Part shown: positions 1-64,000 of the stretch, in pieces | Numbering within the stretch: the first letter of the stretch is position 1 | Layout: the number at the start of each line of letters is the position of its first letter | From: an uncultured Bacteroidia bacterium | GTDB taxonomy: Bacteria > Bacteroidota > Bacteroidia > Bacteroidales > UBA932 | Direction: 5' to 3' | Assembly: GCA_902762655.1 (NCBI GenBank) | Contig: CACWOZ010000002.1 | Coordinates: forward strand, 94,743-158,742 | Length of the DNA: 64,000 nucleotides | Translations under genes and position numbers: made by a program | Notes under the pieces: model-generated | The model's input: only the letters and a program-made list of their open reading frames with translations | Database searches by the model: none | What the model was told of the DNA's origin: nothing

Positions 1-2
1 AT

Positions 3-2366
3 TACATAACGCGCAGTTGCGCAATGATGCAGCAGGGTCGCTACGTTGCCGATTTTCTGTACTATTATGGAGAAGATACCAACATAACTGCCCAGTTCAG
101 CCGAAGCTCCCCGGATGTGCCTTTCGGTTACAGTTTCGATTTTGCTGGTCCAGAGGTTCTTCTGAAGGAAGTCAAGGCAGAAAACGGTCGTCTCGTGACC
201 CGCAGCGGTATGCAGTACCGGTCTTTATACGTTGGTGGCGAGGGTTTGCCTGTGTCGGAAGAAATCAGAGCAAGGATAGATGCTTTCCGCAAAGCCGGGG
301 TGCGTGTAGTTGAGGGAGGGGATATTGCGGATGCGGTTTCCGGTATTGATGAGGATTTGCGCCTGGACGATTGCAGCGATTTGCTGTTCGTGCACCGCAG
401 CCACCCGTCCGCAGAGATATACTGGCTCGACAACAGACGCGGAAACGGTCGCAGCGCAAAGGTATCATTTCGTTGCTCCGGCCGGAAACCTATGCTTTGG
501 GATCCTGAGATCGGCACAATGCGGGAACTAAGTTACGAATTCGTGGACGGGCGCACGGTGGTGCCATTGGAATTCAATGCCTGGCAGGCATATTTTGTGG
601 TTTTTGCAGAACCGACAAGCGAACGCTCCAAGCAGGTGCACAAGCCTGTCCTTAGCGCATATTCCAATCTGGAAGGCCCATGGATGCTTGTTTTCCAGCC
701 AGGCCGAGGTGCTCCGGATAGCATTTTGATGCCAGAACTTGAGCTACTTGATCGGCATCCCAATCCGGGTGTGAAGTATTTTTCCGGTACGGTGGTGTAT
801 AAAAATAACTTTGAGTTTGAAAAGGGAGAGGGGCGTTTTGAACTGGACCTTGGAAAGGTTTACAACATAGCAGAGGTAAAACTCAACGGTACGCCCCTGC
901 GCACTTTATGGCGAGCGCCTTTCCGTGTGGATATTACGGATGTGCTCCGCAACGGCACGAACGAAATAGAAATCGCCGTCACCAACCTCTGGCCCAATCG
1001 CCTGATCGGGGATGAGCAGCCGGGTGTCCGGCAGCGTATCACCTATACCACCTGGCCTTTCTATAAGGCCGGGGACCCACTCCTGCCATCCGGGCTGGAA
1101 GGCCCTGTAAGCATACTGTCGTATGATGTTCCGGCAGATTACAGCCATTTTGCCAATCCGGACTTTGCGCGCAGGATTGCTGACGTGCCGGAATTGACAA
1201 GCCAGAATATGTGCCCGTACGATTTTGTGTTCTCGCCTTCCGCCGACACTCCGGCGCCTGCCGGGTACAAGCCTTTCTATATCAGCCATTACGGCCGTCA
1301 CGGGAGCAGGTCGGATTCGAAGAGTGTAGAGGAACGTGCCGAGAAGGTGAAAGGAATCCTTCTGCGCGCGGCACAGAGTGGAGCGCTGAGTGCCGAAGGT
1401 GCCGCCCTCGCTTCCGAGTTGGATGAGGTGATCGCCTGCACCGACAGCATGTACGGGCGTCTCACTCCGCGTGGGCGCAGGGAACATGCCGCAATCGCGG
1501 GACGCATGTGCGAACGTTTTCCGGAGGTCTTTTCGGGAAAGGGCAGGAAAGTGGATGTGATTTCCAGTGAGTATCCCAGGTGCCTCGTGAGCATGGCCTC
1601 ATTTACCAACCGCCTCTGTGAGGAGTATCCGGATCTGGAAGTCAGTCAGGATTGCGGAAGCAGGATCCAGGAAATAGTGATGAACCACCATGATACGCTT
1701 ACCCGCCGACGCGCCAGGGAAATACAGGATTCACTCTTTTCTGCAGCTACGCCGGATTATGGGGTGATGCTCCGCAGCCTGTTCACCGACCCTGCCGTCG
1801 CCTCGGAACTCGTGAAGGATCCGGCCGCCTTTGCGAGGCATATCTGGTATTCCGCGCGTGTCGCCGCTTCTTTCGACCTTCCGCCCGATCTTTACAAACA
1901 TCTTCCACTGGATGTGAGATATGCATTTTCCGAGGCGAACCGTGCCTATATTTATTTTCTCGAGTGCAATTCCCTCCAGTACGGGCATCTCCGCGTCGCT
2001 TCTGTCGAGAATCTGGCTGCACATTTTGTCGAAACGGCAGACGATGCCATAGAGAACGGAACCTTTTGCGCCAATCTCCGCTTTGGGCATGACTGGCCGT
2101 TGCTTGCAATATCAAGCCGTTTCGGAATAGAGGGTGTCGGTGAAAGATATGACCTTGACGGAGTGCTTAAGCACTTCGTCGCCACCGATTATTCACCTCT
2201 TGCAGGTAACCTGCAACTGGTATTCTACCGTTCACGCAAAGCTTCCGATCCGGTGCTTGTAAAGGTGCTGCTGAACGAAAAGGAGCGCCGCATAAACGGA
2301 ATAGAGCCCGTTTCCGGGCCCTATTATCGTTGGGAAGACGTGCGTAGCAAGATCAGTTGCCTGTAG
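3..2366 (+). CDS. 5'-truncated GH106-type alpha-L-rhamnosidase (C-terminal part) fused to a histidine acid phosphatase domain
   Basis: Frame is open from base 3 (YITRSCAMMQQG...) and matches the C-terminal half of 45375..48578 (YGEDTNIT, GKVxNIAEV, VTNLWxNRLIGD, FYKAxDPLLPSGLxGPV). After about 1200 the protein has TPAPAGYKPFYISHYGRHGSR (RHGxR) and LRFGHD (HD), the histidine phosphatase motifs. Confidence 0.85.
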   Translation, partial: YITRSCAMMQQGRYVADFLYYYGEDTNITAQFSRSSPDVPFGYSFDFAGPEVLLKEVKAENGRLVTRSGMQYRSLYVGGEGLPVSEEIRARIDAFRKAGVRVVEGGDIADAVSGIDEDLRLDDCSDLLFVHRSHPSAEIYWLDNRRGNGRSAKVSFRCSGRKPMLWDPEIGTMRELSYEFVDGRTVVPLEFNAWQAYFVVFAEPTSERSKQVHKPVLSAYSNLEGPWMLVFQPGRGAPDSILMPELELLDRHPNPGVKYFSGTVVYKNNFEFEKGEGRFELDLGKVYNIAEVKLNGTPLRTLWRAPFRVDITDVLRNGTNEIEIAVTNLWPNRLIGDEQPGVRQRITYTTWPFYKAGDPLLPSGLEGPVSILSYDVPADYSHFANPDFARRIADVPELTSQNMCPYDFVFSPSADTPAPAGYKPFYISHYGRHGSRSDSKSVEERAEKVKGILLRAAQSGALSAEGAALASELDEVIACTDSMYGRLTPRGRREHAAIAGRMCERFPEVFSGKGRKVDVISSEYPRCLVSMASFTNRLCEEYPDLEVSQDCGSRIQEIVMNHHDTLTRRRAREIQDSLFSAATPDYGVMLRSLFTDPAVASELVKDPAAFARHIWYSARVAASFDLPPDLYKHLPLDVRYAFSEANRAYIYFLECNSLQYGHLRVASVENLAAHFVETADDAIENGTFCANLRFGHDWPLLAISSRFGIEGVGERYDLDGVLKHFVATDYSPLAGNLQLVFYRSRKASDPVLVKVLLNEKERRINGIEPVSGPYYRWEDVRSKISCL

Positions 2367-3384
2367 CAGCCTTCTTGTATGCCACGGTAGCAGTGCACAA
2401 TATCGGATAGTGGTCGGAGATATACTTAATTCCTTCGTATGCTTCGACGACAGTGCGATAGCGCACGGGCGTTATGTTCCTGTACCAGATGTAATCTACA
2501 CTGTTTCTGATTGCATTAGGTATCGGGGAGATGCCATCGAATGAATTATGGGCCCGGTATGTGTCGTATGCGTTCGCAGGGAGGTCCTGCCATGCATACT
2601 TCATCCATGCCATAAAAGGAGCAAAGGGATCCAATCCTTTGTCCTTGTCACTCAGATGCCAGTTGAAATCTCCGGTGAACACTACGGGATCTTCTTCTTT
2701 CACACGGGCCTTGGCATGATCTACCATAGCCTGGGCGCATTTTGTGCGAGCCTTCTCGTTGTTGGTCGCGTTAGCTGCGGCATAATTACGCGGGAAGTGT
2801 GTGGTATAGAAGTACAAGTTGTATCCATGTTCCTTATGCATCAGGTCTACCCAGATATAAGTTCTGTATGTGGGATCATCACAACCGACATCCTGCCATG
2901 CGGGAGATGGTTTGGTGGGGTTGTCGCTGAACCAGTGATAACCCGTGCCCTTCTGCTTGAAAAGGGCCGTCTTGTACATCAAGCAGGTGCCGAAGTTCTT
3001 CTGTGAGGTCGGAATCCATAGTGCTTTATACTCGGGGAGTGCCTGTTGCAGGTCCTGTATTTGACTCTCGAGACATTCCTGAAGTCCGACTACATCCGGC
3101 GACACGTTCCTGAACATACTGAGAATAGCAGGTAGTCTGTAGCTCCATTTCTGGTCTGCAGGGTCGTTATTGTTGGCCCGGAGCACGTTGAACGACATTA
3201 TCTTGATGAGGTCGTATTCGGTCGTATAGTCATCGCCTGGATTGCCGGTGTTGCCGGGATCCTCTTTTTCGATTGGTTTTCCGTCTTTGTCGAAGGCCCC
3301 ATTGCCGTACATGGGTTTATCAGGAGCCTGGCAGTTGCATGTGACTGCAACTGCCAGAGCGATAAATAGTAATTTGATTTTCAT
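2353..3384 (-). CDS. Endonuclease/exonuclease/phosphatase (EEP) family lipoprotein
   Basis: Signal peptide with Cys; motifs IMSFNV, PDVVGLQEC, TGDFN, VDYIW, SDHYPI. Confidence 0.9.
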   Translation of the reverse strand: MKIKLLFIALAVAVTCNCQAPDKPMYGNGAFDKDGKPIEKEDPGNTGNPGDDYTTEYDLIKIMSFNVLRANNNDPADQKWSYRLPAILSMFRNVSPDVVGLQECLESQIQDLQQALPEYKALWIPTSQKNFGTCLMYKTALFKQKGTGYHWFSDNPTKPSPAWQDVGCDDPTYRTYIWVDLMHKEHGYNLYFYTTHFPRNYAAANATNNEKARTKCAQAMVDHAKARVKEEDPVVFTGDFNWHLSDKDKGLDPFAPFMAWMKYAWQDLPANAYDTYRAHNSFDGISPIPNAIRNSVDYIWYRNITPVRYRTVVEAYEGIKYISDHYPILCTATVAYKKAATGN

Positions 3385-3399
3385 TTTAAAATCAAGTAC

Positions 3400-5256
3400 T
3401 TAGTTCTTCACGCAGCGTACGTATGCCGAGTGGATTTCGTTTGCTGTCTGGCTGCTCACCTTAGCTGTAGAAATCTGATACCAGTAGCCGTGCAACTTGT
3501 TGGTTGATTCGTGATCCTGTGACCAGTAACGCCCATCTATAGGGGCCTTAGCCTTGGAAGAATTGCGGTATCCGCAGACAGGAATCACCAGGCTGCCGTT
3601 GAATATGGCAGCTGCTATGAGATTGTTCTCCTCATTCTTCGCACTGGTGGCTTCGACTCCTTCTCCTGTAAGTTTGTTGAACTGCTCTCTGCTGGGAACG
3701 TGATATCCAAAGGGGCAAGGATCCGCTTCTGCAGGCCATTGGTTAAGCCCGCATGCAGGGAAGATGGCTTCGTTCGCTGCGGAAGACACGAGCGTGCAGG
3801 GATTCTGAGCGGCGTTCATAAGCTTGGAAAGATCGGGGTTAAGATCATAAGCGGCCATTTTCCAAGTATCAACGTTAGCAATTCCCGTGTTGATGACAGA
3901 ATAGGGAGTGCTGCCCTCGGCAAAGGCCGTCGTTTCGTCTGCCTTGACGAATCCGAGCGCACCGGGATGTGCATCCTTACGTCCCCACTGGTAGTTGAGA
4001 CCCACGCTGTTGTTGATGGCATTGGCATCCGCATCGTTGACATTGAGCACTCCGCCAGCACCGAGGTTGCGGTCCATGAATTCCACGCCGCCGATATTCA
4101 CGGTGTTGACCTTGTTGGTAAGCCAGATGTGCCAGCCGTAGCTGATCTTGGTGTCAGCGTCAAGCAGGGCAATCAGCACATTACCGAAGGTGTAGTTTTC
4201 GGGAACGGTGAAGTGTATTTCGTCCTTGGTGGAATCGTAAGTGATATCCTTCACGAGCTTATCTACAGATGCCTCTTCCTTGGTTGCCCATGCTCCGGAG
4301 ATTGCCCATACCCATTTGACGGAAGCGCCTTTGGCTATGGTGCCATTACCATCGGGGATACCGCACTTGAAGAAGTATTCGCCTGGAGCGGTAACCATAT
4401 AGCAATTGGCAAAACCGTCGGCTGTAAGGTCGGGATTGACCTCTTCGGGCGTTTCGGAAGAATAAACAGTAGTCTTGGCATTTGTGACGGAGCCCTTGGT
4501 GATGACGACATCCTCATCGTAAGCAGCCATCTGTGTTCCGTCTTCTGCAAAGATAGTGTAGTAAACAGCCGAATAGATTCCGGGAGGTACGACGACATTG
4601 AAAGCCGTAGGAGTATCACTGAGGGTCGCAGTCTCGGAGAAACTGAGTGTAATCTTGTCGGTTGCCGTACTCTTCATGGAGATGGCTCCGCTTCCGGCGT
4701 TGACCGTGCATGGACCTGCGATCTTGAGGGCCTCCACTTCGATGGAATTGACCTTGGCTTCACCGGTAAGTGCGATGCGGAACACGCCGCAGAGCTGCTG
4801 GAAAGATAGTTCGGTAGTGCTGCTCTTGGCAAGCATCGGAAGTGCTTCGGGCACCACTCCGCCAGCCACATAGGTCTGTGTTGCAGGCAGGCTGAATCCT
4901 ATCGTATCCTGCACGGAATCGTACTTGGCATTCTTGGAATAGGGATAGATTGCAACGTAGGAAGTCTGCTCTTCCACCTTTTTGATCTTCGTGGCGAAAG
5001 ATGCGGTTGCGCCATCCACCGAAGAAGCAGCGAACTGCACGTTCAGTTGATGTGCATCGGTAGAGTATCCCACAAAAGCGGAAATCTGGGCTCCTTCTGC
5101 CCAGCTGGCGCCTAGACCATCCACTCCTGAGGCGATGGTACCCTTCAAGTCCAGGACAACGCTCTTATCGTCATCTTTGTTTTTGTACTCTGGTCCTTTC
5201 TTTTCGCATGCGGTCGCGAGCAGGGCCAGACAGGCGATGAATAATACTTTTTTCAT
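3400..5256 (-). CDS. Fimbrillin-like lipoprotein with C-terminal C-type-lectin/FISUMP-like domain
   Basis: Lipobox LATAC; fimbrillin-like N-terminus (WAEGAQISAF, YVAIYPY, LPATQTY, FQQLCGVFRI); C-terminus MDRNLGA, YQWGRKD, DPCPFGYHVPS, RYWS, VRCVK. Confidence 0.75.
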   Translation of the reverse strand: MKKVLFIACLALLATACEKKGPEYKNKDDDKSVVLDLKGTIASGVDGLGASWAEGAQISAFVGYSTDAHQLNVQFAASSVDGATASFATKIKKVEEQTSYVAIYPYSKNAKYDSVQDTIGFSLPATQTYVAGGVVPEALPMLAKSSTTELSFQQLCGVFRIALTGEAKVNSIEVEALKIAGPCTVNAGSGAISMKSTATDKITLSFSETATLSDTPTAFNVVVPPGIYSAVYYTIFAEDGTQMAAYDEDVVITKGSVTNAKTTVYSSETPEEVNPDLTADGFANCYMVTAPGEYFFKCGIPDGNGTIAKGASVKWVWAISGAWATKEEASVDKLVKDITYDSTKDEIHFTVPENYTFGNVLIALLDADTKISYGWHIWLTNKVNTVNIGGVEFMDRNLGAGGVLNVNDADANAINNSVGLNYQWGRKDAHPGALGFVKADETTAFAEGSTPYSVINTGIANVDTWKMAAYDLNPDLSKLMNAAQNPCTLVSSAANEAIFPACGLNQWPAEADPCPFGYHVPSREQFNKLTGEGVEATSAKNEENNLIAAAIFNGSLVIPVCGYRNSSKAKAPIDGRYWSQDHESTNKLHGYWYQISTAKVSSQTANEIHSAYVRCVKN

Positions 5257-5266
5257 AATTCAGCAG

Positions 5267-6976
5267 TTAATAATGTGTTTTAGTGTGAAATATTTTTGGT
5301 CTTGATAATGACGCTTTAAAAACCCGGCCCTCGCGGTTGGTCACCTTCGCCGTAATGGTCGAGGTGGCCGATGATGCCACCGCCCGGTAGATATGCGTGC
5401 ATGGGACGGACTTGTACGAGGAATTGACGGAACCGCCGGTGCTGAAGGCGAGCACATCGTATGAAGCCACATGCTGCGGGTCGAAGCAGTCGGCGTTGCT
5501 GACTGCGAGGGGCGCTCCGTCCTCAAAGATCTCCACTTTTGCAAGCCGCCCCCTGAGGTCGCCCATGAATACGTTCAGGAGAACCGTATTGGGGACGTAA
5601 GTTCCAAACAGTTTCTCGTAAGAGTAAGCAGGATCGGAGGCCACCAGGGCGGCAACCTGGGTGTCGCTGTCCCAGAAACCCTTTACCTCATTCATGTCGT
5701 AGAAGCGCATCTGGTAGTCGTCGGCTTCTCCGATTGCCTTGAAACGAACCTTCATCCGGGTGCCTTCCACCTCCAGGATATCATATCCGGCCGGACATCC
5801 GTCCGTGCCTATGTTGAATCCGCAGTAACGGCTGGTGGTCCAGAGGGTCCCTCCGGGTGGAGGCACGGTATATTCCAACATCTTGGAAGCGGCATAGGTG
5901 AACCCTTCTGCGGCATGGTCGATGAAGTGAGTGATGTGCCTGTGGCCGCAGAATATGCGGACGTCGTCAAAGTCTGACAGGAGTCCGAGAACTTCTTCTG
6001 CGTTGGAAACCACCTTGTCGAGTTTCCATTTCCCGCCCGACATTACGAACCTCCAGAAAGGTGAGTGCCCGGCAAGCACTACCGGGGTGGACTTGCTGAC
6101 GTGTGAAAGGTCTTCCCGTATCCATGAGATCTGGGCGGCATCCACGCTTTCCTTTGGTCTGCGGCCTGATGTGGTGCCGTCGGTGCTGTCGTAGAGGATG
6201 TTGTCAATCACCAGATAGTGCACCTTGCCGATGTTCATGGAGTAGAACAGGGGCCCCAGCGATTTGCGGTATAGTTCGGATGCGTTCAGGTCGTCGTCCG
6301 CCGTCCCCCATACCTTGTAGTCGTAATCATGATTGCCGGCTGCCGTGAAGATGGGATGGCTCGAAGATGCATTGAGACTCTTCCATGCTGCGGGATAATA
6401 CCCTCCCGAATACCAGAAGGAATCCCAGGTGAGGTCTCCCAGCGCCAATTCATAGACGGGCTCAGACGATGCGGCATCCAGGGTTTTCATCTCGGCAAGG
6501 TAACCTGACTTCAGTTCTGCTATGTCGTTGAGACGTCCCGCTATATGCCAGTCGGCGGAGAGAACCATCGTATGGGTGTCGTTTGCCGCACGCACAAGTT
6601 CAAAGTTGATGCTTTCGCCCATCGAGGCATCGTCGGAGGAGAGACTCTTCCAAAATTGGGGGAATCCGCCGACTACCGGTGCATCGTATCCGGATGGAAT
6701 CACCATGAAGACATATCCGTAAGGTTTTCGGGAATCCAGCGAATAGCGCCCGTCGCTTCCTGTAAGCACCCAGGCCTGTCCGTCGGAAACATACACTCCC
6801 TGCACTCCCTTGCCGTCGCAGCGGACAAAACCGCATACGCCCACCTCCGAGGGGTTTTCCCCATCGGAGGCGGTGTCGTCTGCGGACTTCCGGAAGTTGG
6901 CAGGGTCATATCCCAGACCGTTCCCGGAGCAGGAGAATATCAGCAGAGCCGTGTATATCAGTTCCCGAAACCTCAT
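5267..6976 (-). CDS. Calcineurin-like metallophosphoesterase lipoprotein
   Basis: Lipobox IFSC; motifs ADWHI, LGDL, GNHDY, GHSP, GHRH; N-terminal GVxVSDG and C-terminal GTDGCPAGY extensions. Confidence 0.88.
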   Translation of the reverse strand: MRFRELIYTALLIFSCSGNGLGYDPANFRKSADDTASDGENPSEVGVCGFVRCDGKGVQGVYVSDGQAWVLTGSDGRYSLDSRKPYGYVFMVIPSGYDAPVVGGFPQFWKSLSSDDASMGESINFELVRAANDTHTMVLSADWHIAGRLNDIAELKSGYLAEMKTLDAASSEPVYELALGDLTWDSFWYSGGYYPAAWKSLNASSSHPIFTAAGNHDYDYKVWGTADDDLNASELYRKSLGPLFYSMNIGKVHYLVIDNILYDSTDGTTSGRRPKESVDAAQISWIREDLSHVSKSTPVVLAGHSPFWRFVMSGGKWKLDKVVSNAEEVLGLLSDFDDVRIFCGHRHITHFIDHAAEGFTYAASKMLEYTVPPPGGTLWTTSRYCGFNIGTDGCPAGYDILEVEGTRMKVRFKAIGEADDYQMRFYDMNEVKGFWDSDTQVAALVASDPAYSYEKLFGTYVPNTVLLNVFMGDLRGRLAKVEIFEDGAPLAVSNADCFDPQHVASYDVLAFSTGGSVNSSYKSVPCTHIYRAVASSATSTITAKVTNREGRVFKASLSRPKIFHTKTHY

Positions 6977-8775
6977 CTTCCTATATCTTCATAGCCGGGA
7001 TTCTGGGTAAGGGCTCCGTGGGTTGCCTGGATCTGTCCGAGCGGGATAGGCCAGAGGTAATCCTTGTCTTCGTTCCAGGTGTAGGTTTCGGTGCCGTAGT
7101 AAACCAGGTAACCTGAATTGCCGTTAGACAGCGTGATATCGGTGCCGATACGTATCCGGTTCGAAGCGGGGATGTTACCGTTGATGCCGGAAGGCGCGCT
7201 GGCACCCTTGTAGAAGTATGCATCGGGAACCCCGTTGCCGTCAAGATCCTGTTCACCAAGCGCAGAAAGATAGATGCCCTGGAAGCCGGAAGTAGAAGCG
7301 GGAGTTACCCACTTGCCCTCCTTCCAGCGGAGCAGGTCGTAGAGCCTCTGGCCTTCGGCGAAGAGTTCCACCGTGCGTTCCCTGCGCACTTCGAGTATTG
7401 CCGCGAGTTGGGTGCCGGATGCATTCGGATAGTAGGTCCTGAGCAGTGCATCTGGCGAAGTTGGAACGTTCAGCAGGGGCACCACACCGGCGCGGGCGCG
7501 AAGGAGGTCGATGGTTTCCTGCACATCCTTGTTGGTGAGTTCACCAAGTTCAGCCTTGGCTTCGGCATAGTTCAAAAGAACCTCGGCATAACGCAGATAA
7601 GGGAAATCGGTCTCGGATGTGGAACCCTGGTTCTTTGCGTCCGAACAGATGTATTTGATTACCCTGTAACCGCTTACGGTATATCCGAGATTGAGGTTGG
7701 TCGCCGCCGGTGCGCCCTCGGCCTTATATCCGGGAGCCTGGATGGTTTGGGCGAGGCGCGGATCGCGTCCTGCAAACATATCCTTGTAACTCATCGTTTC
7801 CCAACCAGCCTTCGATTGAATCGGGCTGCCGTCAGCGAACAGATAGTGATTGACAAAGCGTCTGGTTGCACTCTGCCTGCGCGATGTGAAGTTGAACTGC
7901 AGGCTGTGGGTTACGTTAAGATCCTTGCTATAGCGCTTTGAGAGAATGGTTTCTTCGGTTTCGGCATTTGCAAGTGTGAAATACTCCCTGTAGGGGCTTG
8001 GCTCGGACGGGTTAAGTTTCTTGTCGTCCTTGTTGTAAAGCGAATATTTGTGGCTGTCCATTATTATGCGGGCAGCGTCGGCGGCCTGGGTCAGGAACCA
8101 GTTGGCAGAAATAACAGTACCGTCCACCGTCTCATCAGGGATGTTGTGGTACTTGCGGAAGGTGCCTTCAAACAGGGCCACCCTGGATTTGAGGGCAAGA
8201 GCCGCATACGAAGACACGTGATACACCGGCTGGGCTGGCCATGCCTTGGGAAGCTTGACCGCAGCGGAATCCAGGTCGTCGAGTATCTTTTTCATTACAT
8301 ATCCGCGGCTGTCTCGTGGCCTATTGAGAGAGGCTTCATCATCTGAAGCAATTACGTGGTCGTAGTATGGAACGGCTCCCAGCTGACGTACCTTTTCGTA
8401 ATAGAACAGGGCGCGGAAGAAGTGGGCTACGCCCTCGTATTTGATGCGGACAGGAGTTTCCGTACACTTGTACGAGTTTTCAAACAGAAGGTTGATGTAG
8501 CGGAGGTTGGTCCAGCTCCAGGAGGCCGCTGACGAGGTGCGCGTTCCCTTCTGCAGCGAACTCGTCGATGTGCAGAAATTGCAGTCGTCGTAAACGTCGG
8601 AGGCGGCATCCTCGTCGGTGAGAAGACCGTAATAGCGGTTGGTCCAGAGTTCAAGTTCCGGCTCACTGCGGAAGTAGGATTCCGGAGAGAGGCTGGTTTC
8701 GGGAACCTTGGTAAGGAAGCCGTCGCAGGCGCTGAGCGCCGCTGCCGATATAATGAGGTATAATATCTTTTTCAT
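6973..8775 (-). CDS. susD: RagB/SusD family nutrient-binding lipoprotein
   Basis: Lipobox LSAC; AHFFRALFY, LRYAEVLLNYAEA, ERTVELFAEGQRLYDLLRWK, LTQNPGY; directly downstream of SusC. Confidence 0.95.
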   Translation of the reverse strand: MKKILYLIISAAALSACDGFLTKVPETSLSPESYFRSEPELELWTNRYYGLLTDEDAASDVYDDCNFCTSTSSLQKGTRTSSAASWSWTNLRYINLLFENSYKCTETPVRIKYEGVAHFFRALFYYEKVRQLGAVPYYDHVIASDDEASLNRPRDSRGYVMKKILDDLDSAAVKLPKAWPAQPVYHVSSYAALALKSRVALFEGTFRKYHNIPDETVDGTVISANWFLTQAADAARIIMDSHKYSLYNKDDKKLNPSEPSPYREYFTLANAETEETILSKRYSKDLNVTHSLQFNFTSRRQSATRRFVNHYLFADGSPIQSKAGWETMSYKDMFAGRDPRLAQTIQAPGYKAEGAPAATNLNLGYTVSGYRVIKYICSDAKNQGSTSETDFPYLRYAEVLLNYAEAKAELGELTNKDVQETIDLLRARAGVVPLLNVPTSPDALLRTYYPNASGTQLAAILEVRRERTVELFAEGQRLYDLLRWKEGKWVTPASTSGFQGIYLSALGEQDLDGNGVPDAYFYKGASAPSGINGNIPASNRIRIGTDITLSNGNSGYLVYYGTETYTWNEDKDYLWPIPLGQIQATHGALTQNPGYEDIGR

Positions 8776-8787
8776 GGCGCAAGTTCT

Positions 8788-11700
8788 TTAAAAGGTTATG
8801 TCCACTCCGAGAGAGAAGGTCTTGGAATAAGGATACATACAGTCGTGGAACGCTCCGTTGGTTGCAATCTCCGGATCTATCGTCCTTGTATGTTTCTTCA
8901 TAGGCGACCAGTAGGCAAGGTTTTCGCCGGAGAAATAGACACGGCACTTCTGGATGGCCTTGCTCTTGATTGGCAGGGCGTATCCGATGGTTAGGTTCTT
9001 AAGCCTTAGATATGCTGCGTTCTGCATGTAGCGGTCGTTGGCATTTCCACTCTTGAGGGACCGGGTGGCGTAGTTGAGGCGCCTGCGCGGGAAATATGCG
9101 TTAGGATTATTCTCGCTCCAGCATAGGGCTTCGAAGTCCTTGGGGATGAACGAGGGGCGCCCGTTGCGGTAGGTTGCCCAGAAATAGTCGCAGTCGGCAT
9201 GGGGATACCAGTCGCACTGGCCGACTCCCTGTAGGAAGATGTTGAAGTCGAAGCCCATCCATTGGGCGTCGGCACGCACCGAGTACAAGTATCTGGGTAG
9301 TTTGTTGCCCATGATGTAACGGTCGCCCGGGTCGTCAACGGTATTACTGCCGGAGTTGATGACCCCGTCGTCGTTGAGATCAGCGAAGATGACATCGCCC
9401 GCCATCAGTTTGTCATAAGGAGACACGCAGCCATATACTGTTCCGTTGATGGATGTGTCGTCGATGTTGGCGGCATAGATGTCGGCATCCTCGTCGGAAG
9501 CGAAGAGTCCTTCGATATGGTAGCCCCACATCTCGCCGAGGGTCATGCCTTCATAGTAGTCGGTGAGAAGTTTGGTGGGGTTGTTGTAACGGGTGATGAC
9601 GGTTTTGTAGTCGCCTAACGATGCGGTGATGCCATAACTAAATTTGCGTCCCATCAGATTTGCTTTGTCGCGCCAGCTAACCGATATCTCATAACCTTTG
9701 GTACGCATGTCGGCTGCGTTCTCCTTTGGAGAAGCGGCACCATAGACGCTGGGCAGGGTGATGGATGTGGTGAGCATGTTCTTGGTATCGCGGATATAGG
9801 CGTCAGCCGAGATGTTGAGCCTGTCCCTCAGGAAGCCGAGGTCCAGCCCGACATTGTAGGAGATTACCGTCTCCCAGGTGAGTGAGTCGGACACCGGATT
9901 TGAGATGCCGGCATAACCTGCCTTCTCGTTTCCGTCAAAGGTCACGTTGCCCATGGTGCCGGTTGTTATCTTGGTGAAATAGTAGTAGTTTTCGACCTGC
10001 TGGTTGCCGAGAGAACCGTAGGAGAGACGGAGTTTGGCCTTGTTCCACCAGCTTTCCAGAGGCTGCCAAAAGGGCTCTTCACTGATGCGCCAGCCTGCGG
10101 AAACCGAAGGGAAGAAGCCCCAGCGGTCCTTGGCAGGGAAGCGGGAGGAACCGTCATAACGGGCCGAAATCTCAAGCAGATACTTGCCTGCGTAATCGTA
10201 GTTCACGCGCCCGAAAATGCCCAATGTGCGGTATGAGGTATTGGATTCGCTCAAGGCATTGACATCTCCTGCTGCCATGTTGATGTAGGAGAGCGTTTCA
10301 CTGAGCGATCCATTCTGCTTCACCTTGAGAGAGGATTGACGGTAGTCGTCATAGTTGACGCCTATGGTGCCTCCCAGGTTGTGCTTTCCTAAACTGCCCT
10401 TGTACTGAAGGTATGCGTTGGCTACGCTTCCGTCATTGAAAGCGCGGGTTTCCTGGTAGAAGTCATAGATGGCACCGCTTGTGTAGCCGGGATAATCGTA
10501 GTATTTTTTGTTGACGTTGTCGTATGCATTCGACACAGGCAGGCTGCGGTAGCTGTAAAAATTGTCCCTGCGCCTGTAACTGTAGTCTGCGATGAACTGC
10601 AGGCCTTTCGCCAGGTCGAAGGTGAAACGCTGGGTGAGTACCATCACTCCGCGGGTGCGCTGGTGGTGGTTACGTGCATCCATCCATGTGGGAATGCGTC
10701 CGGTTCCCAACTGCGATACGTTCAACGCCATGAAACCGGGCTGTACGTTGATGCTGCCGTCTGGATTGAATGGTACGTATGCCGGCGAGATGTTCTGGTT
10801 GGCGTTGTAGAAAGCGCTGTGGCCGCTCAGAACCACTTCGTCGGTTCCGTCCTGCTCATAGAATCCACCGTAGGTGTAAAGGCTGCGCTCGTAACTGATG
10901 TTTGTGGAGGAACGCAGCCAGGGGGTTACCTTAGCGTCAATTTTTGATCGCACGTCAATACCGTTCCATATATCCTCCGCTCCGGCATTGAAAACACCCT
11001 CCCTGTAGAGGTATCGGGCCGAGGTATAGTACTGCACCTTTTCGTTGCCTCCGGAGATGGTTACATTATGCTCAGTCTCGGGCCTGACCCTCTTGAAGAG
11101 GTAGCCGTACCAGTCGAAGTTGCCGAGATACACGTAGGTATAGAGTCCGGATTCATCGGGAATGATCCATGGACGTTCAGGATTCTCGGTCTTGTCGTTA
11201 CGGCGGTCCTTCATCATCTGCATCTGCTCGTCGGTAAACGTCCAGGCGTTTATGCCGCGGTAGTAGTTGTAGAACTCATTGGTCAGCGTCGTGTAATCGT
11301 ATGACGTTGTTATGAAGTCGGTGGCGGTGGTGTTGGTAGAGACGCCGCCGCGGCCGTTATAGGTGATCCTCGTTACACCCTCGGAGCCGCTTCTGGTGGT
11401 GATGAGAACCACGCCGGCAGAAGCCTTTGCACCATAGACGGCACAGGCTGAAGCGTCCTTGAGGATGGATACCGATTCGATATCGTTTGGATTGACATTC
11501 TCCAGGTTGCCCTCGATGCCGTCGACCAGCACCAGGGGAGATCCTGAGTTGAGGGAAACTGCGCCACGGATGTTCATGGTGTAGTTGCGTCCTTCGATGG
11601 AACCGTTGCCCATAGTCAGGAGTAACCCCGGATCGGCACCTTGGAGTGCGATGGCAGTGTTGGTAACGGGACGGTTGTTCAGGTCTTTACCGTCAACCAC

Positions 11701-12333
11701 GGCCACTGCTCCGGTAACATTTACCCGGCGCTGTGTGCCGTAGCCCACGACGACCACGTCATCAAGTACGTTTTGGTCTTCTAGAAGGGTGATTACGATG
11801 TCTTTCTCGCTTCCGCTAAAGGTTAATTTTCTGTCTAAAAGGCCGATGAAGGATACCGTGACATTTGCAGGGAACCTTATTCCGGACAAGGAAAAACGTC
11901 CGTCCGGCCCTGCGAGAACGCCATTAGCAGTGCCGTCAACCAGGATGCTGGCTCCCGGAAGCGGCGCCCCGTCGGAATCGACTATCCGCCCGGTCACGCC
12001 TAAGGGGCCGTTGGTAGCAGTCGGTTTGACCTGTGTACCCTTGTTGGAGAGGTAAACATTCACTCCGGAAACAGTCCAATTGATGTCGGTTCCGGCAAAC
12101 AGAACACGAAGGACTTCTTCGATGCCGGCATTCCGCACATCGATGTCCTTTTTCATTGTCAGATCGGTTCCGGATGTGACGAAGATGAAACCACTCTGGG
12201 CTTCAACTGCATCAAGTATTTCCGAAACCGTCGCCCCTTTCCGGGACAAGGTAATGCCACTTTGGCCGGATGGAGCCGCGAACGACTGCATGCAACCAAG
12301 CAGGATCAGGAAAACTAACAGTTTGCTTCTCAT
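8788..12333 (-). CDS. susC: SusC/RagA TonB-dependent transporter with N-terminal signalling (STN) extension
   Basis: STN-like start (ITLSRKGATVSEILDAVEAQSGFIF), VVVVGYGTQ, PNDIESVSILKDASACAVYGAKASAGVVLITT, RYDGSSRF, YLRLKNLTIGY, terminal Phe. Confidence 0.95.
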   Translation of the reverse strand: MRSKLLVFLILLGCMQSFAAPSGQSGITLSRKGATVSEILDAVEAQSGFIFVTSGTDLTMKKDIDVRNAGIEEVLRVLFAGTDINWTVSGVNVYLSNKGTQVKPTATNGPLGVTGRIVDSDGAPLPGASILVDGTANGVLAGPDGRFSLSGIRFPANVTVSFIGLLDRKLTFSGSEKDIVITLLEDQNVLDDVVVVGYGTQRRVNVTGAVAVVDGKDLNNRPVTNTAIALQGADPGLLLTMGNGSIEGRNYTMNIRGAVSLNSGSPLVLVDGIEGNLENVNPNDIESVSILKDASACAVYGAKASAGVVLITTRSGSEGVTRITYNGRGGVSTNTTATDFITTSYDYTTLTNEFYNYYRGINAWTFTDEQMQMMKDRRNDKTENPERPWIIPDESGLYTYVYLGNFDWYGYLFKRVRPETEHNVTISGGNEKVQYYTSARYLYREGVFNAGAEDIWNGIDVRSKIDAKVTPWLRSSTNISYERSLYTYGGFYEQDGTDEVVLSGHSAFYNANQNISPAYVPFNPDGSINVQPGFMALNVSQLGTGRIPTWMDARNHHQRTRGVMVLTQRFTFDLAKGLQFIADYSYRRRDNFYSYRSLPVSNAYDNVNKKYYDYPGYTSGAIYDFYQETRAFNDGSVANAYLQYKGSLGKHNLGGTIGVNYDDYRQSSLKVKQNGSLSETLSYINMAAGDVNALSESNTSYRTLGIFGRVNYDYAGKYLLEISARYDGSSRFPAKDRWGFFPSVSAGWRISEEPFWQPLESWWNKAKLRLSYGSLGNQQVENYYYFTKITTGTMGNVTFDGNEKAGYAGISNPVSDSLTWETVISYNVGLDLGFLRDRLNISADAYIRDTKNMLTTSITLPSVYGAASPKENAADMRTKGYEISVSWRDKANLMGRKFSYGITASLGDYKTVITRYNNPTKLLTDYYEGMTLGEMWGYHIEGLFASDEDADIYAANIDDTSINGTVYGCVSPYDKLMAGDVIFADLNDDGVINSGSNTVDDPGDRYIMGNKLPRYLYSVRADAQWMGFDFNIFLQGVGQCDWYPHADCDYFWATYRNGRPSFIPKDFEALCWSENNPNAYFPRRRLNYATRSLKSGNANDRYMQNAAYLRLKNLTIGYALPIKSKAIQKCRVYFSGENLAYWSPMKKHTRTIDPEIATNGAFHDCMYPYSKTFSLGVDITF

Positions 12334-12334
12334 C

Positions 12335-13288
12335 TCAATAAATGATTATTGTATCAGTGTTATAGTCGTGTTTGTATTTGAAATCTGCGGCGAGTCCTAC
12401 CACATCCAATGCGTGGTCGATGCCGTCTATGACCCTGACGCGGCCTCGCGAGATATTATACTTGGGAAGTTTGTCAAGACGAAGGACAATGGTGGTGCCG
12501 AACGCCTTTCCGAGCCTGTCCATCAGAATTTCGAAATCGCTTCCCGCTATATTTACAAGCCCTTCTGTCCAGTCTGTCGTTGCGTCATCCGCCGGGATGC
12601 TGCCAAGATGGAAGACCCCATTGCCGTCCAGGCTCAGCCTCTGTCCGCTTCTGAGTCGGATTTCCCTGCTGTCGCCGTATTTGGGCAGAACCCCAACGCT
12701 CCCTCGGAACAGGGTCGTCGTAAAGATCCCCTTGTCCGGGTCGCTTTCCACATCGAAGCGTGTTCCATAAACCTGCACGTCGGCAGAGGCTGTTTCGACA
12801 ATGAAAGGGCGTTTTCCGTCTTTGCTGACTTCCAGCATCAATTCGCCCTTCAGCAGGGTGAGTCTGCGGCTTTTGCGGCCGAACAGCTTCGGATAGCTGA
12901 TTTCAGTGCCGGAGTTGAGCCAGACATGAGTGTCATCTTCAAGGGTAATCTCCATAGTGCGTCCGACAGGCACACTCACATTCTCGCAAAGGCTCTCCAC
13001 CTTGTGGATTGCCGTGGTCTTGCCGACGTGGGCGGAAAGGAGCACTATGGCGATTGCAGCGACCGCACCAAGCGATAGGGTAAGTGCCCTCTTCCAATAG
13101 AAAGGATTGGCATGGAGTCCTGTAGCAGGTCGCGGCTGCATCAGAAGTGCATCATAAATGGTATGGGCATCCCTGTAAAGAGCAGCGTGAGACCCGTCCG
13201 GGTCATTGCTCAGCCATTGTTTTAACTCCGCATCCTCCATTGCCGTATAGTCTCCGTCAAGGTAGCGGATGAGTTTGTATAAATCCAT
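12335..13288 (-). CDS. fecR: FecR family anti-sigma factor
   Basis: N-terminal helix (EDAELKQWL), one transmembrane segment, ITLEDDTHVWLNSGTEISYP, VQVYGTRFDV; lies between an ECF sigma and an STN-SusC. Confidence 0.92.
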   Translation of the reverse strand: MDLYKLIRYLDGDYTAMEDAELKQWLSNDPDGSHAALYRDAHTIYDALLMQPRPATGLHANPFYWKRALTLSLGAVAAIAIVLLSAHVGKTTAIHKVESLCENVSVPVGRTMEITLEDDTHVWLNSGTEISYPKLFGRKSRRLTLLKGELMLEVSKDGKRPFIVETASADVQVYGTRFDVESDPDKGIFTTTLFRGSVGVLPKYGDSREIRLRSGQRLSLDGNGVFHLGSIPADDATTDWTEGLVNIAGSDFEILMDRLGKAFGTTIVLRLDKLPKYNISRGRVRVIDGIDHALDVVGLAADFKYKHDYNTDTIIIY

Positions 13289-13351
13289 GGAAATGGTTAT
13301 TGCTTTTATAAAAAAACACTTGAACGCAAAAGAACGCCCCCGAAAAATTAA

Positions 13352-13359
13352 TATATTTG
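13352..13359 (+). promoter_or_regulatory. Bacteroidetes -7 promoter element (TATATTTG) for the ECF sigma gene
   Basis: Matches TAnnTTTG, 7 nt before the ATG at 13367. Confidence 0.6.
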
Positions 13360-13366
13360 CACTGTC

Positions 13367-13951
13367 ATGCCCAAAATCAGTTCATCGGAGTTTTCCCGGC
13401 TGTTTTCCGAAAACAAGGACCGTCTCGTTGCCCTTGCCAATTCTTATGTGCATGACACTCATGTGGCTGAGGATATAGTCGCTGACGCCTTTACAAAATT
13501 CTGGGACCGGAGAGGGTCCGCCGACGCTTTTGGTGGTTTCCCTGTTTCGATTGGTTCTGCAGCTCTGCCCCTGCATAAGATGCACGTATTACAATCGGTG
13601 GCTGAGCCGCAAATGTATCTCTACTCTATGGTACGGAACCGCTGCCTGAATTACCTGCGCGACCACGCTACCCATCAGAGGATACTTGATGAAAGGCTCA
13701 GGATCGATATCGAAACTTTGGAGAATGAAGTATCCGAGACGATGGTGGGCAAGGAAATGGAAAGGGAACTCTCCCGCTATCTGGACAGCCTGCCTCGCGC
13801 GCGTCGTGAGATATTCTGCGCAAGCCGTTTTGACGGACTGAGTCACAATGAGATAGCTGCAAAATATGGCTATTCTGCCCGGAAAATCCGCCGTGAAATC
13901 GGACGGGTACTCGAGGAACTACGTGAAATCCTTTCAGCCTGGAGTCAATAA
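13367..13951 (+). CDS. ECF-type RNA polymerase sigma-70 factor
   Basis: AEDIVADAF, YLYSMVRNRCLNYLR, LPRARREIF...GLSHNEIA; divergent from fecR. Confidence 0.92.
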   Translation: MPKISSSEFSRLFSENKDRLVALANSYVHDTHVAEDIVADAFTKFWDRRGSADAFGGFPVSIGSAALPLHKMHVLQSVAEPQMYLYSMVRNRCLNYLRDHATHQRILDERLRIDIETLENEVSETMVGKEMERELSRYLDSLPRARREIFCASRFDGLSHNEIAAKYGYSARKIRREIGRVLEELREILSAWSQ

Positions 13952-14018
13952 ACTGTGCTCAAAACACTTTTTTTGTTTTTAATATCGGGCAAAATACGAA
14001 ATATTGATTTCATTCTAT

Positions 14019-14056
14019 TTTCGTTTTTTCAAATATGAAAATATTTACTATCTTTG
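14019..14056 (+). promoter_or_regulatory. Promoter (-7 TATCTTTG at 14049-14056) with candidate operator tttcgttttTTTCA-AATA-TGAAA
   Basis: The 22-mer 14019-14040 matches 48579-48600 at 21 of 22 positions; its core is identical to the reverse complement of 45312-45325. Confidence 0.65.
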
Positions 14057-14156
14057 CAAGGATGACTAATTGACGAATGACCAAATAACTTTGATTTTTG
14101 CCCAATGAGTCTTTCGAATTATAAATCTATGATTTATTTTTCTAAATTGCCGTCAA

Positions 14157-15110
14157 ATGAAACGAAGAGATTTTCTTAAAGTGGCCGGCGGCTCTGTAGC
14201 AGGGCTTGCCTTCGGCGCCTCTCTCCTTAATTCTTGTTCCAAGGGGGGAGGGAACGAGAATGATCCAAAAATACCTGTAGAGAAGCCTACAGGACACTTT
14301 TCTCTTTGGCAGTTGACTTCCGCATCCGATACAATCGGCAACTCTTATGTCCTCAAGACTGCAGGCGGTCATCTTATTCTGATAGACGGCGGTATGGAGA
14401 AAAACGGCGATGCCCAGAAACTTAGAAATTATATCAAAGCTCAGGGCAACAACAAAGTTGACGCATGGTGGTTTTCCCATCCTCACGGCGACCATATCGG
14501 CGCCTTCCTGAACATCGCCGACGATCTTCAGGGCATCACCATTGACACCATCTATTATTCCCGCCTCGCAGATTCCATCACGGAAGGCCGTGCGCTTACC
14601 GACCGTTTTAATAAGAAAGTTGATGAAATGTCCGCAGCAGGCGTGAACGTCGTAAACCTCACGCTTGGCGCCCGCTACGATATGGACGGTATTTTCATCA
14701 AGGTGCTGGGCATAGCAAACCCTGAATTTACCACAGCAAGTGCGGGCACCAGCGTAGTGAATGAGCAGTCCGTCATCGTCCGCTTCGAAGACGATAGCAA
14801 GTCTGTGGTATTCACGGGCGATGCCAGCGAGCAGGCGGGCACCAAGTGCATTACAAAGTATTCCAAATATCTCAATTGCGATTACATGCAGATGGCTCAC
14901 CACGGCCAACGCGGGGTGCGTGAGTCCTTCTACAAGAACATCGACTTCAAGCATTGCCTGTGGCCGACTCCAAAATGGCTTTGGGAGGCCGAGGAGGGCA
15001 ACGCCAACAACTACATGACATGGGCTACCCGTAAATGGATGGACGAGAAGGGGATTCCTGCCGAGAACCACCATGTTGCGTGGCGTGACATCGACTGGCA
15101 CCTGGCCTGA
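14157..15110 (+). CDS. ComEC/Pce-like MBL-fold metallo-hydrolase, predicted Tat lipoprotein
   Basis: MKRRDFLK twin-arginine motif plus LNSC lipobox; LILIDGG, SHPHGDH, FTGD, QMAHHG. Confidence 0.85.
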   Translation: MKRRDFLKVAGGSVAGLAFGASLLNSCSKGGGNENDPKIPVEKPTGHFSLWQLTSASDTIGNSYVLKTAGGHLILIDGGMEKNGDAQKLRNYIKAQGNNKVDAWWFSHPHGDHIGAFLNIADDLQGITIDTIYYSRLADSITEGRALTDRFNKKVDEMSAAGVNVVNLTLGARYDMDGIFIKVLGIANPEFTTASAGTSVVNEQSVIVRFEDDSKSVVFTGDASEQAGTKCITKYSKYLNCDYMQMAHHGQRGVRESFYKNIDFKHCLWPTPKWLWEAEEGNANNYMTWATRKWMDEKGIPAENHHVAWRDIDWHLA

Positions 15111-15176
15111 CCTTATGCCGGACCGTGTCGATTTCCAACTGCATATTAATATAATTCATAATTAACTATCTAACCA

Positions 15177-18116
15177 ATGCGCAAATTGCTCAGATTTACT
15201 GTTGCCTGCATCGTACTGTTGTGTGCTGCCGGCAACCTCAGTGCCCAATCAGGTGCCAAACTGGCAATCCGGGGTGTCGTGGTCGACACACAGGAGCCGC
15301 CGCAGCCTGTAATCGGGGCTACCGTGTACATCAAGGGCACCCAGACAGGTGTGGTCGCCGATGTTGCCGGTTCGTTCTCGATCGATGCAAGGAAGGGAGA
15401 CATCCTTGTGTTCTCCTGCATCGGATACAAGGATGTGGAGTATACGGTCACACGTTCTATCGGAGACCTTTCTATCGCTCTGTCCGACGATGTCAACGTG
15501 CTGGAACAGGCAGTCGTTACCGGTATGACCAGCCAGCAGCGCAAGCACATCGCTTCTGCCGTAGGCGTAATCGACAATACCAAGTTCTCCAACAAGCCGG
15601 TAACACAGATGTCCCAGGCCCTCCAGGGAGGTACTACCGGTATCCTTGTACAGCAAGCTTCCGGAGCCCCCGGTTCTGATAATTCCACTATCAAAATCCG
15701 TGGTATGGCATCTCTTGTAGGTATCAATCCTCTGGTGCTTGTCGATGGATTCGAGTTCGACATGAACAAGCTCGACCCATCGACTGTAGAGTCTGTTACC
15801 ATCCTGAAGGATGCTGCGGCTGCTTCCATCTACGGAGCAAAGGCAGGAGGTGGCGTAATCCTCATCACCACCCGTCGCGGTGTTGCAGGTGCAGTCAAGG
15901 TGAATTATAACGGATATGCAGGCGTTCAGACACCTCTTTATATTCCCGAAATGGCAGATTCCTGGGAGTATATGCAGTATGTGAATCAGGTCAACTTGAA
16001 CACCGGAAGTGCTCCAACATATTCCGACGACGAAATCGCCTCGGCACGTGCTCAGGATGATCCCATCAGTTATCCCAACACAAAGTGGGCGGACCTCCTC
16101 CTTACAAAGACGGCCCCCATTACTGAGCACAATGTGTCGGTTTCCGGTGGTAACTCCATCGGACGTTTCGCACTCTCGGCCCAGTATCTGAAACAGGACG
16201 GTATCTACAAGTTGCAGAAAGACAGTTTCGACCGCTTCACCGTACGCGCGAATACCTCCGTCAATCTCACCGACAATATCCTTGTCTTTGTCGACACTTT
16301 TGTCGGACGCGATACCCAGGTGACCCCCAACAGCAACATCTACAGCATGATTTATTCAATGCCTTCCAACATTGTTGCGAAATATCCCCGCAAAGAAGGT
16401 TTCGACACCGATTATTACGGCTATTACATCGCATCCTACATGAATGCGTATGCCCAGGCGGAGCGTGGCCAGGTTGATACACACATCAGGGACTACGTCA
16501 CCATCAACGCCCGTCCCCAGTGGAATATAATGCCGGGACTTACTCTTAAAGGCCAGGTGGGTTATCGTCTTTCCACCGGTATGGACAAGACTAACCGCGA
16601 TCCGTATGTATTCTTCAATTACTTCACCGGTGACGAGGTCGTCTCTTTCTCTATGGTGAAGGGAGCGACCTACACCACACGTGCGAATTACTGGTCTGCA
16701 AGCGCCAACCTCGACTGGGTGAAGGAGATAGGCGGGCACCGTATCAATCTCCTCGGCGGATGGCAGTCTGAGCTCAACGCTACTTCGGGCTGGGACAGGA
16801 TCTCGCTCGTTTCCTGGTACGGCAAGGCCTACTACTCCTATAAAGACAAGTATCTGTTTGAGACTGGCATCCGTGCTGACGGTTCTTCCCTGTTTACAGG
16901 CAAGTATAAGTGGGGTTACTTCCCTTCTGTCGCCGCCGGATGGAACATCAATAAGGAGGAATTCCTGAAGGATGTCCGCTGGATGAGCAGCTGGAAAGCC
17001 CGTGTATCCTTCGGTATGCTTGGCAACAATAACGTGAGCCCTTACTCCTATCAGTCCCTTATCAATTCATCGGGTACCGAAACCAAGAACGGCAATCCCG
17101 ACCTCAAGTGGGAAACCGTGAAGATTTTCGATGCCGGCATGGATCTGAGCCTTTTCGACTATACGCTCGACATCAATCTCGACTATTATCACAAGATTAC
17201 CGACGACCTTATCATGAGTCTGCCGTCCACACTCAGCTCCGGTTTGCTTAACACTCCGGCCAATGTGGGCAAGGCGCAGTCACGGGGTTTCGAAATAGGA
17301 CTCTCATATAATAAGGACTTCAACAAGGACACACACTTGACAATCGGCGGCGGTTTCTCCTACAACCGCAATAAGTGGCTGTACATCCCCGGAGGGGAAT
17401 TCATTACCGGCAATACCATCTGCCGCCAGGGACATGCCATCCGTGCGAATTACTTTTATGTGGCTGACGGTCTGCTCACCCAGCAGGACCTTGACAACTA
17501 CGTAGCAATCGTAGGCGGATATCCGGACAACGGAGTCACTACCCAGCAGGCGGGTGATATCAAATACAAGGATATCAACGGAGACGGTATCATCGATACC
17601 AACGACCGTACCGCTGTCGGCGATCAGGACCCGCACACTATGTTCTACGGCAACCTGACCTTCCGCTGGCGTAACTTCGACTTCGATACCCAGCTCACCG
17701 GACAAGGAAACTCCAACGGTTTCTATTACGGTCAGTTCATCCAGCCTCTCAACAGTACCAATAATGGTGCTGTACAGCGCTGGCAGCTTGATTATTGGAC
17801 ACCGGAGAATCCGAATGCCAGCCGTCCGAGGCCTACGACCGCTGGTACTTCCAACGAATATCTCTCTACCTATTGGATGTTCAACCGTGCATTCCTTCGC
17901 GTGAAATACATCCAGCTTGGTTACAGTTTCCCAAAACTCGCCTCGCACATAAAGGCCTCCAACCTCCGCATTTATGCCAATGTGCAGAATGCGCTGACTT
18001 TCGCTTACCTGACGGAATCCGATCCTGAGACCTGTGCCTCCAACAATGGCGGTGCGGTAACCAGCAAGTACCCTCTCATGCGTACCTGGACCGTAGGCGT
18101 GAACTTAAGTTTCTAA
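15177..18116 (+). CDS. susC: SusC/RagA TonB-dependent transporter
   Basis: NPLVLVDG, SVTILKDAAAASIYGAKAGGGVILITT, RADGSS, LKWET, FLRVKYIQLGY, terminal Phe. Confidence 0.95.
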   Translation: MRKLLRFTVACIVLLCAAGNLSAQSGAKLAIRGVVVDTQEPPQPVIGATVYIKGTQTGVVADVAGSFSIDARKGDILVFSCIGYKDVEYTVTRSIGDLSIALSDDVNVLEQAVVTGMTSQQRKHIASAVGVIDNTKFSNKPVTQMSQALQGGTTGILVQQASGAPGSDNSTIKIRGMASLVGINPLVLVDGFEFDMNKLDPSTVESVTILKDAAAASIYGAKAGGGVILITTRRGVAGAVKVNYNGYAGVQTPLYIPEMADSWEYMQYVNQVNLNTGSAPTYSDDEIASARAQDDPISYPNTKWADLLLTKTAPITEHNVSVSGGNSIGRFALSAQYLKQDGIYKLQKDSFDRFTVRANTSVNLTDNILVFVDTFVGRDTQVTPNSNIYSMIYSMPSNIVAKYPRKEGFDTDYYGYYIASYMNAYAQAERGQVDTHIRDYVTINARPQWNIMPGLTLKGQVGYRLSTGMDKTNRDPYVFFNYFTGDEVVSFSMVKGATYTTRANYWSASANLDWVKEIGGHRINLLGGWQSELNATSGWDRISLVSWYGKAYYSYKDKYLFETGIRADGSSLFTGKYKWGYFPSVAAGWNINKEEFLKDVRWMSSWKARVSFGMLGNNNVSPYSYQSLINSSGTETKNGNPDLKWETVKIFDAGMDLSLFDYTLDINLDYYHKITDDLIMSLPSTLSSGLLNTPANVGKAQSRGFEIGLSYNKDFNKDTHLTIGGGFSYNRNKWLYIPGGEFITGNTICRQGHAIRANYFYVADGLLTQQDLDNYVAIVGGYPDNGVTTQQAGDIKYKDINGDGIIDTNDRTAVGDQDPHTMFYGNLTFRWRNFDFDTQLTGQGNSNGFYYGQFIQPLNSTNNGAVQRWQLDYWTPENPNASRPRPTTAGTSNEYLSTYWMFNRAFLRVKYIQLGYSFPKLASHIKASNLRIYANVQNALTFAYLTESDPETCASNNGGAVTSKYPLMRTWTVGVNLSF

Positions 18117-18128
18117 ATTTGTACAGCG

Positions 18129-19814
18129 ATGAAAAAATATATGAATACAATTCTCCGTATGGCTGCCGTTGCGGCCGCAGCGCTGTCATTCGCATCTTGC
18201 GAGGGTTTCCTTACCAGAGATGCCGAGAATCAGACTACAGAGGAAGCATGGTGGTATAACAAGACCATCCTGAGTACCGTGGTGACGCAGTGCTATGCTC
18301 CGATGCCCGGTGGAACGCTTACTTCCGGAGCTATCGACGCATCTCTTTCCGACAACGGCTACCTGTATTACAATTGCAAAGTAGAGAACGAGGGCCTGAG
18401 CGACAACGGTGTCACTGTGGCCAACTACATCAATAACACCGCCATCACTTATGGTACGGCGCAGAGCACCCATGCTCACCCGACCAATGTGTGGACTCAG
18501 CGTTACAGGACTATCCGCCGCTGCAGCCGTTATCTTGAGAACTGGCACCGTGCGGTCATCTACCCCGATACCAACCCTTGGGAAGGTATACAGACGGTAG
18601 ACCGTTGGGAAGCGGAGATCAGGGCCCTGCGCGCATACTATCATCTGGAACTTTTCATGAACTTCGGACCTGTTCCCATCGTGGACCATGTTATCACGGT
18701 GGCTGAACAGGAGCTTTCGCGTCCTACCCAGGAAGAAATGGTGAAGTTTATCGCGGACGAGTTCGAACTCGCCAGCCAGAATCTGCCTGTGAACCCTCAG
18801 GTTGCCGAAGAACGCTGGCGTTGGACAAAAGGCGCCTGCTATGCATACCTTTCTTACCTTTATATGTTCGTCGGCGACTGGGCCAATGCCAAGAAATGGG
18901 CGGAAGAAGTAATCAAGTTGGGCAAGTACGACATCTATGAGAGCCCTTCGGACCCTGCCCACAGTTATGCTGAGCAGTTCCAGTACGATGCTTATACCAA
19001 TAATACCAAGGAATCCATCCTTACGAAGAACAGGGGATTGAGCCAGAGTGCCAACCGTCTTGCTCCTCCGAGTGTAAAGAACGGTACTTCCGGCGTCTCT
19101 CCTGCTGCATCTCTTATAGATGAATATGAACTTAAGGACGGCCGCACACTTGATGAACTCAGTGAGTCTGAAAGGCTCAAATATCATCTTAATCCTACTC
19201 CAGGGGACCGCGATCCCCGCCTGGCGATGACTATTGTATTCCCTGGTGAAAGTACTATGGGATACACATGGAATCCCTGGGTAAGCGGAAATACCGACTA
19301 TATCGGTTCCCGCAATTCCACGGCCACGGGATATTGGGTGAAGAAGTTCCTCTCTCCCAGTGATTTCACGCTTTCCAACACAACGGGCGGCACGAATCAC
19401 TTCATGCTGATGCGCTATTCTGTCGTGCTCTTGAATTATGTAGAGGCGGCGATCGAGCTGAACCAACTCAGCGACCCCAATATCTATGCATATCTTAACA
19501 AGATACGCCATCGTGCCGGCATGCCCGATGTGGATCAGGACAAGTACAATACTCAGGAGAAACTCCGGGAACTTGTACGCCGCGAACGCCGCGTCGAACT
19601 GGCATTTGAAGGCCACCGCATCATCGATATCCGCCGCTGGCATATTGCCGAACAGGTGATGAACGGACCGGTATACGGTGCCAAGTTGCCGGATGAGGAT
19701 GCACTTTACTTCGTGGAGGAACGCCGCTTCAACCCCGATAGGGATTATGTGTGGCCCATCCCCAATACCGAAGTGCAGAGTAACGACAATATTGAACAGA
19801 ATCCCGGTTATTAA
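18129..19814 (+). CDS. susD: RagB/SusD family lipoprotein
   Basis: Lipobox FASC; EIRALRAYYHLEL, DRDPRL, MRYSVVLLNYVEA, ERRVELAFEGHRIIDIRRW, IEQNPGY. Confidence 0.95.
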   Translation: MKKYMNTILRMAAVAAAALSFASCEGFLTRDAENQTTEEAWWYNKTILSTVVTQCYAPMPGGTLTSGAIDASLSDNGYLYYNCKVENEGLSDNGVTVANYINNTAITYGTAQSTHAHPTNVWTQRYRTIRRCSRYLENWHRAVIYPDTNPWEGIQTVDRWEAEIRALRAYYHLELFMNFGPVPIVDHVITVAEQELSRPTQEEMVKFIADEFELASQNLPVNPQVAEERWRWTKGACYAYLSYLYMFVGDWANAKKWAEEVIKLGKYDIYESPSDPAHSYAEQFQYDAYTNNTKESILTKNRGLSQSANRLAPPSVKNGTSGVSPAASLIDEYELKDGRTLDELSESERLKYHLNPTPGDRDPRLAMTIVFPGESTMGYTWNPWVSGNTDYIGSRNSTATGYWVKKFLSPSDFTLSNTTGGTNHFMLMRYSVVLLNYVEAAIELNQLSDPNIYAYLNKIRHRAGMPDVDQDKYNTQEKLRELVRRERRVELAFEGHRIIDIRRWHIAEQVMNGPVYGAKLPDEDALYFVEERRFNPDRDYVWPIPNTEVQSNDNIEQNPGY

Positions 19815-19826
19815 TTCGAACGCCCT

Positions 19827-21794
19827 ATGAAAGTATATAGATTCTTACCTTTTATTCTGGCAGCATTCCTGGGAGGATGCTATGTGCTGGACGTCCCGGA
19901 TCCCGAGACACCTGAATCTGTCGTCAGGCTTTCTCTTGACGATGATCCCTATGCCATGAAGGATCCTATCGGAATCGATTATGAGACTTCGCAGACCCTG
20001 ACGTTCACATATGATGATATCTCCCGTATCGTTGCGACTGCCCCTCAGGGCTGGACCGTGCTGGTGAAGATGTCCGGCGGAAACGGCACCCTTAAGATTT
20101 CCGCGCCCAAATATGGCGAAGAGTCGGTGCCGTCCGGCGATGTCGTACTCAAACTGTATGACGGAACAGGATCGTTTACAGAGAAGAAGTTTCCCGTTTA
20201 TGCGATAGAGGGCGCATTGGTGTTCGCTATCCAGGATTTTGACTTTTCTGCTGTTAGCGAGTTCACCCTTGGCAGCCGCACGACTGTGAAGTTCGATTGC
20301 TCACCCAGTTTCAAGAATATCGAATTCGACCTGCCTGCCGGTTGGAAGGCAATCGAAAAGACTCGCGGAACATTCACCATCATCGCTCCCGACCTTACAG
20401 TCGAGACCGGTGACGCAGAAGGGACCGTTACTGTCACCCCTGTTTCATGGACTGGCCAGAAGGGCACCGAACTCGCCAAAAGTTTTGCCGTGCATGTAGA
20501 TGCTACCAAACCTACATTCCAGTTCGTGGAGGAAGAGACTTCCTTTACCTACGGAGAAACCAAAGAGTTGGAGATCACCGCAAAGGGACTTAAAGACCTT
20601 GTTACTCCCGAGGCTCCCGCCGGCTGGACCATAGACTGGAGCGGAGTCCTCGATGGTACGGTCAAGGTGACTGCCCCTGCCAAGGATGCCGATGGATTCG
20701 TCGGAGTGGATACCCTTGTTCTCAATGCGGTTTCCAATACTGATAATTCTACTATCACAAGCAATTCCAGTATAATCCGCCTATACGGTATCAACAGTGC
20801 GAAGGAACTCCTCGATTTCCGTGCTGTTTACGAAGCGGAAGATATGAATGAGCCGAATACCGACGAGACCGCCCTTGCGAAGTGGCTTGTGGACGGTGCG
20901 CTCACCCTTAATTCCGACATCACCCTTACTACGGATATGCTCACCAACAAGGCATTCGTAATCAAGACCTTGAACGTCCCTCTGGAAGGCAACGGTCATA
21001 CTGTCACTCTCGACCTTGAATGCAATGCTACTGTGGCTGGAATTTTCCAGTATATCACCACCGAGGTGCGTAACCTCAAGTTGGCAGGTTCTGTCAAGAA
21101 CAGTTACTCCGGCGGTGTCAGTTATACTTCTACTCTGGTAAGCGTTCCCATGACCTGTACTATCGAGAATGTGGAGTGCGCTGCAGATGTTACTTATGAT
21201 GTAGGTCCTTCCACACTTGTCAAGTCTATCGTCGGTGGTATCGGTGGCTATCCCCGCGCCAACTACGCTCCTACTTTCAAAAACTGCAAATATACAGGAA
21301 CCATTACCTGCAACAATGATGCATTCTCCGTAGGTGGAATCGTAGGCTGCTCCGATGTCGGCAAACCCGGAGCCTTGACAACGGTCGAGGGATGTACTTT
21401 TGCCGGAGAGATAATCCTGAATCATCCGAATGCCGATGGAGGAATTACCAGCCGTGTCGGCGGTATGCTGGGTGACCTTGCCCGTCAGGCGGCTATCCTT
21501 GACTGCGTGAGTGAAGGCACAATAACCATCAATGCCAATGGTAAACGCTATGCATCTTCAAGCGGTTTCGGTTTCGGTGGCCTTGTCGGTCGAATTACAG
21601 CTCCTGCGTCTGGTTACACGATGTCAGCGACCATCAAGAATGCCAGGTTTACCGGTACCATCAAGATCAACGGTGCCGCCGGGAACGAAGACAAGACCCG
21701 CTATGGCCAGATTCTGGGCTGCAGCCCCAACGACAATGCAACCAACATCCTGATCAAGGAAAACTGGATTGAAGAAGGAACTCTAAGCCTCTAA
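19827..21794 (+). CDS. Modular surface lipoprotein: three PxGW...AP stalk repeats plus GLUG-like Gly-rich beta-helix region
   Basis: Lipobox LGGC; repeats APQGW, LPAGW, APAGW; RLYGINS module; C-terminal GGxxG repeats. Paralogous to the next genes. Confidence 0.7.
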   Translation: MKVYRFLPFILAAFLGGCYVLDVPDPETPESVVRLSLDDDPYAMKDPIGIDYETSQTLTFTYDDISRIVATAPQGWTVLVKMSGGNGTLKISAPKYGEESVPSGDVVLKLYDGTGSFTEKKFPVYAIEGALVFAIQDFDFSAVSEFTLGSRTTVKFDCSPSFKNIEFDLPAGWKAIEKTRGTFTIIAPDLTVETGDAEGTVTVTPVSWTGQKGTELAKSFAVHVDATKPTFQFVEEETSFTYGETKELEITAKGLKDLVTPEAPAGWTIDWSGVLDGTVKVTAPAKDADGFVGVDTLVLNAVSNTDNSTITSNSSIIRLYGINSAKELLDFRAVYEAEDMNEPNTDETALAKWLVDGALTLNSDITLTTDMLTNKAFVIKTLNVPLEGNGHTVTLDLECNATVAGIFQYITTEVRNLKLAGSVKNSYSGGVSYTSTLVSVPMTCTIENVECAADVTYDVGPSTLVKSIVGGIGGYPRANYAPTFKNCKYTGTITCNNDAFSVGGIVGCSDVGKPGALTTVEGCTFAGEIILNHPNADGGITSRVGGMLGDLARQAAILDCVSEGTITINANGKRYASSSGFGFGGLVGRITAPASGYTMSATIKNARFTGTIKINGAAGNEDKTRYGQILGCSPNDNATNILIKENWIEEGTLSL

Positions 21795-24700
21795 TGATTA
21801 TGAAAGTATACAAGTATATTATTCCCGCTTTGTGCTCCGCTCTTCTGATGACGGCTTGCGACAATAGGGAGCAGATGCCGGAACTCCGTACGGAAGGAGT
21901 GCGTGAATGCGTCTTCAGCGCAAGTTCCGAGCAGACAAGCAAGACTTATGTCGACGGTCTTTCCATTCTTTGGGAAGCCGGCGACGAGATAGCCGTGTTC
22001 GACGATGCCGGATCCGAAAAAGCGGTCCTGGCCCTTGAGAACGGCGCCGGCACCAAGTCTGCTATATTCAAAGGCGCGGTCTCTTCGGCCGCAACCAAAT
22101 TTTTTGCCGCATATCCTGCTGCATCAGTCAGCGCAGCAAGTGACAGCATTCTGACAGTCGCCGTACCTGCAGAGCAGAAACTCGTTGCAGGAGGCCGCAA
22201 TCTGGACCCTGCCGCACTCGTGGGCGTAGCCGCTGCAGCCGGGAACGAACTCTCTTTCAAGAACGTTATTTCTGCCATCCGCTTTACCGTGGATATGAAA
22301 AATATCGTGTCCGTTTCCCTCAAGGGTAATGCCGGAGAGAAGGTGGCAGGTACAGTCAAAGTAGATGCAACCAACGGTGAAATCGTCGAGGTAACAGATT
22401 CTCTTACCGAGGTGATCCTCACTCCTGCAGGAGAGACCTTCGAACCCGGGCAGTATGTGTTTACTTTGCTGCCTGCACAGTTCCAGCAGGGTTTGACTCT
22501 GACCTTCACCGACAAGGCCGGGAACATCACAGAGCGCAAGAATGCTACGGATCTCACTATTGCGCGCAGTCGCCTGCTGGATCTCGGCGCATTCATCAAA
22601 TTGTATGATTCCGAGCTTTCCTTCAAGCCGGGTGAGTCCAAGGATATCAGGGTGATGAGCCAGGGCGTTTCCGGGCTTTCCGTGGAGAATGTTCCTGCGG
22701 GCTGGACGGTGGATGCCTCGGCACTTGCTGACGGACTTCTCAAGATTACCGCACCTGCTGCCGGTGCAGCTGTACCTGCCGGTGCTTTCAACCTCAAGGG
22801 TAAATCTGCTGCAGACAACGATGTGGTAAGTGACGATATTACCATACGTCTGTACGGCATCAACAGCAAGCAAGAATTCCTTGATTTCCGTTCCTTGTAT
22901 CAGGGAGATGATGCCTCCGACAATGATAGGCTCAACAATCCGGTCGTGGATCCCGCAGTCATTGGCAAATATCTTGTCGACGGTGCTGTCGGCCTGAATG
23001 CGGACCTTTCTTTCAACACGGACGATATGCTACTCAAGGCATACATCATCAAATATTGGAATCTGCCTCTGGAAGGTAACGGGCACACCATTACCGTAGA
23101 TTTCGAAGGTAATGTTTCCCTATGCGCCCTGTTCCAGTATATTGGCGCGGATGTCCGCAATCTTACCATCGCGGGTTCTGCCAGTGTGGATTATACGGGG
23201 GAAGCGAGGCTTGCATCCCTTGCTGCAACAGCCTCCAACACTGAATTCGAACTCAAGAATGTCAGCAGTTCGGTGGCACTTTCATCCGTAAACAAGGTCT
23301 CCGAACTTGGCGGACTCATCGCATACGTTAACCAGGGTACCGTGACGATCGACGGGTGCTCCTTCACCGGATCAGTCGACTATGCTCCGGAGGCAGTTGC
23401 CGCTGCACCGGCATTCGGCGGACTTGTGGGACGCGTAAACACTACACTGACTGTAAAGAACTCAAGTGTCGGCGCTCCATTTGACATCGCACTTGACAAC
23501 CGCAAACTCTGCGGCGCAGCCAATAGCGGTGTCGGTGGAATCATCGGCGTAACCAATGCAGAAAAGACCGTCAGCCTTAATAACGTCACCAACAAAGCCG
23601 TCATCAAGGTGACGGGAGTAAATACCGGAGAGGATCGCTCGCATTTCGCCCAGATAGTCGGTAATAACCTGGCCGGAGCAGATCTTTCGGGCTGCACCGA
23701 AGAAGGCTCTATCACCTTCGAAGATTATGTTGGACCTGCCGTCGTGTTCGCGAAGACCGAACAGGCATCGTTCAAGTATGGCGACAGCGCCAAGTACGAC
23801 TTTGCCGTCGAGAACCTGAACGGAGCCACCCTTGTTTCCGCTAGTGTTTCCGAGGCTCCCAAGGGATGGACAATCGACCTTGCCCATGCAACTGAGGCGG
23901 AGCCTTATATCACGGTGACCGCTCCTTCCCAGGACGACATCAAGGCCGGAACCGCTGCAGGCGCTGGTGAAATCGTTATAGTGGTCAAGACCACCCGTAA
24001 CGAGGAAGGCACCAACGTGGTGAAACCTGCCGTGCGTCTGTATGGTATCAACAACAAGGCAGAATTCCTAGCTTTCAGAAACAAGTATGATCCGCAAGGA
24101 AGTGGTACTGGCCAAAACTCACCGACTCTTACAGGCCTCGATGAATGGTTGGTCAACGGAGAGATTACTCTTAATAGTGACCTTTCGTTTACGAAAGGGG
24201 ACCTTTACAGGTACTATATAGTAAAATTCCTTGACTTACCCCTTGAAGGCAATAACAGGACTATTACTTATGATATAGAATCTGAGGACGTAATGCTTGC
24301 TTTCTGTCAGGGATTGCATGCCGATGTTAAGAACTTATATTTCGATGGTACCTTGACTGCTTCCGGCAAATCAGCAGAAGTCTGTGTGCTTGCAGCTCGC
24401 GGTATCAACACAAATAAAAACAGCCGCAAGGCGACAGAGGTTAACATTATCAATGTACATGTAAAGAGTACGGCATACGTAATCTATAATGGTCCTGCAT
24501 CTTCATCCGCCACGGTTGCTGGGTTTGTCGGGAGAAACACAGAGCAAAGTAGTACCCTTTCTTTCCGCAACTGTTCCTTCGAAGGAACCATCCGCACTAC
24601 AGGTGGCGCCCCGAATTCCATCGGTGGTTTCTGCGCCATTGACGGAACAGCCAAAGGTATCCGCAACGAGTTCTACGGATGCTCCTTTACAGGAACGTTG

Positions 24701-25129
24701 GACTTCAGCCAAAATGCAAATAAAACAGGAAACAAGAGGATTGGTGCGTTTGTAGGCGACGGAGCTCGCATTGAATACTTCGAAGACTGCGTGAACAGCG
24801 GAATCATGAAAGCCGATATGGGAGGATTTGTGTTCAATAATGAAGCAAGCAATCTTGTGTCTGGTTTCGGAGGCTTCATTGGAAGAACCTACCTGAGTAC
24901 TGGAGAATCTTACGGAGATACTTCCTATGAGTTCAAGAATTGCACCTTCTCTGGTTCAATCTCTGCGGTGAACATGCTTGCTGCAGAAATAGAACATGGG
25001 TGGTTTGCTGGTGGTTACGAACCCGCCAACACTTTGGGCAAGTTCGTCGGAAACAGTTCTCCAAAGGCTCCAACAGGCCTCGAAACCTGCACCGAGGGGG
25101 GCAGTCTCACCTATTCTTTTGCCGAATAA
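21794..25129 (+). CDS. Fimbrillin-family lipoprotein with two RLYGIN/GLUG-like modules
   Basis: Lipobox MTAC; SKTYVDGLSILWEAGDEIAVFD fimbrillin N-terminus; RLYGINS at 22847 and RLYGINN at 24035. Confidence 0.72.
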   Translation: MIMKVYKYIIPALCSALLMTACDNREQMPELRTEGVRECVFSASSEQTSKTYVDGLSILWEAGDEIAVFDDAGSEKAVLALENGAGTKSAIFKGAVSSAATKFFAAYPAASVSAASDSILTVAVPAEQKLVAGGRNLDPAALVGVAAAAGNELSFKNVISAIRFTVDMKNIVSVSLKGNAGEKVAGTVKVDATNGEIVEVTDSLTEVILTPAGETFEPGQYVFTLLPAQFQQGLTLTFTDKAGNITERKNATDLTIARSRLLDLGAFIKLYDSELSFKPGESKDIRVMSQGVSGLSVENVPAGWTVDASALADGLLKITAPAAGAAVPAGAFNLKGKSAADNDVVSDDITIRLYGINSKQEFLDFRSLYQGDDASDNDRLNNPVVDPAVIGKYLVDGAVGLNADLSFNTDDMLLKAYIIKYWNLPLEGNGHTITVDFEGNVSLCALFQYIGADVRNLTIAGSASVDYTGEARLASLAATASNTEFELKNVSSSVALSSVNKVSELGGLIAYVNQGTVTIDGCSFTGSVDYAPEAVAAAPAFGGLVGRVNTTLTVKNSSVGAPFDIALDNRKLCGAANSGVGGIIGVTNAEKTVSLNNVTNKAVIKVTGVNTGEDRSHFAQIVGNNLAGADLSGCTEEGSITFEDYVGPAVVFAKTEQASFKYGDSAKYDFAVENLNGATLVSASVSEAPKGWTIDLAHATEAEPYITVTAPSQDDIKAGTAAGAGEIVIVVKTTRNEEGTNVVKPAVRLYGINNKAEFLAFRNKYDPQGSGTGQNSPTLTGLDEWLVNGEITLNSDLSFTKGDLYRYYIVKFLDLPLEGNNRTITYDIESEDVMLAFCQGLHADVKNLYFDGTLTASGKSAEVCVLAARGINTNKNSRKATEVNIINVHVKSTAYVIYNGPASSSATVAGFVGRNTEQSSTLSFRNCSFEGTIRTTGGAPNSIGGFCAIDGTAKGIRNEFYGCSFTGTLDFSQNANKTGNKRIGAFVGDGARIEYFEDCVNSGIMKADMGGFVFNNEASNLVSGFGGFIGRTYLSTGESYGDTSYEFKNCTFSGSISAVNMLAAEIEHGWFAGGYEPANTLGKFVGNSSPKAPTGLETCTEGGSLTYSFAE

Positions 25130-25141
25130 AACAAAGAGATT

Positions 25142-26029
25142 ATGAAAAAGACATTCCTCTATATAATCTGGGCCCTGGCCCTTGTGGTAATGGCTTCCGG
25201 GTGTGAAGGAACCCCGGCAGATGACAACGGTGGTTCAACCGGAGGCGAAACCCCTTCCGAGTACTGGTGGCATTTCAGCGTGAAGAACGCTGATGCCGCC
25301 CAGGCTCTGGGAGTGTTCGTACGCGACTTCGACGGTGGCATCACCAATGGCGAATTCCATCTGGATGCTACAACCGGTGCAAGTTTCGAAATCAAGACAG
25401 ATTTTCCTCTCACTACAGGAGGAAAGATCTATGCCTACGCGCCTTACAACGCGGACAGCAAGGATCATAAGGCAATCAAGATGAGCATTCCGGAAGAGCA
25501 GACCGCGGGTGAGGCGGTAATGCCTCGCGCTTCCGTTCCTCTGGTGCTCGCCGATCCCAAGCCGGATTCTACCATAACTATCCAGATGCTGGACCTTGCT
25601 TCGACCATCTCCCTCAAGGTATACTCCACCAAGGACACGGGAGAGAAGATTACCTCGGTTTCCTTTACGTCCGAGACTCCTCTGGCAGGTGCTTTCTCCT
25701 TCAACATCAAGGGGATAGACGCAAATCAGGAGTCAACCCTTGCCATTGGCGGATATGAAGCCAAGACCGTCAAGGTATCAACAGACATCTCTGTCGGTAC
25801 AGATGCCGATGCCGCACAGGCTATACCTGTTGTGGTGGCTCCCGGCTCATACACAGGCATCATTACCGTGGTTACCGACAAGGACCAGTACGGTATCGTA
25901 GTGGAAGATCCAATCGTGCTTGCACGCGCTGCCGTCGTTCCTCTCATCGTGCGCATCGCTCCCAGGATATCCCAGGATGAAGGTGGTTCTACCGAGGACT
26001 TCACCGGCGGAGAACTGGTAACTGAATAA
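25142..26029 (+). CDS. Short fimbrillin-like lipoprotein
   Basis: Lipobox ASGC; KIYAYAPY, IPEEQ, ITSVSFTSETPLAG, VVAPGSYTG; acidic tail GGSTEDFTGGELVTE. Confidence 0.65.
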   Translation: MKKTFLYIIWALALVVMASGCEGTPADDNGGSTGGETPSEYWWHFSVKNADAAQALGVFVRDFDGGITNGEFHLDATTGASFEIKTDFPLTTGGKIYAYAPYNADSKDHKAIKMSIPEEQTAGEAVMPRASVPLVLADPKPDSTITIQMLDLASTISLKVYSTKDTGEKITSVSFTSETPLAGAFSFNIKGIDANQESTLAIGGYEAKTVKVSTDISVGTDADAAQAIPVVVAPGSYTGIITVVTDKDQYGIVVEDPIVLARAAVVPLIVRIAPRISQDEGGSTEDFTGGELVTE

Positions 26030-26031
26030 AC

Positions 26032-28773
26032 ATGAGGGCTTATGTTAAAATTCTGCTAATGCTTCAGGCTGCCGTTTTTTTTACGGCGGCCTGCAGCAAA
26101 AGCAATGAACAGGAATTTGCAGACAATAGGGGTTCACTCGAAAAAATATTCCGGGCGAGCATTCCGTTTACAAAGGTTCTTGTGGATGCGAGCCAGCGCG
26201 CCATCTGGGAAGCCGGCGATGATATATCTGTCGAAGGCGCCCACTTCACTCTTGAAAGTCCTGGCGCCGCAAGCGCAGTTTTCAAGGGAACCGTGGCTGA
26301 GGATAAGGACAACTACCTTGCCATGCTTCCTTGGACGGATGCTTATGTATTCGGCGACAAGACTGTCTCAGGGACTCTCCCTTACAGGCAGATTGCCAAT
26401 GAAGGCGGTTGCGCCTGGCCTCTTGCTTACGGATGGTCGGAAGGATCAACCATCGCATTCCATCATTTGACCAACGTCCTCCAACTGACGCTTGGTGCGG
26501 ATATGACAAATGTCAGAGAGATTGTGCTGCGCGGCAATGAAGGAGAAATCCTGGCTGGAGACTATTCTCTCACAATTACCCCGCGGGGGGGGGTAAGTAC
26601 TTATTACAGAGGAACTTATGCTTATAGTTCGGTAGCCCTTACCGGCACTCTCGAAGCAAACAAGACCTATTGCTTCAATGTTCTTGGGCTGGGAACAAAT
26701 TTCTTATCCGGTCTTACTCTCGAATTCCTTTTCGAGGACGGCACTTCTGCTTCCATTACCAAATCCGACCCCATTACCCTGAACAGGGGAGAATGGGTCA
26801 ATCTTTCCAATGGAATAACAAAAGCATCCCTTACTCCTATGAGCAGGGGGATTGCTTCGGCATCTGATTGGGCGGAATTCAAGGATGCGTATGAAACGCT
26901 GGGAAGTTTGGACAACTGGACCTGGAATGGAGAGATTCTGCTGAAAGCCGATATAACTCTGGAAGAGTGTCACTCCTTGAGTGCCCTGGATATTCCCCTT
27001 AACGGTAATGGGCATACCATCACTTACACTGGTCCCACCTCTTTTATAGGCACCCTGTCTGCCGATGTTCACGACCTTACTCTTGCCGGCAGTATAGATT
27101 TCGCCGGGAATGGTCCTGTAGGTGCGCTGGCCTCCATTGTCTCTACCGGCGTAACGATTTCCAATGTGAACAGCAGCGTCGATATAACGGCAGGTGCTTT
27201 GGGACAGACACATACCTTAATGATAGGAGGCCTTGCAGGCACCATATCCGGCAATTCCGGCACTGTATCTTTCGACAACTGTGCCGTAACGGGGACGCTT
27301 TCATCCCTCAACTATGCTCATTCTGTGGGCGGAATCCTCGCGCACGGTGGTGGCGGAAGCGCTCCGGAGTCTGTGTTTGACGCTTGTACCTTCAATGGAA
27401 GCATCTCTTATGCGCAGGGCTCCTGCCCATTCGGTTTTTCCGATGGTGATAGCTTTAATAAGGAACTCGCTGCCGGCCGTGTAGGAGGCATTATCGGCGA
27501 TGCATCCCGTGTGAGCGTCCTTCGCGACTGCTCCACAGACAATGCATGCACAATGGATTTACGCCTTCACGGGATGACTCTTGGTAACGGTGGTGTAGGA
27601 GGTCTGGTCGGCCGTACGACTGCTGATGCCGCTGGGTATACAATGTCCGTCACCCTTGAAGGGTCTAATACCAACAATGCTGTGATTACAGTGCACGATG
27701 CCCGAGCCGACCAGCACGACCGTTTCGGCCAGGTGGTAGGTTCTGTTGTGAAATCCCCTGTCGGCAGCGGAACGGAGAGCGGAAGTCTGAACTTTGTAGA
27801 CACCCCGGCTCCTTCGACTGCCACTACAGGGCATTTCCGCCTTTGCCAGGTGGCGCCGCGTCATACGGTATTGATTAAAGATATTAAATATTCTCTCGAC
27901 GGCACACGCAGTTCCGCTACCCAACACTACATGTCTTATTTGATTGTCACCACCAACAACAAGGTGATTGTGGTTGACGGAGGCTGGGCGGGAGATGCTC
28001 CATATCTTAAATCCCTTATCAACAGTTTCGGCGGCCATGTGGACGCCTGGTTCATTTCACACCCTCATCAGGATCATATCGAGGCTCTGTCGAAGATACT
28101 TGCCGAACCGGAAGGTATTACCATCGGGACTATCTATCATAGCAAAGCCTCTCCTGCTCGTTACGATTCTTCTGATCCTGAAGATGTGGTCACGATACTA
28201 TATTCCCGTATGGCGGCTTTCGGATGCGAGATAGTGGACATCCGTGAACCCGGAGGTCGTTATGACATCGACGGCGTCGGAATAAAAGTGTTGAGCGTTT
28301 CTGACGAGGTATTGAATCCATCCAACCTTAATGACTCCTCCCTTGCCCTAAGGATATGGGACGAAAACAAGAGCGTTGTGCTGCTTGGTGACTGCATGGT
28401 CGCCGAGGGCCGTAAATTACTCGCCACCTGTTCTATAGATGATCTGAACTGTGACTTTCTTCAGTTGGGCCATCACGGCAACAAAAGCCTTGAACAGGCA
28501 TTCTATGATGCCATTTCGTTCCGTTATGCCCTTGTGCCAACTGCCGACTGGATATGGTATGCGGACTTGTACTACGCTCAAATGCCAGATAATCTTGATG
28601 GTGGCGCTACACGTCGCTGGATAGAAGCCAGGAGGCCTGTGGTCCCGGCACTTACGAGTTATGATAATGGGGATGTGTGGATAGATGAATACGGAAAGAT
28701 TACTCCTTCTGCCGGTTTTTCCGGAAGCACTATCGACGGATTCGGCTCAGGTGATATAGACTATTTTAATTAA
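26032..28773 (+). CDS. Fimbrillin-like lipoprotein with beta-helix region and C-terminal ComEC/Pce-like MBL domain
   Basis: Lipobox TAAC; FTKV...IWEAGDDISV; from about 27826 an MBL domain (VIVVDGG, SHPHQDH, LLGD, QLGHHG) paralogous to 14157..15110. Confidence 0.8.
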   Translation: MRAYVKILLMLQAAVFFTAACSKSNEQEFADNRGSLEKIFRASIPFTKVLVDASQRAIWEAGDDISVEGAHFTLESPGAASAVFKGTVAEDKDNYLAMLPWTDAYVFGDKTVSGTLPYRQIANEGGCAWPLAYGWSEGSTIAFHHLTNVLQLTLGADMTNVREIVLRGNEGEILAGDYSLTITPRGGVSTYYRGTYAYSSVALTGTLEANKTYCFNVLGLGTNFLSGLTLEFLFEDGTSASITKSDPITLNRGEWVNLSNGITKASLTPMSRGIASASDWAEFKDAYETLGSLDNWTWNGEILLKADITLEECHSLSALDIPLNGNGHTITYTGPTSFIGTLSADVHDLTLAGSIDFAGNGPVGALASIVSTGVTISNVNSSVDITAGALGQTHTLMIGGLAGTISGNSGTVSFDNCAVTGTLSSLNYAHSVGGILAHGGGGSAPESVFDACTFNGSISYAQGSCPFGFSDGDSFNKELAAGRVGGIIGDASRVSVLRDCSTDNACTMDLRLHGMTLGNGGVGGLVGRTTADAAGYTMSVTLEGSNTNNAVITVHDARADQHDRFGQVVGSVVKSPVGSGTESGSLNFVDTPAPSTATTGHFRLCQVAPRHTVLIKDIKYSLDGTRSSATQHYMSYLIVTTNNKVIVVDGGWAGDAPYLKSLINSFGGHVDAWFISHPHQDHIEALSKILAEPEGITIGTIYHSKASPARYDSSDPEDVVTILYSRMAAFGCEIVDIREPGGRYDIDGVGIKVLSVSDEVLNPSNLNDSSLALRIWDENKSVVLLGDCMVAEGRKLLATCSIDDLNCDFLQLGHHGNKSLEQAFYDAISFRYALVPTADWIWYADLYYAQMPDNLDGGATRRWIEARRPVVPALTSYDNGDVWIDEYGKITPSAGFSGSTIDGFGSGDIDYFN

Positions 28774-28786
28774 CAACATTATACTT

Positions 28787-28942
28787 ATGACAAAACAAAA
28801 CAAATTGGGCTATTCAAGTCCTGAATGCCGGGAGGTAAGCATCTCCCCGCAGGCACAGTTGCTCCAGGTCATCAGCAATCCTGCTGTTACCTTGGATGCG
28901 TTCGGTATTTATGATGACACAACAGATCCTTATTTCGGTTGA
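28787..28942 (+). CDS. Small protein (51 aa) MTKQNKLGYSSPECREVSISPQAQLLQVISNPAVTLDAFGIYDDTTDPYFG, absent from the ORF track
   Basis: Fills the intergenic gap, has an AT-rich leader, and ends 3 nt before the next ATG; YxxP...LL...S pattern. Confidence 0.65.
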   Translation: MTKQNKLGYSSPECREVSISPQAQLLQVISNPAVTLDAFGIYDDTTDPYFG

Positions 28943-28945
28943 TTT

Positions 28946-31900
28946 ATGAAGAAGATTTTCATTCTGCTGTGCGCCTTGGCAGCCTTGGCAGCAGCATCCT
29001 GCACCGAAAAGGAAGACTTCGCTCCCGCAGGTGAGAAAGTTACCCGCGAATTCACTACCGTACTCACCAAGACGACTCTTCATACCGACGGAGCTACCGT
29101 TTACTGGGAAGAAGGGGATGCAATCAGCATCTTTGATGGTGTCGGCAATAATCAGTTTGATATTCAGGGATATGACAACGGCAGCCCTTCAGCTTCCGCA
29201 ACTTTCAGCGGTACTGTAGATGCTGGTGCTACTTCTTTCTATGCTGTGTATCCTTATTACGCTGGCAATAGTCTTGTAGGTTCTACCCTTACTGCTTCAG
29301 TTCCTGCCGCGCAGACTCTCAAGACAGGTAGTTTTCAGTCTGGGGCTGCTGTGGCCGTGGCTTATACCACTGGCAATTCTCTTGCATTCCATCAGGCTAC
29401 GGCTATCCTCGGTATCACCCTTGCTGACTACATGGACAATGTGGAGAGCATCGAGTTCAAAGGAAACAAGGACGAAGTTGTCGCCGGCAATGTCGATGTA
29501 ACATTGAATTCTTCAGGTGACATCACTTCCGTATCTCCTTCCGGAACCGACAAGACGGTTACCCTTTCCGGTACATTTACTGCTGGTGAGACTTACTACC
29601 TTTCGTTCATTCCCCAGACCTTTAGTGACGGCTTGACAGTGACTGTTACTTACGGGGGCGGTCAGACAGCGGTCGCTACCAGCAATAAGAGCCTTGCTAC
29701 CGAGCCCGGAATGAGCTATCCTATCGCAGACTTCAGCAGGGTAGAACTGCCTGTTGTCTTGTTTGACAAAAAGAATTTCAACTACGATGAGGGAACGCCT
29801 CAGACGCTTCCTGCAACCTGCAAGAATGTTACATCACTCGTTATTGACGATATTCCTGACGGCTGGACAGTTGTTTGGAATTCGGATCATTTTGATGTAA
29901 CTCCTCCAACTCTGGCAGAGATTCAGGCTACTCCGCAGACAGTAGCACCTGCGGGTGTGGTAAAAGTCACCATTAGCAACGCCAAGTACAGTGGTAAGCT
30001 GGAAATCCCCGTGAGGTTGTATGGTATCAACAGTGTGGAAGAGTTTAATGCTTTCCGCACTGCTTATGGCCCCCTTAATGATGGCATTGGTATATTTGCC
30101 GAAGGGACCTCAGGTGCTGCCCGCAAGGCTGCCGCTTTGGATTACTTTGTCGATGACGAAATCACTTTCAATACCGACATCGCTCCTGCCTCGGTTACTA
30201 ATTATTATTTCCACAACATTGAGCATAACATCAATGGTAATAACAGGACTCTGACGATTACTGTTTCAGGCAGTGCCTGGCCTATAGGTTTCTGCCAGCA
30301 AACTTACGGAAACCCTGTTGTTCACGATTTGAATCTTGCTGGTACTATTACATGGACACACGATAATGGTAGTTATTCTAGCGGAAATGCTTTAGCGGGA
30401 GGTTTCGCTGCTCAAGTTGCAGGCGGAACCCTCACTTTTACGAATGTGAACAGTTCGGTTAATATTACCTGGACTTCTTCAACAGAGGCTACTCCTAAAT
30501 CAACAGGAAAACACGTGGTAGTTGGCGGTTTGGTTGCTTTCAGCAATGGAAAAACCATTACTTATAATGATTGCGAAGTATCTGGAATTATTTCCCAGAA
30601 CACTAGGGCTTTGGGACTCGGTGGTTTCTTAGGTTGGAGTGCGGGAGCCAATAAAGCGTATTTTAATCATTGTACTTTCAGCGGTAATCTTATTAATACA
30701 GTTACAAGTGCAGATAAGTCCGCATATACTGATAATACTAATCTTGATATGATTGGTGGCTTCGTAGGAGCAAGTGATGGGAATGCTTCTGCTTTGATAC
30801 AGGTAAAAGGTAGCACTATGTCAGGCAAAATTACCATTGCCGATGGCGCGAGGATGCTTGGCGGTTTTGTCGGAAAGGCATCATGCCCTGTAGTAATTGG
30901 TGATGATGATTTAGGGAATCATAGTTCATTTGCCGGTAAGATTGACTATACCGATAACGTTGGTGTCGTGTCTTCGCCTGCATATGGGTATGTCGGAGGT
31001 TTCATTGGCAACAAGACTGCTAATACCACTTCCATCACCAATTCTGTAAGCACTGCTGAAAGCGAAGTCAAAATCTCTGGTGGCGCCCCCTGTGTCGGAG
31101 GTTTTATAGGTAAGAATGATGCTGCTTTTACTAACTTTAGTGGCAATACGTTTGGAGGAGTAGTTACTTATGCTTCTACTGGAGCCGTAGTTTCGAACAC
31201 AATTGAGAGAGTCGGTGGATTTGTTGGTCATATGGGAGGAGGTGGCTCCACTTTCTCATCTTGTCATTCAAACGGCACTGTTACGATTACCAAAGGCGCT
31301 ATTAGCGTCGGTGGTTTCTGTGGAGTAGATGCTGCAAATGATACGTTCAGTTCTTGCGATTTTGGAGGCATGCTTGATTTTACCACTTATACAACACTTC
31401 CTTCAGATAGCGATAAGGCTAACAGGTGTGGCCGTATCGGAGGTTTTGTAGGTGAAATACAGACTAATACCGTAACATTTGACAATTGTAATGTCACGAC
31501 AGATGGAAAGGTGATCAGCAAGAAAGATGTTTCCAATAGCGGAGGTTTCCTTGGAAACGGTGGTGGAACTAACTCTGGTAATACGGCCAGAGGTACTGCT
31601 AATTTCTCCAATTGTAACTTCCACGGAACCATGTCCCATGATTGGGAGGATGCGGCATCCGGTGTCGGAGCACATCGTATGGGTGGCTTTGTCGGTGATG
31701 CTTCGAGAGTCGTTTCGCTTTCATCCTGTAGTAATGATGGATCTATAGTCCTTCACGACAGAGGTAAAGGGTGGACTGCTCTTGGCGGAATCCTTGGTCG
31801 GACGACAAATGCCGCATCTGGTCATACCATGAGTTTTACTTTAACAAGTTGCTCTTTCAGTGGCACAATGATGGTTTATGCGCCTACTGCTGCTAGAGCG

Positions 31901-32062
31901 ACTTCACTTTCGAATACAACGAACATATTCGGTACACTAATCGGAGCAAATGCTGCTACAACTGCAGGTGTTTTGACGATTGATGGTGCAAACTATACCT
32001 CAGGTAAAGGTGTCAATCATAACTATGGCACTACAAGTGTCACCTTTGCCGTCGAACCGTAA
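28946..32062 (+). CDS. Fimbrillin-family lipoprotein with RLYGIN module and long Gly/Ser-rich beta-helix region
   Basis: Lipobox AASC; TKTTLHTDGATVYWEEGDAISIFD; RLYGINS at 30014; many GGF(V/I/L)G repeats. Confidence 0.72.
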   Translation: MKKIFILLCALAALAAASCTEKEDFAPAGEKVTREFTTVLTKTTLHTDGATVYWEEGDAISIFDGVGNNQFDIQGYDNGSPSASATFSGTVDAGATSFYAVYPYYAGNSLVGSTLTASVPAAQTLKTGSFQSGAAVAVAYTTGNSLAFHQATAILGITLADYMDNVESIEFKGNKDEVVAGNVDVTLNSSGDITSVSPSGTDKTVTLSGTFTAGETYYLSFIPQTFSDGLTVTVTYGGGQTAVATSNKSLATEPGMSYPIADFSRVELPVVLFDKKNFNYDEGTPQTLPATCKNVTSLVIDDIPDGWTVVWNSDHFDVTPPTLAEIQATPQTVAPAGVVKVTISNAKYSGKLEIPVRLYGINSVEEFNAFRTAYGPLNDGIGIFAEGTSGAARKAAALDYFVDDEITFNTDIAPASVTNYYFHNIEHNINGNNRTLTITVSGSAWPIGFCQQTYGNPVVHDLNLAGTITWTHDNGSYSSGNALAGGFAAQVAGGTLTFTNVNSSVNITWTSSTEATPKSTGKHVVVGGLVAFSNGKTITYNDCEVSGIISQNTRALGLGGFLGWSAGANKAYFNHCTFSGNLINTVTSADKSAYTDNTNLDMIGGFVGASDGNASALIQVKGSTMSGKITIADGARMLGGFVGKASCPVVIGDDDLGNHSSFAGKIDYTDNVGVVSSPAYGYVGGFIGNKTANTTSITNSVSTAESEVKISGGAPCVGGFIGKNDAAFTNFSGNTFGGVVTYASTGAVVSNTIERVGGFVGHMGGGGSTFSSCHSNGTVTITKGAISVGGFCGVDAANDTFSSCDFGGMLDFTTYTTLPSDSDKANRCGRIGGFVGEIQTNTVTFDNCNVTTDGKVISKKDVSNSGGFLGNGGGTNSGNTARGTANFSNCNFHGTMSHDWEDAASGVGAHRMGGFVGDASRVVSLSSCSNDGSIVLHDRGKGWTALGGILGRTTNAASGHTMSFTLTSCSFSGTMMVYAPTAARATSLSNTTNIFGTLIGANAATTAGVLTIDGANYTSGKGVNHNYGTTSVTFAVEP

Positions 32063-32085
32063 CGTCAAAGTGCAAGTCTTTTTTC

Positions 32086-32118
32086 AGCAGTGCGGCCCTC
32101 GGGCCGCACTGCTTTTTT
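32086..32118 (+). terminator. Rho-independent terminator closing the second SusCD operon
   Basis: Perfect 13-bp inverted repeat agcagtgcggccc / gggccgcactgct followed by a T run. Confidence 0.88.
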
Positions 32119-32139
32119 ATTCTTTCCTCTCATCACCCC

Positions 32140-32772
32140 ATCCACAAAACCCGCCTTTCCCGTGTCTGCCCGGCCAATCTCCGCCTTCCATCCACCGAAC
32201 CGGCCCTTCCCGTGTCTGCTCGCTGAAATCCCGCCTTCCAGCTACCAAATATGCCCTACCCTTGTCTGCGCGGCGCATTTGAGAACGGTCTCCTTTTACC
32301 TGCTGGACCTTTCCCGGTCAAATGCCATTCCACCACTTTCTATTGCCCATTCCCCGGTCAAGGTCCTCCCCTCAAAATCAGACCTTTCCCATAGCTGTTG
32401 GTCCTTCCCGTGTCTGGCTGCCAGTTTTACGCCTTCCATCCACCAAACCGCCTCTTCCTGTGTTTGTCTGCCAGTTCTCCGCCCTCCCGGCACCGAACCA
32501 TCCATCCCTGTGTCTGCCCAACGCACCATTGATTATCAGCGACTTGCGCAAACTCGTCTGGTACATTCGCACCAGACGAGTTTGCGCAAATGCTTGATCC
32601 TCAATGCACCTCCTGATCAATCCCGCCCCCACTGTCCGGAATGACGAGTTCGTAAATATTCTCTCCCTTCGCAGCCACCAATCAGCCGCTCTCCGTGTCT
32701 GCCACGCCCTAAATCCCACTGCAGACACCGAACCGCCTCTTCCCGTGTCTTCCTGGCGAAATCCCCGGCCAA
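32140..32772. repeat. Degenerate 50-bp repeat array (about 8 copies in three runs; a ninth at 33584)
   Basis: Core cccgtgtctg or a variant starts at 32159, 32209, 32259, 32407, 32457, 32507, 32692, 32742, an exact 50-bp period within each run; consensus about atccaccRaaccgccYttcccgtgtctgc...aatcYccgccttcc. Confidence 0.85.
32544..32589. repeat. Perfect 19-bp inverted repeat with 8-nt spacer
   Basis: ttgcgcaaactcgtctggt (32544-32562) and accagacgagtttgcgcaa (32571-32589). Confidence 0.9.
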
Positions 32773-32776
32773 CCCT

Positions 32777-32873
32777 TCACTTTTTTTAAGTTTCCGTATA
32801 CGCAAACTTAAATAATCGTACTTTATGGCATGTTTGCGGGGGTAAATTTACGTTTGCTTTGCATATTATTGCA
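32777..32873 (+). repeat. 97-bp promoter-bearing block, copy 1 (upstream of ORF6N)
   Basis: 90 of 97 positions match 33638-33734 by hand alignment; contains a 28-bp palindrome (32785-32812) and -7 TACGTTTG (32849-32856). Confidence 0.88.
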
Positions 32874-32955
32874 TCCATAAACGCATATCCGCCGCTTCGC
32901 AGTGATTCATAGTACGGAAAAAATGGTGAAACGAAGGATTCAAATAAACTGTGTT

Positions 32956-33540
32956 ATGGAAAATAAGTTGATCCTTGTTCAAAACCTCATCTACGAGATT
33001 CGGGGTAGGAAAGTAATGCTGGACTCAGATTTGGCGAAGTTGTATCGAATAGAGACAAAAGCGCTAAAGCAAGCTGTCCGTAGAAATCTTGAAAGATTTC
33101 CGGATGATTTTATGTTCGAACTCACCTTAGAGGAGCATAAGGCATTGATAATCAATATGAGGTCACAATTTGTGACCACAAGTAACAACCCGAACACCCA
33201 TACAAGATATGCTCCTTTTGCTTTTACAGAACAGGGGGTCGCAATGCTTTCTTCGGTTCTGAAGAGTGATATTGCAATTCAAGTCAACATTGCCATTATG
33301 CGTGCATTCGTGCAAGTACGTGAACACTTGCTGACAACGACTTCTTTATCTGCTGAACTAAAAGAACTCCGAGCCAAAGTGGACTTGATCCAATGCCAGC
33401 AAGAGGAGGACCTTGGCGCACTCAATGACTTATCTGAGGAAGTCCGCAAAGATATAGACAATCTATATGTTGCAATCGGACAGTTGGCCGCCCGCCTCGA
33501 AGAAAAAAAGAACGAGCCACGGAAACGCATTGGCTATTGA
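32956..33540 (+). CDS. ORF6N domain DNA-binding protein (phage antirepressor-like)
   Basis: IYEIRGRKVMLDSDLAKLY, ETKALKQAVRRNLERFPDDFMFELT, PFAFTEQGVAMLSSVL, C-terminal RKRIGY; start moved to the ATG at 32956. Confidence 0.92.
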   Translation: MENKLILVQNLIYEIRGRKVMLDSDLAKLYRIETKALKQAVRRNLERFPDDFMFELTLEEHKALIINMRSQFVTTSNNPNTHTRYAPFAFTEQGVAMLSSVLKSDIAIQVNIAIMRAFVQVREHLLTTTSLSAELKELRAKVDLIQCQQEEDLGALNDLSEEVRKDIDNLYVAIGQLAARLEEKKNEPRKRIGY

Positions 33541-33637
33541 TTATGCGCTCAGAGGTAAATTGTGATAATGCCCCCATATCCCCATCCACCAAACCTACCC
33601 TTCCCGTGTCTGCGCAGCGAAATCTACGGTCAGCCTG

Positions 33638-33734
33638 TCACTTTTTTAAAGTTTCCGTATACGCAAACTTAAAAAATCGTACTTTATGGCATGTTTCCGT
33701 AGGTAAATATATGTTTGCTTTGCATATTATTGCA
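33638..33734 (+). repeat. 97-bp promoter-bearing block, copy 2 (upstream of rpn), preceded by one 50-bp repeat at 33584
   Basis: See copy 1; -7 element here is TATGTTTG at 33710-33717. Confidence 0.88.
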
Positions 33735-33754
33735 GTTCCAAATATTTATGACTT

Positions 33755-34598
33755 ATGGAACAGATTTTAAAGCACAGCAAGTACATCGATCCGATGATCG
33801 ACGTTGCATTCAAGCAAATCTTCGGCAAGGAGAAGAACAAGCGCCTCATCAAAGAACTTCTGGAGAATGTTTTCCATCAGGACATCACTGAACTTGAGTT
33901 CGTGAATGTTGAGCATCCCGGAGAATCCAAGGATGACCGCAAGGCGGTTTTCGACCTGCAGTGCAACTCCAGACGGAAACTGGGACTACGATTTCAAACC
34001 CGTATTCTTTCTCGGAATACTGAATTACAAACTTGCAGAACCATCCAAAGATAACGAGGAATATCTCCACAGTTACTCTATCCGCAATGACAAGGATGGG
34101 GCGCAATTGACAGACAGTCTGCAATTCGTTTTCCTGGAACTGGCCCGGTTCAACAAGCGGCTGAAGGATTGCAACAACTTTATAGACAAGTTCTTGTATT
34201 ATTTCAAGAATCTTCCTACTTTTGTTGTGAAACCAGATACGCAGCAGGATAGTTATTTCGAGGAACTGCTTGCTGCCGCAGAATACAGTAATATGACAAA
34301 AGCAGAACGGGAAGCCTACAACAGGCGTTTGAAAATACAACGCGACAACTACGCGGCGGATGAGTTCGCTCGCAAAAAAGCTTTAAAGGAAATCGCCGAA
34401 GGGCGTGAAAAAGGCTTGGCGGAGGGCCTTGCTAAAGGCATGGAACAAGGCATGGAACAGGGCATAGAACAAGGCATGGCGCTAGGCCGATCAGAGGCAA
34501 ATCGGGATAATGCGCGTAAAATGCTTTTGGAAGGCATTCCGACTGAAGTTATCGGGCGGGTGACAGGCCTGTCGGCAGAAGAAATAGACAGTCTGTAA
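33755..34598 (+). pseudogene. Rpn / PD-(D/E)XK nuclease family 2 gene, frameshifted and internally deleted
   Basis: N-part YIDPMIDVAFKQIFG...AVFDLQC (33755 frame) shifts near 33965 into TPDGNWDYDFKPVFFLGIL...FVFLEL...EQG repeats (33906 frame). The usual IVEMQ...RxLYY segment is absent. Confidence 0.85.
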
Positions 34599-34605
34599 TG
34601 AATTT

Positions 34606-34635
34606 AGGGGTGCGGCTTTTGCTGCACCTCTTTTT
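34606..34635 (+). terminator. Rho-independent terminator after the rpn remnant
   Basis: 11-bp stem aggggtgcggc / gctgcacctct (two GU pairs), tttt loop, T run. Confidence 0.7.
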
Positions 34636-34661
34636 CACTTGCGAAAGCGGAACAAAATTCT

Positions 34662-34687
34662 TAAATTTGAAAGTATTTATACTTTCA
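34662..34687 (+). promoter_or_regulatory. Promoter (-7 TAAATTTG) overlapped by perfect palindrome TGAAAGTAT-TT-ATACTTTCA
   Basis: 9-bp arms at 34668-34676 and 34679-34687, 3 nt before the GH3 ATG. Confidence 0.6.
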
Positions 34688-34690
34688 TTT

Positions 34691-36754
34691 ATGAAACGAT
34701 TCTCTACATTGTTCCTGGCCGTTGCCGCCCTGATGCTTCCGGTAAGTGCAATCGCCACCCAGATTACGCAGAAAGACAAGGACCGCGCCGCGAAACTCGT
34801 GTCGCAGATGACCCTGGACGAAAAAATCGGTCTGATTTCGGGAAAAACGGACGGCTTCCATACCTTTGCGGTTCCCCGTCTCGGAATTCCGTCAGTTCAG
34901 ATGGCGGACGGCCCTCAGGGGGTGCGCAACGTCGGCGGCAAGAATGTACAGAGCACCTTCTACCCTTGCGGAATCTCCGCCGCGGCAAGTTGGAACCGTG
35001 ATGCGGTCCGTGAAATGGGAGCAGGCATAGGTTGTGCTGCCAGGGCACACGGTGTGCAGATTATGCTAGGTCCAGGCGTGAATATCTATCGTTCAGCCCT
35101 TTGTGGACGCAATTTCGAGTATTACGGCGAAGACCCTTATCTCGCCTCGGAAACCGCCCTCAATTACATCGAAGGTATGCAGGAGCAGGGGGTGATGGCC
35201 ACCATAAAACATTTCGCGCTCAATCAGCAGGAGTATGACCGCCACGGCGTTAGTTCCAATGCGGATGAACGTACGATGAACGAAATATACTTTACCACTT
35301 TCCGCAAAGCCGTCGAGAGGGGGAATGTCGGTGCCGTGATGACCAGCTACAACCCGGTGAACGGAGTCCATGCAGCCGAGAATGACTGGCTTATAAACGA
35401 CAACCTCCGTGCCTGGGGTTTCGAGGGCATCGTGATGAGCGACTGGGTTTCAAATTACGACCCGATCAATTTCGCCACTGTGGGCGTGGATCTTGAGATG
35501 CCACGGGCCTATGTGGCAAAGGAAGAGATGCTTAAGTCGTTGATTGCCAATGGGGTAGTGCGTGAAGCGGATCTCGATGCCAAGTGCATCCATATTCTTC
35601 AGACTCTCTCCGCATTCGGTTTCCTGGACGGAAATCTCAACGCCGATCCTTCTGCTGAAGACAAGGCTCTGTCGCAGAAACGCGCGTACGAAATCGCACT
35701 CGAAGGACCGGTGCTTCTCAAGAATGAAGACGGAATACTTCCGCTCAAACCCGGAAGGAAGAATATCCTTGCGCTTATCGGCCCCAATGCCAATGAAATA
35801 GTTTGCGGAGGCGGCTCCGGCTGGGTTAACCCGGAAGACGGCAAAGGTGTTACCCTTTATGAAGGGCTGCGTTCACTGGGAAAGAACTGGAATGTAGTGT
35901 TGCTGGGAACCCCGGACCCCGAAATCCTTAAGAAAGCCTCCGCTGTCGTGGTTTCGGTAGGATTCAACCGCGATACCGAAAAGGAAGGTGCAGACCGCCG
36001 CTACGGCTTTAGGCACAGCTATCAGAACGAACTCATCAAAACCGTGGCTTCCTACAACAAGAACGTGGTAGTAGTCGCCAATTCCGGTGGTGAATTCGAC
36101 ATCGCTCCATGGGCTGATGATGTAAAGGCTATAATTCTTGACTGGTATCCGGGACAGGAAGGCGGAAATGCCATTGCGGCTATTCTCAGTGGAAAAGCTT
36201 CTCCTTCAGGCAGGTTACCATTCACTTTCTGGGGATCACTTGACAAGAACCCGGCCCAGAAGTGGTATGCGGCTATGCCTCTCCATCCGAATGCCGACCG
36301 CGACCGTTATCCAATAGCCGAATATGGCGAAGGTGTATTTCTCGGATATCGCGGAGTGGAACGTTTCAACGTCAGCCCTCTTTATGCCTTCGGTTATGGC
36401 CTGACTTACACCACTTTCGATTATTCCGACATCCAGGCCGTGCCTGCCGGTGACGGATACGATATCACATTCATAGTCACCAATACCGGCAAGGCGGATG
36501 CCAAGGAGGTCGCCCAGGTTTATGTGGCGCCGGAGAATCCTTCCATAATACGTCCGGCAAAAGAACTGAAGGGATACGACAAGAAGCTGATAGCGAAGGG
36601 TGCGGCGGCTGAGTATACTGTTCATCTTGGCCCCGATGCTTTCAGTTACTACGATGTGGACAGTCATTCCTGGAAGGTTGACAGAGGTGAATACAGAATA
36701 CTCGTCGGCGCTTCGGCCGATGACATACGTCTCGAAGTTAAAGTAAAAATATGA
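34691..36754 (+). CDS. GH3 beta-glucosidase-like glycosidase with fibronectin III C-terminus
   Basis: ADGPQGVR, GRNFEYYGEDP, IKHFALN, IVMSDW (nucleophile), YGEGVFLGYR, FGYGLTYTTF; start set at MKRFSTLF. Confidence 0.95.
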   Translation: MKRFSTLFLAVAALMLPVSAIATQITQKDKDRAAKLVSQMTLDEKIGLISGKTDGFHTFAVPRLGIPSVQMADGPQGVRNVGGKNVQSTFYPCGISAAASWNRDAVREMGAGIGCAARAHGVQIMLGPGVNIYRSALCGRNFEYYGEDPYLASETALNYIEGMQEQGVMATIKHFALNQQEYDRHGVSSNADERTMNEIYFTTFRKAVERGNVGAVMTSYNPVNGVHAAENDWLINDNLRAWGFEGIVMSDWVSNYDPINFATVGVDLEMPRAYVAKEEMLKSLIANGVVREADLDAKCIHILQTLSAFGFLDGNLNADPSAEDKALSQKRAYEIALEGPVLLKNEDGILPLKPGRKNILALIGPNANEIVCGGGSGWVNPEDGKGVTLYEGLRSLGKNWNVVLLGTPDPEILKKASAVVVSVGFNRDTEKEGADRRYGFRHSYQNELIKTVASYNKNVVVVANSGGEFDIAPWADDVKAIILDWYPGQEGGNAIAAILSGKASPSGRLPFTFWGSLDKNPAQKWYAAMPLHPNADRDRYPIAEYGEGVFLGYRGVERFNVSPLYAFGYGLTYTTFDYSDIQAVPAGDGYDITFIVTNTGKADAKEVAQVYVAPENPSIIRPAKELKGYDKKLIAKGAAAEYTVHLGPDAFSYYDVDSHSWKVDRGEYRILVGASADDIRLEVKVKI

Positions 36755-39348
36755 ATACTATGAGAAGAATTGCTATTTCGCTCTGCGTTACGGCGTTGGC
36801 AGTGCTCGCCGGTTGCAACAGCAATAAAACGACAACGGTCGGAGTCCGCACGGACGCCCTTGACGATTCGGCCTGGGATTGCTCCCAGTGGATTTCCGCT
36901 GCAGATGCTCAGGTAATTGTAGGAAAGGTTCGCACCAACGACAATAACCGTGCAGCCGACGGTGCGAGTTGGTTTGTATCCGAGCCCATTAACGGCAAGC
37001 AGGTGAAATCTGCCAAATGGATGACTGCCGGCCTTGGCGTTTTCCAGTTATTCGTCAACGGGAAGCCGGTTGGAGAAGAGTACCTCAAACCTGGTTTTAC
37101 ACACTATGCCAAGACAAAGTATTCATTTACATACGATGTCACCGAGGCCTTCGACTGCAAGGCAGGTGCCGCCAATCAACTCGCGGTCCAGTCCACTCCC
37201 GGCTGGTGGGGAGACAAGATCGTGACACCCAGCGGGCATGAAGGAATGATAGGCCGCAAGACCGCCTTCCGTGGAGTCCTTGAACTCAAGTATGCAGATG
37301 GTTCAGTAGAACTGTTCGGCACGGACACGGAACATTGGAAGGCCGGTATCGCAGGCCCTGTGACCCATGCGGCAATCTTCGACGGTGAAGAATATGACGC
37401 AGGCATACTCCTAGGATATGCGACTCCTGAAAAACTCGGGACTCCGGAAATCAACAATGAGTTCCCCGGAAGCATCTTCCCGTCAGCGGGTGCTGAGGTA
37501 TATCTCCGCAAGGACCTCGCGTTGAAACCCGTAGTCGCCTATGTTTGGGAAGATGTTGAAGGCGCGGGTGAAGAAGAGGCCGGAAAAGTAGTGGTCAAGA
37601 AGAATTATAAGGCTGGCCAGACCATTACCCTCAATCCCGGCGAGACTCTTGTGGTGGACTTCGGCCAGAATGCAGCTGCGATTCCTTCTTTCAAGTTCAA
37701 AGCAGATGAGGGAACGGTTCTGACCTGCCTTGTGGCAGAACTGCTCAACGATGGCAACGGGGCAAAGAGCCGTGGCATGGATGGCCCCGAAGGCAGTATC
37801 CACCGCACCAATCTGCGCGTGCCGGATGTAGGTTTCAAGACAGTATACACTTTCGGTCCGGCAAAGGGCTATGTCGATTACCAGCCCAGTTGCACATTCT
37901 TCGGATATCGCTTCGTTTCCATCACTGCAACCGGAAAAGTAAAGATCAGGAGCATAGAATCCGTGCCCGTCACGTCTATCGCCAGGGATTTGGAAACCGG
38001 TACCGTCAAAACAGGGAACGACCTGATCAACAAACTGATTTCCAATACCATATGGGGTCAGCGTTCCAACTATCTCTCGGTCTCTACCGACTGCCCTCAG
38101 CGCAACGAGCGTCTGGGCTGGACGGCAGACACCCAGGTGTTCACCGAGACGGGAACCTTCTTTGCCAACACCGATGCCTTTTTCCACAAGTGGATGCGTG
38201 ATATGCGCGATTCCCAAAGCGAGACAGGCGCATTCCCCGGAGTAGCTCCTACCGCACAATATGGCAACAATATGATGCGACTCGGATGGGCGGATGCCGG
38301 AATCATAGTACCATGGACCGTTTGGAAGCAGTTTGGCGACACCTCCATCATAGAGGAGAACTGGGATGCCATGTCCAAGTTCTTCAACCACATTACCGAA
38401 ACCAAGTACGACCATACCGCCCTGGCTGCCGAGAACGGCAATTATCAGTGGGCTGACTGGCTGAGTTTCGAGCCTCTGGAGAGCAACGGTGGCGGTGCAT
38501 TCGTCCCCGGTGCGCCTTCAAGGACCCCGAGGCCTGAATCAATCGTTTACTGGAATTATCTTTGCGGTTGTTACTGGGTCATAGATGCTGAAATGATGCG
38601 AGATATGGCGGGCGCTACCGGAAGGGACGCGACCCCTTTCCAAGCCATTGCAGATGAAGCCAAGACCTATCTTAAGGAGCAGTTCCTGAATGCTGACGGA
38701 TCCTTCAAACTGGATATCCTTAACACCATGCAGACCCCGGCGCTCTTTGCGCTGAAGACAGGTATAGTCGAGGGTGAGGCGAAAGAGGCTACCGTAGCGC
38801 GTCTCCGCCAGAATTTCGCAGATCATGGCAATTGCCTTCAGACCGGCTTCCTTGGAACTTCCATCCTGATGGCAACTCTCACCGAAAACGGCATGGTGGA
38901 TATCGCCTATGAACTTCTCTTCCAGCGCAAGAATCCCAGCTGGCTCTATTCCGTAGACAACGGGGCTACCACCATTTGGGAACGTTGGAATAGTTATACT
39001 CTCGAGAACGGCATGGGCCCCAAGGGCATGAACAGTTTCAACCACTATGCCTACGGCTGTGTCTGCGAGTGGATTTGGGAGACGGTAGCCGGAATTGCAT
39101 CCGATCCCTCAAACCCCGGATTCAAGCATATCATTATGAAACCGATTCCCGACAAGCGTCTGGGACATGTCGAGGCTGAATACAAGTCGGCATCCGGCAT
39201 CATCAAAAGCGCGTGGAAGTTTGATGGAGACGTCTGGAACTGGACTGTTACCATCCCCGAAGGAACCGTTGCCACCATTACCTTGCCTGGTGAAGACAAT
39301 GCGGTGGATTACGATGGAGGCACATACAGTTTTACCAGGCAGATATAA
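36751..39348 (+). CDS. GH78 alpha-L-rhamnosidase (lipoprotein signal)
   Basis: VVDFGQN, STDCPQRNERLGWTADTQVF, TTIWERWN, MNSFNHYAYG. Confidence 0.95.
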   Translation: MNTMRRIAISLCVTALAVLAGCNSNKTTTVGVRTDALDDSAWDCSQWISAADAQVIVGKVRTNDNNRAADGASWFVSEPINGKQVKSAKWMTAGLGVFQLFVNGKPVGEEYLKPGFTHYAKTKYSFTYDVTEAFDCKAGAANQLAVQSTPGWWGDKIVTPSGHEGMIGRKTAFRGVLELKYADGSVELFGTDTEHWKAGIAGPVTHAAIFDGEEYDAGILLGYATPEKLGTPEINNEFPGSIFPSAGAEVYLRKDLALKPVVAYVWEDVEGAGEEEAGKVVVKKNYKAGQTITLNPGETLVVDFGQNAAAIPSFKFKADEGTVLTCLVAELLNDGNGAKSRGMDGPEGSIHRTNLRVPDVGFKTVYTFGPAKGYVDYQPSCTFFGYRFVSITATGKVKIRSIESVPVTSIARDLETGTVKTGNDLINKLISNTIWGQRSNYLSVSTDCPQRNERLGWTADTQVFTETGTFFANTDAFFHKWMRDMRDSQSETGAFPGVAPTAQYGNNMMRLGWADAGIIVPWTVWKQFGDTSIIEENWDAMSKFFNHITETKYDHTALAAENGNYQWADWLSFEPLESNGGGAFVPGAPSRTPRPESIVYWNYLCGCYWVIDAEMMRDMAGATGRDATPFQAIADEAKTYLKEQFLNADGSFKLDILNTMQTPALFALKTGIVEGEAKEATVARLRQNFADHGNCLQTGFLGTSILMATLTENGMVDIAYELLFQRKNPSWLYSVDNGATTIWERWNSYTLENGMGPKGMNSFNHYAYGCVCEWIWETVAGIASDPSNPGFKHIIMKPIPDKRLGHVEAEYKSASGIIKSAWKFDGDVWNWTVTIPEGTVATITLPGEDNAVDYDGGTYSFTRQI

Positions 39349-40529
39349 TGAAGAAGATACTTCCTATACTGGTTCTGCTTGCCTTTGCTGCCTGCAGTCC
39401 CAAGAATCCGGACTACTATGTCTGCGCTTACGTATGGCCATCCTGCCACGATGATTCCCTCGCACACAAATGGCTCTGGGCCGATGGCGAAGGGGAGTGG
39501 GAGGTAATCAAACAGGGGGATCCCCGCTTCGAAGGTCATTACCAGCCCAAGCAGCCTTTGTGGGGATATGAACTCGACGATGACCCGCAGGTGGTGGAGA
39601 AATGGATCAAGACTGCACTGAAATATGGCGTAAACACCTTCATCTACGACTGGTACTGGTATAATTCTCCGGATGGCTGGAGCGGTCCCTATCTGGAGGA
39701 TGCCCTGGACAAGGGCTTCCTCGGGGCACCATCGAACCGCAAGATGAATTTCTACATCATGTACGCCAACCACGATGTGAAGTACAGTTACTGGAACTGG
39801 CACAAGTGGGGTGCGGATGCAGATTCCCTGCTGTTCAACCCTCGCATCGGCATGGTTGACTGGAAGAAGGTCGTTGACCGTGTCATCACGCAGTATTTCC
39901 ATCTTCCGAACTATGTGAAGATAGATGGCTGTCCTGTGTTCGCAATGTTCAATGCGGATATCTTCAAACAGGGTTTCTCCTGTCCGGAGGAGGCGGCAGA
40001 GGCCATGCAGTACTTCAGGGATGAAGTGTGCAAGGCGGGTTTCCCCGGCCTGCATCTGCAACTTACCCCCGGCGGAGGCAGCGACCCGAGTGAGAAGAGG
40101 CAAGCCAAGATGAAGGATAATATCGAACTGCTTGGTATCAACAGCATCGCCTTCTACAATATGGGAGGCTTTGACTGCGACTATGAGCAGCATAACGAGA
40201 ACGCCGTGCGGATGCGTAACGCCACCGATGCCGCCTACGACATTCCTCTTTTCCCTACGGTGTCGATAGGCTGGGACGATACTCCGCGCTTCCCACGCAA
40301 GGGTGAGAAGCACGTTACCCGTTTCAACCAATCTCCGGAGGTGTTTGCAAAGTATCTGCAGATTGCGAAGGAGTATGCTGACAGCCACCGCGACACCCAG
40401 CCTCCGTTCATAATGATCAATGCCTGGAACGAGTGGGTGGAAGGCAGTTATCTGCTTCCGGACAAGGTAAATGGTTTCGGGTATCTTGAAGCCGTGCATG
40501 ATGTTTTACATGGTAAATACGAAAATTGA
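39348..40529 (+). CDS. GH99-like / WbsX family glycoside hydrolase lipoprotein
   Basis: AYVWP, QPKQPLWGY, FIYDWYW, MYANHD, IGWDDTPR, INAWNEWVEGSYLLPD. Confidence 0.85.
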   Translation: MKKILPILVLLAFAACSPKNPDYYVCAYVWPSCHDDSLAHKWLWADGEGEWEVIKQGDPRFEGHYQPKQPLWGYELDDDPQVVEKWIKTALKYGVNTFIYDWYWYNSPDGWSGPYLEDALDKGFLGAPSNRKMNFYIMYANHDVKYSYWNWHKWGADADSLLFNPRIGMVDWKKVVDRVITQYFHLPNYVKIDGCPVFAMFNADIFKQGFSCPEEAAEAMQYFRDEVCKAGFPGLHLQLTPGGGSDPSEKRQAKMKDNIELLGINSIAFYNMGGFDCDYEQHNENAVRMRNATDAAYDIPLFPTVSIGWDDTPRFPRKGEKHVTRFNQSPEVFAKYLQIAKEYADSHRDTQPPFIMINAWNEWVEGSYLLPDKVNGFGYLEAVHDVLHGKYEN

Positions 40530-40530
40530 T

Positions 40531-41457
40531 ATGGACAGAAGGAATTTCTTGAAGACTATGGGAGCCGCTACGGCTGCGGCTGCCGTCAGCGAGGTTGGCT
40601 TGCAGGCAAACACTGCTGATAAAGACAAAAAGAAGGCCGCAAAAAAGGAGAGCGGGCTCCGTGTGCGTTTCCTGGGCACCGGTGCCGCCGATTGGAAGGG
40701 GCCGGACGACCGCGGGGAGCATCGCCGCCTTTCCAGCGTATTGCTGGACAATCGCATCCTCATTGATTTCACACCTACGGATGCGGATATGCTTCCGGAA
40801 GGCTGCAAGCCCGAGTGCATCTTCTATACCCACTCCCACGGCGACCATTATAATCCCGAGGCTCTATTGAAACTCGGCGTTCCCGTAGCCCATCTTGGCA
40901 AGACATGGATCAGCCGTGCCTGGAAGAATTTTACCGATGCATCTGCAAAAACCGGTTTGCCAGTCCCCGAACTCATTCCGCTGTCGATAGGGGAGACCAT
41001 CGTGAGCGGAGATATACGCATAACCGCTCTTCCTGCCAATCATGCCATAAACGATACCGAACAGGCCCTCATCTATTTGATAGAAAAGGGACCCACGCGT
41101 GTTATCTATGCTACTGATACCGGAGGAATTATGGGCGTTGCGGCACGTATAGTAGGAATCGATCCCCATGTCAAACCCGGCAATCCCATCCACGGCCTTA
41201 TCATGGAGGCAACGATGGGTATGGGAGCGAAAGGGGATGAGGATTTCCGTATCTTTACCCATTCCAGCGTGAATACCGTGTATCACACGGCCAAGATGCT
41301 TCTCAAGCGCGGACGGCTTGTAATGAAGGAAGGCCAAAGTGTCTATCTTACCCACATGGCGCGTACCCTTCAACCTACCCAGGCCGAACTTGACGCTACG
41401 CTCCCCGCTCCACTTAAGGCTGCCTATGACGGTCTGGAAGTAGTGTTTGAGGCATAA
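40531..41457 (+). CDS. Tat-exported MBL-fold hydrolase, PhnP-like phosphodiesterase candidate
   Basis: MDRRNFLK twin-arginine motif; FLGTGAA, THSHGDH, PANH, YATDT, THM. Confidence 0.75.
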   Translation: MDRRNFLKTMGAATAAAAVSEVGLQANTADKDKKKAAKKESGLRVRFLGTGAADWKGPDDRGEHRRLSSVLLDNRILIDFTPTDADMLPEGCKPECIFYTHSHGDHYNPEALLKLGVPVAHLGKTWISRAWKNFTDASAKTGLPVPELIPLSIGETIVSGDIRITALPANHAINDTEQALIYLIEKGPTRVIYATDTGGIMGVAARIVGIDPHVKPGNPIHGLIMEATMGMGAKGDEDFRIFTHSSVNTVYHTAKMLLKRGRLVMKEGQSVYLTHMARTLQPTQAELDATLPAPLKAAYDGLEVVFEA

Positions 41458-43500
41458 ATGAAGAGGACTGTCATCATAGCCTCTTTTTTCGCATGTCTCT
41501 TTGGGGCGTGCTGCCCGTCCGTAGATTTCTCGGTATATACTGTTCCGGAAAGCGACAGCCTGGAGACCTCTTGTGACGCGGTAAGGAATGGAGACGTTTG
41601 GGAGATAGAAGTAAGAGTCTGCAATAACACTGCCGAAACTCAGTCATTCAAACTTGCCCTTGCCGCCGAGCCTGGTTTCAAGGCAGATTCCTGGCTTATC
41701 CCGGGGGTGAACTACGATGGCAATCCTTATGGGGAGAATATGCCCCAGGGATGGGAGAAAGACGGTCAGCCGTGGGTTTTTGCCTACGATCGATCCTCCA
41801 TCCCGTCCTGTACAATCTCGGAGAATGCCTCCCGGGTGTTCGCCCTGTTCGCATCGGATGCTGATACGGCCTCATACGTGAGCGCTTGCTCTATGGAAAA
41901 ACTCTCCGACGGGTCTTTCAGGCACATCATATACTGGCCGGACAGCGAAGGCCCTGTCTGCTATTCCGGGAAGAAAAGTTTCACGGGAAGGTATGATAAT
42001 TTCATTACCCTGCAGTCCGGGGAATCGTTCAAAGTCAAAGCCTTTGCCTGTACCGGCAAGCCGGAATGGAGGAACTACGGTTTTGCGGAAGTCTTTCCTG
42101 TGGCGTGGAAACATCTCCGCCACGATACCCCTTCCAGACGCAGTATGACCGAGGTTGTACGTCTGGACAAGGCTTTCCAGGACTGGAGCCGCCGTCAGGA
42201 TGAACACGGATACTGGTACGGGGGCATAGTAGACGATCAGGTGTTCTGCGCAGGGTATTACGAGAGCGGCAAGTCTTCCGACGGATTCACCGTGGCGGAC
42301 TACGATGCCAATCCTTCCCTCAACCGTTGGGCGACTGATGAGATTGAGCAGTCTAAACATCTTGCTCCAGGAGAATATGTCCATGGGGCTGGACGCAGCA
42401 TAGGTTTCGGAGCGCAGTCTTTCCAGATGGCGCGGCTTTCCATTGAGAACGGCCTTCGGAACGGGGTTCAGGAGGATGTTGATTTCGGGCTTGCCGTTTT
42501 TCGCAGCTGGAACCGGGAGAGACGCTTCGCCAGCGGACTATACAACAGTCATAAACCGCGTGCAGGCTATGTGATAAATGCCTCCAATGTTGGATGGGCC
42601 ATCAGTGAACTATCCCGCACTTCCGCCCTATTGAAAGAATATGGCAGAGAGGAGCAAGCGGAGGAATTCCGGCAGGCGGCATCCTTGACAGTAAAGACAG
42701 TTCTTGACGGTGTGCAGGACGACGGCTGCATTGGTTCGCTGTGGAATGCTGGAAGCGGCGAGGTCGCCGGTCGGGGAGGGGACAGCGCCGGCTATGTCCT
42801 GATGGGCCTGGTGCGCTGGTGGCAGCTGGTTCGGGACGATTCCCTGCTTCCGCTTTTCAAGAACGCATTCGCGTATTATTACAGCAAGGACATTGATTTT
42901 TTCCGCTGCAGTGGGGGAGCCATGGATTGCGTCAGCGTGGACAGGGAGGGAATTCATCCATTCCTCACCACCGCCATGGCTTTGTACCGCGAAACAGGAG
43001 AAAAGGAGTATCTGGAATATGCCCATAAGGCTGCCTGGTATTTCCTGTCCTGGTTATATATCCATAATCCTGTCTATGGTCCGGATACCGATTTCGCAAA
43101 GTATGACTGGAAACCTGCAGGTGCGACAATCGTTGGCGCCGAGCACCCAGCTCTAGATGAATATGCCTGCGTGCTCATACCTGAATTCATAGAGTTGGCA
43201 AGGATAGACGGCAATCCTATGTGGCGGGATGTCGCTGCACTGATCTGGCGCTACTCTACACAAGGCTTTGCTGATGAGCATAATCGCATCTGGCACGGTC
43301 TGGAAAGGCCCGTCGGCTCCAAGAACGAGGCAATCTTTCCCGCCCGCTGGAGCAAGTATCATCTGGCGGACAAGGCCCGCGGAAGCATTAACGACCACCT
43401 GACAGCATGGGGCGGAACTTATCGTCTTGCAGCTCTGCTGGAACTGCAGGACGAAGACCTCCGTTGGCTGGAGAATGCCGTGAGGCCGGCAGAGGAATAA
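41458..43500 (+). CDS. Hypothetical lipoprotein, probable (alpha/alpha)6 glycosidase-like fold
   Basis: Long ORF in the operon with signal and Cys; repeated aromatic helical segments (GWAISEL, GYVLMGL, AAWYFLSW). Family not recognised. Confidence 0.55.
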   Translation: MKRTVIIASFFACLFGACCPSVDFSVYTVPESDSLETSCDAVRNGDVWEIEVRVCNNTAETQSFKLALAAEPGFKADSWLIPGVNYDGNPYGENMPQGWEKDGQPWVFAYDRSSIPSCTISENASRVFALFASDADTASYVSACSMEKLSDGSFRHIIYWPDSEGPVCYSGKKSFTGRYDNFITLQSGESFKVKAFACTGKPEWRNYGFAEVFPVAWKHLRHDTPSRRSMTEVVRLDKAFQDWSRRQDEHGYWYGGIVDDQVFCAGYYESGKSSDGFTVADYDANPSLNRWATDEIEQSKHLAPGEYVHGAGRSIGFGAQSFQMARLSIENGLRNGVQEDVDFGLAVFRSWNRERRFASGLYNSHKPRAGYVINASNVGWAISELSRTSALLKEYGREEQAEEFRQAASLTVKTVLDGVQDDGCIGSLWNAGSGEVAGRGGDSAGYVLMGLVRWWQLVRDDSLLPLFKNAFAYYYSKDIDFFRCSGGAMDCVSVDREGIHPFLTTAMALYRETGEKEYLEYAHKAAWYFLSWLYIHNPVYGPDTDFAKYDWKPAGATIVGAEHPALDEYACVLIPEFIELARIDGNPMWRDVAALIWRYSTQGFADEHNRIWHGLERPVGSKNEAIFPARWSKYHLADKARGSINDHLTAWGGTYRLAALLELQDEDLRWLENAVRPAEE

Positions 43501-43503
43501 CTG

Positions 43504-45309
43504 CTAGTTTATTCCGTATTTCTTAAGTATTTTCAGGACAGGCTTCTTCACCGATTCCATCCAGAGACGGTAGCCGTGGTCGGAGGGGTGGATTCCGTCA
43601 ACGGTCGCGGCATAGTCCGGACTGGTGGCATTGGGATGGATGAAATAAACATCCTTGTACTTCTTGCATGCTTCGGTCATCATTTTTTCGGCCGTGTCTA
43701 TTTTTTCCTGTTCGGATTTCTGATAGCCGGTGTTGTAGTTGCGGCCCTCGCGGTAGATGGTTTGCATGAAGATAAGCGGGACTCCGGGATGTGCTGTCTG
43801 GAACTTCTCGATGAAGGGGAAAAGCCTCTCCTTGATTTCTTTAGGAGTTGGATTGGAGAAAGCATCAAAGATGTATGCCTCGCAGTTTGCCGCAACCATC
43901 ACATCGGCAAAGTAATCCTGCAGGCGGCAGTTGCCTCCGCAGCCGAGGCTTAGCATTTCCAATCCGGTCTCGCGGGCTAACTGGGCAATCCATGTCATGC
44001 CTCCGCGTGATGTGTTGGATCCTTGTGTGTAACTCGATCCGAAAACCCCTATGCGGTGGCGGAAGGGATTCTCAACAGCCGAAATGGTGCAGCCTTCCTT
44101 TATTCCGATTTTCACCGAACGGACTTCGCAATAGGTAGGAAGATAAAGCAAGAACTCTTTGGGGTCGCCCTTCATGTTGCCGACGATTGTAAATGGATCA
44201 GCCTTTTCTGCCTTTTCACAGACGCCTGCACCGGCATATATCCACTTGCCGCCCTCGTGAACATAGAGGTCATATCCCCATGCCGAAATATGACTGGTGC
44301 GTTCCTGGGGTGTTTTCTGGCCGTAAACAGTCATCAGGGAGATGGAAGGGGAGTCGGTGCTGAATGCGACTGCTATGCCCGAAGAACTGCGGACCTGGAA
44401 GTTCTCGCCACGGGTGAAACCATGAAAGCGGGCGGTGTCCACTCTGTGGTAGGGATTTGGCACGTCATGGAATAGTTTCCCTGTAAGAGTGAACTCCGAA
44501 GCTTCATGATAAATGTAGCCTTTTCCAGGTACACCTTTCTTTCTGTCGACATGCTTCTTCAACACCTCGGGATGGTCGGTGCTGACATATGTAATATGGT
44601 GCTGGTCAGCCCACTCGTACAGATCGGGATTGTTGACGATCCACAGCGTGGTCTCAACTCCAAGTTTGTGGCACTTTTCAGCGAGTCCGGGATTGTTGAG
44701 GAAGCCGTCCAGATTATATGAAAGTCCCTTGTAACCCTTGCTTCTGGCCCATTCGGGTGTGGGAACATGCATCCCTCCTGCAATGAACAGCACCTTTGCG
44801 GAAGGATCGATGCGCAGAACTTCGTCGCAGATTGGTTCTTCGAAAGATGTGTAGTCAACCTGTGCCGTCATTCCGCATTTCTGAACAACCTTCATACTCT
44901 CTGCGGTGATGAGCATGTCCAGGTCTCTATTCTCCTGACGCTTGATTTCCATGATCAACTTGAGATCAGGAGTCTTTCGTGCCTGGGCGAACCACTCTTC
45001 GAGAGTAGGCATCTGATGACCTCCCGGAAGGACCACGGCGCGGGCTTCATCAAAGGTCATATTATGGATATTGCGGGACTTGTCACCCGGCATGGAAGGA
45101 CCGTGGAACACCAGTATCTTCTTATCGGAAGTTAACTGGATGTCGAATTCTACGGATTCGATACCTGTGTCTTGTGCAAATCTCAGAGATGCAAGAGTGT
45201 TTTCAAATGGACCTTCGATGCGGCATCCGCGATGACCTGTGATTTTGGGCTGTGCCAGGCAGACGATACTGACGAGTGTCAGAAGAAGAAATGCTGTTAT
45301 CTTTTTCAT
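43504..45309 (-). CDS. Glycerophosphodiester phosphodiesterase (GDPD) fused to GxDLY/SGNH hydrolase
   Basis: N-terminus GHRG, ENTLAS, EFDIQLTSDK, MPTLEE, MEIK; C-terminus GYDLY, FGSSYTQG, DGIHP. Confidence 0.9.
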   Translation of the reverse strand: MKKITAFLLLTLVSIVCLAQPKITGHRGCRIEGPFENTLASLRFAQDTGIESVEFDIQLTSDKKILVFHGPSMPGDKSRNIHNMTFDEARAVVLPGGHQMPTLEEWFAQARKTPDLKLIMEIKRQENRDLDMLITAESMKVVQKCGMTAQVDYTSFEEPICDEVLRIDPSAKVLFIAGGMHVPTPEWARSKGYKGLSYNLDGFLNNPGLAEKCHKLGVETTLWIVNNPDLYEWADQHHITYVSTDHPEVLKKHVDRKKGVPGKGYIYHEASEFTLTGKLFHDVPNPYHRVDTARFHGFTRGENFQVRSSSGIAVAFSTDSPSISLMTVYGQKTPQERTSHISAWGYDLYVHEGGKWIYAGAGVCEKAEKADPFTIVGNMKGDPKEFLLYLPTYCEVRSVKIGIKEGCTISAVENPFRHRIGVFGSSYTQGSNTSRGGMTWIAQLARETGLEMLSLGCGGNCRLQDYFADVMVAANCEAYIFDAFSNPTPKEIKERLFPFIEKFQTAHPGVPLIFMQTIYREGRNYNTGYQKSEQEKIDTAEKMMTEACKKYKDVYFIHPNATSPDYAATVDGIHPSDHGYRLWMESVKKPVLKILKKYGIN

Positions 45310-45337
45310 ATTTTCATATTTGAAACATACAAAGATA
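45308..45337 (-). promoter_or_regulatory. GDPD promoter (-7 TATCTTTG) followed by candidate operator TTTCA-AATA-TGAAA
   Basis: 18 nt (45308-45325, reverse complement) are identical to 14027-14044 and overlap the start codon. Confidence 0.62.
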
Positions 45338-45374
45338 AGAAATAATGGTTAAATTTACTGAATAAAAGTATTCG

Positions 45375-48300
45375 ATGATGACACGAATTACGCTTCTTAT
45401 TCTTTTCGCAATACTTTGCATTTCATGTTCCAGCCAGATGCCGGAGGAAGATGACTCCGTTGCCTCCACCCTCAGGGAAGTGTTCAACGAACCACCCCGG
45501 AGCGCAAAGCCCATGGTCTGGTGGCATTGGATGAACGGGAATATCAGCAAGGGAGGGATCCGTAAGGATATAGAATGGATGCATCGCATCGGCATAGGTG
45601 GTTTCCATGTCTTCGACGCGAATTTCGACACGCCTAAGATAGTGGAAAAGCGCCTTCCCTATATGTCGGAGGATTGGAAGGATGCATTCCGATCGGCTAT
45701 ACGCCTGGCAGATTCTCTGGGCTTCGACGTTGGAATCGCCAGTTCTCCCGGCTTCAGCCATACAGGAGGCCCCTGGGTGCGGCCGGAGGATGCCATGAAA
45801 AAACTTGTCTGGAGGGAGATGCCGTTGGCGGGAGGGAAGCATTTCCATGGAAGGCTGCCTGAACCATTCAGCGTTAGCGGAAGATTTCAGGATATCGCGC
45901 TTTCAAAGCAAGGTGTTACGTCTGATAGGACGGAAGAATGCTATTATGAAGATATAGCGGTAGTGGCCGTTGAACTTACCGATGCTGCCCGTACTTTGGA
46001 AGACCTTGGGGCATCGGTCAGCAGCAGCGGAGGGGATTCTTTTACCGTAAGTCAGCTCACGAATGACCGATTTGCAGATTATGGACGCCTGGATGCCAGC
46101 CCGGATGGGTTTGCGTGGATTCAGTATTCATTCCCCGGGCCACGGACTTTCCGCGCCTTGACTGTTGTAAACCCCAATCCACGATCACGTGGGCATGCTG
46201 TTGCCGAGTACTGCGAAGACTCCCTTCAGGTAAGCGACGACGGGGTGGACTTCCGCACGGTATTCGGCATTCCCGTAGGCAGTTGCGAGGCACAGACCAT
46301 TTCATTCGAGCCGCTTACGGCCAAGTATCTCAGGCTCAAGCACAGGAATCCCAAAGCCTATTTTCATTATTCCATGTTGAAACCGGACCCGGATCCGGAG
46401 TTCTCACTTGTGCCGCAATTCCGGCTTTATACCGAAAACAGGATCAATCATGCCGAAGAGAAAGCCGCCTTCGCAGCCTCCCATGACCTGCACGATTATC
46501 CTACGCCGGACAACCATGAAGGAATTGGAACCGGGAAAGTCGTGATTCTCACGGATGCAGTTCATGATGGAGTCCTTGACTGGGATGTCCCCGAAGGCAG
46601 GTGGGTAGTCTATCGTTTCGGTGCATCCCTGACAGGGAAAAAGAATCATCCGGCATCTCCGGAGGCAACCGGGCTGGAGGTCGACAAGCTTGATCCGGAG
46701 GCCATGGGGGCATATCTGCGTCATTATCTCGACATGTACAAGGATGCCTCCGGTGGTATGCTCGGGGCGCATGGAATAAGGCATCTGATGGTGGACAGTT
46801 ATGAGTCCGGGGCGCAGAACTGGACTCCCCGGCTGATGGGGGAATTCATGAAACGCCGCGGATATGATATGACTCCATGGATGCCTGTGCTCGCCGGAGT
46901 GATTGTCGGGGATGCGGAAAAGTCTGAGGCCTTTCTCAAGGACTTCCGCGTTACCATTGCCGAACTCTTCTCCGAGAACTTCGCCAGAATTACGGACATT
47001 GTGCGTGGCGGATACGGAATGGAAGGCTGCTTTATGGAATCTCACGAGAACGGGCGCGTTTTTGTTATGGACGGGATGTCGGTCAAGAAAACAGCCCTAT
47101 ATCCCATGTCTGCCTGCTGGGTACCCGGCAAAGTAGGTGCGAAGGATCGTGTCTTCGAGGGTATGGCCGACATCCGCGAGTCGGCGTCCGTTGCACATAT
47201 CTATGGGCAGAACCTTGTTGCAGCAGAGAGTCTGACATCCATTGGCCTGGCCGGCCAGGCATATAGTTATTGCCCGGAGAATCTTAAACATACCGCCGAT
47301 CTTGAACTCTCCTGCGGAGTCAACCGCTTCGTGATTCACGACAGCGCACACCAGCCCTGCGACGACAAGTTCCCGGGCCTCGGCCTGGGTGTTTACGGGC
47401 AATGGTTCAACAGGCACGAATGCTGGGCGGAGCAGGCAGGAGCGTGGATTGGTTATCTGGCTCGCAGCTGTGCGATGTTGCAGCAGGGACGGGACGTGGC
47501 GGATATCCTCTGGCTTTATGGTGAAGATACAAATATCACAGCGCATTATTCCCATGGCGAGCCGCCTGTTCCGGCGGGTTTCCATTATGACTTTATCAAT
47601 CCGGAAGCCTTCCTCGACAAGATAATGCTGAAAGGGAAAACGCTCGTGGCAGAATCCGGCGCTTCTTACCGTATTCTCTGTCTGGATGAAAGTGCCTCCA
47701 TGCTCCCGGAAGATGCAATAGATAAGATAGCGGCAATCCGAAAAGCGGGTATTCCGGTTGTTACACCTGGAGCCGGACTGGAAAAGGCCTGCAGGCATCT
47801 GAACAAGGATTTTGCCGCATCGGATTCTCTGGTCTATGTGCACAGGACTATGCCCGGGGCCGATATTTACTGGATAAGCAACCCTTCGTCCGCATCGGTA
47901 AAATGCGAGGCATCTTTCCGCACACGAGGCCGCGCGGCTGAAATCTGGAATGCCGAGTCCGGAGAAATGAAAAATGTTTCTTTCCGTTTTTCCCGTGGCA
48001 GGACAGTGGTGCCTGTTGAACTTGCTCCGGACGATGCCATTTTTGTCGTATTTGCGAAGCCTGCAGGAAAAGGAAAGAAACTGACGGCCCCGGAGTTCTT
48101 GGAAAGCGTTCCTGTGGACGGCCCCTGGACCCTTTCCTTCCAAGCAGGGCGCGGTGCTCCGGACAGCATTGTCATGGATGAACTTGAGCCCTTGAATGAG
48201 AATGAGTCGGAAGGTATTCGTTATTTCAGCGGTACGGTAACCTACAAAACGCATTTCCGGGCAGATACTTCGACAAGAACTGTCCTGTCCCTCGGGAAGG

Positions 48301-48578
48301 TCTGCAATATCGCAGAAGTAATTGTCAATGGCAAAGCCGTGGCAACTTTGTGGAGGCCTCCTTTCTGTGTGGATGTGAGTTCGTTTGTGGAGCCCGGAGA
48401 CAACGAACTTGAACTCAAGGTTACTAATCTGTGGGTAAACCGCCTCATCGGGGATGCCAGGGAAGGCCTCGCCCCGCTGACATATACTCCCGTGAAATTC
48501 TACAAGGCAGATGACCCTCTTCTGCCATCTGGACTGATGGGCCCTGTCGAGTTGCGGATTGAGAGTTTTTGTTTTTGA
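45375..48578 (+). CDS. GH106 alpha-L-rhamnosidase-like glycosidase
   Basis: PMVWWHWMNGNIS, GPWVRPEDAMKKL, GLEVDKL, VDSYE, ESASVAHIYG, VAAESLT, GVNRFVIH, C-terminal GH2-like sugar-binding domain. Confidence 0.92.
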   Translation: MMTRITLLILFAILCISCSSQMPEEDDSVASTLREVFNEPPRSAKPMVWWHWMNGNISKGGIRKDIEWMHRIGIGGFHVFDANFDTPKIVEKRLPYMSEDWKDAFRSAIRLADSLGFDVGIASSPGFSHTGGPWVRPEDAMKKLVWREMPLAGGKHFHGRLPEPFSVSGRFQDIALSKQGVTSDRTEECYYEDIAVVAVELTDAARTLEDLGASVSSSGGDSFTVSQLTNDRFADYGRLDASPDGFAWIQYSFPGPRTFRALTVVNPNPRSRGHAVAEYCEDSLQVSDDGVDFRTVFGIPVGSCEAQTISFEPLTAKYLRLKHRNPKAYFHYSMLKPDPDPEFSLVPQFRLYTENRINHAEEKAAFAASHDLHDYPTPDNHEGIGTGKVVILTDAVHDGVLDWDVPEGRWVVYRFGASLTGKKNHPASPEATGLEVDKLDPEAMGAYLRHYLDMYKDASGGMLGAHGIRHLMVDSYESGAQNWTPRLMGEFMKRRGYDMTPWMPVLAGVIVGDAEKSEAFLKDFRVTIAELFSENFARITDIVRGGYGMEGCFMESHENGRVFVMDGMSVKKTALYPMSACWVPGKVGAKDRVFEGMADIRESASVAHIYGQNLVAAESLTSIGLAGQAYSYCPENLKHTADLELSCGVNRFVIHDSAHQPCDDKFPGLGLGVYGQWFNRHECWAEQAGAWIGYLARSCAMLQQGRDVADILWLYGEDTNITAHYSHGEPPVPAGFHYDFINPEAFLDKIMLKGKTLVAESGASYRILCLDESASMLPEDAIDKIAAIRKAGIPVVTPGAGLEKACRHLNKDFAASDSLVYVHRTMPGADIYWISNPSSASVKCEASFRTRGRAAEIWNAESGEMKNVSFRFSRGRTVVPVELAPDDAIFVVFAKPAGKGKKLTAPEFLESVPVDGPWTLSFQAGRGAPDSIVMDELEPLNENESEGIRYFSGTVTYKTHFRADTSTRTVLSLGKVCNIAEVIVNGKAVATLWRPPFCVDVSSFVEPGDNELELKVTNLWVNRLIGDAREGLAPLTYTPVKFYKADDPLLPSGLMGPVELRIESFCF

Positions 48579-48610
48579 TTTCGTTTTTTCAAAAATGAAA
48601 ACTATATTTG
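48579..48610 (+). promoter_or_regulatory. Promoter (-7 TATATTTG at 48603-48610) with candidate operator tttcgttttTTTCA-AAAA-TGAAA
   Basis: 21 of 22 nt match 14019-14040. Confidence 0.65.
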
Positions 48611-48632
48611 CGCTAATAAACCAGAATGATTG

Positions 48633-49685
48633 ATGAAAAAGAAGATTGTGATTATCGGTGCTGGAATGATGGGTTCCGCCCTTGCATTCCCTGCACGTGA
48701 GAATGGTAATGATGTGTCCATTGTAGGCACTCCTCTCGACAAAGACATTATCGAAACGAGCCGCAAGACGGGCCGCCATCCGAAATTCGAATATGACTTC
48801 CCTGAAGGAGTTAAGTATTTCCAGTTCGAAGAGTGGAAAGAGGCTGTCAAAGGTGCGGATTTCATAATTGGAGGGGTATCTTCCTTCGGCGTGGACTGGT
48901 TTCTGGATTCGGTGCTTAGCGAACTCGATCCTTCGGTTCCTGTGCTTTCTGTCACAAAGGGCCTTATCAACCTCGAGGACGGCACCCTGATTTCCTATCC
49001 GGATTACTGGCAGCGCGAACTTGCGAAGAAGGGTATACATCGCACCATCAATGCCATCGGTGGGCCATGTACCTCGTATGAACTCGTCTATCATGACCAT
49101 TCCGAGGTGGCTTTCTGTGGAGAGAATACTGCGGAAATCAAGATGATGAAAGAGGCTATGAAAACCTCTTACTACCATATCTCCCTCACCAACGACGTTG
49201 TCGGCCTCGAAAGTGCTGTGGCGCTCAAGAACGGGTACGCCCTTGGAATCGCACTTACAATCGGGCTTGTGAATCGTGCCAACGGCCCCGAAGCCGGACT
49301 GCATTTCAATTCTCAGGCGGCTGCTTTCTATCAGGCGACCAATGAAATGCGCAAACTCCTCGCAATACAGGGCGCTGAAGAAGACTGCGTAAACATCGGA
49401 ATCGGCGATCTTTATGTGACGGTGTATGGCGGAAGGACCCGCAAGATTGGCATTCTGCTGGGCGAAGGAAAGACCTACGAAGAAGCCCTGAACATACTTG
49501 CAGGTGTCACCCTAGAAAGTCTGGTCGTATCCAGAAGAGTTTACAAGGCAGTTGTGCGCAAGGCTGAACTCGGACAGGTCGACCTCTCCGAATTCCCTCT
49601 ACTCTGCCACGTGGCCGATGTTTTGGACAACGGCAAAGATGCAGAACTTCCATGGGAAGATTTCACCTTCGACAACACGAAGTAA
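48633..49685 (+). CDS. gpsA: NAD(P)-dependent glycerol-3-phosphate dehydrogenase family protein (divergent)
   Basis: IIGAGMMGSALA Rossmann motif, SVTKG, GGP, DVVGLESAVALKN, GIGDLYVT...GR. Confidence 0.75.
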   Translation: MKKKIVIIGAGMMGSALAFPARENGNDVSIVGTPLDKDIIETSRKTGRHPKFEYDFPEGVKYFQFEEWKEAVKGADFIIGGVSSFGVDWFLDSVLSELDPSVPVLSVTKGLINLEDGTLISYPDYWQRELAKKGIHRTINAIGGPCTSYELVYHDHSEVAFCGENTAEIKMMKEAMKTSYYHISLTNDVVGLESAVALKNGYALGIALTIGLVNRANGPEAGLHFNSQAAAFYQATNEMRKLLAIQGAEEDCVNIGIGDLYVTVYGGRTRKIGILLGEGKTYEEALNILAGVTLESLVVSRRVYKAVVRKAELGQVDLSEFPLLCHVADVLDNGKDAELPWEDFTFDNTK

Positions 49686-51056
49686 ATGGATAAGGCTGTC
49701 CGCACAAAATATGTGCGCTGGCAATGGCGTACTCTTATAGCCCTGATGCTGGGCTACATCTGCTATTACTTTCTCCGCAAGAACTTCAGTGCCGCCATCC
49801 CGGCAATGGAGGCGGAACTCGGCCTGAGCAAGGTTCAGCTTGGTATCTTCCTCACTCTCAACGGTATCGTGTACGGAGTGTCCAGGATGATAAACGGACT
49901 GCTGGCAGACCGGTATTCCAAGCGGCTGCTGATGAGCCTCGGGCTCGTATTGTCGTGCATCATAAATCTTGCCATCTGTTTCTCTCCCAAACTGAACGGG
50001 GTCTTCAATCTGCTGGACGGAGAGGGAAAGGCAACGATGGGACTGGTTTATCTGATAGGTTCGCTCTGGGTATTGAACGGCTATGTGCACGGTATGGGCT
50101 ATCCTCCTTGCGCGGCTCTGATGGCCCATTGGTTCCGCCCGAGCGAGCTGGCAACCAAGCAAAGCATCTGGAATGCCTCGCATTCGATCGGAGCAGGACT
50201 GGTGATTGCCCTGTGCGGATGGATGCTCTCGAAGTTCGGCTATAGCGCATGGAACCTGTGCTTCATAGTGCCTGCAGCCATTTCTCTGATAGGTGCTGTG
50301 GCTCTCTATGCTTCGCTGCGCGATGATCCTTCTTCGGTGGGACTGCCTCCTGTTGAAGGAAGAGATTCTGAATCGAAGCCGGAGGTTCAGTTGACAGGTG
50401 AGAAGTATCGTAGTTTCATATCGAGAATGGTCTTCCGGAATCCTGTAATCTGGGGTATCTCCATATCGGATTTCTGCGTATACGTAATCCGCTTCACCAT
50501 TCTGGAGTGGGGGACGACCTTCCTTACACAATACAAGGGTTTCGATATCGCGCTTTCGGCAAGCATAGTGGCTGCATCCGAACTGATTGGGGGCGTTCTT
50601 GGTACTATCGTGGCCGGATGGGTAACGGATCGTTTCCTGCAGAGCAAGACCTTGCGCACCAGCGCTTTGTTCACGCTTGGGGCCACCATCTGCTTCACTT
50701 TGTTCTGGCGTGTTCCTGCCGGGGCTGCCTGGATATGGAGCGCAATACTGATTGTGGCATCAAGTTTCTTTATCTACGGACCTCAAGCCCTTCTGGGAGT
50801 GAGTTGCTCGCAGTATGCGACCAAACGTGCCAGCGGCAGCGCCAATGGCTTCTGCGGCATCTTCTGTTATGGTGCAACCGTCATATCAGGCATAGGATTC
50901 GGCTGGCTGGCAGACAAGCCCGGCTTAGGCTGGAACGCCGTTTTTGTCGTAGCCATACTATTCGGGCTCATCGGCTCGGCCATCCTCCTGTCATACTGGA
51001 AGTCCCCTGCCGACGGCTATGCCAAAGCAGATAAGGTATTAGCGGAATTGCAGTAG
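49686..51056 (+). CDS. MFS transporter, organophosphate:Pi antiporter family (GlpT/UhpC-like)
   Basis: GYICYYFLRKNFS, HWFRPSELATKQSIWNASHSIG, DDPSSVGLP, FIYGPQAL; about 12 hydrophobic segments. Confidence 0.88.
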   Translation: MDKAVRTKYVRWQWRTLIALMLGYICYYFLRKNFSAAIPAMEAELGLSKVQLGIFLTLNGIVYGVSRMINGLLADRYSKRLLMSLGLVLSCIINLAICFSPKLNGVFNLLDGEGKATMGLVYLIGSLWVLNGYVHGMGYPPCAALMAHWFRPSELATKQSIWNASHSIGAGLVIALCGWMLSKFGYSAWNLCFIVPAAISLIGAVALYASLRDDPSSVGLPPVEGRDSESKPEVQLTGEKYRSFISRMVFRNPVIWGISISDFCVYVIRFTILEWGTTFLTQYKGFDIALSASIVAASELIGGVLGTIVAGWVTDRFLQSKTLRTSALFTLGATICFTLFWRVPAGAAWIWSAILIVASSFFIYGPQALLGVSCSQYATKRASGSANGFCGIFCYGATVISGIGFGWLADKPGLGWNAVFVVAILFGLIGSAILLSYWKSPADGYAKADKVLAELQ

Positions 51057-51061
51057 AGAAG

Positions 51062-51826
51062 TCAGACAGTAATTACGCGGACTCCCGAGCTCTCGATGCG
51101 GCTCTTTACGCTGCCGGGGATTGAGGAGTCCGTAATCAGTATGTCTATACGCGAGAAATCGCAGATTTTTCCAAAACCGACCTTGCCGTATTTGCTGGAA
51201 TCTGCAAGCAGGATAACCTGAGTGGCCGCATCCATCATGGCGTTGGTTACGCGGGCCTCTTCGACGAAGGCGGTGGTGATACCTGCGTCCAGGTCAAAGC
51301 CGTCGCAACTTACGAACAACTTATTGCATTTCACGTTTTTGAGCCCTTCGAGGGTATAGGTGTCGCGTACGGAAAGGGAGTTCCTGATCAGTTTTCCCCC
51401 CAGCATCATTACCTCCACATTGTCTTTCTCGCTCAAGGTGACACCGACGCGTATTGATGGTGTGACCACATTGAGCGACCCTTTGGGCTTCATATGGTGC
51501 GCCATTGCCTCGATGGTTGTTCCGGATGTCATGATTATGGAATCATCTGTGCCAATCAGCCCGGCTGCAGCCAGCGCTATGCGTTTCTTCTCAGCTGCCA
51601 TTATGGACGCCTTCTCCTGGACTGGAAGGTCCGTAACTTTCTGTTTTACTGGGGAGGCACTGCCGTGGTTGCGGTATATAAGATGCTTGCTCTCCAGGTC
51701 CCGGAAGTCCTTACGGATAGTGGCTCCTGTTACTCCAAGCGAGTCGGCGATGTCCTGGACACGGACATAACCCTTTCTAGACAATTCGTCGAGTATATAC
51801 TTGTGGCGTTCCTGAATGCTGAGCAT
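51062..51826 (-). CDS. DeoR/GlpR family transcriptional regulator
   Basis: ERHKYIL, LGVTGATIRKDF...HGSA, EKKRIALAAA, SGTT, LLADSSKYG, DILITD. Confidence 0.95.
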   Translation of the reverse strand: MLSIQERHKYILDELSRKGYVRVQDIADSLGVTGATIRKDFRDLESKHLIYRNHGSASPVKQKVTDLPVQEKASIMAAEKKRIALAAAGLIGTDDSIIMTSGTTIEAMAHHMKPKGSLNVVTPSIRVGVTLSEKDNVEVMMLGGKLIRNSLSVRDTYTLEGLKNVKCNKLFVSCDGFDLDAGITTAFVEEARVTNAMMDAATQVILLADSSKYGKVGFGKICDFSRIDILITDSSIPGSVKSRIESSGVRVITV

Positions 51827-51829
51827 AAA

Positions 51830-52438
51830 CTATTCGTTAAGATATTTGCCGACCCTGTTCCAGTTCCAGAGGCCGATGAAAGACGATATGATGCAGAGGA
51901 TGAACTGGACTACGAACCACTTGTTGTCGAGATTTACGTTCATCCAGATTGCGAAAACGTCAGCGACAATCCATATCCACCACTGCTGGATATAAGACTT
52001 GGTCAGCCACCATGTCCCTATAATGCTGAGCGCCGTGGTAATGGCATCCAGGAAGGGATTGGGGTCGTTAAGTGCTTGCAGCAGGAAATAGAGGGCAGGG
52101 ATGCCCGCTGCCACCATCGCGAGGCTTATCAGGAAGGTCTTGCGGGGAAGCCGGTTCAGGACAATGCCCTTATGCTGCTCTTCTCCTGCATTTGCACTGT
52201 CTTTCTTCCAGTTGTATATGCCTACGAATCCCATTACGATATAGTAGACGTTGAGGGCGGCGAAAGCCCAGGTTGCGCTATTGAAAAAATTGAGCGCGGC
52301 ACAGATGCAACTGGGAATGTAAAGATACCACATCCACTTGCTGTGCATTATCTGGAGAACGAGGTATGCCACGAAGGTGACAGTGGCAACTATTTCGAGA
52401 ATGTCCGCAATCTGCTGCGGCAGGAATGTAAGAATCAT
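51830..52438 (-). CDS. pnuC: PnuC family (nicotinamide riboside/vitamin) transporter
   Basis: Hydrophobic protein with PFLDAITTALSIIGTWWL and QQWWIWIVADV. Confidence 0.85.
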   Translation of the reverse strand: MILTFLPQQIADILEIVATVTFVAYLVLQIMHSKWMWYLYIPSCICAALNFFNSATWAFAALNVYYIVMGFVGIYNWKKDSANAGEEQHKGIVLNRLPRKTFLISLAMVAAGIPALYFLLQALNDPNPFLDAITTALSIIGTWWLTKSYIQQWWIWIVADVFAIWMNVNLDNKWFVVQFILCIISSFIGLWNWNRVGKYLNE

Positions 52439-52459
52439 ATATGCGTTTTAAATCGTTTG

Positions 52460-52486
52460 CAAATATAGAAAAAATTCCTATCTTTG
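52460..52486. promoter_or_regulatory. Back-to-back -7 promoter elements for pnuC-deoR (minus, 52460-52467) and rpsA (plus, 52479-52486)
   Basis: TATATTTG on the minus strand and TATCTTTG on the plus strand, both matching TAnnTTTG. Confidence 0.6.
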
Positions 52487-52564
52487 CAGGCTTTTATGCG
52501 CGGGCATGCCCGCGGAAGCACAAAACATAATGTCAAACAACTAATTTGTTCAAGCAAAATTATT

Positions 52565-54352
52565 ATGTCAGAAGAAATTAAAAAAGAAACCGGGATGCTC
52601 AACGCATCGGTAGCTCCTGAGAACTTCGACTGGGATGCATTCGAAGGCTCCGGCGTTTACGATTCCTCCGAGAAAGAGGAAATCCGCAAGGCCTACGACC
52701 AGACCCTCTCCAAGATTGTCGAGGGTGAAGTTGTCGAAGGAGAAGTAACAGCAATCAACAAGCGCGAAGTTGTTGTCACCATCGGTGGCAAGAGCGAGGG
52801 CGTTATCGCTGCCCCTGAATTCCGCTACAATCCCGACCTCAAAGTCGGCGACAAGGTGGAAGTCTATGTCGAGAACGCAGAAGACAAGAAGGGCCAGCTT
52901 GTGCTCTCCCACAAGAAAGCACGCACTCTCAAATCCTGGGATAGGGTCAACGAGGCATTCGAAAAGGACGAAATCGTCAAGGGATATGTCAAGACCCGCA
53001 CCAAGGGCGGTATGATCGTGGACGTGTTCGGAATCGAGGCATTCCTCCCCGGCAGCCAGATCGACATCAAGCCCATCCGCGACTATGATCAGTTCGTGGA
53101 TCAGACCATTGACTTCAAGATTGTCAAGATCAATCAGGAAGGCCGCAACGTGGTCGTTTCTCATAAAGTTCTCCTCGAGGCTGAACAGGAAGCAAAGCGT
53201 GCCGAACTCATCGGCAAACTCGAGAAGGGACAGGTCCTCGAAGGCGTGGTCAAGAACATCACCAATTACGGTGTGTTCGTGGACCTCGGCGGCGTAGACG
53301 GACTTATCCACATTACCGACCTCAGCTGGGGCCGTGTCAACCATCCCGAAGAGATTGTCACTCTCGACGAGAAGATCAAGGTCGTTGTTCTCGACTTCAA
53401 CGAGCAGCAGAAGCGCATCGCCCTCGGTCTCAAGCAGCTCTCCGCTCATCCTTGGGACAAGCTCAATCCTGACCTCAAGGTCGGTGACAAGGTGACCGGC
53501 AAGGTTGTCCTCATCGCTGACTATGGCGCATTCATCGAAATCGAGCCCGGTGTAGAAGGTCTCGTCCATGTTTCCGAGATGTCCTGGAGCCCCAGGCTTC
53601 ACAGTGCTCAGGAATTCCTCAAGGTTGGCGACGAGGTTGAGGCACAGATCCTCAGCATCGACCGCGAGGCACGCAAGATGAGCCTCGGTCTCAAGCAGCT
53701 CACTGCAAATCCTTGGGAGAGCATCCGCGAGAAATATCCCGTTGGCAGCAAGCACAACGCTACCGTCCGCAATGTCACCAACTTCGGCGTGTTCGCTGAA
53801 CTTGAGGATGGCGTAGAGGGTCTCGTTCACATCAGCGACCTCAGCTGGACTAAGATCAAACATCCTTCAGAGGTTGTTGCTCCCGGCGACACCATCGAGG
53901 TCCAGATTCTCGACTTCGACGAGCAGAACCACAAACTCAGCCTCGGCCACAAGCAGCTCACTCCTAATCCTTGGGATGAGATCGAAGCCAAGTTCCCCGT
54001 TGGCTCTACCGTTGAGGGTACCGTAGCTTCCACCACCGATAAGGGTGCCAACATCACTCTTGACGGTGCTGAAGGATTCGCATTCAACCGCGAACTCGTA
54101 AAGGAAGACGGCAAGCAGGCAGTCGTTGGCGACAAGCTCCCCTTCAAGGTTGTTGAGCTCCGCCGCAGCACCAGCCGCATCCTCCTCAGCCATCTCCGTA
54201 CTTATCAGGAGGTCAAAGAGAAGGCTGCCGCAAGCGAGGCTGCTTCTACCACCAAGGCTGTGAAGAGCATTAACAAGGCTGTCGAGAAGACCACCCTCGG
54301 TGACATCGACGCTCTTGCCGCTCTCAAGGAGAAACTTGAGAAGGGCGAGTAA
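52565..54352 (+). CDS. rpsA: 30S ribosomal protein S1
   Basis: Tandem S1 domains (AFLPGSQID, GVFVDLGGVDGLIHITDLSWGR, EGLVHVSEMSW); C-terminal TTLGDIDALAALKEKL. Confidence 0.98.
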   Translation: MSEEIKKETGMLNASVAPENFDWDAFEGSGVYDSSEKEEIRKAYDQTLSKIVEGEVVEGEVTAINKREVVVTIGGKSEGVIAAPEFRYNPDLKVGDKVEVYVENAEDKKGQLVLSHKKARTLKSWDRVNEAFEKDEIVKGYVKTRTKGGMIVDVFGIEAFLPGSQIDIKPIRDYDQFVDQTIDFKIVKINQEGRNVVVSHKVLLEAEQEAKRAELIGKLEKGQVLEGVVKNITNYGVFVDLGGVDGLIHITDLSWGRVNHPEEIVTLDEKIKVVVLDFNEQQKRIALGLKQLSAHPWDKLNPDLKVGDKVTGKVVLIADYGAFIEIEPGVEGLVHVSEMSWSPRLHSAQEFLKVGDEVEAQILSIDREARKMSLGLKQLTANPWESIREKYPVGSKHNATVRNVTNFGVFAELEDGVEGLVHISDLSWTKIKHPSEVVAPGDTIEVQILDFDEQNHKLSLGHKQLTPNPWDEIEAKFPVGSTVEGTVASTTDKGANITLDGAEGFAFNRELVKEDGKQAVVGDKLPFKVVELRRSTSRILLSHLRTYQEVKEKAAASEAASTTKAVKSINKAVEKTTLGDIDALAALKEKLEKGE

Positions 54353-54358
54353 TTCCCG

Positions 54359-55264
54359 ATGAACTTCACGCTGACGATATTGGGCTCGGCTTCGGCCCTG
54401 CCCTTTTCCGACAGAAATCCAAGCGCCCAGGCACTGTCCGTGCACGGGCGCTTGTTTCTCATTGATTGCGGAGAGGGCACCCAGCAGCGCATACGTCAGG
54501 AACACCTCTCTTTCGTAAAGATAGAGGCGATATTCATTTCCCATATCCACGGAGACCATTGCTTCGGACTTTTCGGAATACTCAGTACGATGAGTCTGTA
54601 TCACCGGACCCAGCCGCTTCATATCTATGGGCCTCAGAATCTTGGGCCAATCATTAAATTCTATCTGTCGTATTTCGGGCAGGAATTGGGATACGAAATT
54701 GTATTCCATCAAATCGCCGGGGCGGCGTCTTTCCTCTACTCGCCGAAAAAAGGCTTCGTAGAGGAAAACGCCGCGCCCGGTAACGGAGAATGCCTTTTGA
54801 AGATTACAGCGTTTCCCTTGAATCACAAGATAGAGTGTTACGGTTTCAGGTTCGACGAGATAGTGGGGCTTAGAAGCAATCCGTGGAAACCGAGGAGTTA
54901 CGCCTATGTGTCCGACACTGCACCATTCGATGGCCTGGCGGAGAAGGTGAGGGGAGTGGACATCCTGTATCATGAGGCAACTTACCCTGCCGATCTTCAG
55001 AACAAAGCCGGGCAGTACTATCATTCAACCACCCACCAGGCGGCTATGTGCGCCAGGAATGCAGAAGTGGGGAAATTGCTGATCGGCCATTTCTCCTCAA
55101 GAGTAAAAGACATTTCTACGCTTCAGGAAGAGTGCAGGGAGATTTTCCCCGAAACAATCGCAGTAAATGATGGAGATATCTTTGAAATTCCGTATATTCG
55201 CGAATATGAAAAGATGCCTTCTGATAATACTGGCGATTCTGACGGGGCTTTCGGCACTGTCTGA
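54359..55264 (+). CDS. rnz: Ribonuclease Z
   Basis: LTILGSASALP, LIDCGEGTQ, SHIHGDH, SDT, LYHEAT, HST, GHFS. Confidence 0.93.
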   Translation: MNFTLTILGSASALPFSDRNPSAQALSVHGRLFLIDCGEGTQQRIRQEHLSFVKIEAIFISHIHGDHCFGLFGILSTMSLYHRTQPLHIYGPQNLGPIIKFYLSYFGQELGYEIVFHQIAGAASFLYSPKKGFVEENAAPGNGECLLKITAFPLNHKIECYGFRFDEIVGLRSNPWKPRSYAYVSDTAPFDGLAEKVRGVDILYHEATYPADLQNKAGQYYHSTTHQAAMCARNAEVGKLLIGHFSSRVKDISTLQEECREIFPETIAVNDGDIFEIPYIREYEKMPSDNTGDSDGAFGTV

Positions 55265-56198
55265 CACTCCCCAAAACGAATACATAAAGAAATATGCATC
55301 CATCGCTGTGAGCGAGATGCACCGCTCAGGCGTGCCGGCCAGTATTACTCTGGCTCAGGGCATGCTTGAATCGCGTTATGGCCTGTCTTCCCTTGCTGCT
55401 GACGGCAACAACCATTTCGGCATAAAGTGCCACCGCAACTGGAAGGGAAAGACCATGCACGTGAATGATGATGCTCCAAACGAGTGTTTCCGTGTTTACA
55501 AGACCGCAGAGGAGTCTTTCCGTGACCATAGTGACTTCCTTCGTTATCAAGACCGCTATAAAGGCCTTTTTGAACTTAAACCCACCGATTATAAAGGCTG
55601 GGCAAAGGGGTTAAAGAAGGCGGGGTATGCAACCGACCCGAAGTATGCCGATAAACTCATCAAGATCATAGAGGAATACCAATTATATAAATACGACAGC
55701 GGAAAGGCCGTTGCCGGCGCTTCATCATCTTCTTCATCCGTGGCCGTTCCGGAATCTCCACTTAAGATAGAGAAGAAGGCCCAGGTGGAGGTAAAGAATC
55801 CTGTCCGTCGCAGCCAGGCAGCCGAGACATATTCCTTCCGCCTGGACCGCAAAGTTTACAAGAAGAACGGCATCCTGTGCGTCTATGCTGAGCACGAAGA
55901 TACCTTCGAAAGCATTGCTTTGGAATTCAACCTGTTCCAGAAGGAGATACTCCGTTTCAATGACGTTGCTTCCATGCGTCCGCTGAAGATAGGTGAAGTC
56001 GTGTACCTCAAGGCAAAGAAACGCCAGGCTCCTTATGGGCTTCCTATGTATGTGGCCGATGACAAGCCGCTGAGCCTCTGGGAGATATCCCAGCGTTTCG
56101 GCATCAAGATGAAGTTCCTTCTAAAATGGAATCCCGGTTTGACCGCTGACTATCATCCGGTTGAAGGTGATGTAATTTATCTGAAGAAGATTAAATGA
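55206..56198 (+). CDS. GH73 glucosaminidase domain peptidoglycan hydrolase with LysM-like C-terminus
   Basis: PASITLAQGMLES, NNHFGIKCH, AGYATDPKYA; C-terminal LysM-like repeats. Confidence 0.92.
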   Translation: MKRCLLIILAILTGLSALSDTPQNEYIKKYASIAVSEMHRSGVPASITLAQGMLESRYGLSSLAADGNNHFGIKCHRNWKGKTMHVNDDAPNECFRVYKTAEESFRDHSDFLRYQDRYKGLFELKPTDYKGWAKGLKKAGYATDPKYADKLIKIIEEYQLYKYDSGKAVAGASSSSSSVAVPESPLKIEKKAQVEVKNPVRRSQAAETYSFRLDRKVYKKNGILCVYAEHEDTFESIALEFNLFQKEILRFNDVASMRPLKIGEVVYLKAKKRQAPYGLPMYVADDKPLSLWEISQRFGIKMKFLLKWNPGLTADYHPVEGDVIYLKKIK

Positions 56199-57235
56199 GA
56201 AAGAAGAAGGATAATAACTTGATAGTTCGTCTTCTGACCGGCCTGCTGCTCGCTGTAATCGTAGTAGGTGGGGGCAAGGTTTGGTTCTGGCTGTCGGACA
56301 ACAAACTGCCCAATGTCAAAATTGGAAGGGATCTCTTCGTCTATCCGGACACAACCCCGGAACAGGTGCTGGCTACGCTGGATTCCTGCGTCAGGAGGCC
56401 CGCGAGCCTGAAGCGTGCTTTCAAAGATCATCAGGTATCCAATTATATGAAGCCGGGGCATTATGTGCTCGAGGCGGGGCAGACAAGCGCATATATCACG
56501 CGTATGCTCAACAACTGCTGGCAGACGCCAGTCCAACTGCGTATCCCTTCCGTAAGGCTCAAGGGTTCGCTTGCCAGGAGCATCTCCTTGCAGATGATGG
56601 TGGATTCAGCCACCGTTGCCGATGCCTTGGAGAACAAGGAACTGCTCGAGAGATACGGGTTCAAACCGTCTACGGCTTTTTCCTTGTTTATCCCGGACAC
56701 CTATGAAATGTACTGGACGGCCGGTATAGATGAGATATTCGACCGTCAGAAAAAAGCCTGGGACGCTTTCTGGACACCGGACAATGTTGCGAAGGCAAAG
56801 AAGCAGGGACTTAGCAGGCAAGGAGTTTCGACACTTGCATCCATAGTAAAAGGGGAGAGTAACGTGCCGGCGGACTATTCCCGGATAGCAGGAGTTTATC
56901 TAAACCGCCTTCACAAGGGCATGAAACTCCAGGCGGATCCTACTATCGCCTTCCTTCTCGGATACGAAAGCAACCGTATCCTGAAGAGGGACCTTAAGAT
57001 AGATTCTCCATATAATACATATATGTATGCCGGTCTTCCTCCTGGTCCGATAAATGTGCCGGGCAAGGAATACCTGGAAGCTGTGCTGAATCCGGATACC
57101 GCATCCGGCTATCTTTTCTTCTGTGCCGATCCTTCCTTCAACGGCTCTCATCGTTTCGCGCGCAGTTATTCCGAGCATCTGCAGAATGCCCGTGCCTTTC
57201 AGAAAGCGCTCGACCAGCGTTCGCGGAACAAGTAA
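56195..57235 (+). CDS. mltG: Endolytic transglycosylase MltG
   Basis: N-terminal transmembrane segment, LASIVKGE, GMKLQADPT, DSPYNTY...GLPPGPI, YLFFCA. Confidence 0.95.
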   Translation: MRKKKDNNLIVRLLTGLLLAVIVVGGGKVWFWLSDNKLPNVKIGRDLFVYPDTTPEQVLATLDSCVRRPASLKRAFKDHQVSNYMKPGHYVLEAGQTSAYITRMLNNCWQTPVQLRIPSVRLKGSLARSISLQMMVDSATVADALENKELLERYGFKPSTAFSLFIPDTYEMYWTAGIDEIFDRQKKAWDAFWTPDNVAKAKKQGLSRQGVSTLASIVKGESNVPADYSRIAGVYLNRLHKGMKLQADPTIAFLLGYESNRILKRDLKIDSPYNTYMYAGLPPGPINVPGKEYLEAVLNPDTASGYLFFCADPSFNGSHRFARSYSEHLQNARAFQKALDQRSRNK

Positions 57236-57268
57236 AAATGATTAATTTTGTGAAACTTACATAGATAT

Positions 57269-59350
57269 ATGGAGGAAATCATCGAAAGAGCCCGTGCACT
57301 GGCTCTGGAAGTGCTCAAGGATGAGCAGCGCTTCGACGGGACGCCCTTCATCGGGCATCCCGATGCGGTCGCGGCCATAGTCCGCGACGAACTTGGCCTC
57401 CCGGCCGAGTGCAGCGCTGCGGTTTACCTTCATGAGGCCACCAGAGTCCACAAGGAAGTGGATATATCCTCTTTCCCTCAGGATGTGCTGACGATAGTTG
57501 ACGGCTTGAACAAGATTTCCACAATCAAACCCAAGGATACCCGGCTGGAGGCGGAGAACTATAAAAAACTCATAGTTCAGTATTCGACAGATCCGCGGGT
57601 AACGGTGCTCAAGATTGCCGACCGTCTGGAGGTCATGCGCAATCTGTCCATCTTCCCAAAGACATCCCGTGACCAGAAGATCCTGGAAACCTTGATGCTC
57701 TACATCCCGCTTGCACACCAGCTCGGGCTGTATAACATCAAGAGCGAACTCGAGAATATCTATTTCCGTTATGCTGATCCCGAACAATACAGGGCCATTA
57801 CCAACAAGTTGAAGGCAACCGAGCGTGACAGGGAGAGGCTTATGGCCGAGTTCATCGAACCGCTGAAGCAGAAACTTTCCGATGCGGGCATTGTTTACAA
57901 GTTGAAGATACGCACCAAGACAGCATATTCCATCTATCGTAAGATGCAGGTGCAGAAGGTGCCGTTCGAGGGCGTCTACGATGTGTTTGCCATCCGTTTC
58001 ATAATAGACTGCGAGCAGGATCCCAAACTTGAGAAAGAACTCTGCTGGAAAGTCTATTCCTATGTGACAGAGGAATATGAACCGGATACAAAGCGGCTCA
58101 GGGACTGGCTGACCAACCCCAGGCCGAACGGCTATGAGAGTCTGCATATTACAGTCAAGAATAGGCGGGGCAATGCCCTCGAGGTGCAGATTCGCACCAA
58201 GCGTATGGACTATGAGGCCGAGAACGGGCAGGCTGCCCACTGGGCCTACAAGGGCGTTCAGCACGAAGCGAACATGGACCGCTGGCTGAAATCGGTGCGC
58301 TATGCTCTCGAGCATCCATCTGAAACAAAGCCAGAAGATCTTCCGCAGCCTCCGACCAAAGAGATATTCGTGTTTACTCCTACCGGGGAACTTCGCATAC
58401 TGTCCGCAGGAGCCTCTGTGCTGGACTTCGCATTCAACATCCATACTAATGTCGGCATTCATTGTACCGGCGGGCGTGTCGGAGGAAAGGCGGTATCCAT
58501 ACGTGAGAAACTGCATACAGGAGATACAGTGGAGATTATCACATCCAAGAACCAGCGCCCGAATCGGGACTGGCTGAATTACGTGGTGACCTCCAAAGCA
58601 CGTACGAAGATCAAGCAGGAACTCGATGCGGAAGAACGCAAACTCGCCGCAAACGGCCGCGAACTTCTTGAGCGCAGGCTTAAGAACTGGAAACTTGAGT
58701 GGCCGGATGACCTTCAGCAGGAGTACATGAAGGCGCATCACTATATATCCGTGATTGCCTTCATGGCGGATATCGGCAGAGAAGTCATAGATGTCAATGA
58801 TATCAAGGCATATATCCAGAAGCAAGGGCTGTCTGCTGAACGTCAGTCGGAACAAAGCCCAAGGGAACGTGCCTTGAATTTCAGTTCTGGCTCCGATGAG
58901 ATTCTGGTAATCAACGCCAAGAACGTACGCGGCCTCGACTACAAACTTGCCAAGTGCTGCAACCCCGTATTCGGAGATGATGTGTTCGGCTTCGTCACCA
59001 GGACAGACGGCATAAAGATCCATCGCATTGGATGTCCCAATGCTGCCCAACTGATAGAGAAATATCCTTACCGCATCCAGAAAGTGGTGTGGCAGGAAAG
59101 CGCTTCATCCGGTGACTTCCAGTGCACGTTGAGTATTTCCGCAGATAAGGAACAAGCTGCGATTTCTTCGGTGATGGATGTTATTAACCAGTTCAAGGCA
59201 TCCCTGCGTTCTTTCAATGTAAATGAAAACGCCCGTGGGGGCACCTACGACATTTCGGTCAGGCTTCTCGTGCCCTCCAATACCGAATTGGATAAGATCG
59301 TTTCTCAGATTTCCAATCTAAAAAACATACTCAAAGTAAAACGTTTATGA
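57269..59350 (+). CDS. relA: Long RelA/SpoT homologue (p)ppGpp synthetase
   Basis: YIPLAHQLGL, KSELE, RTKTAYSIYRKM, NGYESLH, EVQIRT, TGS (FAFNIHT) and C-terminal KCCNPV/ACT regions. Confidence 0.93.
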   Translation: MEEIIERARALALEVLKDEQRFDGTPFIGHPDAVAAIVRDELGLPAECSAAVYLHEATRVHKEVDISSFPQDVLTIVDGLNKISTIKPKDTRLEAENYKKLIVQYSTDPRVTVLKIADRLEVMRNLSIFPKTSRDQKILETLMLYIPLAHQLGLYNIKSELENIYFRYADPEQYRAITNKLKATERDRERLMAEFIEPLKQKLSDAGIVYKLKIRTKTAYSIYRKMQVQKVPFEGVYDVFAIRFIIDCEQDPKLEKELCWKVYSYVTEEYEPDTKRLRDWLTNPRPNGYESLHITVKNRRGNALEVQIRTKRMDYEAENGQAAHWAYKGVQHEANMDRWLKSVRYALEHPSETKPEDLPQPPTKEIFVFTPTGELRILSAGASVLDFAFNIHTNVGIHCTGGRVGGKAVSIREKLHTGDTVEIITSKNQRPNRDWLNYVVTSKARTKIKQELDAEERKLAANGRELLERRLKNWKLEWPDDLQQEYMKAHHYISVIAFMADIGREVIDVNDIKAYIQKQGLSAERQSEQSPRERALNFSSGSDEILVINAKNVRGLDYKLAKCCNPVFGDDVFGFVTRTDGIKIHRIGCPNAAQLIEKYPYRIQKVVWQESASSGDFQCTLSISADKEQAAISSVMDVINQFKASLRSFNVNENARGGTYDISVRLLVPSNTELDKIVSQISNLKNILKVKRL

Positions 59351-60117
59351 AAAATTATTTTGATCTTACCGGCCGCGTAGCGGTTGTTACGGGTGCCTCC
59401 ACCGGGCTTGGCCTCCAGATGGCCAAGGCTTTCGCCAGCCAGGGTGCAAATCTTGTACTTCTTGCCCGCAGGCAGAACCTCCTCGAAGAAAACGCCAAAG
59501 CCATCACCGAAGAATTCGGAGTAGAAGTTCTCCCTTTCGCTTGCGATATTACCGACACTGAAAGGGTGAAGGCTGCTGTTGCCGCTACAATCGAAAAATT
59601 CGGCCGCGTAGATATTCTTATGAACAATGCCGGCACCGGAGCCGTAGGCCCTGCCGAAGAGATCACAGATGACCAGTTCAAACATGAGATGAACATTGAC
59701 CTCTATGGCACATTCATCTGCGCCCGTGAATTTGGTAAGGAGATGATCAAAGCCGGGTTCGGCCGCGTCATCAACATCGCTTCGATGTACGGCCTTGTTG
59801 GAAATCTCATTGTAGGAAGTGCTCCCTATCATGCAGCCAAAGGCGGCGTAGTCAACCTCACACGTGCCCTTGCGGCCGAATGGGGCAAGTATGGCATTAC
59901 CGTGAACAGCATCTGCCCCGGTTATTTCTACACCGACCTCACCACTGCGACCCTTGATTCCGATTACTTCCAGGCAATCGCAAAGAACAACATCCCTCTC
60001 GGACGTTATGGCAAGCAGGGAGAGCTCGATACCTGCGCTCTCTTCCTGGCATCTCCCGCCAGCACATATGTTAACGGCCAGAACATCGCCGTGGATGGAG
60101 GCTATACCTGCATTTAA
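59347..60117 (+). CDS. SDR family oxidoreductase (gluconate 5-dehydrogenase-like)
   Basis: VVTGASTGLG, NNAG, YHAAK, NSICPG. Confidence 0.9.
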   Translation: MKNYFDLTGRVAVVTGASTGLGLQMAKAFASQGANLVLLARRQNLLEENAKAITEEFGVEVLPFACDITDTERVKAAVAATIEKFGRVDILMNNAGTGAVGPAEEITDDQFKHEMNIDLYGTFICAREFGKEMIKAGFGRVINIASMYGLVGNLIVGSAPYHAAKGGVVNLTRALAAEWGKYGITVNSICPGYFYTDLTTATLDSDYFQAIAKNNIPLGRYGKQGELDTCALFLASPASTYVNGQNIAVDGGYTCI

Positions 60118-61173
60118 ATGTACAAGATAGGGGACTACATTCATAACGGACTTCTTTATGTCAACAATCTGGCCCGGCCTTGTCACAAGAGGCTGAGCCA
60201 GTTGATGATATATGCCACAACCATCTGCCAGTCACGTTGCAGGCATTGCTCCATATGGCAGAAACCGCACGAGAGCCTGACCCTCGAAGAAATCAAGGCA
60301 ATTGTGAGCAGCAAATGTGTCACTGCCAGAACCGTTGTAGGTCTTGAGGGAGGAGAGTTTGTGCTGCACCCGCAGTATCGTGAGATAATGGCGTGGCTCC
60401 ATGAAAACCATCCATACTACACCCTTCTTTCCAATGGTTTAGCCCCTGCCAAAGTAATCGACGCAGTCCGCCAGTACAAGCCTGTTCGTCTGTATTTATC
60501 GCTGGATGGTGACAAAGATTCATATCCCGGAGTGCGAGGAGTGGACGGCCACGACAAGGTGATCGACCTCATCGAAACCTTGAAAGATGAAATCCCTATT
60601 TCTTTGATGTTCTGCCTGACCCCGTGGAACAGTTTCGCCGACATGGATTACGTAATTGGTGTTGCTAAGAGATACAGTATCGATGTTCGTATCGGCATCT
60701 ACGGCACAATGGATTTCTTCGATACCAAGGCGGAGCTGCTCAACGTGGAAGACTACCGCTCCAAGATTCCTGCCAGCATCCACGACACCGACGAGAACTA
60801 CGACTTTGTGGCGCTTTACGATGAATGGAGGAAAGGGCATCTGAAACTTCGCTGCCAAAGCATTTTCAGCAGCCTGGTGATACACAGCAATGGTGACGTG
60901 CCAATTTGCCAGAATCTTGGTGTGAACCTCGGCAACATACGCGAGAACTCCCTGGACGAGATATTCAACGGCAAGGCAGCACATCGCACACAATGCAAGT
61001 ACTCAAAAGAATGCAATGGTTGCTGGATCAATTTCCACCGGAAGTACGACATAATTCTTCTCCGCAATTTTGAGAAGCTACTCCCCAAGAGAGTGATAGA
61101 GTGGTTCTACGGGCCTTACCAATGGTCGGGGGATAGCCGGGACACATATAAGAAGTTTTTCCAAACCAAATAG
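60118..61173 (+). CDS. Radical SAM protein with SPASM/twitch-like C-terminus
   Basis: CQSRCRHC (CxxxCxxC), GGE, LSLDG, IHSNGDVPIC, GNI, CxxxxECNGCW. Confidence 0.9.
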   Translation: MYKIGDYIHNGLLYVNNLARPCHKRLSQLMIYATTICQSRCRHCSIWQKPHESLTLEEIKAIVSSKCVTARTVVGLEGGEFVLHPQYREIMAWLHENHPYYTLLSNGLAPAKVIDAVRQYKPVRLYLSLDGDKDSYPGVRGVDGHDKVIDLIETLKDEIPISLMFCLTPWNSFADMDYVIGVAKRYSIDVRIGIYGTMDFFDTKAELLNVEDYRSKIPASIHDTDENYDFVALYDEWRKGHLKLRCQSIFSSLVIHSNGDVPICQNLGVNLGNIRENSLDEIFNGKAAHRTQCKYSKECNGCWINFHRKYDIILLRNFEKLLPKRVIEWFYGPYQWSGDSRDTYKKFFQTK

Positions 61174-61177
61174 GACC

Positions 61178-62227
61178 ATGGGAATAATCGACCAATACAA
61201 GCGCCTCCGCAGCGAGGCCTATCTGAAGGAGACCTACGAGGGTGAGTATGCTTTTGTGGGGATGGGCCAGCACAGCTTGAGCAATCTTTACCCGGTAATC
61301 CACTATCTCCAGATACCGCTAAAGTACATCTGTGTGACTTCGGAGGGCAAAGCGGCCCTCATAGGAAAGAAGTTCCGTGGAGTCATCGGCACCACCGACC
61401 TGGATGCTGTGCTGAAGGATCCGGAAATCAGGGGAGTGTTCGTTGCAGCAAGCCCCAAGGCTCATTTTGTTATCGCAAAAAAAGTGCTCGAAAGCGGAAA
61501 GGCACTCTTTGTGGAGAAACCTCCGTGCGAGAGCACCGCGGAATTGGAAGATTTGATAAACGCAAGGGGCGGTGCATCCGGCAGGACAGCGCAGGGCATC
61601 GCGGTAGCGGGCTTGCAGAAGCGCTATGCGCCAGCCGTCCGCATACTGAAAAAGAAACTTTCTGCCGAAAAGCTGCTGAACTACGACCTGCATTACTGCA
61701 CCGGTGCTTATCCGGAGGGAAATGCATTGCTGGACCTCTATATCCATCCTATAGACCTTGTCTGCCACCTGTTTGGAAAAGCGGAGATAGTGAGCAATGT
61801 CAAGATAGGGAGCAACTCCATCCTACTCACGCTGAAGCATGAAAAGATTACAGGCACCCTTGAACTCTCTACCGAATATGGATGGACGGATGCCCGTGAG
61901 ACACTTGCAGTCAATACTGCGATCGGTCTTTATAGATTGGACGGGACTGATAACCTTACTCTCGAACTCAAGCCTGCTGTTGTCGCCGGCATTCCTCTCG
62001 AAAAGATTGGTCTGGGCAAGGGTGGAACCAAAGTGCTCTTTTCCCGCAATAGTTTTTCTCCCATTCTCAAGGAGAATCCTGTCTATACTCAGGGATTCTT
62101 CGACGAAGTACGTAACTTTGCCGAAAGAACCCAGGGCCGCAAGGCCGACGCACTGTCGGACCTTGACAGCCTCAAGGATACATATTCTTTAATTACTTCT
62201 CTATCTCAAGACCAAGGTCTGCGATAA
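61178..62227 (+). CDS. Gfo/Idh/MocA family oxidoreductase
   Basis: FVGMG, H...VLESGKALFVEKP, GLQKRYAP, HPIDL. Confidence 0.88.
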   Translation: MGIIDQYKRLRSEAYLKETYEGEYAFVGMGQHSLSNLYPVIHYLQIPLKYICVTSEGKAALIGKKFRGVIGTTDLDAVLKDPEIRGVFVAASPKAHFVIAKKVLESGKALFVEKPPCESTAELEDLINARGGASGRTAQGIAVAGLQKRYAPAVRILKKKLSAEKLLNYDLHYCTGAYPEGNALLDLYIHPIDLVCHLFGKAEIVSNVKIGSNSILLTLKHEKITGTLELSTEYGWTDARETLAVNTAIGLYRLDGTDNLTLELKPAVVAGIPLEKIGLGKGGTKVLFSRNSFSPILKENPVYTQGFFDEVRNFAERTQGRKADALSDLDSLKDTYSLITSLSQDQGLR

Positions 62228-62279
62228 GGGCTGCAACTTCGCTGTTCTCGAAAAAGATTTTAAGATCATTTGCGTTCAT
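62193..62279 (-). CDS. Possible 28-aa small protein MNANDLKIFFENSEVAALIADLGLEIEK
   Basis: Preceded on the minus strand by TACTTTTG (-7 match) and an A-rich leader; overlaps the end of the Gfo gene. Confidence 0.35.
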   Translation of the reverse strand: MNANDLKIFFENSEVAALIADLGLEIEK

Positions 62280-62357
62280 GGCATTGTTCTTTCTGTTTGA
62301 CAATGCAAAAGTACGCCCCGTAATTGTCAACTTTTGACAATTTCCAAAATATTGAAG

Positions 62358-63610
62358 GCAGGTATCAAGTTTTAAATGCAATTTTTTAGAGAAAGACTGA
62401 GAGAAAGGTAGTTAAAAAGACAAAAAAAGGGTATCCGGTGAAGGATACCCGCGGAAAACTGCCTATCTTGTGGCCTCATTCGCCAAAACTCAGTCAAAGA
62501 TGAAGCACTTAACCGAAAGGCAAAGGTATGAAATCTATGGCTTAATTCAAGCAGGTTTCAACCGAAAAATGATTGCAGAGAAGCTGCACGTCCATCCGTC
62601 AACGATCACAAGGGAAATTAATCGCAATGGCTACTCCCGGTATCGCAATTATAAACCAGCCATTGCACAACAGAGAGCCGAGTTCCGATGGAGGAATCGG
62701 AAGCTTCCCCGTCGATTCAAAGAGGAGGAGAAAAAGCTTGCGAGAGAGCTGCTGGAGAAGGATTATAGCCCGGATCAAATAGTGGGCGATTGCAGGCGCA
62801 AAGGCATAAAGATGGTCTCCCATGAGACTCTGTATCAATGGATTTGGTGGGACAAAAGGCACGGAGGAGACCTCTATAAGCACCTTCGGCACAAAGGCAG
62901 GAGGTTCAAAAAAAGAGGCGCTATGAGAAAGCGTAGGGGAACCATCCAAAACAAGGTTATGATTACGGAACGATCCAAGGTTGTTGATCATCGAAAGCGC
63001 TTCGGAGACTTCGAGGTGGATACGATTGTGGGCATCAAACATAACCAGCATATACTGTCTCTGAACGACCGAGCCACAGGAAAGTACTGGCTACGAAAGT
63101 TGGATAAACCTAATGCATATGCCGCTGGGAAGGCGATTATCGAGATACTCAAAGGGCTTGCCGGACAAGGAATTGTAAAGACCATCACGTCTGATAATGG
63201 GACTCAATTTGCATGTCATGAATTGGTTTCCGAGGAACTTGGAATCGACTTCTATTTTGCCCATCCATACCACTCTTGGGAGCGTGGCTCAAACGAAAAT
63301 ACGAATGGCCTTGCTAGGCAATATATACCGAAAGGGTCTGATTTTGACGATATTACAGACGAGTTCCTGGAGCAGGTAGAAGTAATATTGAACAGCCGTC
63401 CTCGCCGTAGATACGACTACAAGACTCCTGATGAAATGTTTAGGCATCTGACCGGGCTGGATGGCTTATGCTACTTATAGATATAGCGCTCTAAGGGGCT
63501 TTCGGCCCCTGCCGCTCGGCAAACCCCCGAGAAGTCTTTCATATTAAATTTTTATCTTTGTAATGTTCAATCGCGGATGTCAAAAGTTGCAATTCCTATT
63601 TGAGTTCGCA
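62358..63610 (+). mobile_element. IS30 family insertion sequence (about 1.25 kb)
   Basis: Intact transposase; weak terminal inverted repeats (left ggtatcaagttttaaatgcaatttt, right aaaagttgcaattcctatttgagttc) sharing TCAA-N8-TGCAAYTTTT. Ends are approximate. Confidence 0.8.
62500..63480 (+). CDS. IS30 family DDE transposase
   Basis: KHLTERQRYEI, HPSTITREINRN, VSHETLYQW, GDFEVDTI, TITSDNGTQF, WERGSNENTNGL. Confidence 0.96.
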   Translation: MKHLTERQRYEIYGLIQAGFNRKMIAEKLHVHPSTITREINRNGYSRYRNYKPAIAQQRAEFRWRNRKLPRRFKEEEKKLARELLEKDYSPDQIVGDCRRKGIKMVSHETLYQWIWWDKRHGGDLYKHLRHKGRRFKKRGAMRKRRGTIQNKVMITERSKVVDHRKRFGDFEVDTIVGIKHNQHILSLNDRATGKYWLRKLDKPNAYAAGKAIIEILKGLAGQGIVKTITSDNGTQFACHELVSEELGIDFYFAHPYHSWERGSNENTNGLARQYIPKGSDFDDITDEFLEQVEVILNSRPRRRYDYKTPDEMFRHLTGLDGLCYL

Positions 63611-63625
63611 ATATATTTTTGTGCC

Positions 63626-64000
63626 ATGGACCAACCGAAATTCGAAAGAATGTTGCGGCTGATGCGTTTGCTCAGCGGCAATGTGACTTACAGCATTGAC
63701 GAACTTGCTGACAAACTCGAGATGTCCGAGCGGACAATCTACCGCTACATCGACACTTTCAAGGCTGCTGGATTCGCTGTCGAGAAACTCTACGGCAACA
63801 TTTATCGCCTTACCAGTCTCAATGACGATACCCTGGACCTCAGCAAACTGGTCTATTTTTCGGAAGAGGAGGCTGCGATAGTGAATAATATGATCGATGG
63901 TCTGGACAACACGAACGCTTTGAAAATCGGCCTCAAGCGTAAACTTGCTGCCGTATATGACAGCACATCGATATCTTCGTACATAGGCAACAGGTCCAAT
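63626..64000 (+). CDS. HTH-WYL (YafY-like) transcriptional regulator, 3'-truncated at the window end, absent from the ORF track
   Basis: Hand translation MDQPKFERMLRLMRLLSGNVTYSIDELADKLEMSERTIYRYIDTFKAAGF...; winged-HTH typical of Bacteroidales WYL regulators. The WYL domain itself lies beyond the window. Confidence 0.8.
   Translation, partial: MDQPKFERMLRLMRLLSGNVTYSIDELADKLEMSERTIYRYIDTFKAAGFAVEKLYGNIYRLTSLNDDTLDLSKLVYFSEEEAAIVNNMIDGLDNTNALKIGLKRKLAAVYDSTSISSYIGNRSN

Follow-up and report, generated by a model that had tools for sequence, protein, structure and literature searches.

The window (a 64-kb stretch of DNA from a rumen/gut Bacteroidales genome, to which all counts of sites refer) contains a putative operon encoding a TAT-signal, MBL phosphodiesterase-like lipoprotein, SusC, SusD, a GLUG-motif protein, two unknown proteins, a 913-aa MBL protein and an Mfa-like protein of 1038 aa (operon 1; Table 1). 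No -7 box was found in any of its internal gaps. The SusC gene (15177-18116; Plug, barrel and CarbopepD_reg) adjoins the SusD gene (18129-19814), forming the susC/susD pair by which a PUL is recognized. No recognized GH was found within this SusCD operon; genes for GH3, GH78 and GH106 are situated 2.6-13 kb downstream, beyond mobile-element-like genes, and are preceded by the same sequence motif as operon 1. Operon 4 is composed of a divergent NAD(P)-G3P-dehydrogenase-like (gpsA-like) gene (48633-49685), whose product, referred to here as G3PDH-like, reached 102 bits (cut-off 257; closest structure 1txg), and a gene for an MFS transporter of the organophosphate:Pi antiporter (OPA) family (GlpT/UhpC/PgtP-like; 49686-51056), which scored 255 bits against the glpT model (cut-off 633).

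Table 1. Predicted operators, -7 boxes, putative target units and the regulator gene (window coordinates)
Feature	Position	Strand	Description
Predicted operator array O1, 5' of MBL-SusC-SusD locus	13997..14040	+	Five half-sites; tripartite 22-mer 14019-14040
O1 half-sites	CGAAA 13997, TTTCA 14008, TTTCG 14019, TTTCA 14027, TGAAA 14036	+	Spacing 11, 11, 8, 9
-7 box TAtcTTTG	14049..14056	+	8 nt past O1; sequence match to Bacteroidetes -7 consensus
Putative target operon 1	14157..32062	+	Gene content; internal gaps examined
Upstream palindrome of O4, TTTCActtgCGAAA	34633..34646	+	One mismatch; 15 nt 5' of -7 box
-7 box TAaaTTTG of GH3 operon	34662..34669	+	Sequence match
Exact palindrome O4, TTTCAtttaTGAAA	34683..34696	+	Overlaps probable true GH3 start, ATG 34691
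Putative target operon 2	34691..43500	+	GH3, GH78 rhamnosidase, WbsX-like protein, TAT-signal MBL protein, 680-aa unknown protein
Putative target gene 3, secreted GDPD-GxDLY-SGNH fusion	43504..45309	-	Glycerophosphodiester phosphodiesterase and esterase domains
Predicted tripartite operator O3, TTTCAtatTTTCAtattTGAAA	45304..45325	+	Inside 65-bp divergent GDPD/GH106 region
-7 box TAtcTTTG of GDPD gene	45330..45337	-	Sequence match
GH106 alpha-L-rhamnosidase, divergent from GDPD	45375..48578	+	Preceded only by weak -7 box TAaaTTTa
Predicted tripartite operator O2, TTTCGtttTTTCAaaaaTGAAA	48579..48600	+	2 nt 5' of -7 box
-7 box TAtaTTTG of gpsA-like/MFS operon	48603..48610	+	Sequence match
Putative target operon 4	48633..51056	+	G3PDH-like gene, then OPA-family MFS transporter
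DeoR/GlpR-family regulator	51062..51826	-	HTH_DeoR and DeoRC; best NCBIfam match AgaR

Regulators of the DeoR/GlpR family are proteins of about 250 aa, with an N-terminal HTH_DeoR and a C-terminal DeoRC sensor domain. They act, as dimers and up to octamers, on operators in which a half-site is repeated several times in the vicinity of the promoter or across it, and their effectors are phosphorylated sugars or polyols from the regulated pathway. The regulator encoded next to operon 4 (254 aa) contains both domains, with scores above the cut-offs (PF08220, 53 bits; PF00455, 152 bits), and for the C-terminal domain a match to the structure of E. coli DeoR (7l6l) was obtained. Its best NCBIfam match is the AgaR equivalog model (NF040755; 210.8 bits, under the 260-bit cut-off), while the GlpR model (NF008154) gave 111.5 bits (cut-off 331). 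Its sequence identity to E. coli AgaR is 33%, and the two proteins share the recognition-helix motif TIR(K/N)D. The gene follows pnuC (51830-52438) at a distance of 3 bp, in a pnuC-deoR operon.

The exact palindrome TTTCA-N4-TGAAA occurs four times in the whole window (0.13 expected), and all four copies reside in intergenic DNA, which amounts to 1887 bp. For these 1887 bp, order-1 and order-2 Markov models of intergenic DNA predict 0.02-0.03 exact palindromes, and none of 3000 simulations reached four; the frequency observed in real Bacteroidota intergenic DNA (5 matches in 123 kb) gives an expectation of 0.077 (Poisson P = 1.4e-6). The motif is not a common word of this AT-rich intergenic DNA; had it been common in such DNA, this would, as stated beforehand, have counted against its being an operator. 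A sequence-only reading had placed the palindrome in three promoters, and all three sites were found where it had located them (14019-14040, 48579-48600 and 45308-45325); its count was too low, since it had missed a fourth exact copy, 5' of the GH3 operon (34683-34696). The latter has a one-mismatch partner at 34633-34646, at a distance of 50 bp centre to centre.

Three of the four copies (sites 1, 2 and 3, corresponding to O1, O2 and O3), each on the + strand, share a tripartite 22-mer, TTTCR-N3-TTTCA-N4-TGAAA, in which a third half-site (TTTCR) forms a direct repeat 8 bp upstream. Sites 1 (TTTCGTTTTTTCAAATATGAAA, 14019-14040) and 2 (TTTCGTTTTTTCAAAAATGAAA, 48579-48600) are, as already noticed from the sequence, identical at 21 of 22 bases and located just 5' of a -7 element. 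Site 3, recorded earlier as the reverse complement of 45308-45325 (TTTCAAATATGAAAATAT), was correctly placed between the minus-strand TAtcTTTG and the GDPD ATG (45309-45307); read on the + strand (45304-45325) it is TTTCATATTTTCATATTTGAAA, with the tripartite architecture of sites 1 and 2.

Each site is made up of two to five TTTCR half-sites and lies across the core promoter or the 5' UTR, next to or over either a Bacteroidetes -7 box or the 5' UTR with the start codon. With the transcription start predicted from the known -7 consensus, the O1 palindrome would lie at about -34 to -21. Sites 1 and 2 cover the region from the -33 position to the -7 box, while sites 3 and 4 (O4) cover the transcription start, the 5' UTR and the start codon; relative to GDPD, O3 spans approximately +1 to +22 plus the start codon. 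The distance between element and -7 box is variable (2, 8, -4 and -13 nt), which fits an operator and not a promoter element. The motif is absent from 11 other intergenic regions of the window, including those with strong promoters such as that of rpsA, and no site was found at the housekeeping promoters of the window or at its sigma/anti-sigma-controlled SusCD locus.

Comparison with related genomes revealed the tripartite 22-mer 5' of gpsA-like genes in at least three other lineages (loci L013, L128/L138 and L144), where the DeoR orthologues are 64-68% identical, and 5' of the gpsA-like operon of a closer relative (L094); in two strain variants (L004 and L005) the element is identical despite differing flanks. 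Conservation in orthologues, which the operator proposal had been expected to entail, is only partial: the gpsA-like promoters of L012, L096, L157, L162 and L169 show either a degenerate version of the exact palindrome or none at all, despite the presence of a DeoR orthologue, the half-site is arranged otherwise where DeoR orthologues fall below ~60% identity, and the motif was not found at the MBL-SusCD orthologues of L092 and L175-L177. Half-site clusters are 3.2x enriched in DeoR-adjacent intergenic DNA (1.90 vs 0.60 per 100 bp, kinship ignored). They occur at 11 of 16 gpsA-like promoters from loci with a DeoR orthologue, compared with 2 of 19 from loci without one (Fisher P = 5e-4, shared ancestry of the loci ignored). 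In one relative, represented by two contigs (L093 and L174), the DeoR orthologue divergently adjoins the orthologous MBL-SusC-SusD locus, and half-sites are found within the intergenic region separating them. The motif accompanies the DeoR orthologue through convergent, divergent and tandem arrangements as well as beside the SusCD locus. Across lineages, the conserved neighbours of DeoR orthologues are a G3PDH-like or G1PDH-like gene, GDPD and GlpT-like MFS transporters.

The conserved 22-mer, the half-site enrichment, the co-occurrence with DeoR, the DeoR-SusCD adjacency and the likeness to AgaR support the earlier proposal that the element serves as operator for the DeoR-family protein encoded at 51062, linking SusCD, GDPD and gpsA-MFS. 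On this comparative evidence, we consider the element to be a predicted operator of the AgaR-like repressor, with a probability of about 0.8.

It is rather unlikely that the sites serve another transcription factor encoded elsewhere (e.g. a global carbon/phosphate regulator), the DeoR neighbour being coincidental. Our scan covered 64 kb of the genome, no site precedes the DeoR gene itself, which is co-transcribed with pnuC, and the motif is absent from some of the gpsA-like promoters linked to DeoR, all of which would be compatible with such a factor. However, the motif tracks the DeoR orthologue through all the gene arrangements described above, its half-site matches the one of AgaR and TagR, the subgroup that the window regulator resembles most, and within the window it is lacking both at housekeeping promoters and at the SusCD locus under sigma/anti-sigma control. 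A promoter read by an ECF sigma factor is much less probable still: a gene for such a factor (13367-13951) does stop 68 bp short of site 1, but it pairs with a divergent FecR-SusC(STN) locus in the usual arrangement for trans-envelope signalling. Moreover, the element is a symmetric array of multiple half-sites beside canonical housekeeping -7 boxes, and its occurrence in other organisms goes with DeoR and not with a sigma factor.

A non-regulatory origin, by chance in AT-rich promoter DNA or as a generic -33/UP-like element or ATGAAA start context, is improbable. TTTCA/TGAAA is an AT-rich word, the intergenic DNA of the window has an A+T content of 65-80%, and at two sites an ATGAAA belonging to a start region forms part of the element, site 4 including the start codon itself and the outer half-site of site 3 overlapping that of GDPD. 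Nevertheless, four copies against 0.02-0.08 expected (even for AT-rich intergenic DNA), the variable spacing to the -7 box, the motif-free intergenic regions, the rpsA promoter among them, and the retention of the element across lineages with diverged flanks largely refute this explanation. The palindromes of sites 3 and 4, being located in predicted 5' UTRs and overlapping the start region, might alternatively act in RNA, as a small hairpin controlling translation or stability. This is very improbable: the predicted folds (-1 to -2 kcal/mol) are no better than those of shuffled sequence, sites 1 and 2, upstream of the -7 box, would stay untranscribed, and the whole window has no Rfam matches.

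Among characterized members of the family, E. coli GlpR is a repressor that coordinates several dispersed operons, for the hydrolysis of glycerophosphodiesters (glpQ), the uptake of G3P (glpT) and its oxidation; its inducer is G3P and its half-site is of the TGTTCGAT type. Putative functional analogues of its targets (GDPD, OPA-family MFS and G3PDH-like, all scoring under the equivalog cut-offs) constitute the conserved core of the proposed window regulon, but the half-site differs, and a SusCD system of the outer membrane and glycosidases come in addition. E. coli AgaR controls the aga (N-acetylgalactosamine/galactosamine) and kba amino-sugar and tagatose-bisphosphate genes, none of which is present in the window or in orthologous loci. 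The resemblance to the TTTCR-rich AgaR sites, pointed out earlier, is borne out, as AgaR, a repressor of the same family, is the closest curated model and its aga control regions contain many direct and inverted TTTCR half-sites: 21 of the 74 TTTCR/YGAAA 5-mers in a 10-kb E. coli stretch (NC_000913.3) fall in the agaR-kbaZ and agaA-agaS regions. The putative targets differ (SusCD, glycosidases, GDPD, G3PDH-like and GlpT-like vs amino-sugar PTS catabolism), as do the phylum, the promoter type (-7/-33) and the defined tripartite 22-mer of the window sites. AgaR has been reported to be tetrameric (PMC10991401). TagR, a tagatose-responsive DeoR-family repressor of E. coli Nissle 1917, has predicted operators (tagO1/tagO2, CTTTCAAAATGAAAG-type) that overlap the transcription start (PMC12226905) and form, as in the window, a TTTCA...TGAAA inverted repeat; their spacer is 3 instead of 4, they serve one divergent promoter pair instead of 4-5 dispersed operons, and the effector is a tagatose-derived signal.

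The earlier remark that DeoR control of a SusCD locus had not been described is roughly right as regards experiments, but published drawings of rus-type loci include DeoR-like genes (bioRxiv 10.1101/574913), and DeoR/GlpR regulators have been tied computationally to a Maribacter laminarin PUL (PMC12961874). In the literature we found neither a defined DeoR operator 5' of a SusCD operon nor one operator type joining a SusCD locus with 3-4 other operons. The arrangement proposed for the window, a local repressor sensing a breakdown product, resembles PULs with cytoplasmic one-component regulators, as opposed to HTCS, SusR or ECF sigma factors. In Flavobacterium, PusCD are SusCD-like complexes encoded beside phosphodiesterases/phosphomonoesterases and inner-membrane organophosphate transporters (PMC8115612). 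The window likewise contains a SusCD-like pair, MBL phosphodiesterase-like genes (the MBL1 model being closest to ComEC and Pce phosphodiesterases), GDPD and the OPA-family MFS transporter. Loci of this kind number two in the window, and genes of the MBL, Metallophos, EEP, GDPD and His-phosphatase types abound in them. Unlike Pus loci, which respond to phosphate depletion (PhoBR) and lack CAZymes, the window carries GH78 and GH106 rhamnosidases, GH3 and a putative cytoplasmic repressor of the substrate type.

In the proposed mechanism, each helix-turn-helix of an oligomeric repressor would read one TTTCR half-site, the basic unit being the inverted pair TTTCA-N4-TGAAA, and the extra half-sites of site 1 or the second palindrome 50 bp away at site 4 may permit cooperative or looped binding. 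Since the sites cover the core promoter or start region, bound repressor would block RNA polymerase. The repressed units would be the MBL-SusC-SusD locus, the GH3-GH78 operon, GDPD and the G3PDH-like/GlpT-like operon; GH106 is possibly a further target of O3, and beyond the 64 kb covered by the scan the regulon may be larger, even global. Because of the conserved neighbours of the DeoR orthologues, we can reasonably infer a G3P-like effector, i.e. glycerol phosphate or a closely related organophosphate, which might be released by secreted phosphodiesterases and taken up via the GlpT-like transporter. The regulon would then be switched on during the breakdown of phosphodiester-linked, rhamnose-containing glycans. 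If the operator assignment is right, a SusC/SusD uptake locus, glycosidases and glycerol-phosphate genes would be placed under one switch over 4-5 neighbouring operons; regulation of this kind is ordinary, and the regulon would be a further example of it.

Direct reading of the window confirmed the three TTTCA-N4-TGAAA palindromes that a sequence-only reading had assigned to three distant promoters (sites 1-3), but raised the total in the window to four exact copies, the additional one being site 4 (see the table). On the forward strand site 3 reads TTTCA-tat-TTTCA-tatt-TGAAA (45304-45325) and shares the tripartite layout of sites 1 and 2. This layout, TTTCR-N3-TTTCA-N4-TGAAA (the 22-mer), is matched in the window only at these three sites, always on the forward strand, with 0.02 matches expected. 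At site 1 two extra half-sites (TTTCR/YGAAA) precede the 22-mer, giving an array of five (13997 CGAAA, 14008 TTTCA, 14019 TTTCG, 14027 TTTCA and 14036 TGAAA) with spacings of 11, 11, 8 and 9.

Candidate operator sites, -7 boxes, the transcription units behind them and the regulator gene (window positions)
Feature	Position	Strand	Sequence or content
Site 1	14019-14040	+	TTTCGTTTTTTCAAATATGAAA
-7 box (TAnnTTTG) after site 1	14049-14056		
Site 1 unit	14157-32062		TAT-signal MBL lipoprotein, SusC, SusD, GLUG protein, two unknown proteins, 913-aa MBL, Mfa-like protein
-7 box of GH3 operon	34662-34669		TAaaTTTG
Site 4	34683-34696		exact TTTCA-N4-TGAAA copy
Site 4 unit	34691-43500		GH3, GH78, WbsX-like protein, TAT-signal MBL protein, 680-aa unknown protein
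GDPD start codon	45309-45307	-	
Site 3, minus-strand reading	reverse complement of 45308-45325	-	TTTCAAATATGAAAATAT
-7 box for GDPD	45330-45337	-	TAtcTTTG
Site 3 unit			secreted GDPD-GxDLY-SGNH fusion; divergent GH106 rhamnosidase
Site 2	48579-48600	+	TTTCGTTTTTTCAAAAATGAAA
-7 box (TAnnTTTG) after site 2	48603-48610		
Site 2 unit			divergent NAD(P)-G3P-dehydrogenase-like (gpsA-like) gene; organophosphate:Pi antiporter-family MFS transporter (GlpT/UhpC/PgtP-like)
DeoR-family gene	51062-51826	-	HTH_DeoR and DeoRC domains; convergent with the MFS gene

Site 4 is concealed within a long ORF call for the GH3 gene. The called start (34598) was rejected: its first 31 codons cross a terminator hairpin, and the signal peptide begins at 34691. 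The hairpin (34606-34631) resembles a strong intrinsic terminator (-21.7 kcal/mol, z = -7.2) with a run of T residues behind it, and is probably the terminator of the PD-(D/E)XK gene upstream. The true GH3 start is probably the ATG at 34691; this codon lies inside the site 4 palindrome and opens a typical signal peptide (MKRFSTLFLAVAALMLPVSA). With this start, and with a terminator inside the long ORF, site 4 is placed in the leader of the GH3 operon. It lies 13 nt downstream of the TAaaTTTG box, and a palindrome with one mismatch (TTTCActtgCGAAA, 34633-34646) lies across the box from it, 50 bp away centre to centre.

The transcription start of Bacteroidetes promoters is located about 5 nt past the G of the -7 box, and the positions of the sites were computed on the assumption of this usual geometry. 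The 22-mers of sites 1 and 2 would then occupy about -42 to -21 and -36 to -15, respectively. Site 3, which lies between the TAtcTTTG box and the start codon of the glycerophosphodiester phosphodiesterase (GDPD) gene, would cover about +1 to +22 (ATG included), and the two palindromes at site 4 about -41 to -28 and +10 to +23. On these assumed starts, all four placements are of the repressor type, not the activator type. We propose an oligomeric repressor, each HTH of which would read one TTTCR; the inverted pair of half-sites would form the core of the operator, and binding would be made cooperative by the extra direct repeat or by the second palindrome. In three bovine metatranscriptomes 6-7% of words were present, with a handful of short unstranded contigs over the GDPD, GH106, gpsA-like and MFS genes.

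The candidate regulator is the 254-aa DeoR/GlpR-family protein. Among curated models AgaR fits it best, with 210.8 bits, short of the equivalog cut-off of 260; next come SrlR and a haloarchaeal GlpR, and the E. coli GlpR model gives 111.5 bits, below its cut-off of 331. The protein is 33% identical to AgaR of E. coli K-12 (E = 4e-41), and TIR(K/N)D of the recognition helix is common to both. The earlier remark that AgaR sites are rich in TTTCR holds, as the agaR-kbaZ and agaA-agaS control regions of E. coli contain 21 of the 74 TTTCR/YGAAA 5-mers of a 10-kb stretch (e.g. cTTTCGtaaaacTTTCGTTTCATTTCG and TGAAATGAAACGAAAggcaagTGAAAg). The element is of a known operator type. TagR, a DeoR-family repressor of E. 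coli Nissle, has predicted operators resembling CTTTCAAAATGAAAG that overlap the transcription start (PMC12226905), and AgaR has been reported to be tetrameric (PMC10991401). The regulator gene starts 3 bp downstream of pnuC (encoding a PnuC-type nicotinamide riboside/NMN transporter), so the pair (51062-52438) probably forms one operon; no site was found in the pnuC promoter region. This pairing is kept in close relatives only (L010 and L094 among the compared contigs of other genomes), and in other lineages the regulator gene adjoins gpsA-like, MFS, GDPD or G1PDH-like genes.

In contigs of the same species with an identical DeoR (L004, L005) sites 2 and 3 are unchanged despite differing flanks. 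The GH106/gpsA junction itself varies among strains: the called GH106 ORF of L004 and L005 ends 3 bp short of gpsA, with the site 2 22-mer intact, and in L008 (same species) the GH106 region is swapped for other ORFs and a scaffold gap covers site 2. The 22-mer also precedes the operon holding the gpsA-like gene in L094 (TTTCGtttTTTCAaaaaTGAAAgcTAtaTTTG; DeoR 93% identical to that of the window, with an extra gene between promoter and gpsA), L128/L138 (TTTCAtttTTTCAcataTGAAAatatttacTAtaTTTG; 67-68%), L013 (TTTCAtttTTTCAtataTGAAA...TAtaTTTG; 65%) and L144 (TTTCGattTTTCAaaaaTGAAA...TAtaTTTG; 64%). In L023 a near-copy (TTTCAcattTTTCAaaaaTGAAA) is located 80 bp upstream of the DeoR orthologue. Across the 80 genomes scanned, the exact palindrome was found close to DeoR homologues in L013 and L023 only. 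More distant orthologues have arrays of the same 5-mer, arranged differently and frequently with a periodicity of 10-11 bp, upstream of their own and neighbouring genes (e.g. TTTCAaattaTTTCAaatctTTTCA in L024/L028). Conservation is visible in these sequences as half-site arrays, and as the 22-mer in closer relatives. TTTCA/TGAAA occurs 1.90 times per 100 bp in DeoR-adjacent intergenic DNA vs 0.60 in other intergenic DNA of the same loci (uncorrected for relatedness). Among dereplicated AT-rich upstream regions of gpsA-like genes, a palindrome or a cluster of at least three half-sites is present in 11/16 with a DeoR orthologue vs 2/19 without one (Fisher P = 5e-4, relatedness uncorrected). In L157 and L169 (DeoR 62-63% identical) another symmetric element, GTTTC-N15-GAAAC (gtttctaaatagaaaaatagaaac), stands about 60 bp in front of the gpsA-like gene in place of the 22-mer and may be a diverged operator.

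It is usual for SusCD loci of Bacteroidota to be described under hybrid two-component systems, SusR-like proteins or ECF sigma/anti-sigma control. In L093 and L174, whose first MBL and DeoR are 84-85% and 72-73% identical to the window proteins, the DeoR gene is divergent and directly upstream of MBL-SusC-SusD, and the shared intergenic region carries TTTCA/TGAAA half-sites immediately before a TAtaTTTG box. L090/L091 (MBL 76% identical) have a window-like layout with TTTCAttTGAAAaataaTGAAA upstream of MBL, and L015 has a different SusCD locus beside a 56%-identical DeoR, with eight half-sites in its control region. The motif was not found at the more distant MBL-SusCD orthologues L092 and L175-L177, which have other regulators (IclR, AraC) close by; DeoR control thus appears to be clade-limited. 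The sequence-only reading had noted no known description of DeoR control of a SusCD locus. This stands for experimental work, of which we found no report in the literature, but not for looser associations: DeoR/GlpR regulators have been associated computationally with a laminarin PUL of Maribacter (PMC12961874), and DeoR-like genes are drawn in rus-type loci (bioRxiv 10.1101/574913). Literature searches on GlpR/DeoR motifs in Bacteroides and on teichoic-acid PULs returned nothing specific.

A chance or generic promoter feature is largely excluded as the source of the element by its statistics and by its variable distance to the -7 box. The four copies compare with 0.13 expected in whole-window shuffles and 0.02-0.03 under order-1 and order-2 Markov models of the window's own intergenic DNA (1887 bp, 65-80% A+T; 0/3000 simulations reached four), while 5 matches in 123 kb of genuine intergenic sequence from 80 further Bacteroidota loci predict 0.077 (Poisson P = 1.4e-6). 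All four exact copies are intergenic, and eleven other intergenic regions of the window, including the rpsA, relA-side and sigma/anti-sigma promoters, lack the exact palindrome. A structure acting at the RNA level is likewise excluded: folding energies of the palindromes are -1 to -2 kcal/mol, similar to those of shuffled sequence (the -5 kcal/mol of site 1 comes solely from pairing of its outer half-sites), and sites 1 and 2 are predicted to lie outside the transcripts; an Rfam scan of the window gave no family at threshold. The symmetric multi-copy architecture and the co-occurrence pattern do not fit an ECF-sigma promoter, and binding by another regulator, perhaps a global one, is less likely on the sequence covered (64 kb of this genome and the compared contigs), in which the motif accompanies the DeoR gene in several gene arrangements.

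Taken as operators of the DeoR-family protein, the four sites define a candidate regulated set (annotated with Pfam and NCBIfam profiles) of phosphodiesterase-type enzymes (three MBL proteins and GDPD), GH78/GH106 rhamnosidases, GH3, SusCD, and putative glycerol-phosphate uptake and oxidation. The gaps between genes of the site 1 unit contain no -7 box. The AlphaFold model (pLDDT 89) of its first product, the TAT-signal protein MBL1 (14157-15110), is nearest to the ComEC beta-lactamase-like nuclease domain (9ic4) and then to Pce (2bib, 1wra), with TM 0.61-0.65; Pce is the pneumococcal teichoic-acid phosphorylcholine esterase. PDB sequence searches with MBL1, the 680-aa protein and a 1111-aa protein gave no match, and the closest structure to the G3P-dehydrogenase-like protein is 1txg.

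Effectors of the DeoR family are phosphorylated pathway intermediates. Across lineages, the constant companions of this DeoR orthogroup are a G3PDH-like or G1PDH-like dehydrogenase, GDPD and GlpT-like transporters, which makes a glycerol phosphate the most economical candidate for the inducer. In lineages without a gpsA-like neighbour (L018-L021, L024, L028, L030-L034) a 445-453-aa gene adjoins DeoR, often with GDPD and a GlpT-like MFS gene nearby. Pfam/NCBIfam profiles class the three examined copies (L020, L024, L030) as Fe-ADH_2 proteins, with NAD(P)-dependent glycerol-1-phosphate dehydrogenase as best NCBIfam match (142-187 bits, below cut-off). A tentative reading is that one regulon exists in a G1P-based and a G3P-based form.

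A tentative extension, to which we give about one chance in four, is that the four or five operons form one DeoR-controlled system with which rumen and gut Bacteroidales harvest glycerol-phosphate-bearing, rhamnose-rich wall polymers of Gram-positive bacteria, speculatively teichoic-acid-like or GroP-decorated rhamnopolysaccharides. Pce/ComEC-like MBL phosphodiesterases and GDPD would remove phosphodiester-linked units, SusCD would bring the fragments in, and the rhamnosidases and GH3 would break down the backbone. The freed glycerol phosphate would supply carbon and phosphorus and also act as the inducer that the repressor senses, and related lineages would exchange the G3P for a G1P dehydrogenase following polymer stereochemistry. 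The Pus systems of Flavobacterium are SusCD-like loci with phosphodiesterases and organophosphate transporters (PMC8115612); they are phosphate-responsive and have no CAZymes, whereas the window set includes rhamnosidases and GH3.

The window contains a second SusCD locus (2353-13951, minus strand), with a calcineurin-like phosphoesterase (Metallophos), an endonuclease/exonuclease/phosphatase (EEP) gene, a Fib_succ_major-domain protein, SusC with an STN domain, FecR and a divergent ECF sigma gene. By gene content this locus is Pus-like, phosphoesterase-rich and predicted to be under its own sigma/anti-sigma control; no DeoR-type site was found in it. A gene truncated by the window start (24-2366) encodes the C-terminal portion of a GH106-like rhamnosidase joined to a histidine-phosphatase (branch 2) domain. 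A mobile-looking insert parts the SusCD operon of site 1 from the GH3 operon. It has a duplicated 148-nt segment (32726-32873 and 33587-33734, 86% identity), the copies lying directly upstream of an ORF6N-domain gene (32902-33540) and the PD-(D/E)XK 'transposase-like' gene (33906-34598), whose 3' end holds 12-nt periodic repeats of GAACAAGGCATG-like units (34383-34478). Direct repeats of about 50 bp (CCATCCACCGAACC...CCCTTCCCGTGTCTGC; at least five copies, 63-100% identical) at 32138-32752 occupy most of a 184-aa ORF (32090-32644) that matches no family and is perhaps not a real gene. An RNase Z-like MBL gene is located at 54359-55264, its product also matching the anti-Pycsar Apyc1 family (PF23023) in contig annotations.

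A local DeoR/AgaR-type repressor with TTTCR operators is of a known kind; what is new is the predicted regulon content (a SusCD locus and three or four other operons in an uncultured Bacteroidales of rumen and gut metagenomes) and the defined 22-mer. The regulon reading is sequence-based throughout, with sites known within the 64-kb window of the genome. The case supplies a concrete cis-element and a candidate cytoplasmic DeoR-type repressor, which together would join outer-membrane uptake, glycosidases and glycerol-phosphate catabolism. The 22-mer can be used for regulon searches in MAGs and for assay design, and a common operator marks genes that belong together, including several large proteins without a known family. 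The regulon also directs attention to an unusual substrate class, phosphodiester-linked glycans and, if the proposed wall-polymer function is true, would represent a first 'teichoic-acid/phosphoglycan PUL' with a cytoplasmic organophosphate sensor.

Follow-up and report, generated by a model that had tools for sequence, protein, structure and literature searches.

In the 64-kb stretch of DNA analysed here (the window), SusC/SusD-type and surface-protein genes are followed by a non-coding repeat array, an ORF6N-domain gene and an rpn gene, with GH3 and rhamnosidase genes downstream; to describe the array as lying between two polysaccharide-utilisation operons is fair. The gene upstream of the array (28946-32062) encodes an Mfa-like surface protein. 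Its intrinsic terminator, which is followed by a T6 run (32113-32118), bounds the conserved intergenic segment on the left, and the same terminator stands after differing upstream genes in other strains. The array fills the spacer between this terminator and a promoter module (Table 1).

Table 1. Features of the array and of the genes and promoter modules next to it, with the evidence for each.
Feature	Position	Strand	Evidence
Intrinsic terminator of the Mfa-like surface-protein gene	32086..32113	+	terminator scan; 12-bp stem, 9 GC pairs
Short C/T-rich leader	32119..32137	+	sequence and allele comparison
Run 1, three 50-bp units (32138, 32188, 32238)	32138..32287	+	Tandem Repeats Finder, repeat finder, core scan, nhmmer
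Unique insert gapA, 98 nt, C/T-rich	32288..32385	+	allele comparison
Run 2, three units (32386, 32436, 32486)	32386..32535	+	repeat finder, core scan, nhmmer
Unique insert gapB, 135 nt	32536..32670	+	repeat finder, allele comparison
Run 3, two units	32671..32770	+	repeat finder, allele comparison
Promoter module a (T7, palindrome, candidate -7 box; predicted to drive ORF6N)	32781..32873	+	repeat finder, motif scan
ORF6N-domain gene, 194 aa	32956..33540	+	Pfam, E = 3e-33
Solitary unit (the ninth), 5' edge of promoter module b	33582..33631	+	core scan, 25-nt pattern, nhmmer
Promoter module b (T6, palindrome 33649-33670, candidate -7 box, rpn 5' UTR; predicted to drive rpn)	33643..33754	+	repeat finder, motif scan
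rpn gene (PDDEXK_2 / Rpn family), pseudogene	33755..34598	+	Pfam PF12784 matches, both halves

When compared with the intact 316-aa allele of locus L041, the rpn gene of the window has a 104-nt deletion by which both the catalytic EVQVK motif and the reading frame are lost; the catalytic (D/E)XK motif, lost in the window, is intact in L041, L012 and L014. The gene shows the features of Rpn toxin-antitoxin systems, namely a PDDEXK_2 domain, a C-terminal HTH (the RpnS region) and a variable 4-aa repeat, the last encoded by a 12-bp repeat of 3.8 copies (34435-34479, Tandem Repeats Finder) that varies between alleles. PF27070 is also listed on rpn products, for most of them as a weak match, and a terminator scan placed a terminator at 34606-34631, downstream of rpn. 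Pfam searches of the genes called within 10 kb revealed no integrase or recombinase gene or domain and no Cas domain. No tRNA was found in the 64-kb window, and an att site derived from a tRNA was thus ruled out.

Module a contains the palindrome AAGTTTCCGTATACGCAAACTT (32788-32809) and a candidate Bacteroidetes-type -7 box, TACGTTTG (32849-32856), and module b the candidate -7 box TATGTTTG (33710-33717). The boxes were assigned by their likeness to TAnnTTTG, the published Bacteroides consensus. A strict search for TTTG-N17-23-TAnnTTTG gave no match in 31900-34800, the -7 boxes being present with an atypical -33 spacing. The segments 32726-32873 and 33587-33734 form a 148-nt direct repeat (86% identity) whose two copies bracket the ORF6N gene, so that the final unit before each gene abuts the same promoter block, as the initial annotation had noticed. 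Copies of the same promoter module, lacking any 50-bp unit, were found upstream of rpn and ORF6N paralogues at other loci (L029, L057, L048), and further copies occur on other contigs of the same metagenomes.

Anatomy of the repeat array

The 50-bp repeat is genuine. Nine copies lie on the + strand, 3 + 3 + 2 of them in 32138-32770 and one at 33582, and inside each run they are arranged head-to-tail on a single strand at a spacing of exactly 50 bp. Tandem Repeats Finder reported a 50-bp period over 32138-32274 (2.8 copies, 75% matches, score 144), and a repeat finder detected 82-nt copies starting at 32138, 32188, 32386, 32436 and 32671 (spacings of 50, 198, 50 and 235). A 14-nt core, CTTCCCGTGTCTGC, searched with up to 3 mismatches, is present on the + strand in runs 1 (32156, 32206, 32256), 2 (32404, 32454, 32504) and 3 (32689, 32739) and in the solitary unit (33600). 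Over the entire window this core matched 16 times, against 6.1 expected, and 16 matches were reached in none of 100 shuffles; a longer 25-nt unit pattern matched 7 times, against 0.01 expected. With an nhmmer profile built on 28 units, exactly the nine copies were recovered and nothing else in the window. The periodic array in three runs plus a solitary copy, as first described from the letters alone, is therefore borne out, with coordinates that were correct to within 2-3 bases. Since the region was recovered at 99.85-100% identity on ten independent contigs (ENA and Logan assemblies), the array is not an assembly artefact, an objection that had been raised at the outset.

Within the unit, a better-conserved part of ∼32 nt alternates with a less-conserved part of ∼18 nt. 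The copies are 63-77% alike, and their 18-nt "variable" parts resemble one another, in agreement with the earlier remark that they are not CRISPR spacers. Among 28 distinct units, CACC (unit positions 6-9) and CCGTGTCT (23-30) are nearly invariant and the 3' third is variable. The 5' half of unit 32386, in run 2, is degenerate. In the promoter-proximal unit (32721-32770) the 3' part, GTGTCTTCCTGGCGAAATCCCCGGCC, is nearly invariant across all alleles, and the distance from this unit to the palindrome is constant in every one of them. The strand asymmetry initially reported was confirmed: the GC skew is -0.28 to -0.50 over 32050-32800, and 32119-32780 is 39.9% C, 16.6% G and 65% pyrimidine on the + strand, compared with 25/26% C and G in the whole window. 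The excess of C over G is common to all modules, the non-repeat leader and gapA included. An array of G-quadruplexes (on the minus strand) or i-motifs was rejected, because no canonical motif (four G3+ or C3+ tracts with short loops, G4Hunter ≥1.5) was present, |G4Hunter| reaching 1.5 at only 2 positions with a mean of -0.62.

Copy-number and content variation

The array varies from strain to strain in the number of its units and in its content, as judged from alleles in short-read metagenome assemblies. Between 2 and at least 9 units are present per locus: 2 in L014, 2+2 in L012, 3+1 in L017, 2+1 in L021, at least 1+6 in L013, 1+2 (+1) in L037, L040 and L041, and 3+3+2 (+1) in the window. Copy number differs even among contigs that encode an identical ORF6N protein, and metagenome contigs contain joints at which about 50 bp is skipped or repeated. 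The leader is longer in other alleles, at about 60-65 nt (62 nt in L014). The inserts come and go as well: gapA is carried by the window, L012, L017 and L021/L024 and is missing from L013, L014, L037, L040 and L041, and gapB is carried by the window, L013, L037, L040 and L041, and partly by L065. An imperfect palindrome (32527-32606) with 36-nt arms, 83% complementary, lies in gapB; hairpins related to gapB occur with unrelated flanks elsewhere in the same metagenomes.

The genes at both edges vary too. All four species A haplotypes examined carry the ORF6N cassette, whereas species B lacks it; different strains have different surface-protein genes upstream, one replacing the other, and rpn is intact, broken or deleted, depending on the genome. 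These findings agree with the proposal that the repeats mark a hotspot at which genes are gained and lost. The opposite expectation, that no content would vary at the boundaries, clearly fails. In L014, a species B allele lacking ORF6N, an upstream part of ORF6N type is joined to a 5' UTR of rpn type; such a hybrid promoter is the expected remnant of an ORF6N deletion via recombination between the 148-nt blocks. Two independent deletions of rpn (L025 and L065) each have one breakpoint within a unit. An apparent deletion of ORF6N in L001 proved to be a run of N in the scaffold and not a genuine allele. A possible empty-site allele, on a divergent contig of run X26 in which 25-nt alignments appeared to join the terminator (32112) directly to 34628, was not confirmed when the right side was aligned alone.

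Distribution of the unit and exchange between species

The unit was found at one syntenic locus and, apart from that, only at one other rpn locus. When 185,579 species genomes were searched with a degenerate 27-nt pattern, only two true matches were obtained (L012 and L013), and a scan of JGI metagenomes gave five (L014, L017, L021, L024 and L025). All except L025 come from uncultured rumen Bacteroidales and share the syntenic place, with the order MBL-fold gene, surface-protein gene, array, rpn, GH3 and rhamnosidase. In L025 a solitary unit separates two rpn genes that lie in tandem. Uniqueness to this spot, which the initial annotation had counted against its own reading, is essentially what is seen, L025 being the one departure from it. 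The single-match loci L011, L015, L016, L018-L020, L022, L023 and L026-L028 were discarded as chance matches, since none resembles the region. No unit and no gapA was found at ≥80% identity on other contigs of the four metagenomes that hold the strain, and at the rpn and ORF6N paralogue loci no significant unit match was obtained (best E = 0.69, L034). Two rpn paralogues have partial unit-like sequence, L033 beside the palindrome and L034 200 nt upstream of it. BLASTN of 32119-32900 against PLSDB plasmids and GenBank phages gave no match. In viral contigs the unit pattern had one chance match in a coding region (L018, identical to L047), and the promoter-block pattern had none.

At the four-fold sites of GH3, sequences are 93-96% identical within species A, 90-95% within species B and 55-58% between the two, and at the four-fold sites of the rpn N-terminal part A and B are 30-53% identical. 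The array modules, at 93-97% (A-A), 90-98% (B-B) and 91-97% (A-B), show no species structure. Over its first 1 kb, the surface-protein gene of the window matches a species B contig (L012) at 97.7% identity, gapA is 95-97% identical between A and B, and the long leader of L040 (species A) is nearly identical to that of L014 (species B). As judged by these comparisons, array alleles are common to the two species. Module identity is no higher within species than between them, which points to interspecies exchange rather than to strong constraint; on the same ground, purifying selection was rejected as the main cause of the conservation across species. In species D, where rpn is deleted and four-fold sites of GH3 have reached saturation at 0.41, a 69-nt piece made up of a unit end and the hairpin still shows 94% identity. 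This likeness may represent either a further transfer or a real constraint.

Interpretation of the array

The array is a feature of an ordinary kind, and the place where it sits is unusually prone to recombination. On balance, we regard it as probably a locus-specific hypervariable minisatellite (VNTR) of the rpn-cassette leader, situated in a recombination hotspot. Its head-to-tail, non-coding 50-bp unit, polymorphic in copy number among relatives, is that of an intergenic VNTR. In the mechanism that we propose, a ∼50-bp piece of the non-coding leader just upstream of the rpn promoter module would have undergone tandem duplication, and copies would have been lost again, by replication slippage and unequal recombination; slippage is deduced here from assembled alleles. 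The array is also interrupted by the two unique inserts. It lies in a ∼5-kb stretch (surface-protein gene, array, ORF6N and the 5' end of rpn) that strains and species of Bacteroidales living together in the rumen repeatedly exchange, probably by homologous recombination. Both the repeated units and the duplicated block of unit plus promoter would supply homology for the gain and loss of cassettes, and so act as a passive recombination substrate. A separate function need not be assumed for the extra copies, and it is likely that only the promoter-proximal copy lies within the functional upstream region of the promoter.

Mycobacterial interspersed repetitive units (MIRUs) are 40-100-bp tandem units located between the genes of operons, at dozens of loci per genome. 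As with MIRUs and other VNTRs, the unit studied here is ∼50 bp long, head-to-tail, non-coding and intergenic, its copy number varies between strains, presumably by slippage or unequal recombination, and its individual copies are without demonstrated function. It differs from MIRUs in sitting at one syntenic locus (plus one rpn locus), in its strong C-over-G bias, in being broken by unique inserts and in having alleles common to different species. Dispersal of the MIRU, REP or MITE type was not observed, no further copies being found in the 64-kb window or on the other contigs of the four metagenomes. Rpn genes are known to come and go with ragged ends, in the absence of terminal inverted repeats or target duplications, and local tandem duplications have been described around them (PMC10400941), which agrees with the minisatellite reading. 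The present locus is similar in its ragged gain and loss, its local tandem duplication and its adjacent gene with PDDEXK_2 domain, C-terminal HTH and variable 4-aa (12-bp) repeat. It differs in that no non-coding 50-bp arrays upstream of rpn are described in that paper; most rpn paralogues examined here lack an array, and the rpn of the window is a pseudogene. As a VNTR, the array is a strain marker for a lineage of rumen Bacteroidales that is uncultured, and it points to a compact hotspot of recombination within a polysaccharide-utilisation locus, where surface-protein, ORF6N and rpn defence genes are swapped, broken or lost and where non-coding DNA is common to species whose neutral sites are saturated. 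Two observations count against the minisatellite reading: the near-invariance of CACC and CCGTGTCT together with the fixed distance between unit and palindrome, which could reflect a binding site instead of neutral duplication with concerted evolution, and the conservation of the 69-nt piece in species D.

It is possible, though unlikely, that the array is cis-regulatory, the units (CACC..N13..CCGTGTCT) being putative sites for a regulator or nucleoid protein that tunes or silences the promoter of the toxin gene. The uneven conservation within the unit is consistent with this, as are the fixed distance of the proximal unit, with its almost invariant 3' part, from the T-run, palindrome and promoter, and the partial unit-like sequences at L033 and L034. 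Both neighbouring genes encode putative DNA-binding domains, and the binder might possibly be the C-terminal HTH domain of Rpn or the ORF6N protein. However, the same promoter module does without the unit at L029, L057 and L048, and copy number is free to range from 2 to at least 9. Furthermore, the modules diverge by 3-7% within species, as much as GH3 four-fold sites do, so that strong purifying selection is not evident.

We consider it improbable that the array is a rut-like, Rho-loading insulator, a Rho-dependent back-up terminator shielding the toxin gene from transcripts that run on past the surface-protein operon. Its composition fits (C 40%, G 17% across 660 nt, on the transcribed-sense strand, with the bias extending to leader and gapA), and so does its position directly after a terminator and before the toxin-gene promoter. 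The argument is one of composition, however, and the spacer is predicted to fold well owing to the gapB palindrome, whereas a rut region is a weakly structured RNA stretch of 80 nt or more. A strong intrinsic terminator already stands upstream of the array, some alleles have no more than 2 units and a short spacer, and the RNA contigs, which are of low coverage and thus weak evidence, show no read-through into the array.

An equally doubtful alternative is that the units are recombination sites, attC- or homing-like, at which a dedicated recombinase or Rpn itself moves ORF6N and rpn cassettes. Homology between the two cassettes does start at the unit, the rpn deletions in L025 and L065 break within it, and the region is exchanged between species. 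Rpn proteins are recombination-promoting nucleases, and it has been speculated that they may drive local repeat changes (PMC10400941). The locus also resembles integron cassettes, in that small ORF6N and rpn units bounded by a repeated element vary in presence between strains. Unlike in integrons, no integrase or recombinase is encoded within 10 kb, the cassettes have their own promoters, and the inverted repeat of the unit is not conserved as in attC sites. Cassette paralogues elsewhere lack the unit, and site-specific excision is not expected to leave gene-less tandem units. Units make up most of the spacer upstream of rpn, so that breakpoints in them are expected by chance, and in the window the array is intact although rpn is catalytically dead.

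There is a slender chance that the units are cis targets or binding sites of the neighbouring Rpn nuclease (or of its HTH domain) and so constitute a self-marked hotspot of breakage and recombination. If true, this mechanism would drive repeat expansion, cassette gain and loss and interspecies exchange of the surface-protein gene, and would provide the first natural DNA target of a Bacteroidales Rpn protein and a role for it in "localised hyper-recombination". Should the units prove to be targets of a binding protein or a nuclease, they would open a way to study the action of Rpn-type nucleases on DNA in vivo; if they are neither, the array is an ordinary minisatellite.

That the array comprises one or more structured or small RNA genes, with the repeats as hairpin modules, is very unlikely. 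On either strand the predicted fold of the 672-nt spacer is far better than that of shuffled sequences (z = -7.2 and -8.0), about half of the units contain the inverted repeat GCAGACAC...GTGTCTGC, and one contig, from a run labelled "GENOMIC RNA-Seq RT-PCR", spans 32267-32419. Nevertheless, the long gapB palindrome lies within the predicted structure and is probably the source of much of the z-score, and in L037, L040 and L041 the hairpin of gapB has mismatches that are not compensated. The left arm of the unit hairpin changes to CCATCCAC with no compensating change, and the hairpin alignment did no better than shuffles in pairing (75% of cells paired in both) or covariation score (0.035, against 0.038 in shuffles). 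Rfam 15 gave no match at the gathering score in the whole window; at E ≤ 10, over 31900-34000, only chance-level miRNA and Burkholderia sRNA models matched, over the terminator and the gapB hairpin. The array itself yielded no promoter of Bacteroidetes type, and in two sets of metatranscriptome contigs, of low coverage, ORF6N is covered and the array is not. The structured RNA that the initial annotation had offered as one option is thus not supported.

Finally, the array is almost certainly neither protein-coding nor CRISPR-like. The CRISPR likeness is superficial, a regular period in which better- and less-conserved parts alternate; the repeats are degenerate, the 18-nt "spacers" are homologous to one another, the period is only 50 bp and Cas domains are missing from the genes called within 10 kb, so the array is not a member of that class. 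Automatic gene calls do give a 184-aa product (32090-32644) on contigs identical to the window, but this frame starts inside the upstream terminator, has no Pfam match and is missing from the gene calls for alleles that differ in copy number (L037-L046). Each change of copy number in 50-bp steps shifts the reading frame between strains, as the non-coding assignment made at the outset implied, and the C-rich composition is probably what leaves the 184-aa frame open.

The 50-bp array and its surroundings

The initial annotation had described a non-coding array of 50-bp repeats with strong strand asymmetry, and all the features that it reported were recovered with Tandem Repeats Finder, a repeat finder and nhmmer. 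The 50-bp period was detected at 32138-32274, 82-nt copies aligned at 32138, 32188, 32386, 32436 and 32671, and the core CTTCCCGTGTCTGC (≤3 mismatches) was located, on the + strand every time, at 32156/32206/32256, 32404/32454/32504, 32689/32739 and 33600. A 25-nt degenerate unit pattern gave 7 matches against 0.01 expected, and an nhmmer profile built from 28 units found exactly nine copies, and no others, within the 64-kb window. On the + strand, 32119-32780 contains 39.9% C and 16.6% G, and 65% of its bases are pyrimidines. The array is no assembly artefact, since the region recurs in ten independent assemblies at 99.85-100% identity.

After the leader, the order is three units, the gapA insert, three units, the gapB insert and two units. 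The ninth unit with promoter module b, and the eighth unit with module a, form a 148-nt direct repeat (86% identity). From their sequence, modules a and b are the predicted drivers of ORF6N and rpn, respectively. Just 5′ of the surface-protein gene, a 51-aa ORF (28787-28942) that has no Pfam match was called in 9 of 10 related contigs.

Features of the locus, with further copies of the promoter module on two other contigs
Feature	Position	Remarks
Large Mfa-like surface-protein gene	28946-32062	
Strong terminator ending the surface-protein gene	32086-32113	
Short C/T-rich leader		directly after this terminator
gapA, unique 98-nt insert	32288-32385	
Imperfect palindrome of gapB	32527-32606	36-nt arms, no T-run
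gapB, unique 135-nt insert	32536-32670	
Promoter module a (~90 nt)	32781-32873	T7 run, palindrome AAGTTTCCGTATACGCAAACTT at 32788-32809, TAnnTTTG-type -7 box
ORF6N gene	32956-33540	Pfam E = 3e-33; module a upstream
Ninth unit	33582-33631	3′ of ORF6N gene
Promoter module b	33643-33734	second copy of the module, before rpn
rpn, Rpn-family PD-(D/E)XK gene	33755-34598	pseudogene in the window; module b upstream
Terminator of rpn	34606-34631	
GH3 gene	start 34691	followed by rhamnosidase gene
Promoter module, L029	3890-3990	
Promoter module, L057	2270-2355	

The array is not coding: a caller-predicted 184-aa ORF begins within the terminator and has no Pfam match, is not called on alleles of differing copy number, and shifts frame with each 50-bp unit. 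Nor is it a CRISPR, its copies being merely 63-77% alike and their short "variable" parts homologous to one another. The array likewise does not belong with G4 arrays, REP/MITE families, integron attC sites or Rfam RNAs; no Rfam family, G-quadruplex motif or tRNA was found in it, and searches of plasmid, phage and viral-contig collections gave no match. In behaviour and by definition it is a MIRU-like bacterial intergenic VNTR that occupies a single locus, whereas MIRUs are dispersed.

Distribution and allelic variation

The degenerate unit pattern was scanned once over 185,579 species genomes and once over the JGI metagenomes. True matches came solely from uncultured rumen or gut Bacteroidales (contigs L012, from RUG257, L013, L014, L017, L021, L024 and L025), and all but L025 represent one syntenic locus. 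L025 (78-1357), the sole place in these scans with a unit beyond that locus, carries two tandem rpn genes with a solitary unit at their junction; the second gene is 5′-truncated and fused directly to this unit plus the first 9 nt of another. Among other loci with rpn or ORF6N paralogues, L029 and L057 have the promoter module without any unit, L033 and L034 have unit-resembling fragments and nothing more, and L035, L048 and L056 have neither unit nor module in the window's form. In the four metagenomes that hold the window's strain, no other contig matched the units, leader or gapA at ≥80%, and further copies of the promoter module and of the gapB hairpin were found with unrelated flanks. Therefore, the unit is specific to the locus and the promoter module is dispersed.

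The ~90-nt module is common to unrelated small accessory genes (ORF6N, rpn) across loci and genomes, its copies sharing the T-run, the palindrome and a TA(C/T)GTTTG -7 box; its sequence suggests a portable promoter/operator that would serve a set of defence-type genes. Roughly 86%-similar copies of the gapB palindrome lie between unrelated flanks on further contigs of these metagenomes, and the palindrome may be an element of a dispersed type.

Units, alternative modules and ORF6N in the alleles compared
Contig	Species	Units	Leader or inserts	ORF6N
L014	B	2	long leader	absent
L012	B	2 + 2	gapA	absent
L017	B	3 + 1	gapA	absent
L021 / L024	B-like	2 + 1	gapA	absent
L013	B	at least 1 + 6 (contig begins inside array)	gapB	absent
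L037, L040, L041 types	A	1 + 2, + 1 past ORF6N	long leader, gapB	present
Window	A	3 + 3 + 2, + 1 past ORF6N	gapA, gapB	present

Array length and the upstream gene differ even among contigs with an identical ORF6N protein, and in metagenome contigs there are joints at which about 50 bp are skipped or repeated. ORF6N was present in 4/4 species A haplotypes examined and absent in species B. In L014 the promoter is a hybrid, with ORF6N-type upstream sequence joined to the rpn 5′ UTR, the expected product of a deletion in which the two 148-nt blocks had recombined. The comparative data are short-read metagenome assemblies throughout. In one public scaffold (L001), 100 N at 13852-13951 fall exactly at the duplicated promoter block and mimic an ORF6N deletion; contig L009 ends at the same point, and short-read assemblies break at the duplicated block. 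An "empty site" allele was suspected but not confirmed.

Sharing of the locus between two rumen species

Four-fold degenerate sites of GH3 divide the contigs into two species: they are 93-96% identical within species A (window, L037, L040, L041) and 90-95% identical within species B (L012, L013, L014, L017), but only 55-58% identical between the two; those of the rpn N-terminal part are 30-53% identical between A and B. Between the same species, gapA is 95-97% identical, unit 6 + gapB + unit 7 92-96%, and the proximal unit with its promoter 91-97%. The non-coding modules are no more alike within species (A-A 93-97%, B-B 90-98%) than between them, certain A-B pairs are more alike than pairs from within A or within B, and long leader, gapA and gapB each occur in both species. 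In a more distant species (L065; GH3 80% identical in amino acids, four-fold sites 0.41), neutral divergence is saturated, yet a 69-nt piece of the gapB palindrome region is still 94% identical. Strong purifying selection would push within-species variation of the modules far below neutral, and it is not supported because that variation is not much below neutral.

Over its first 1 kb, the window's surface-protein gene is 97.7% identical to species B contig L012, and the next 2 kb are non-homologous; at the DNA level the C-terminal ~2 kb resembles none of the other alleles. Strains with identical ORF6N carry differing upstream genes, encoding surface proteins of 997 to 1177 aa or a 199-aa remnant. 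On these alignments the gene is a mosaic: within a PUL, surface-protein alleles have replaced one another. Most simply, everything between the surface-protein gene and the first ~55 nt of rpn, both included along with the array, forms a common gene pool; homologous recombination appears to have exchanged it repeatedly among co-resident species. The main interest lies in the locus, not in the repeat: a small PUL hotspot at which species share non-coding DNA and gene cassettes.

Origin of the array and decay of rpn

With modest confidence, we read the array as a minisatellite. Within the leader that precedes the rpn promoter module, a 50-bp piece would have been duplicated in tandem, and copies would have been lost again, through slippage or unequal recombination. 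Lying inside a recombination hotspot, the units and the duplicated unit-plus-promoter block would then act passively as stretches of homology at which cassettes are gained and lost. Anatomy, distribution and variation are observed directly; the slippage and the passive role we infer. This reading agrees with published findings on rpn genes, which are gained and lost with ragged ends, lack terminal inverted repeats, undergo local tandem duplications and contain variable 12-bp repeats (PMC10400941).

The main rival, in which proteins bound at the units would regulate the toxin promoter, is unlikely. Conservation is uneven inside the unit, with CACC and CCGTGTCT almost invariant among 28 distinct units, and the proximal unit is fixed in position and nearly invariant; but promoter modules elsewhere stand without units, and copy number is free. 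On composition only, the array could be a rut-like insulator. Recombination directed by the units, possibly by Rpn itself, is less likely, and so is the structured RNA that the initial annotation had also proposed. An inverted repeat, GCAGACAC...GTGTCTGC, is present in about half of the units; elsewhere the left arm is CCATCCAC, a difference that is not compensated. A conserved unit hairpin was rejected, as 75% of cells pair in the 28 distinct units, equal to shuffles. The spacer as a whole folds well (z about -7 to -8), but in the predicted structure these scores probably owe much to the long gapB palindrome, which in several alleles has mismatches without compensation. RNA contigs were few, of low coverage and over ORF6N; a 259-nt contig from sheep-gut run X30 ("GENOMIC RNA-Seq RT-PCR"), whose RNA or DNA origin is ambiguous, matches window 32267-32419 (unit 3 end, gapA, unit 4) at ~95% identity.

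L012, L013, L014 and L041 have an intact rpn gene, whereas that of the window and of L040 is broken and that of L065 nearly all deleted. Relative to the intact 316-aa allele of L041 (same species), the window lacks 104 nt, with a junction near 33971-33974 and a shifted frame; the missing segment encodes QIGDFIVEVQVK..., including EVQVK, the PD-(D/E)XK catalytic motif. At 34435-34479 a 12-bp tandem repeat, AAGGCATGGAAC x3.8, encodes four-amino-acid repeats (KGME/QGME) in the C-terminal region of Rpn, matching the variable four-amino-acid repeat of RpnS antitoxins (PMC10400941). It varies among alleles (KGME/KGIE x3-5), with 12 additional bases in sequencing run X20 and 5 x KGIE in L014. One breakpoint of the L065 deletion falls inside a unit, and a short duplicated GTGCAGAAG at the junction suggests a microhomology-mediated loss. 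At 1790-2060 of this more distant relative, a unit remnant, the hairpin and no more of rpn than its last ~60 nt separate a melibiase gene from the GH3 gene that follows it.

What the first reader, a model, noticed from the sequence alone, without database searches (positions are those of the whole stretch)
32723..34635. Cassette-like architecture: each accessory gene is preceded by [50-bp repeat][28-bp palindrome][promoter]
Seen: a 97-bp block (90/97 identical) precedes both ORF6N and rpn. It holds TTTAAGTTTCC-GTATAC-GCAAACTTAAA (32785-32812; one-base variant at 33646-33673), which can be read as 11-6-11, and a -7 element conserved at TA and TTTG while the nn position varies. Terminators at 32086 and 34606 bracket the unit. 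Established: Xer/dif-type sites have 11-6-11 geometry and flank mobile pdif modules in Acinetobacter; these arms do not match the E. coli dif consensus. Inference: a site-specific cassette-stacking system supplying its own promoter, or a shared operator for a stress regulon (ORF6N is a candidate binder).
Basis: partly seen in the sequence, partly recalled or inferred. Interest (0 to 1): 0.68.

Follow-up and report, generated by a model that had tools for sequence, protein, structure and literature searches.

The report
Shared promoter block on two defence genes
Two neighbouring anti-phage-type genes (an ORF6N gene and a broken rpn nuclease gene) in an uncultured rumen Bacteroidales bacterium each carry a copy of the same ~95-bp promoter-plus-palindrome block behind a 50-bp minisatellite, a lineage-specific regulatory and recombination module rather than a Xer/dif or integron cassette system.

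Summary
A 148-153-nt direct repeat (127/148 identical; core 90/97) precedes both genes. It consists of one 50-bp unit, a truncated unit, and a ~95-bp block holding a T-run, a 28-nt palindrome and a Bacteroidetes -7 box.

Comparison with about 40 related loci shows:
- The block is the native upstream region of one rpn lineage, found at six or more unrelated chromosomal sites.
- One ORF6N lineage (PADLOC PDC-S05, at least 80% identical) carries the same block, fused at exactly ...ATTATTGCA|, and always lies within 3 kb of an rpn gene or remnant.
- ORF6N-free alleles with a single block exist at two or three loci, once within one species (97.5% identical flanks).
- Block copies within a genome share derived variants, indicating gene conversion.
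- The 50-bp array changes by whole units.
- A MntA/HepT pair elsewhere sits in the array between 41-bp direct repeats.

The Xer/dif reading fails. The palindrome centre varies in length, homology extends on both sides, both sites have the same orientation, and no recombinase was found.

Best reading: a shared promoter-operator for two defence genes, whose direct repeats allow gain and loss of the ORF6N module by homologous recombination. Operator function and recombination mechanism are inferred. The window's rpn is a pseudogene.

The parts
32086..32113 (+). Intrinsic-terminator-like hairpin plus T-run ending the upstream Mfa-like surface-protein gene (28946-32062); left border of the islet
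   Evidence: the same hairpin precedes the array in L084, L086, L117
32138..32767 (+). Degenerate minisatellite. Seven units of period 50 (32138, 32188, 32238, 32436, 32487, 32671, 32722). Unit = ~32-nt conserved part CCATCCACCRAACCGSCYCTTCCCGTGTCTGC plus ~18 nt more variable. Some units carry GCAGACAC-N16-GTGTCTGC.
   Evidence: Unit number differs between strains and species (3-8). One contig differs from L084 by exactly +50 bp.
32270..32417 (+). Non-unit segment inside the array (two CCTTTCCCGGTCAA-like motifs). Conserved in L084, L090 and L117; in L117 a second copy lies between ORF6N and the rpn block.
32520..32612 (+). Very stable 93-nt hairpin (36-nt arms at 32527-32562 / 32571-32606) inside the array. 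Each arm holds an AGTTTGCGCAAACT-like compact palindrome.
   Evidence: I1.: -46.3 kcal/mol, z = -9.3. Two compensatory pair changes against L085. Partial copy in L087. Copies in other rumen contigs.
32721..32776 (+). Last full unit plus truncated unit (...CCCTTCAC) directly abutting block copy 1; left part of the direct repeat
   Evidence: 39/56 identical to 33582-33637
32777..32873 (+). Block copy 1: T-run, palindrome 32785-32812, AATCGTACTTTATGG, variable GCGGGGGTA, -7 box TACGTTTG 32849-32856, invariant CTTTGCATATTATTGCA. Ends sharply at 32873.
32874..32958 (+). ORF6N-specific leader (begins TCCATAAACGC...), conserved with L001, L091, L117
32959..33540 (+). ORF6N gene (193 aa): N-terminal ORF6N domain plus a ~80-residue C-terminal helix. 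Matches PADLOC PDC-S05. The central ~300 nt are hypervariable between otherwise near-identical alleles.
   Evidence: metatranscriptome contigs over 32933-33446
33541..33581 (+). ORF6N 3' tail (TTATGCGCTCAGAGGTAAATTGTGATAATGCCCCCATATCC), conserved with L001/L091/L117 up to the next unit
33582..33637 (+). One 50-bp unit plus truncated unit (...CCTGTCAC) before block copy 2
33638..33734 (+). Block copy 2: palindrome 33646-33673, variant CCGTAGGTA, -7 box TATGTTTG 33710-33717. Ends at 33734.
33735..34598 (+). rpn leader (GTTCCAAAT...ATGGAAC) and rpn pseudogene (ATG 33755). A 104-bp deletion after 33972 removes the PD-(D/E)XK core and shifts the frame. The C-terminal frame 33906-34598 keeps the Rpn C-terminal HTH and the 12-bp (4-aa GMEQ/GIEQ) repeats at 34435-34479.
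34606..34631 (+). Terminator-like hairpin after rpn; right border of the islet, followed by the GH3 gene (ATG 34691)

Best explanation
The region is a two-gene phage-defence islet wedged between a surface-protein gene and a GH3 gene of a polysaccharide-utilisation locus. It holds an ORF6N gene of the PDC-S05 candidate-defence type and an Rpn toxin-antitoxin nuclease gene, the latter inactivated in this window.

Each gene is its own transcription unit behind a copy of one ~95-bp promoter-operator block. The block contains:
- a T-run;
- a 27/28-bp palindrome made of two inverted half-sites TTTA(A/T)GTTTSC that resemble the -7 box itself;
- a conserved AATCGTACTTTATGG stretch;
- the Bacteroidetes -7 box TAYGTTTG;
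- the next ~17 nt.

The block is the native upstream region of this rpn lineage and travels with rpn. One ORF6N lineage has the same block fused at exactly the same point (...ATTATTGCA|) and sits just upstream of rpn. Both genes should therefore respond to the same RNA polymerase/regulator input. The palindrome most likely acts as the operator of a dimeric DNA-binding protein. Candidates are the HTH-like C-terminal domain of Rpn/RpnS, as in autoregulated toxin-antitoxin promoters, or the ORF6N protein.

Block plus preceding 50-bp unit form 148-153-bp direct repeats. These are homogenised by gene conversion. Across them the ORF6N module is lost by deletion, or gained by Campbell-type integration of a circle carrying one repeat, through general homologous recombination. 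The 50-bp array is a minisatellite that grows and shrinks by whole units and offers further homology for such exchanges.

Shown: the anatomy, its conservation, the multiple contexts, the ORF6N-free alleles, the concerted evolution, the unit-number variation, and the family assignments.
Inferred: promoter activity, operator function and the identity of the binder, and the recombination mechanism.
For: - Repeat anatomy.
- The block precedes rpn at six or more unrelated sites: Mfa-like/GH3 (L084-86, L090), HepT (L087), NAGLU remnant (L089), tRNA (L107), ECF sigma (L119), Metallophos (L126)..
- The block precedes ORF6N at three sites (window/L117; L001/L091; L109-114 after rpsU), always with the junction after ATTATTGCA..
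- A more diverged version of the upstream region is again shared between an rpn (L106) and an ORF6N (L108/L125)..
- All ORF6N genes at least 80% identical lie within 3 kb of an rpn gene or remnant. None of 80 more distant ORF6N loci does, and none of those has the block..
- ORF6N-free alleles have a single block with the left flank of copy 1 and the right flank of copy 2. L084 vs L117 are 97.5% identical in their flanks..
- Within-genome copies share derived variants: L094 a/b AAACGTA; L100 a/b; L117 a/b 27-nt palindromes..
- Palindrome arms are conserved while the centre varies. The hairpin is weak as a single strand at -7.1 kcal/mol, favouring a double-stranded DNA binding site.
- The arm TTTAAGTTTGC matches the -7 region TTTACGTTTGC at 10/11 positions, and TAAGTTTG is found on the minus strand of both palindromes.
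- The -7 consensus TAnnTTTG is from PMC7366714.
- The ORF6N coding sequence is covered by metatranscriptome contigs.
- ORF6N = PADLOC PDC-S05 at E=9.5e-55. A PDC-S05 representative protects E. coli from T7/T5/T4.
- rpn = TIGR01784/PDDEXK_2 + HTH_Rpn_C, with strain-variable 4-aa repeats as described for RpnS. RpnS is reported as HTH-like (PMC10400941).
- A MntA/HepT pair sits in the array between 41-bp direct repeats.
- One contig shows a +50-bp unit gain.
Against: - No transcription start site or binding data. The only RNA evidence is low-depth contigs over the ORF6N coding sequence.
- A canonical -33 TTTG at the usual distance is not evident: the TTTG at 32833-32836 lies only 12 nt upstream of the -7 box.
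- The sharp common end of the block in front of at least three different leaders is not what homologous recombination alone produces. Some illegitimate or site-specific joining created those fusions at least once.
- Too few informative differences to map crossover points (and its inspection).
- Rumen metagenomes hold the palindrome alone inside a longer hairpin, and the block in front of at least one unidentified gene. The element may therefore have a life of its own.
- The function of the 50-bp array remains unexplained.
Confidence: 0.55

Rival explanations
1. Site-specific cassette system. The palindrome is the core site of a tyrosine recombinase (Xer-like or unknown). [palindrome-promoter-gene] units excise as circles (861 bp here) and stack by site-specific recombination.
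For: The window copies have 11-6-11 geometry. ORF6N is present or absent between otherwise collinear alleles, and the single-block allele has exactly the flanks a site-specific deletion would leave. The left edge of the homologous unit coincides with the T-run/palindrome in four different left contexts. The palindrome also occurs on its own elsewhere.
Against: The centre is 6 nt in some copies and 5 nt (or 13-1-13) in orthologous copies, and differs in sequence. Homology between the two copies extends 56 nt left and 61 nt right of the site. Both sites have the same orientation, unlike pdif modules. By my recollection of the E. coli dif sequence only 7/28 positions match. No recombinase gene is in the window or in about 40 related loci. 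Shared derived variants outside the palindrome point to gene conversion. No circle junction was seen, but only contigs were available.
Confidence: 0.1
2. Neutral history only. A tandem duplication of the rpn upstream region, as in the rpn arrays made by direct duplication, was followed by replacement of one gene by ORF6N. The repeats and the array have no function beyond being a promoter copy and junk satellite.
For: rpn arrays are reported to arise by tandem direct duplication (PMC10400941). The duplication includes non-promoter array sequence: one unit in the window, about 300 nt in L117. The array is highly variable.
Against: The same block-ORF6N fusion occurs at three unrelated chromosomal sites. 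A second, diverged version of the upstream region is again shared by an rpn and an ORF6N. The block is about 90% conserved, with an invariant 25-nt stretch and conserved palindrome arms, across species whose flanking genes are about 88% identical and whose array is far more diverged. That indicates selection on the block.
Confidence: 0.2
3. The block is the outward-reading end of a small non-autonomous mobile element (a MITE-like promoter carrier) that inserts upstream of genes and activates them, as IS-borne promoters do in Bacteroides.
For: The right end is sharp and identical (...ATTATTGCA|) in front of at least three different leaders, and there is an unidentified fourth context in metagenomes. 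The block core is about 10-fold over-represented relative to its flanks in run X10. The left end begins at the T-run/palindrome in several contexts.
Against: For rpn the conservation continues across the supposed end into the leader in all copies, down to 64% protein identity (GCATATTATTGCWGTTCCAAA). For rpn it is therefore simply the gene's own 5' region. There are no terminal inverted repeats, no target-site duplications and no conserved right end after rpn. No copies were found in the other 63 kb of the window or in 80 other Bacteroidota ORF6N loci.
Confidence: 0.1
4. The array and hairpin encode a non-coding RNA, for example transcribed leftward from the -7-like box on the minus strand of the palindrome, and the repeats are RNA modules.
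For: TAAGTTTG on the minus strand of both palindromes points into the array. The 93-nt hairpin is extremely stable, with compensatory changes.
Against: No Rfam match. No metatranscriptome contig over the array. The unit hairpin is not conserved: most units read CCATCCAC instead of GCAGACAC. Several rpn and ORF6N copies have no array at all.
Confidence: 0.04

Closest known systems
Rpn (RpnL/RpnS) toxin-antitoxin phage-defence genes (Zhong et al. 2023, PMC10400941)
   Same: PD-(D/E)XK N-terminal domain plus C-terminal HTH-like domain. Hypervariable 4-aa repeats whose number differs between strains (GMEQ x2-4, GIEK x2-5). Single-gene units gained and lost without inverted repeats or target duplications..
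   Different: The paper reports variable ends and no defined flanking elements. Here one Bacteroidales lineage has a sharply defined, conserved 95-bp upstream block with a palindrome, often a 50-bp minisatellite, and a partner ORF6N gene using the same block. The window copy is a pseudogene.
PADLOC candidate defence system PDC-S05 (ORF6N/RhuM-type single-gene system)
   Same: Full-length HMM match at E=9.5e-55. PDC-S05 is abundant in rumen MAGs. One representative is protective in E. coli.
   Different: The tested representative carries a RhuM domain and comes from another lineage. No regulatory block or linkage to rpn has been described. Activity of this gene is untested.
pdif modules / Xer-dif site-specific recombination (Acinetobacter plasmids)
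   Same: 28-bp 11-6-11 imperfect palindromes flanking a small accessory-gene module, with present and absent alleles.
   Different: Centre length is not fixed (5 or 6). Sites are in direct rather than inverted orientation. Homology extends well beyond the site on both sides. Arms are unlike dif. Each module brings a promoter.
Integron gene cassettes (attC / attI / IntI)
   Same: Small single-gene modules with an imperfect palindrome at each boundary, stacked head to tail.
   Different: No intI, attI or Pc. The palindrome lies 5' of each gene together with its own promoter. Only two gene families are involved.
Autoregulated type II toxin-antitoxin promoters and defence-island regulators that bind palindromic operators (e.g. 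BrxR/CapW-type; my own knowledge)
   Same: A palindromic site next to or overlapping the promoter of a toxic defence gene. HTH-like antitoxin domain available. A half-site-like sequence overlaps the -7 box.
   Different: Binding is not shown. The same operator-promoter is duplicated onto a second, unrelated defence gene. The palindrome centre lies about 65 nt upstream of the presumed start, more typical of an activator or upstream site than of a simple repressor.
Repeat-flanked exchangeable islets moved by homologous recombination (e.g. Neisseria minimal mobile elements; tandem-duplication rpn arrays; my own knowledge)
   Same: Accessory genes between conserved sequences, alternative occupants at one site, no dedicated recombinase.
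   Different: Here the homology is supplied by short local repeats (41-150 bp: block, units) rather than by flanking core genes.

Membership tests
Xer/dif-type site (pdif module) | Two 11-bp arms separated by a central region of fixed length (6-8 bp) | tested here: not met
   Window copies are 11-6-11. Orthologous or paralogous copies are 27 nt (GC-TGC, GCAG-C, CTAT-C centres) in L084, L087, L089, L090 and L117 a/b.
Xer/dif-type site (pdif module) | Arms resemble XerC/XerD binding consensus | tested here: not met
   By inspection against the E. coli dif 28-mer recalled from memory, 7/28 positions agree, which is chance level. A Bacteroidales dif consensus was not available to test.
Xer/dif-type site (pdif module) | Module bounded by sites in opposite orientation, with homology confined to the sites | tested here: not met
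   Both copies have the CC arm on the left and the GC arm on the right. Identity extends 56 nt left (39/56) and 61 nt right (55/61) of the palindrome.
Integron | intI integrase, attI and a common promoter Pc next to promoterless cassettes ending in attC | tested here: not met
   No integrase domain in 34 window ORFs or in the gene tables of related loci. Each gene has its own -7 box.
Rpn toxin-antitoxin (RpnL/RpnS) | N-terminal PD-(D/E)XK nuclease domain (PF12784 / TIGR01784) | tested here: met
   The intact allele L094 scores 100.2 bits against TIGR01784 (cut-off 52.1). The window copy matches profile positions 1-66 and 104-224 in two frames and lacks 104 bp including IVEVQVK. It is a member by descent but inactivated.
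Rpn toxin-antitoxin (RpnL/RpnS) | C-terminal HTH-like domain with strain-variable four-amino-acid repeats | tested here: met
   PF27070 HTH_Rpn_C hits. GMEQ/GIEQ x2-4 and GIEK x2-5 between strains. Criterion taken from PMC10400941.
Rpn toxin-antitoxin (RpnL/RpnS) | Separate translation of RpnS from an internal start; toxicity and phage protection | not testable with these tools
   Needs ribosome profiling or expression assays.
PADLOC PDC-S05 candidate defence gene | Match to the PDC-S05 profile HMMs | tested here: met
   PDLC04856 E=9.5e-55, residues 6-192 on profile 11-174/177.
PADLOC PDC-S05 candidate defence gene | Protection against phage | not testable with these tools
   Only a distant representative has been tested, in a preprint.
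Bacteroidetes sigma-ABfr promoter | -7 element TAnnTTTG | tested here: met
   TACGTTTG at 32849-32856 and TATGTTTG at 33710-33717. Invariant TA..TTTG in 18 copies. Consensus from PMC7366714.
Bacteroidetes sigma-ABfr promoter | -33 TTTG at the usual distance, and a mapped transcription start | tested here: inconclusive
   The TTTG at 32833-32836 is only 12 nt upstream of the -7 box. RNA contigs cover only the ORF6N coding sequence, so there is no 5' end.
Autoregulated TA-type operator | Palindrome bound by the antitoxin/regulator, with repression of the promoter | not testable with these tools
   Support is indirect only: conserved arms with a variable centre, a third half-site-like copy over the -7 box, and an HTH-like RpnS. 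The AlphaFold2 model of ORF6N gave no significant PDB match.
IS / MITE-type mobile element | Terminal inverted repeats, target-site duplication, conserved both ends | tested here: not met
   No conserved sequence after the rpn stop across six contexts. Left flanks differ without duplications.
CRISPR-like array | Identical repeats separated by unique spacers of about 30 nt | tested here: not met
   Units are 60-80% alike. The 18-nt 'spacers' resemble each other. The period is 50.

The most novel reading that the evidence does not exclude
The 50-bp array plus the palindrome-promoter block is a dedicated, recombinase-free landing pad for small defence modules in rumen Bacteroidales. Modules such as ORF6N, MntA/HepT and rpn would be bracketed by array- or block-derived direct repeats, pop out as circles carrying one repeat, and re-enter any other array or block. 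Exchange might be stimulated by breaks made by the resident recombination-promoting Rpn nuclease. Each module would arrive with, or acquire, the same regulated promoter.
Probability: 0.12. Interest if true: 0.7.

Novelty: new variant of a known kind. Interest (0 to 1): 0.4.

Why it matters
Rpn genes are described as moving without defined ends or known regulation, and PDC-S05/ORF6N genes are only candidate defence genes. This locus gives three things:

1. A sharply defined, conserved cis-element (palindrome plus -7 box) that can be tested directly as the control region of an Rpn toxin-antitoxin gene in Bacteroidales.
2. A physical and regulatory link between two unrelated defence gene families.
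3. Natural alleles with and without the ORF6N module, including a pair from one species. These make the mechanism of small defence-gene gain and loss testable.

If the repeats prove to be exchange substrates, that would help explain how single-gene defence systems turn over inside otherwise stable loci such as PULs. If not, the finding is still a useful annotation. Two of its parts also correct existing calls: the rpn gene is a pseudogene, and the ORF called through the array is spurious.

Tried and rejected
- Rfam scan of 31500-35200 at E<=1: only two sub-threshold chance hits at the terminator.
- Exact-pattern scans of GTDB genomes. The palindrome 22-mer gave one true locus and the promoter 22-mer gave three. 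The Rpn-protein scan reached only four loci.
- The single metagenome scan gave five true copies and three chance hits in coding DNA.
- Viral contigs: no array and no block in three scans.
- PLSDB plasmids and INPHARED phages: only the ORF6N coding part has distant matches. The P. distasonis ORF6N triplet has no block.
- Circle search. Only assembled contigs were available. The one 'goes back 104' joint (X14) is simply block1-ORF6N-block2 read on a one-block reference, not a circle.
- Metatranscriptomes: contigs over the ORF6N coding sequence only, with no 5' ends.
- ORF6N structure: AlphaFold2 pLDDT 74.7. Best Foldseek PDB hits have E>=0.23 (winged-HTH regulators, Dachshund) and are not significant. 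PDB sequence searches were empty.
- IS-like reading of rpn rejected: no conserved 3' end and no inverted repeats.
- CRISPR-like reading and a coding reading of the array rejected. The period is 50, which is not a multiple of 3. The 184-aa ORF 32090-32644 has no family.
- Terminator reading of the palindrome rejected: an A/T-rich weak stem with the T-run before and the A-run after it on both strands.
- Gene-specific promoter variants (GCGGGGGTA for ORF6N, CCGTAGGTA for rpn) were considered and rejected. L086, L087 and L089 rpn copies carry the 'ORF6N' variant, and L100/L117 ORF6N copies carry the 'rpn' variant.
- Crossover mapping between L117 and L084 was uninformative because there are too few differences.


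Full report
**1. The observation**

The sequence is as described.
- The repeat finder reports a two-copy direct repeat, 32726-32873 and 33587-33734 (148 nt, 86%).
- My count gives 90/97 identical for 32777-32873, 127/148 from 32726 and 129/153 from 32721. Identity collapses outside: 4/21 to the left, 7/27 to the right.
- The 28-mer TTTAAGTTTCCGTATACGCAAACTTAAA lies at 32785-32812, with a one-base variant at 33646-33673. No shuffle gave a match.
- TACGTTTG (32849-32856) and TATGTTTG (33710-33717) fit the Bacteroidetes -7 consensus TAnnTTTG (consensus from PMC7366714).
- Terminator-like hairpins lie at 32086-32113 and 34606-34631.
- The genes are an ORF6N gene (32959-33540; Pfam ORF6N E=2.5e-33) and a PDDEXK_2/Rpn gene.

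Three corrections are needed.
- The '50-bp repeat' is a degenerate array of seven period-50 units at 32138-32767 before the first gene. A single unit (33582-33628) precedes the second gene.
- The array is interrupted by a conserved 148-nt segment (32270-32417) and by a 93-nt hairpin (32520-32612; -46.3 kcal/mol, z = -9.3).
- rpn is broken in this window. Relative to the intact allele in L094 it lacks 104 bp after 33972, which removes the PD-(D/E)XK core and shifts the frame.

**2. Where it comes from**

The window belongs to an uncultured rumen/bovine-gut Bacteroidales bacterium. The region lies inside a polysaccharide-utilisation locus with SusC/SusD pairs, an ECF sigma/anti-sigma pair, GH3, and GH78 and GH106 rhamnosidases. 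None of the 34 larger ORFs scanned has an integrase domain.

**3. Related loci**

DNA-pattern scans, protein-guided scans and exact-protein look-ups gave about 40 informative loci. The main results follow.

(a) The ~95-bp block runs from the T-run to ...ATTATTGCA. It precedes rpn at six or more unrelated chromosomal positions:
- the Mfa-like/GH3 locus (L084, L085, L086, L090);
- after a MntA/HepT pair (L087);
- next to a NAGLU remnant (L089);
- after a tRNA and its terminator (L107);
- next to a divergent ECF sigma gene (L119);
- next to a Metallophos gene (L126).
In rpn copies the conservation continues across the end of the block into the leader (GCATATTATTGCWGTTCCAAA), even at 64-71% protein identity. 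The block is therefore the native 5' region of this rpn lineage. Nothing is conserved after the rpn stop codon, and there are no inverted ends. This agrees with the published view that rpn genes are not conventional transposons.

(b) The same block precedes ORF6N genes at three positions: the window/L094-L103/L117 locus, the NAGLU locus (L001, L091), and after rpsU (L109-L114). The junction is always after ATTATTGCA. Two different ORF6N leaders follow it.

(c) A second, much more diverged version of the upstream region has repeated TTACGTTT/TTTAAGTTT half-sites and an ACCATAAGA...TCTTATGGT hairpin. It is again shared between an rpn (L106) and an ORF6N (L108, L125).

(d) Every ORF6N gene at least 80% identical to the window's lies within 3 kb of an rpn gene or remnant. 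None of the 80 more distant ORF6N loci has an rpn relative or the block.

(e) Neither the block nor the array occurs in viral contigs, PLSDB plasmids or INPHARED phages.

**4. Present and absent alleles**

- At the Mfa-like/GH3 locus, all ten places holding the identical ORF6N protein keep the 861-bp block-to-block spacing.
- L084, L085, L086 and L090 have array-block-rpn with no ORF6N. Their GH3 is about 88% identical to the window's.
- L117 has ORF6N with 1061-bp spacing. Its flanks are 97.4-97.5% identical to those of the ORF6N-free L084. This is a within-species polymorphism.
- The single block of the ORF6N-free alleles has the left flank of copy 1 and is followed by the rpn leader of copy 2.
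- At the NAGLU locus, L001/L091 have block-ORF6N-unit-rpn remnant, while L089 has block-rpn.
- At the rpsU/Metallophos locus, L109 has block-ORF6N followed by a GIY-YIG gene fused to an Rpn C-terminus. L126 has block-intact rpn of the same type.

**5. How the copies evolve**

In the alignment of 18 copies (A1):
- The palindrome arms, AATCGTACTTTATGG and a 25-nt stretch TTTAYGTTTRCTTTGCATATTATTG are invariant or nearly so.
- The palindrome centre varies in sequence and length: GTATAC, GC-TGC, GCAG-C, CTAT-C.
- A 9-nt patch between the palindrome and the -7 box exists in two forms, GCGGGGGTA and CCGTAGGTA.
- These two forms are not gene-specific.
- The two copies within one genome share derived variants. 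L094 a/b both have AAACGTA, L100 a/b share CCGTAGGTAAATTTATG, and L117 a/b both have 27-nt palindromes. This indicates gene conversion.

The array changes by whole units between strains. Three to eight units are seen, and one contig differs from L084 by exactly +50 bp. In L087 a MntA/HepT toxin-antitoxin pair lies inside the array between 41-bp direct repeats (38/41) of array sequence. That is the same 'insert between local direct repeats' design as ORF6N between the 148-bp repeats.

**6. What the genes are**

- ORF6N matches PADLOC PDC-S05 over its full length (E=9.5e-55) and phage anti-repressor PHROGs.
- PDC-S05 is abundant in rumen MAGs. One representative protected E. coli from T7, T5 and T4 in a preprint.
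- The intact rpn allele matches TIGR01784 above the cut-off and carries HTH_Rpn_C.
[quoted passage not shown] This is exactly the hypervariable feature described for the RpnS antitoxin, which is reported to be HTH-like.
- The AlphaFold2 model of ORF6N (pLDDT 74.7) shows a small alpha/beta N-domain and one ~80-residue helix. It has no significant PDB neighbour.

**7. Mechanism**

The best-supported reading is a shared promoter-operator.
- The palindrome is weak as a hairpin (-7.1 kcal/mol). It has the T-run before and the A-run after it on both strands, so it is not a terminator.
- Conserved arms with a free centre are the signature of a dimeric DNA-binding protein.
- The arms (TTTAAGTTTGC) are near-copies of the -7 region (TTTACGTTTGC). 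The right arm reads TAAGTTTG on the minus strand.
- The block thus holds three copies of one half-site, one of them over the -7 box. This suits a repressor that occludes the promoter, but could also mean a divergent promoter.
- Candidate binders are RpnS/Rpn (HTH-like) and ORF6N. None of this is shown.
- The only expression evidence is low-depth metatranscriptome contigs over the ORF6N coding sequence.

For gain and loss of ORF6N I favour homologous recombination between the 148-153-bp direct repeats.
- Homology extends on both sides of the palindrome.
- The copies show concerted evolution.
- No recombinase is linked.
- A second insert (MntA/HepT) is flanked by a different local repeat.

One point argues against a purely homologous history. 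The identical sharp fusion point in front of different leaders must have arisen by some non-homologous event at least once.

**8. Comparison with known systems**

- The Xer/pdif and integron readings fail defining features that could be tested: centre length, site orientation, confinement of homology to the site, and presence of intI/attI/Pc. See the membership table.
- The rpn gene is a member of the Rpn toxin-antitoxin family by domain content and repeat behaviour.
- ORF6N is a member of PDC-S05 by profile match.
- What appears undescribed is the cis-architecture. It comprises a defined, conserved palindrome-promoter block for a Bacteroidales rpn lineage, its duplication onto a linked ORF6N defence gene, and the 50-bp minisatellite with embedded modules.
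- My literature searches on ORF6N with Bacteroides, on PDC-S05, and on Rpn found nothing on such a block. The library is not exhaustive.

**9. Open points**

- Rumen metagenomes contain the block followed by at least one other sequence: GGAAAAAATACTTATGAAAAAAAAAAC....
- They also contain the palindrome alone inside a longer hairpin, CCCGTGAATTT[palindrome]AAATTCACGGG.
- The block core is about 10-fold over-represented relative to its flanks in one run.
- I could not retrieve these contigs.
- The function of the 50-bp units, if any, is unknown.

**10. Verdict**

This is a lineage-specific variant of known things, namely defence-gene regulation and repeat-mediated turnover. Interest is moderate.

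Noticed in passing
window 33755-34598 (deletion point after 33972; repeats 34435-34479): rpn is a pseudogene in this strain group. A 104-bp deletion removes the PD-(D/E)XK core and shifts the frame. Sister strains (L094, L099, L100) keep an intact 316-319-aa gene. The C-terminal frame, which includes the RpnS-like part, stays open.
   Followed up: yes
window 34435-34479; L084-L087, L090, L094, L096, L100: [quoted passage not shown] This matches the hypervariable RpnS repeat of Zhong et al. 2023.
   Followed up: yes
window ~33020-33320 (within ORF6N): The ORF6N gene is mosaic. The block, leader, first ~25 codons and last ~300 nt are 95-100% identical to L091/L001/L117. The central ~300 nt (ORF6N domain core) are only 53-68% identical. 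This looks like allelic replacement of a specificity region.
   Followed up: partly
window 32520-32612: A 93-nt hairpin with 36-nt arms (-46.3 kcal/mol, z -9.3) lies inside the array. It shows two compensatory pair changes against L085. A truncated copy is in L087, and copies occur in other rumen contigs on either strand. Each arm carries an AGTTTGCGCAAACT-like compact palindrome that resembles the block's half-sites. It may be a MITE or structured-DNA element.
   Followed up: partly
L087 (reverse strand) 150-1300: A MntA/HepT nucleotidyltransferase toxin-antitoxin pair is embedded in the array upstream of rpn. It is flanked by a 41-bp direct repeat (38/41) of array sequence.
   Followed up: partly
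L109 2390-3610 (also L110-L114): After rpsU: block, a different leader rich in GTCATTCCGAGCGAAGCGGAGGAATC repeats, a 166-aa ORF6N, then a GIY-YIG nuclease gene fused in frame to an Rpn C-terminus. A GIY-YIG element appears to have replaced most of an rpn gene; the intact form is in L126.
   Followed up: partly
window 34668-34687: Perfect 9-2-9 palindrome TGAAAGTATTTATACTTTCA, 3 nt upstream of the GH3 start codon (34691). It is conserved in L084, L085, L086 and L117. It may be an operator or translational element of the GH3 gene and is unrelated to the block palindrome.
   Followed up: no
window 32803-32810 and 33664-33671 (minus strand): The right arm of each palindrome reads TAAGTTTG on the minus strand, a match to the -7 consensus pointing leftwards. 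At L001/L091 and L119 a divergent gene lies to the left, so the block might act as a bidirectional promoter there.
   Followed up: no
window 32090-32644: A 184-aa ORF through the repeat array is called as a gene in public assemblies (L095, L097). It has no family hit and runs through 50-bp (non-triplet) repeats, so it is almost certainly spurious.
   Followed up: partly
window 33735-33763: The rpn start codon sits in a conserved inverted repeat GTTCCA-N15-TGGAAC, extended to GGTTCCA...TGGAACC in L107. The predicted stem is weak (-5.8 kcal/mol, z -0.66). Conservation of the 3' half may simply reflect the Met-Glu-Gln N-terminus.
   Followed up: partly
runs X10, X19, X31, X32, X39 (read laying on 32760-32880 and on L084:2400-3500): Metagenome contigs show the block followed by an unidentified sequence (GGAAAAAATACTTATGAAAAAAAAAAC...). 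They also show the palindrome alone inside a longer hairpin, CCCGTGAATTT...AAATTCACGGG. The contigs could not be retrieved.
   Followed up: no
L115/L116; L127 (P. distasonis plasmid NZ_OY725801.1, 59598-61331): Other Bacteroidales carry two or three ORF6N genes in tight tandem (24-nt gaps or overlapping), with no block between them. This is a different, operon-like way of multiplying this gene family.
   Followed up: partly
window 1-64000: The context is a polysaccharide-utilisation region: two SusC/SusD pairs, ECF sigma plus FecR, GH3, GH78 and GH106 rhamnosidases, and several metallo-beta-lactamase-fold proteins. The rpn and ORF6N genes of this clade are repeatedly found next to large Mfa-like/GLUG-repeat surface-protein genes (window, L001, L108, L119, L124).
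   Followed up: partly
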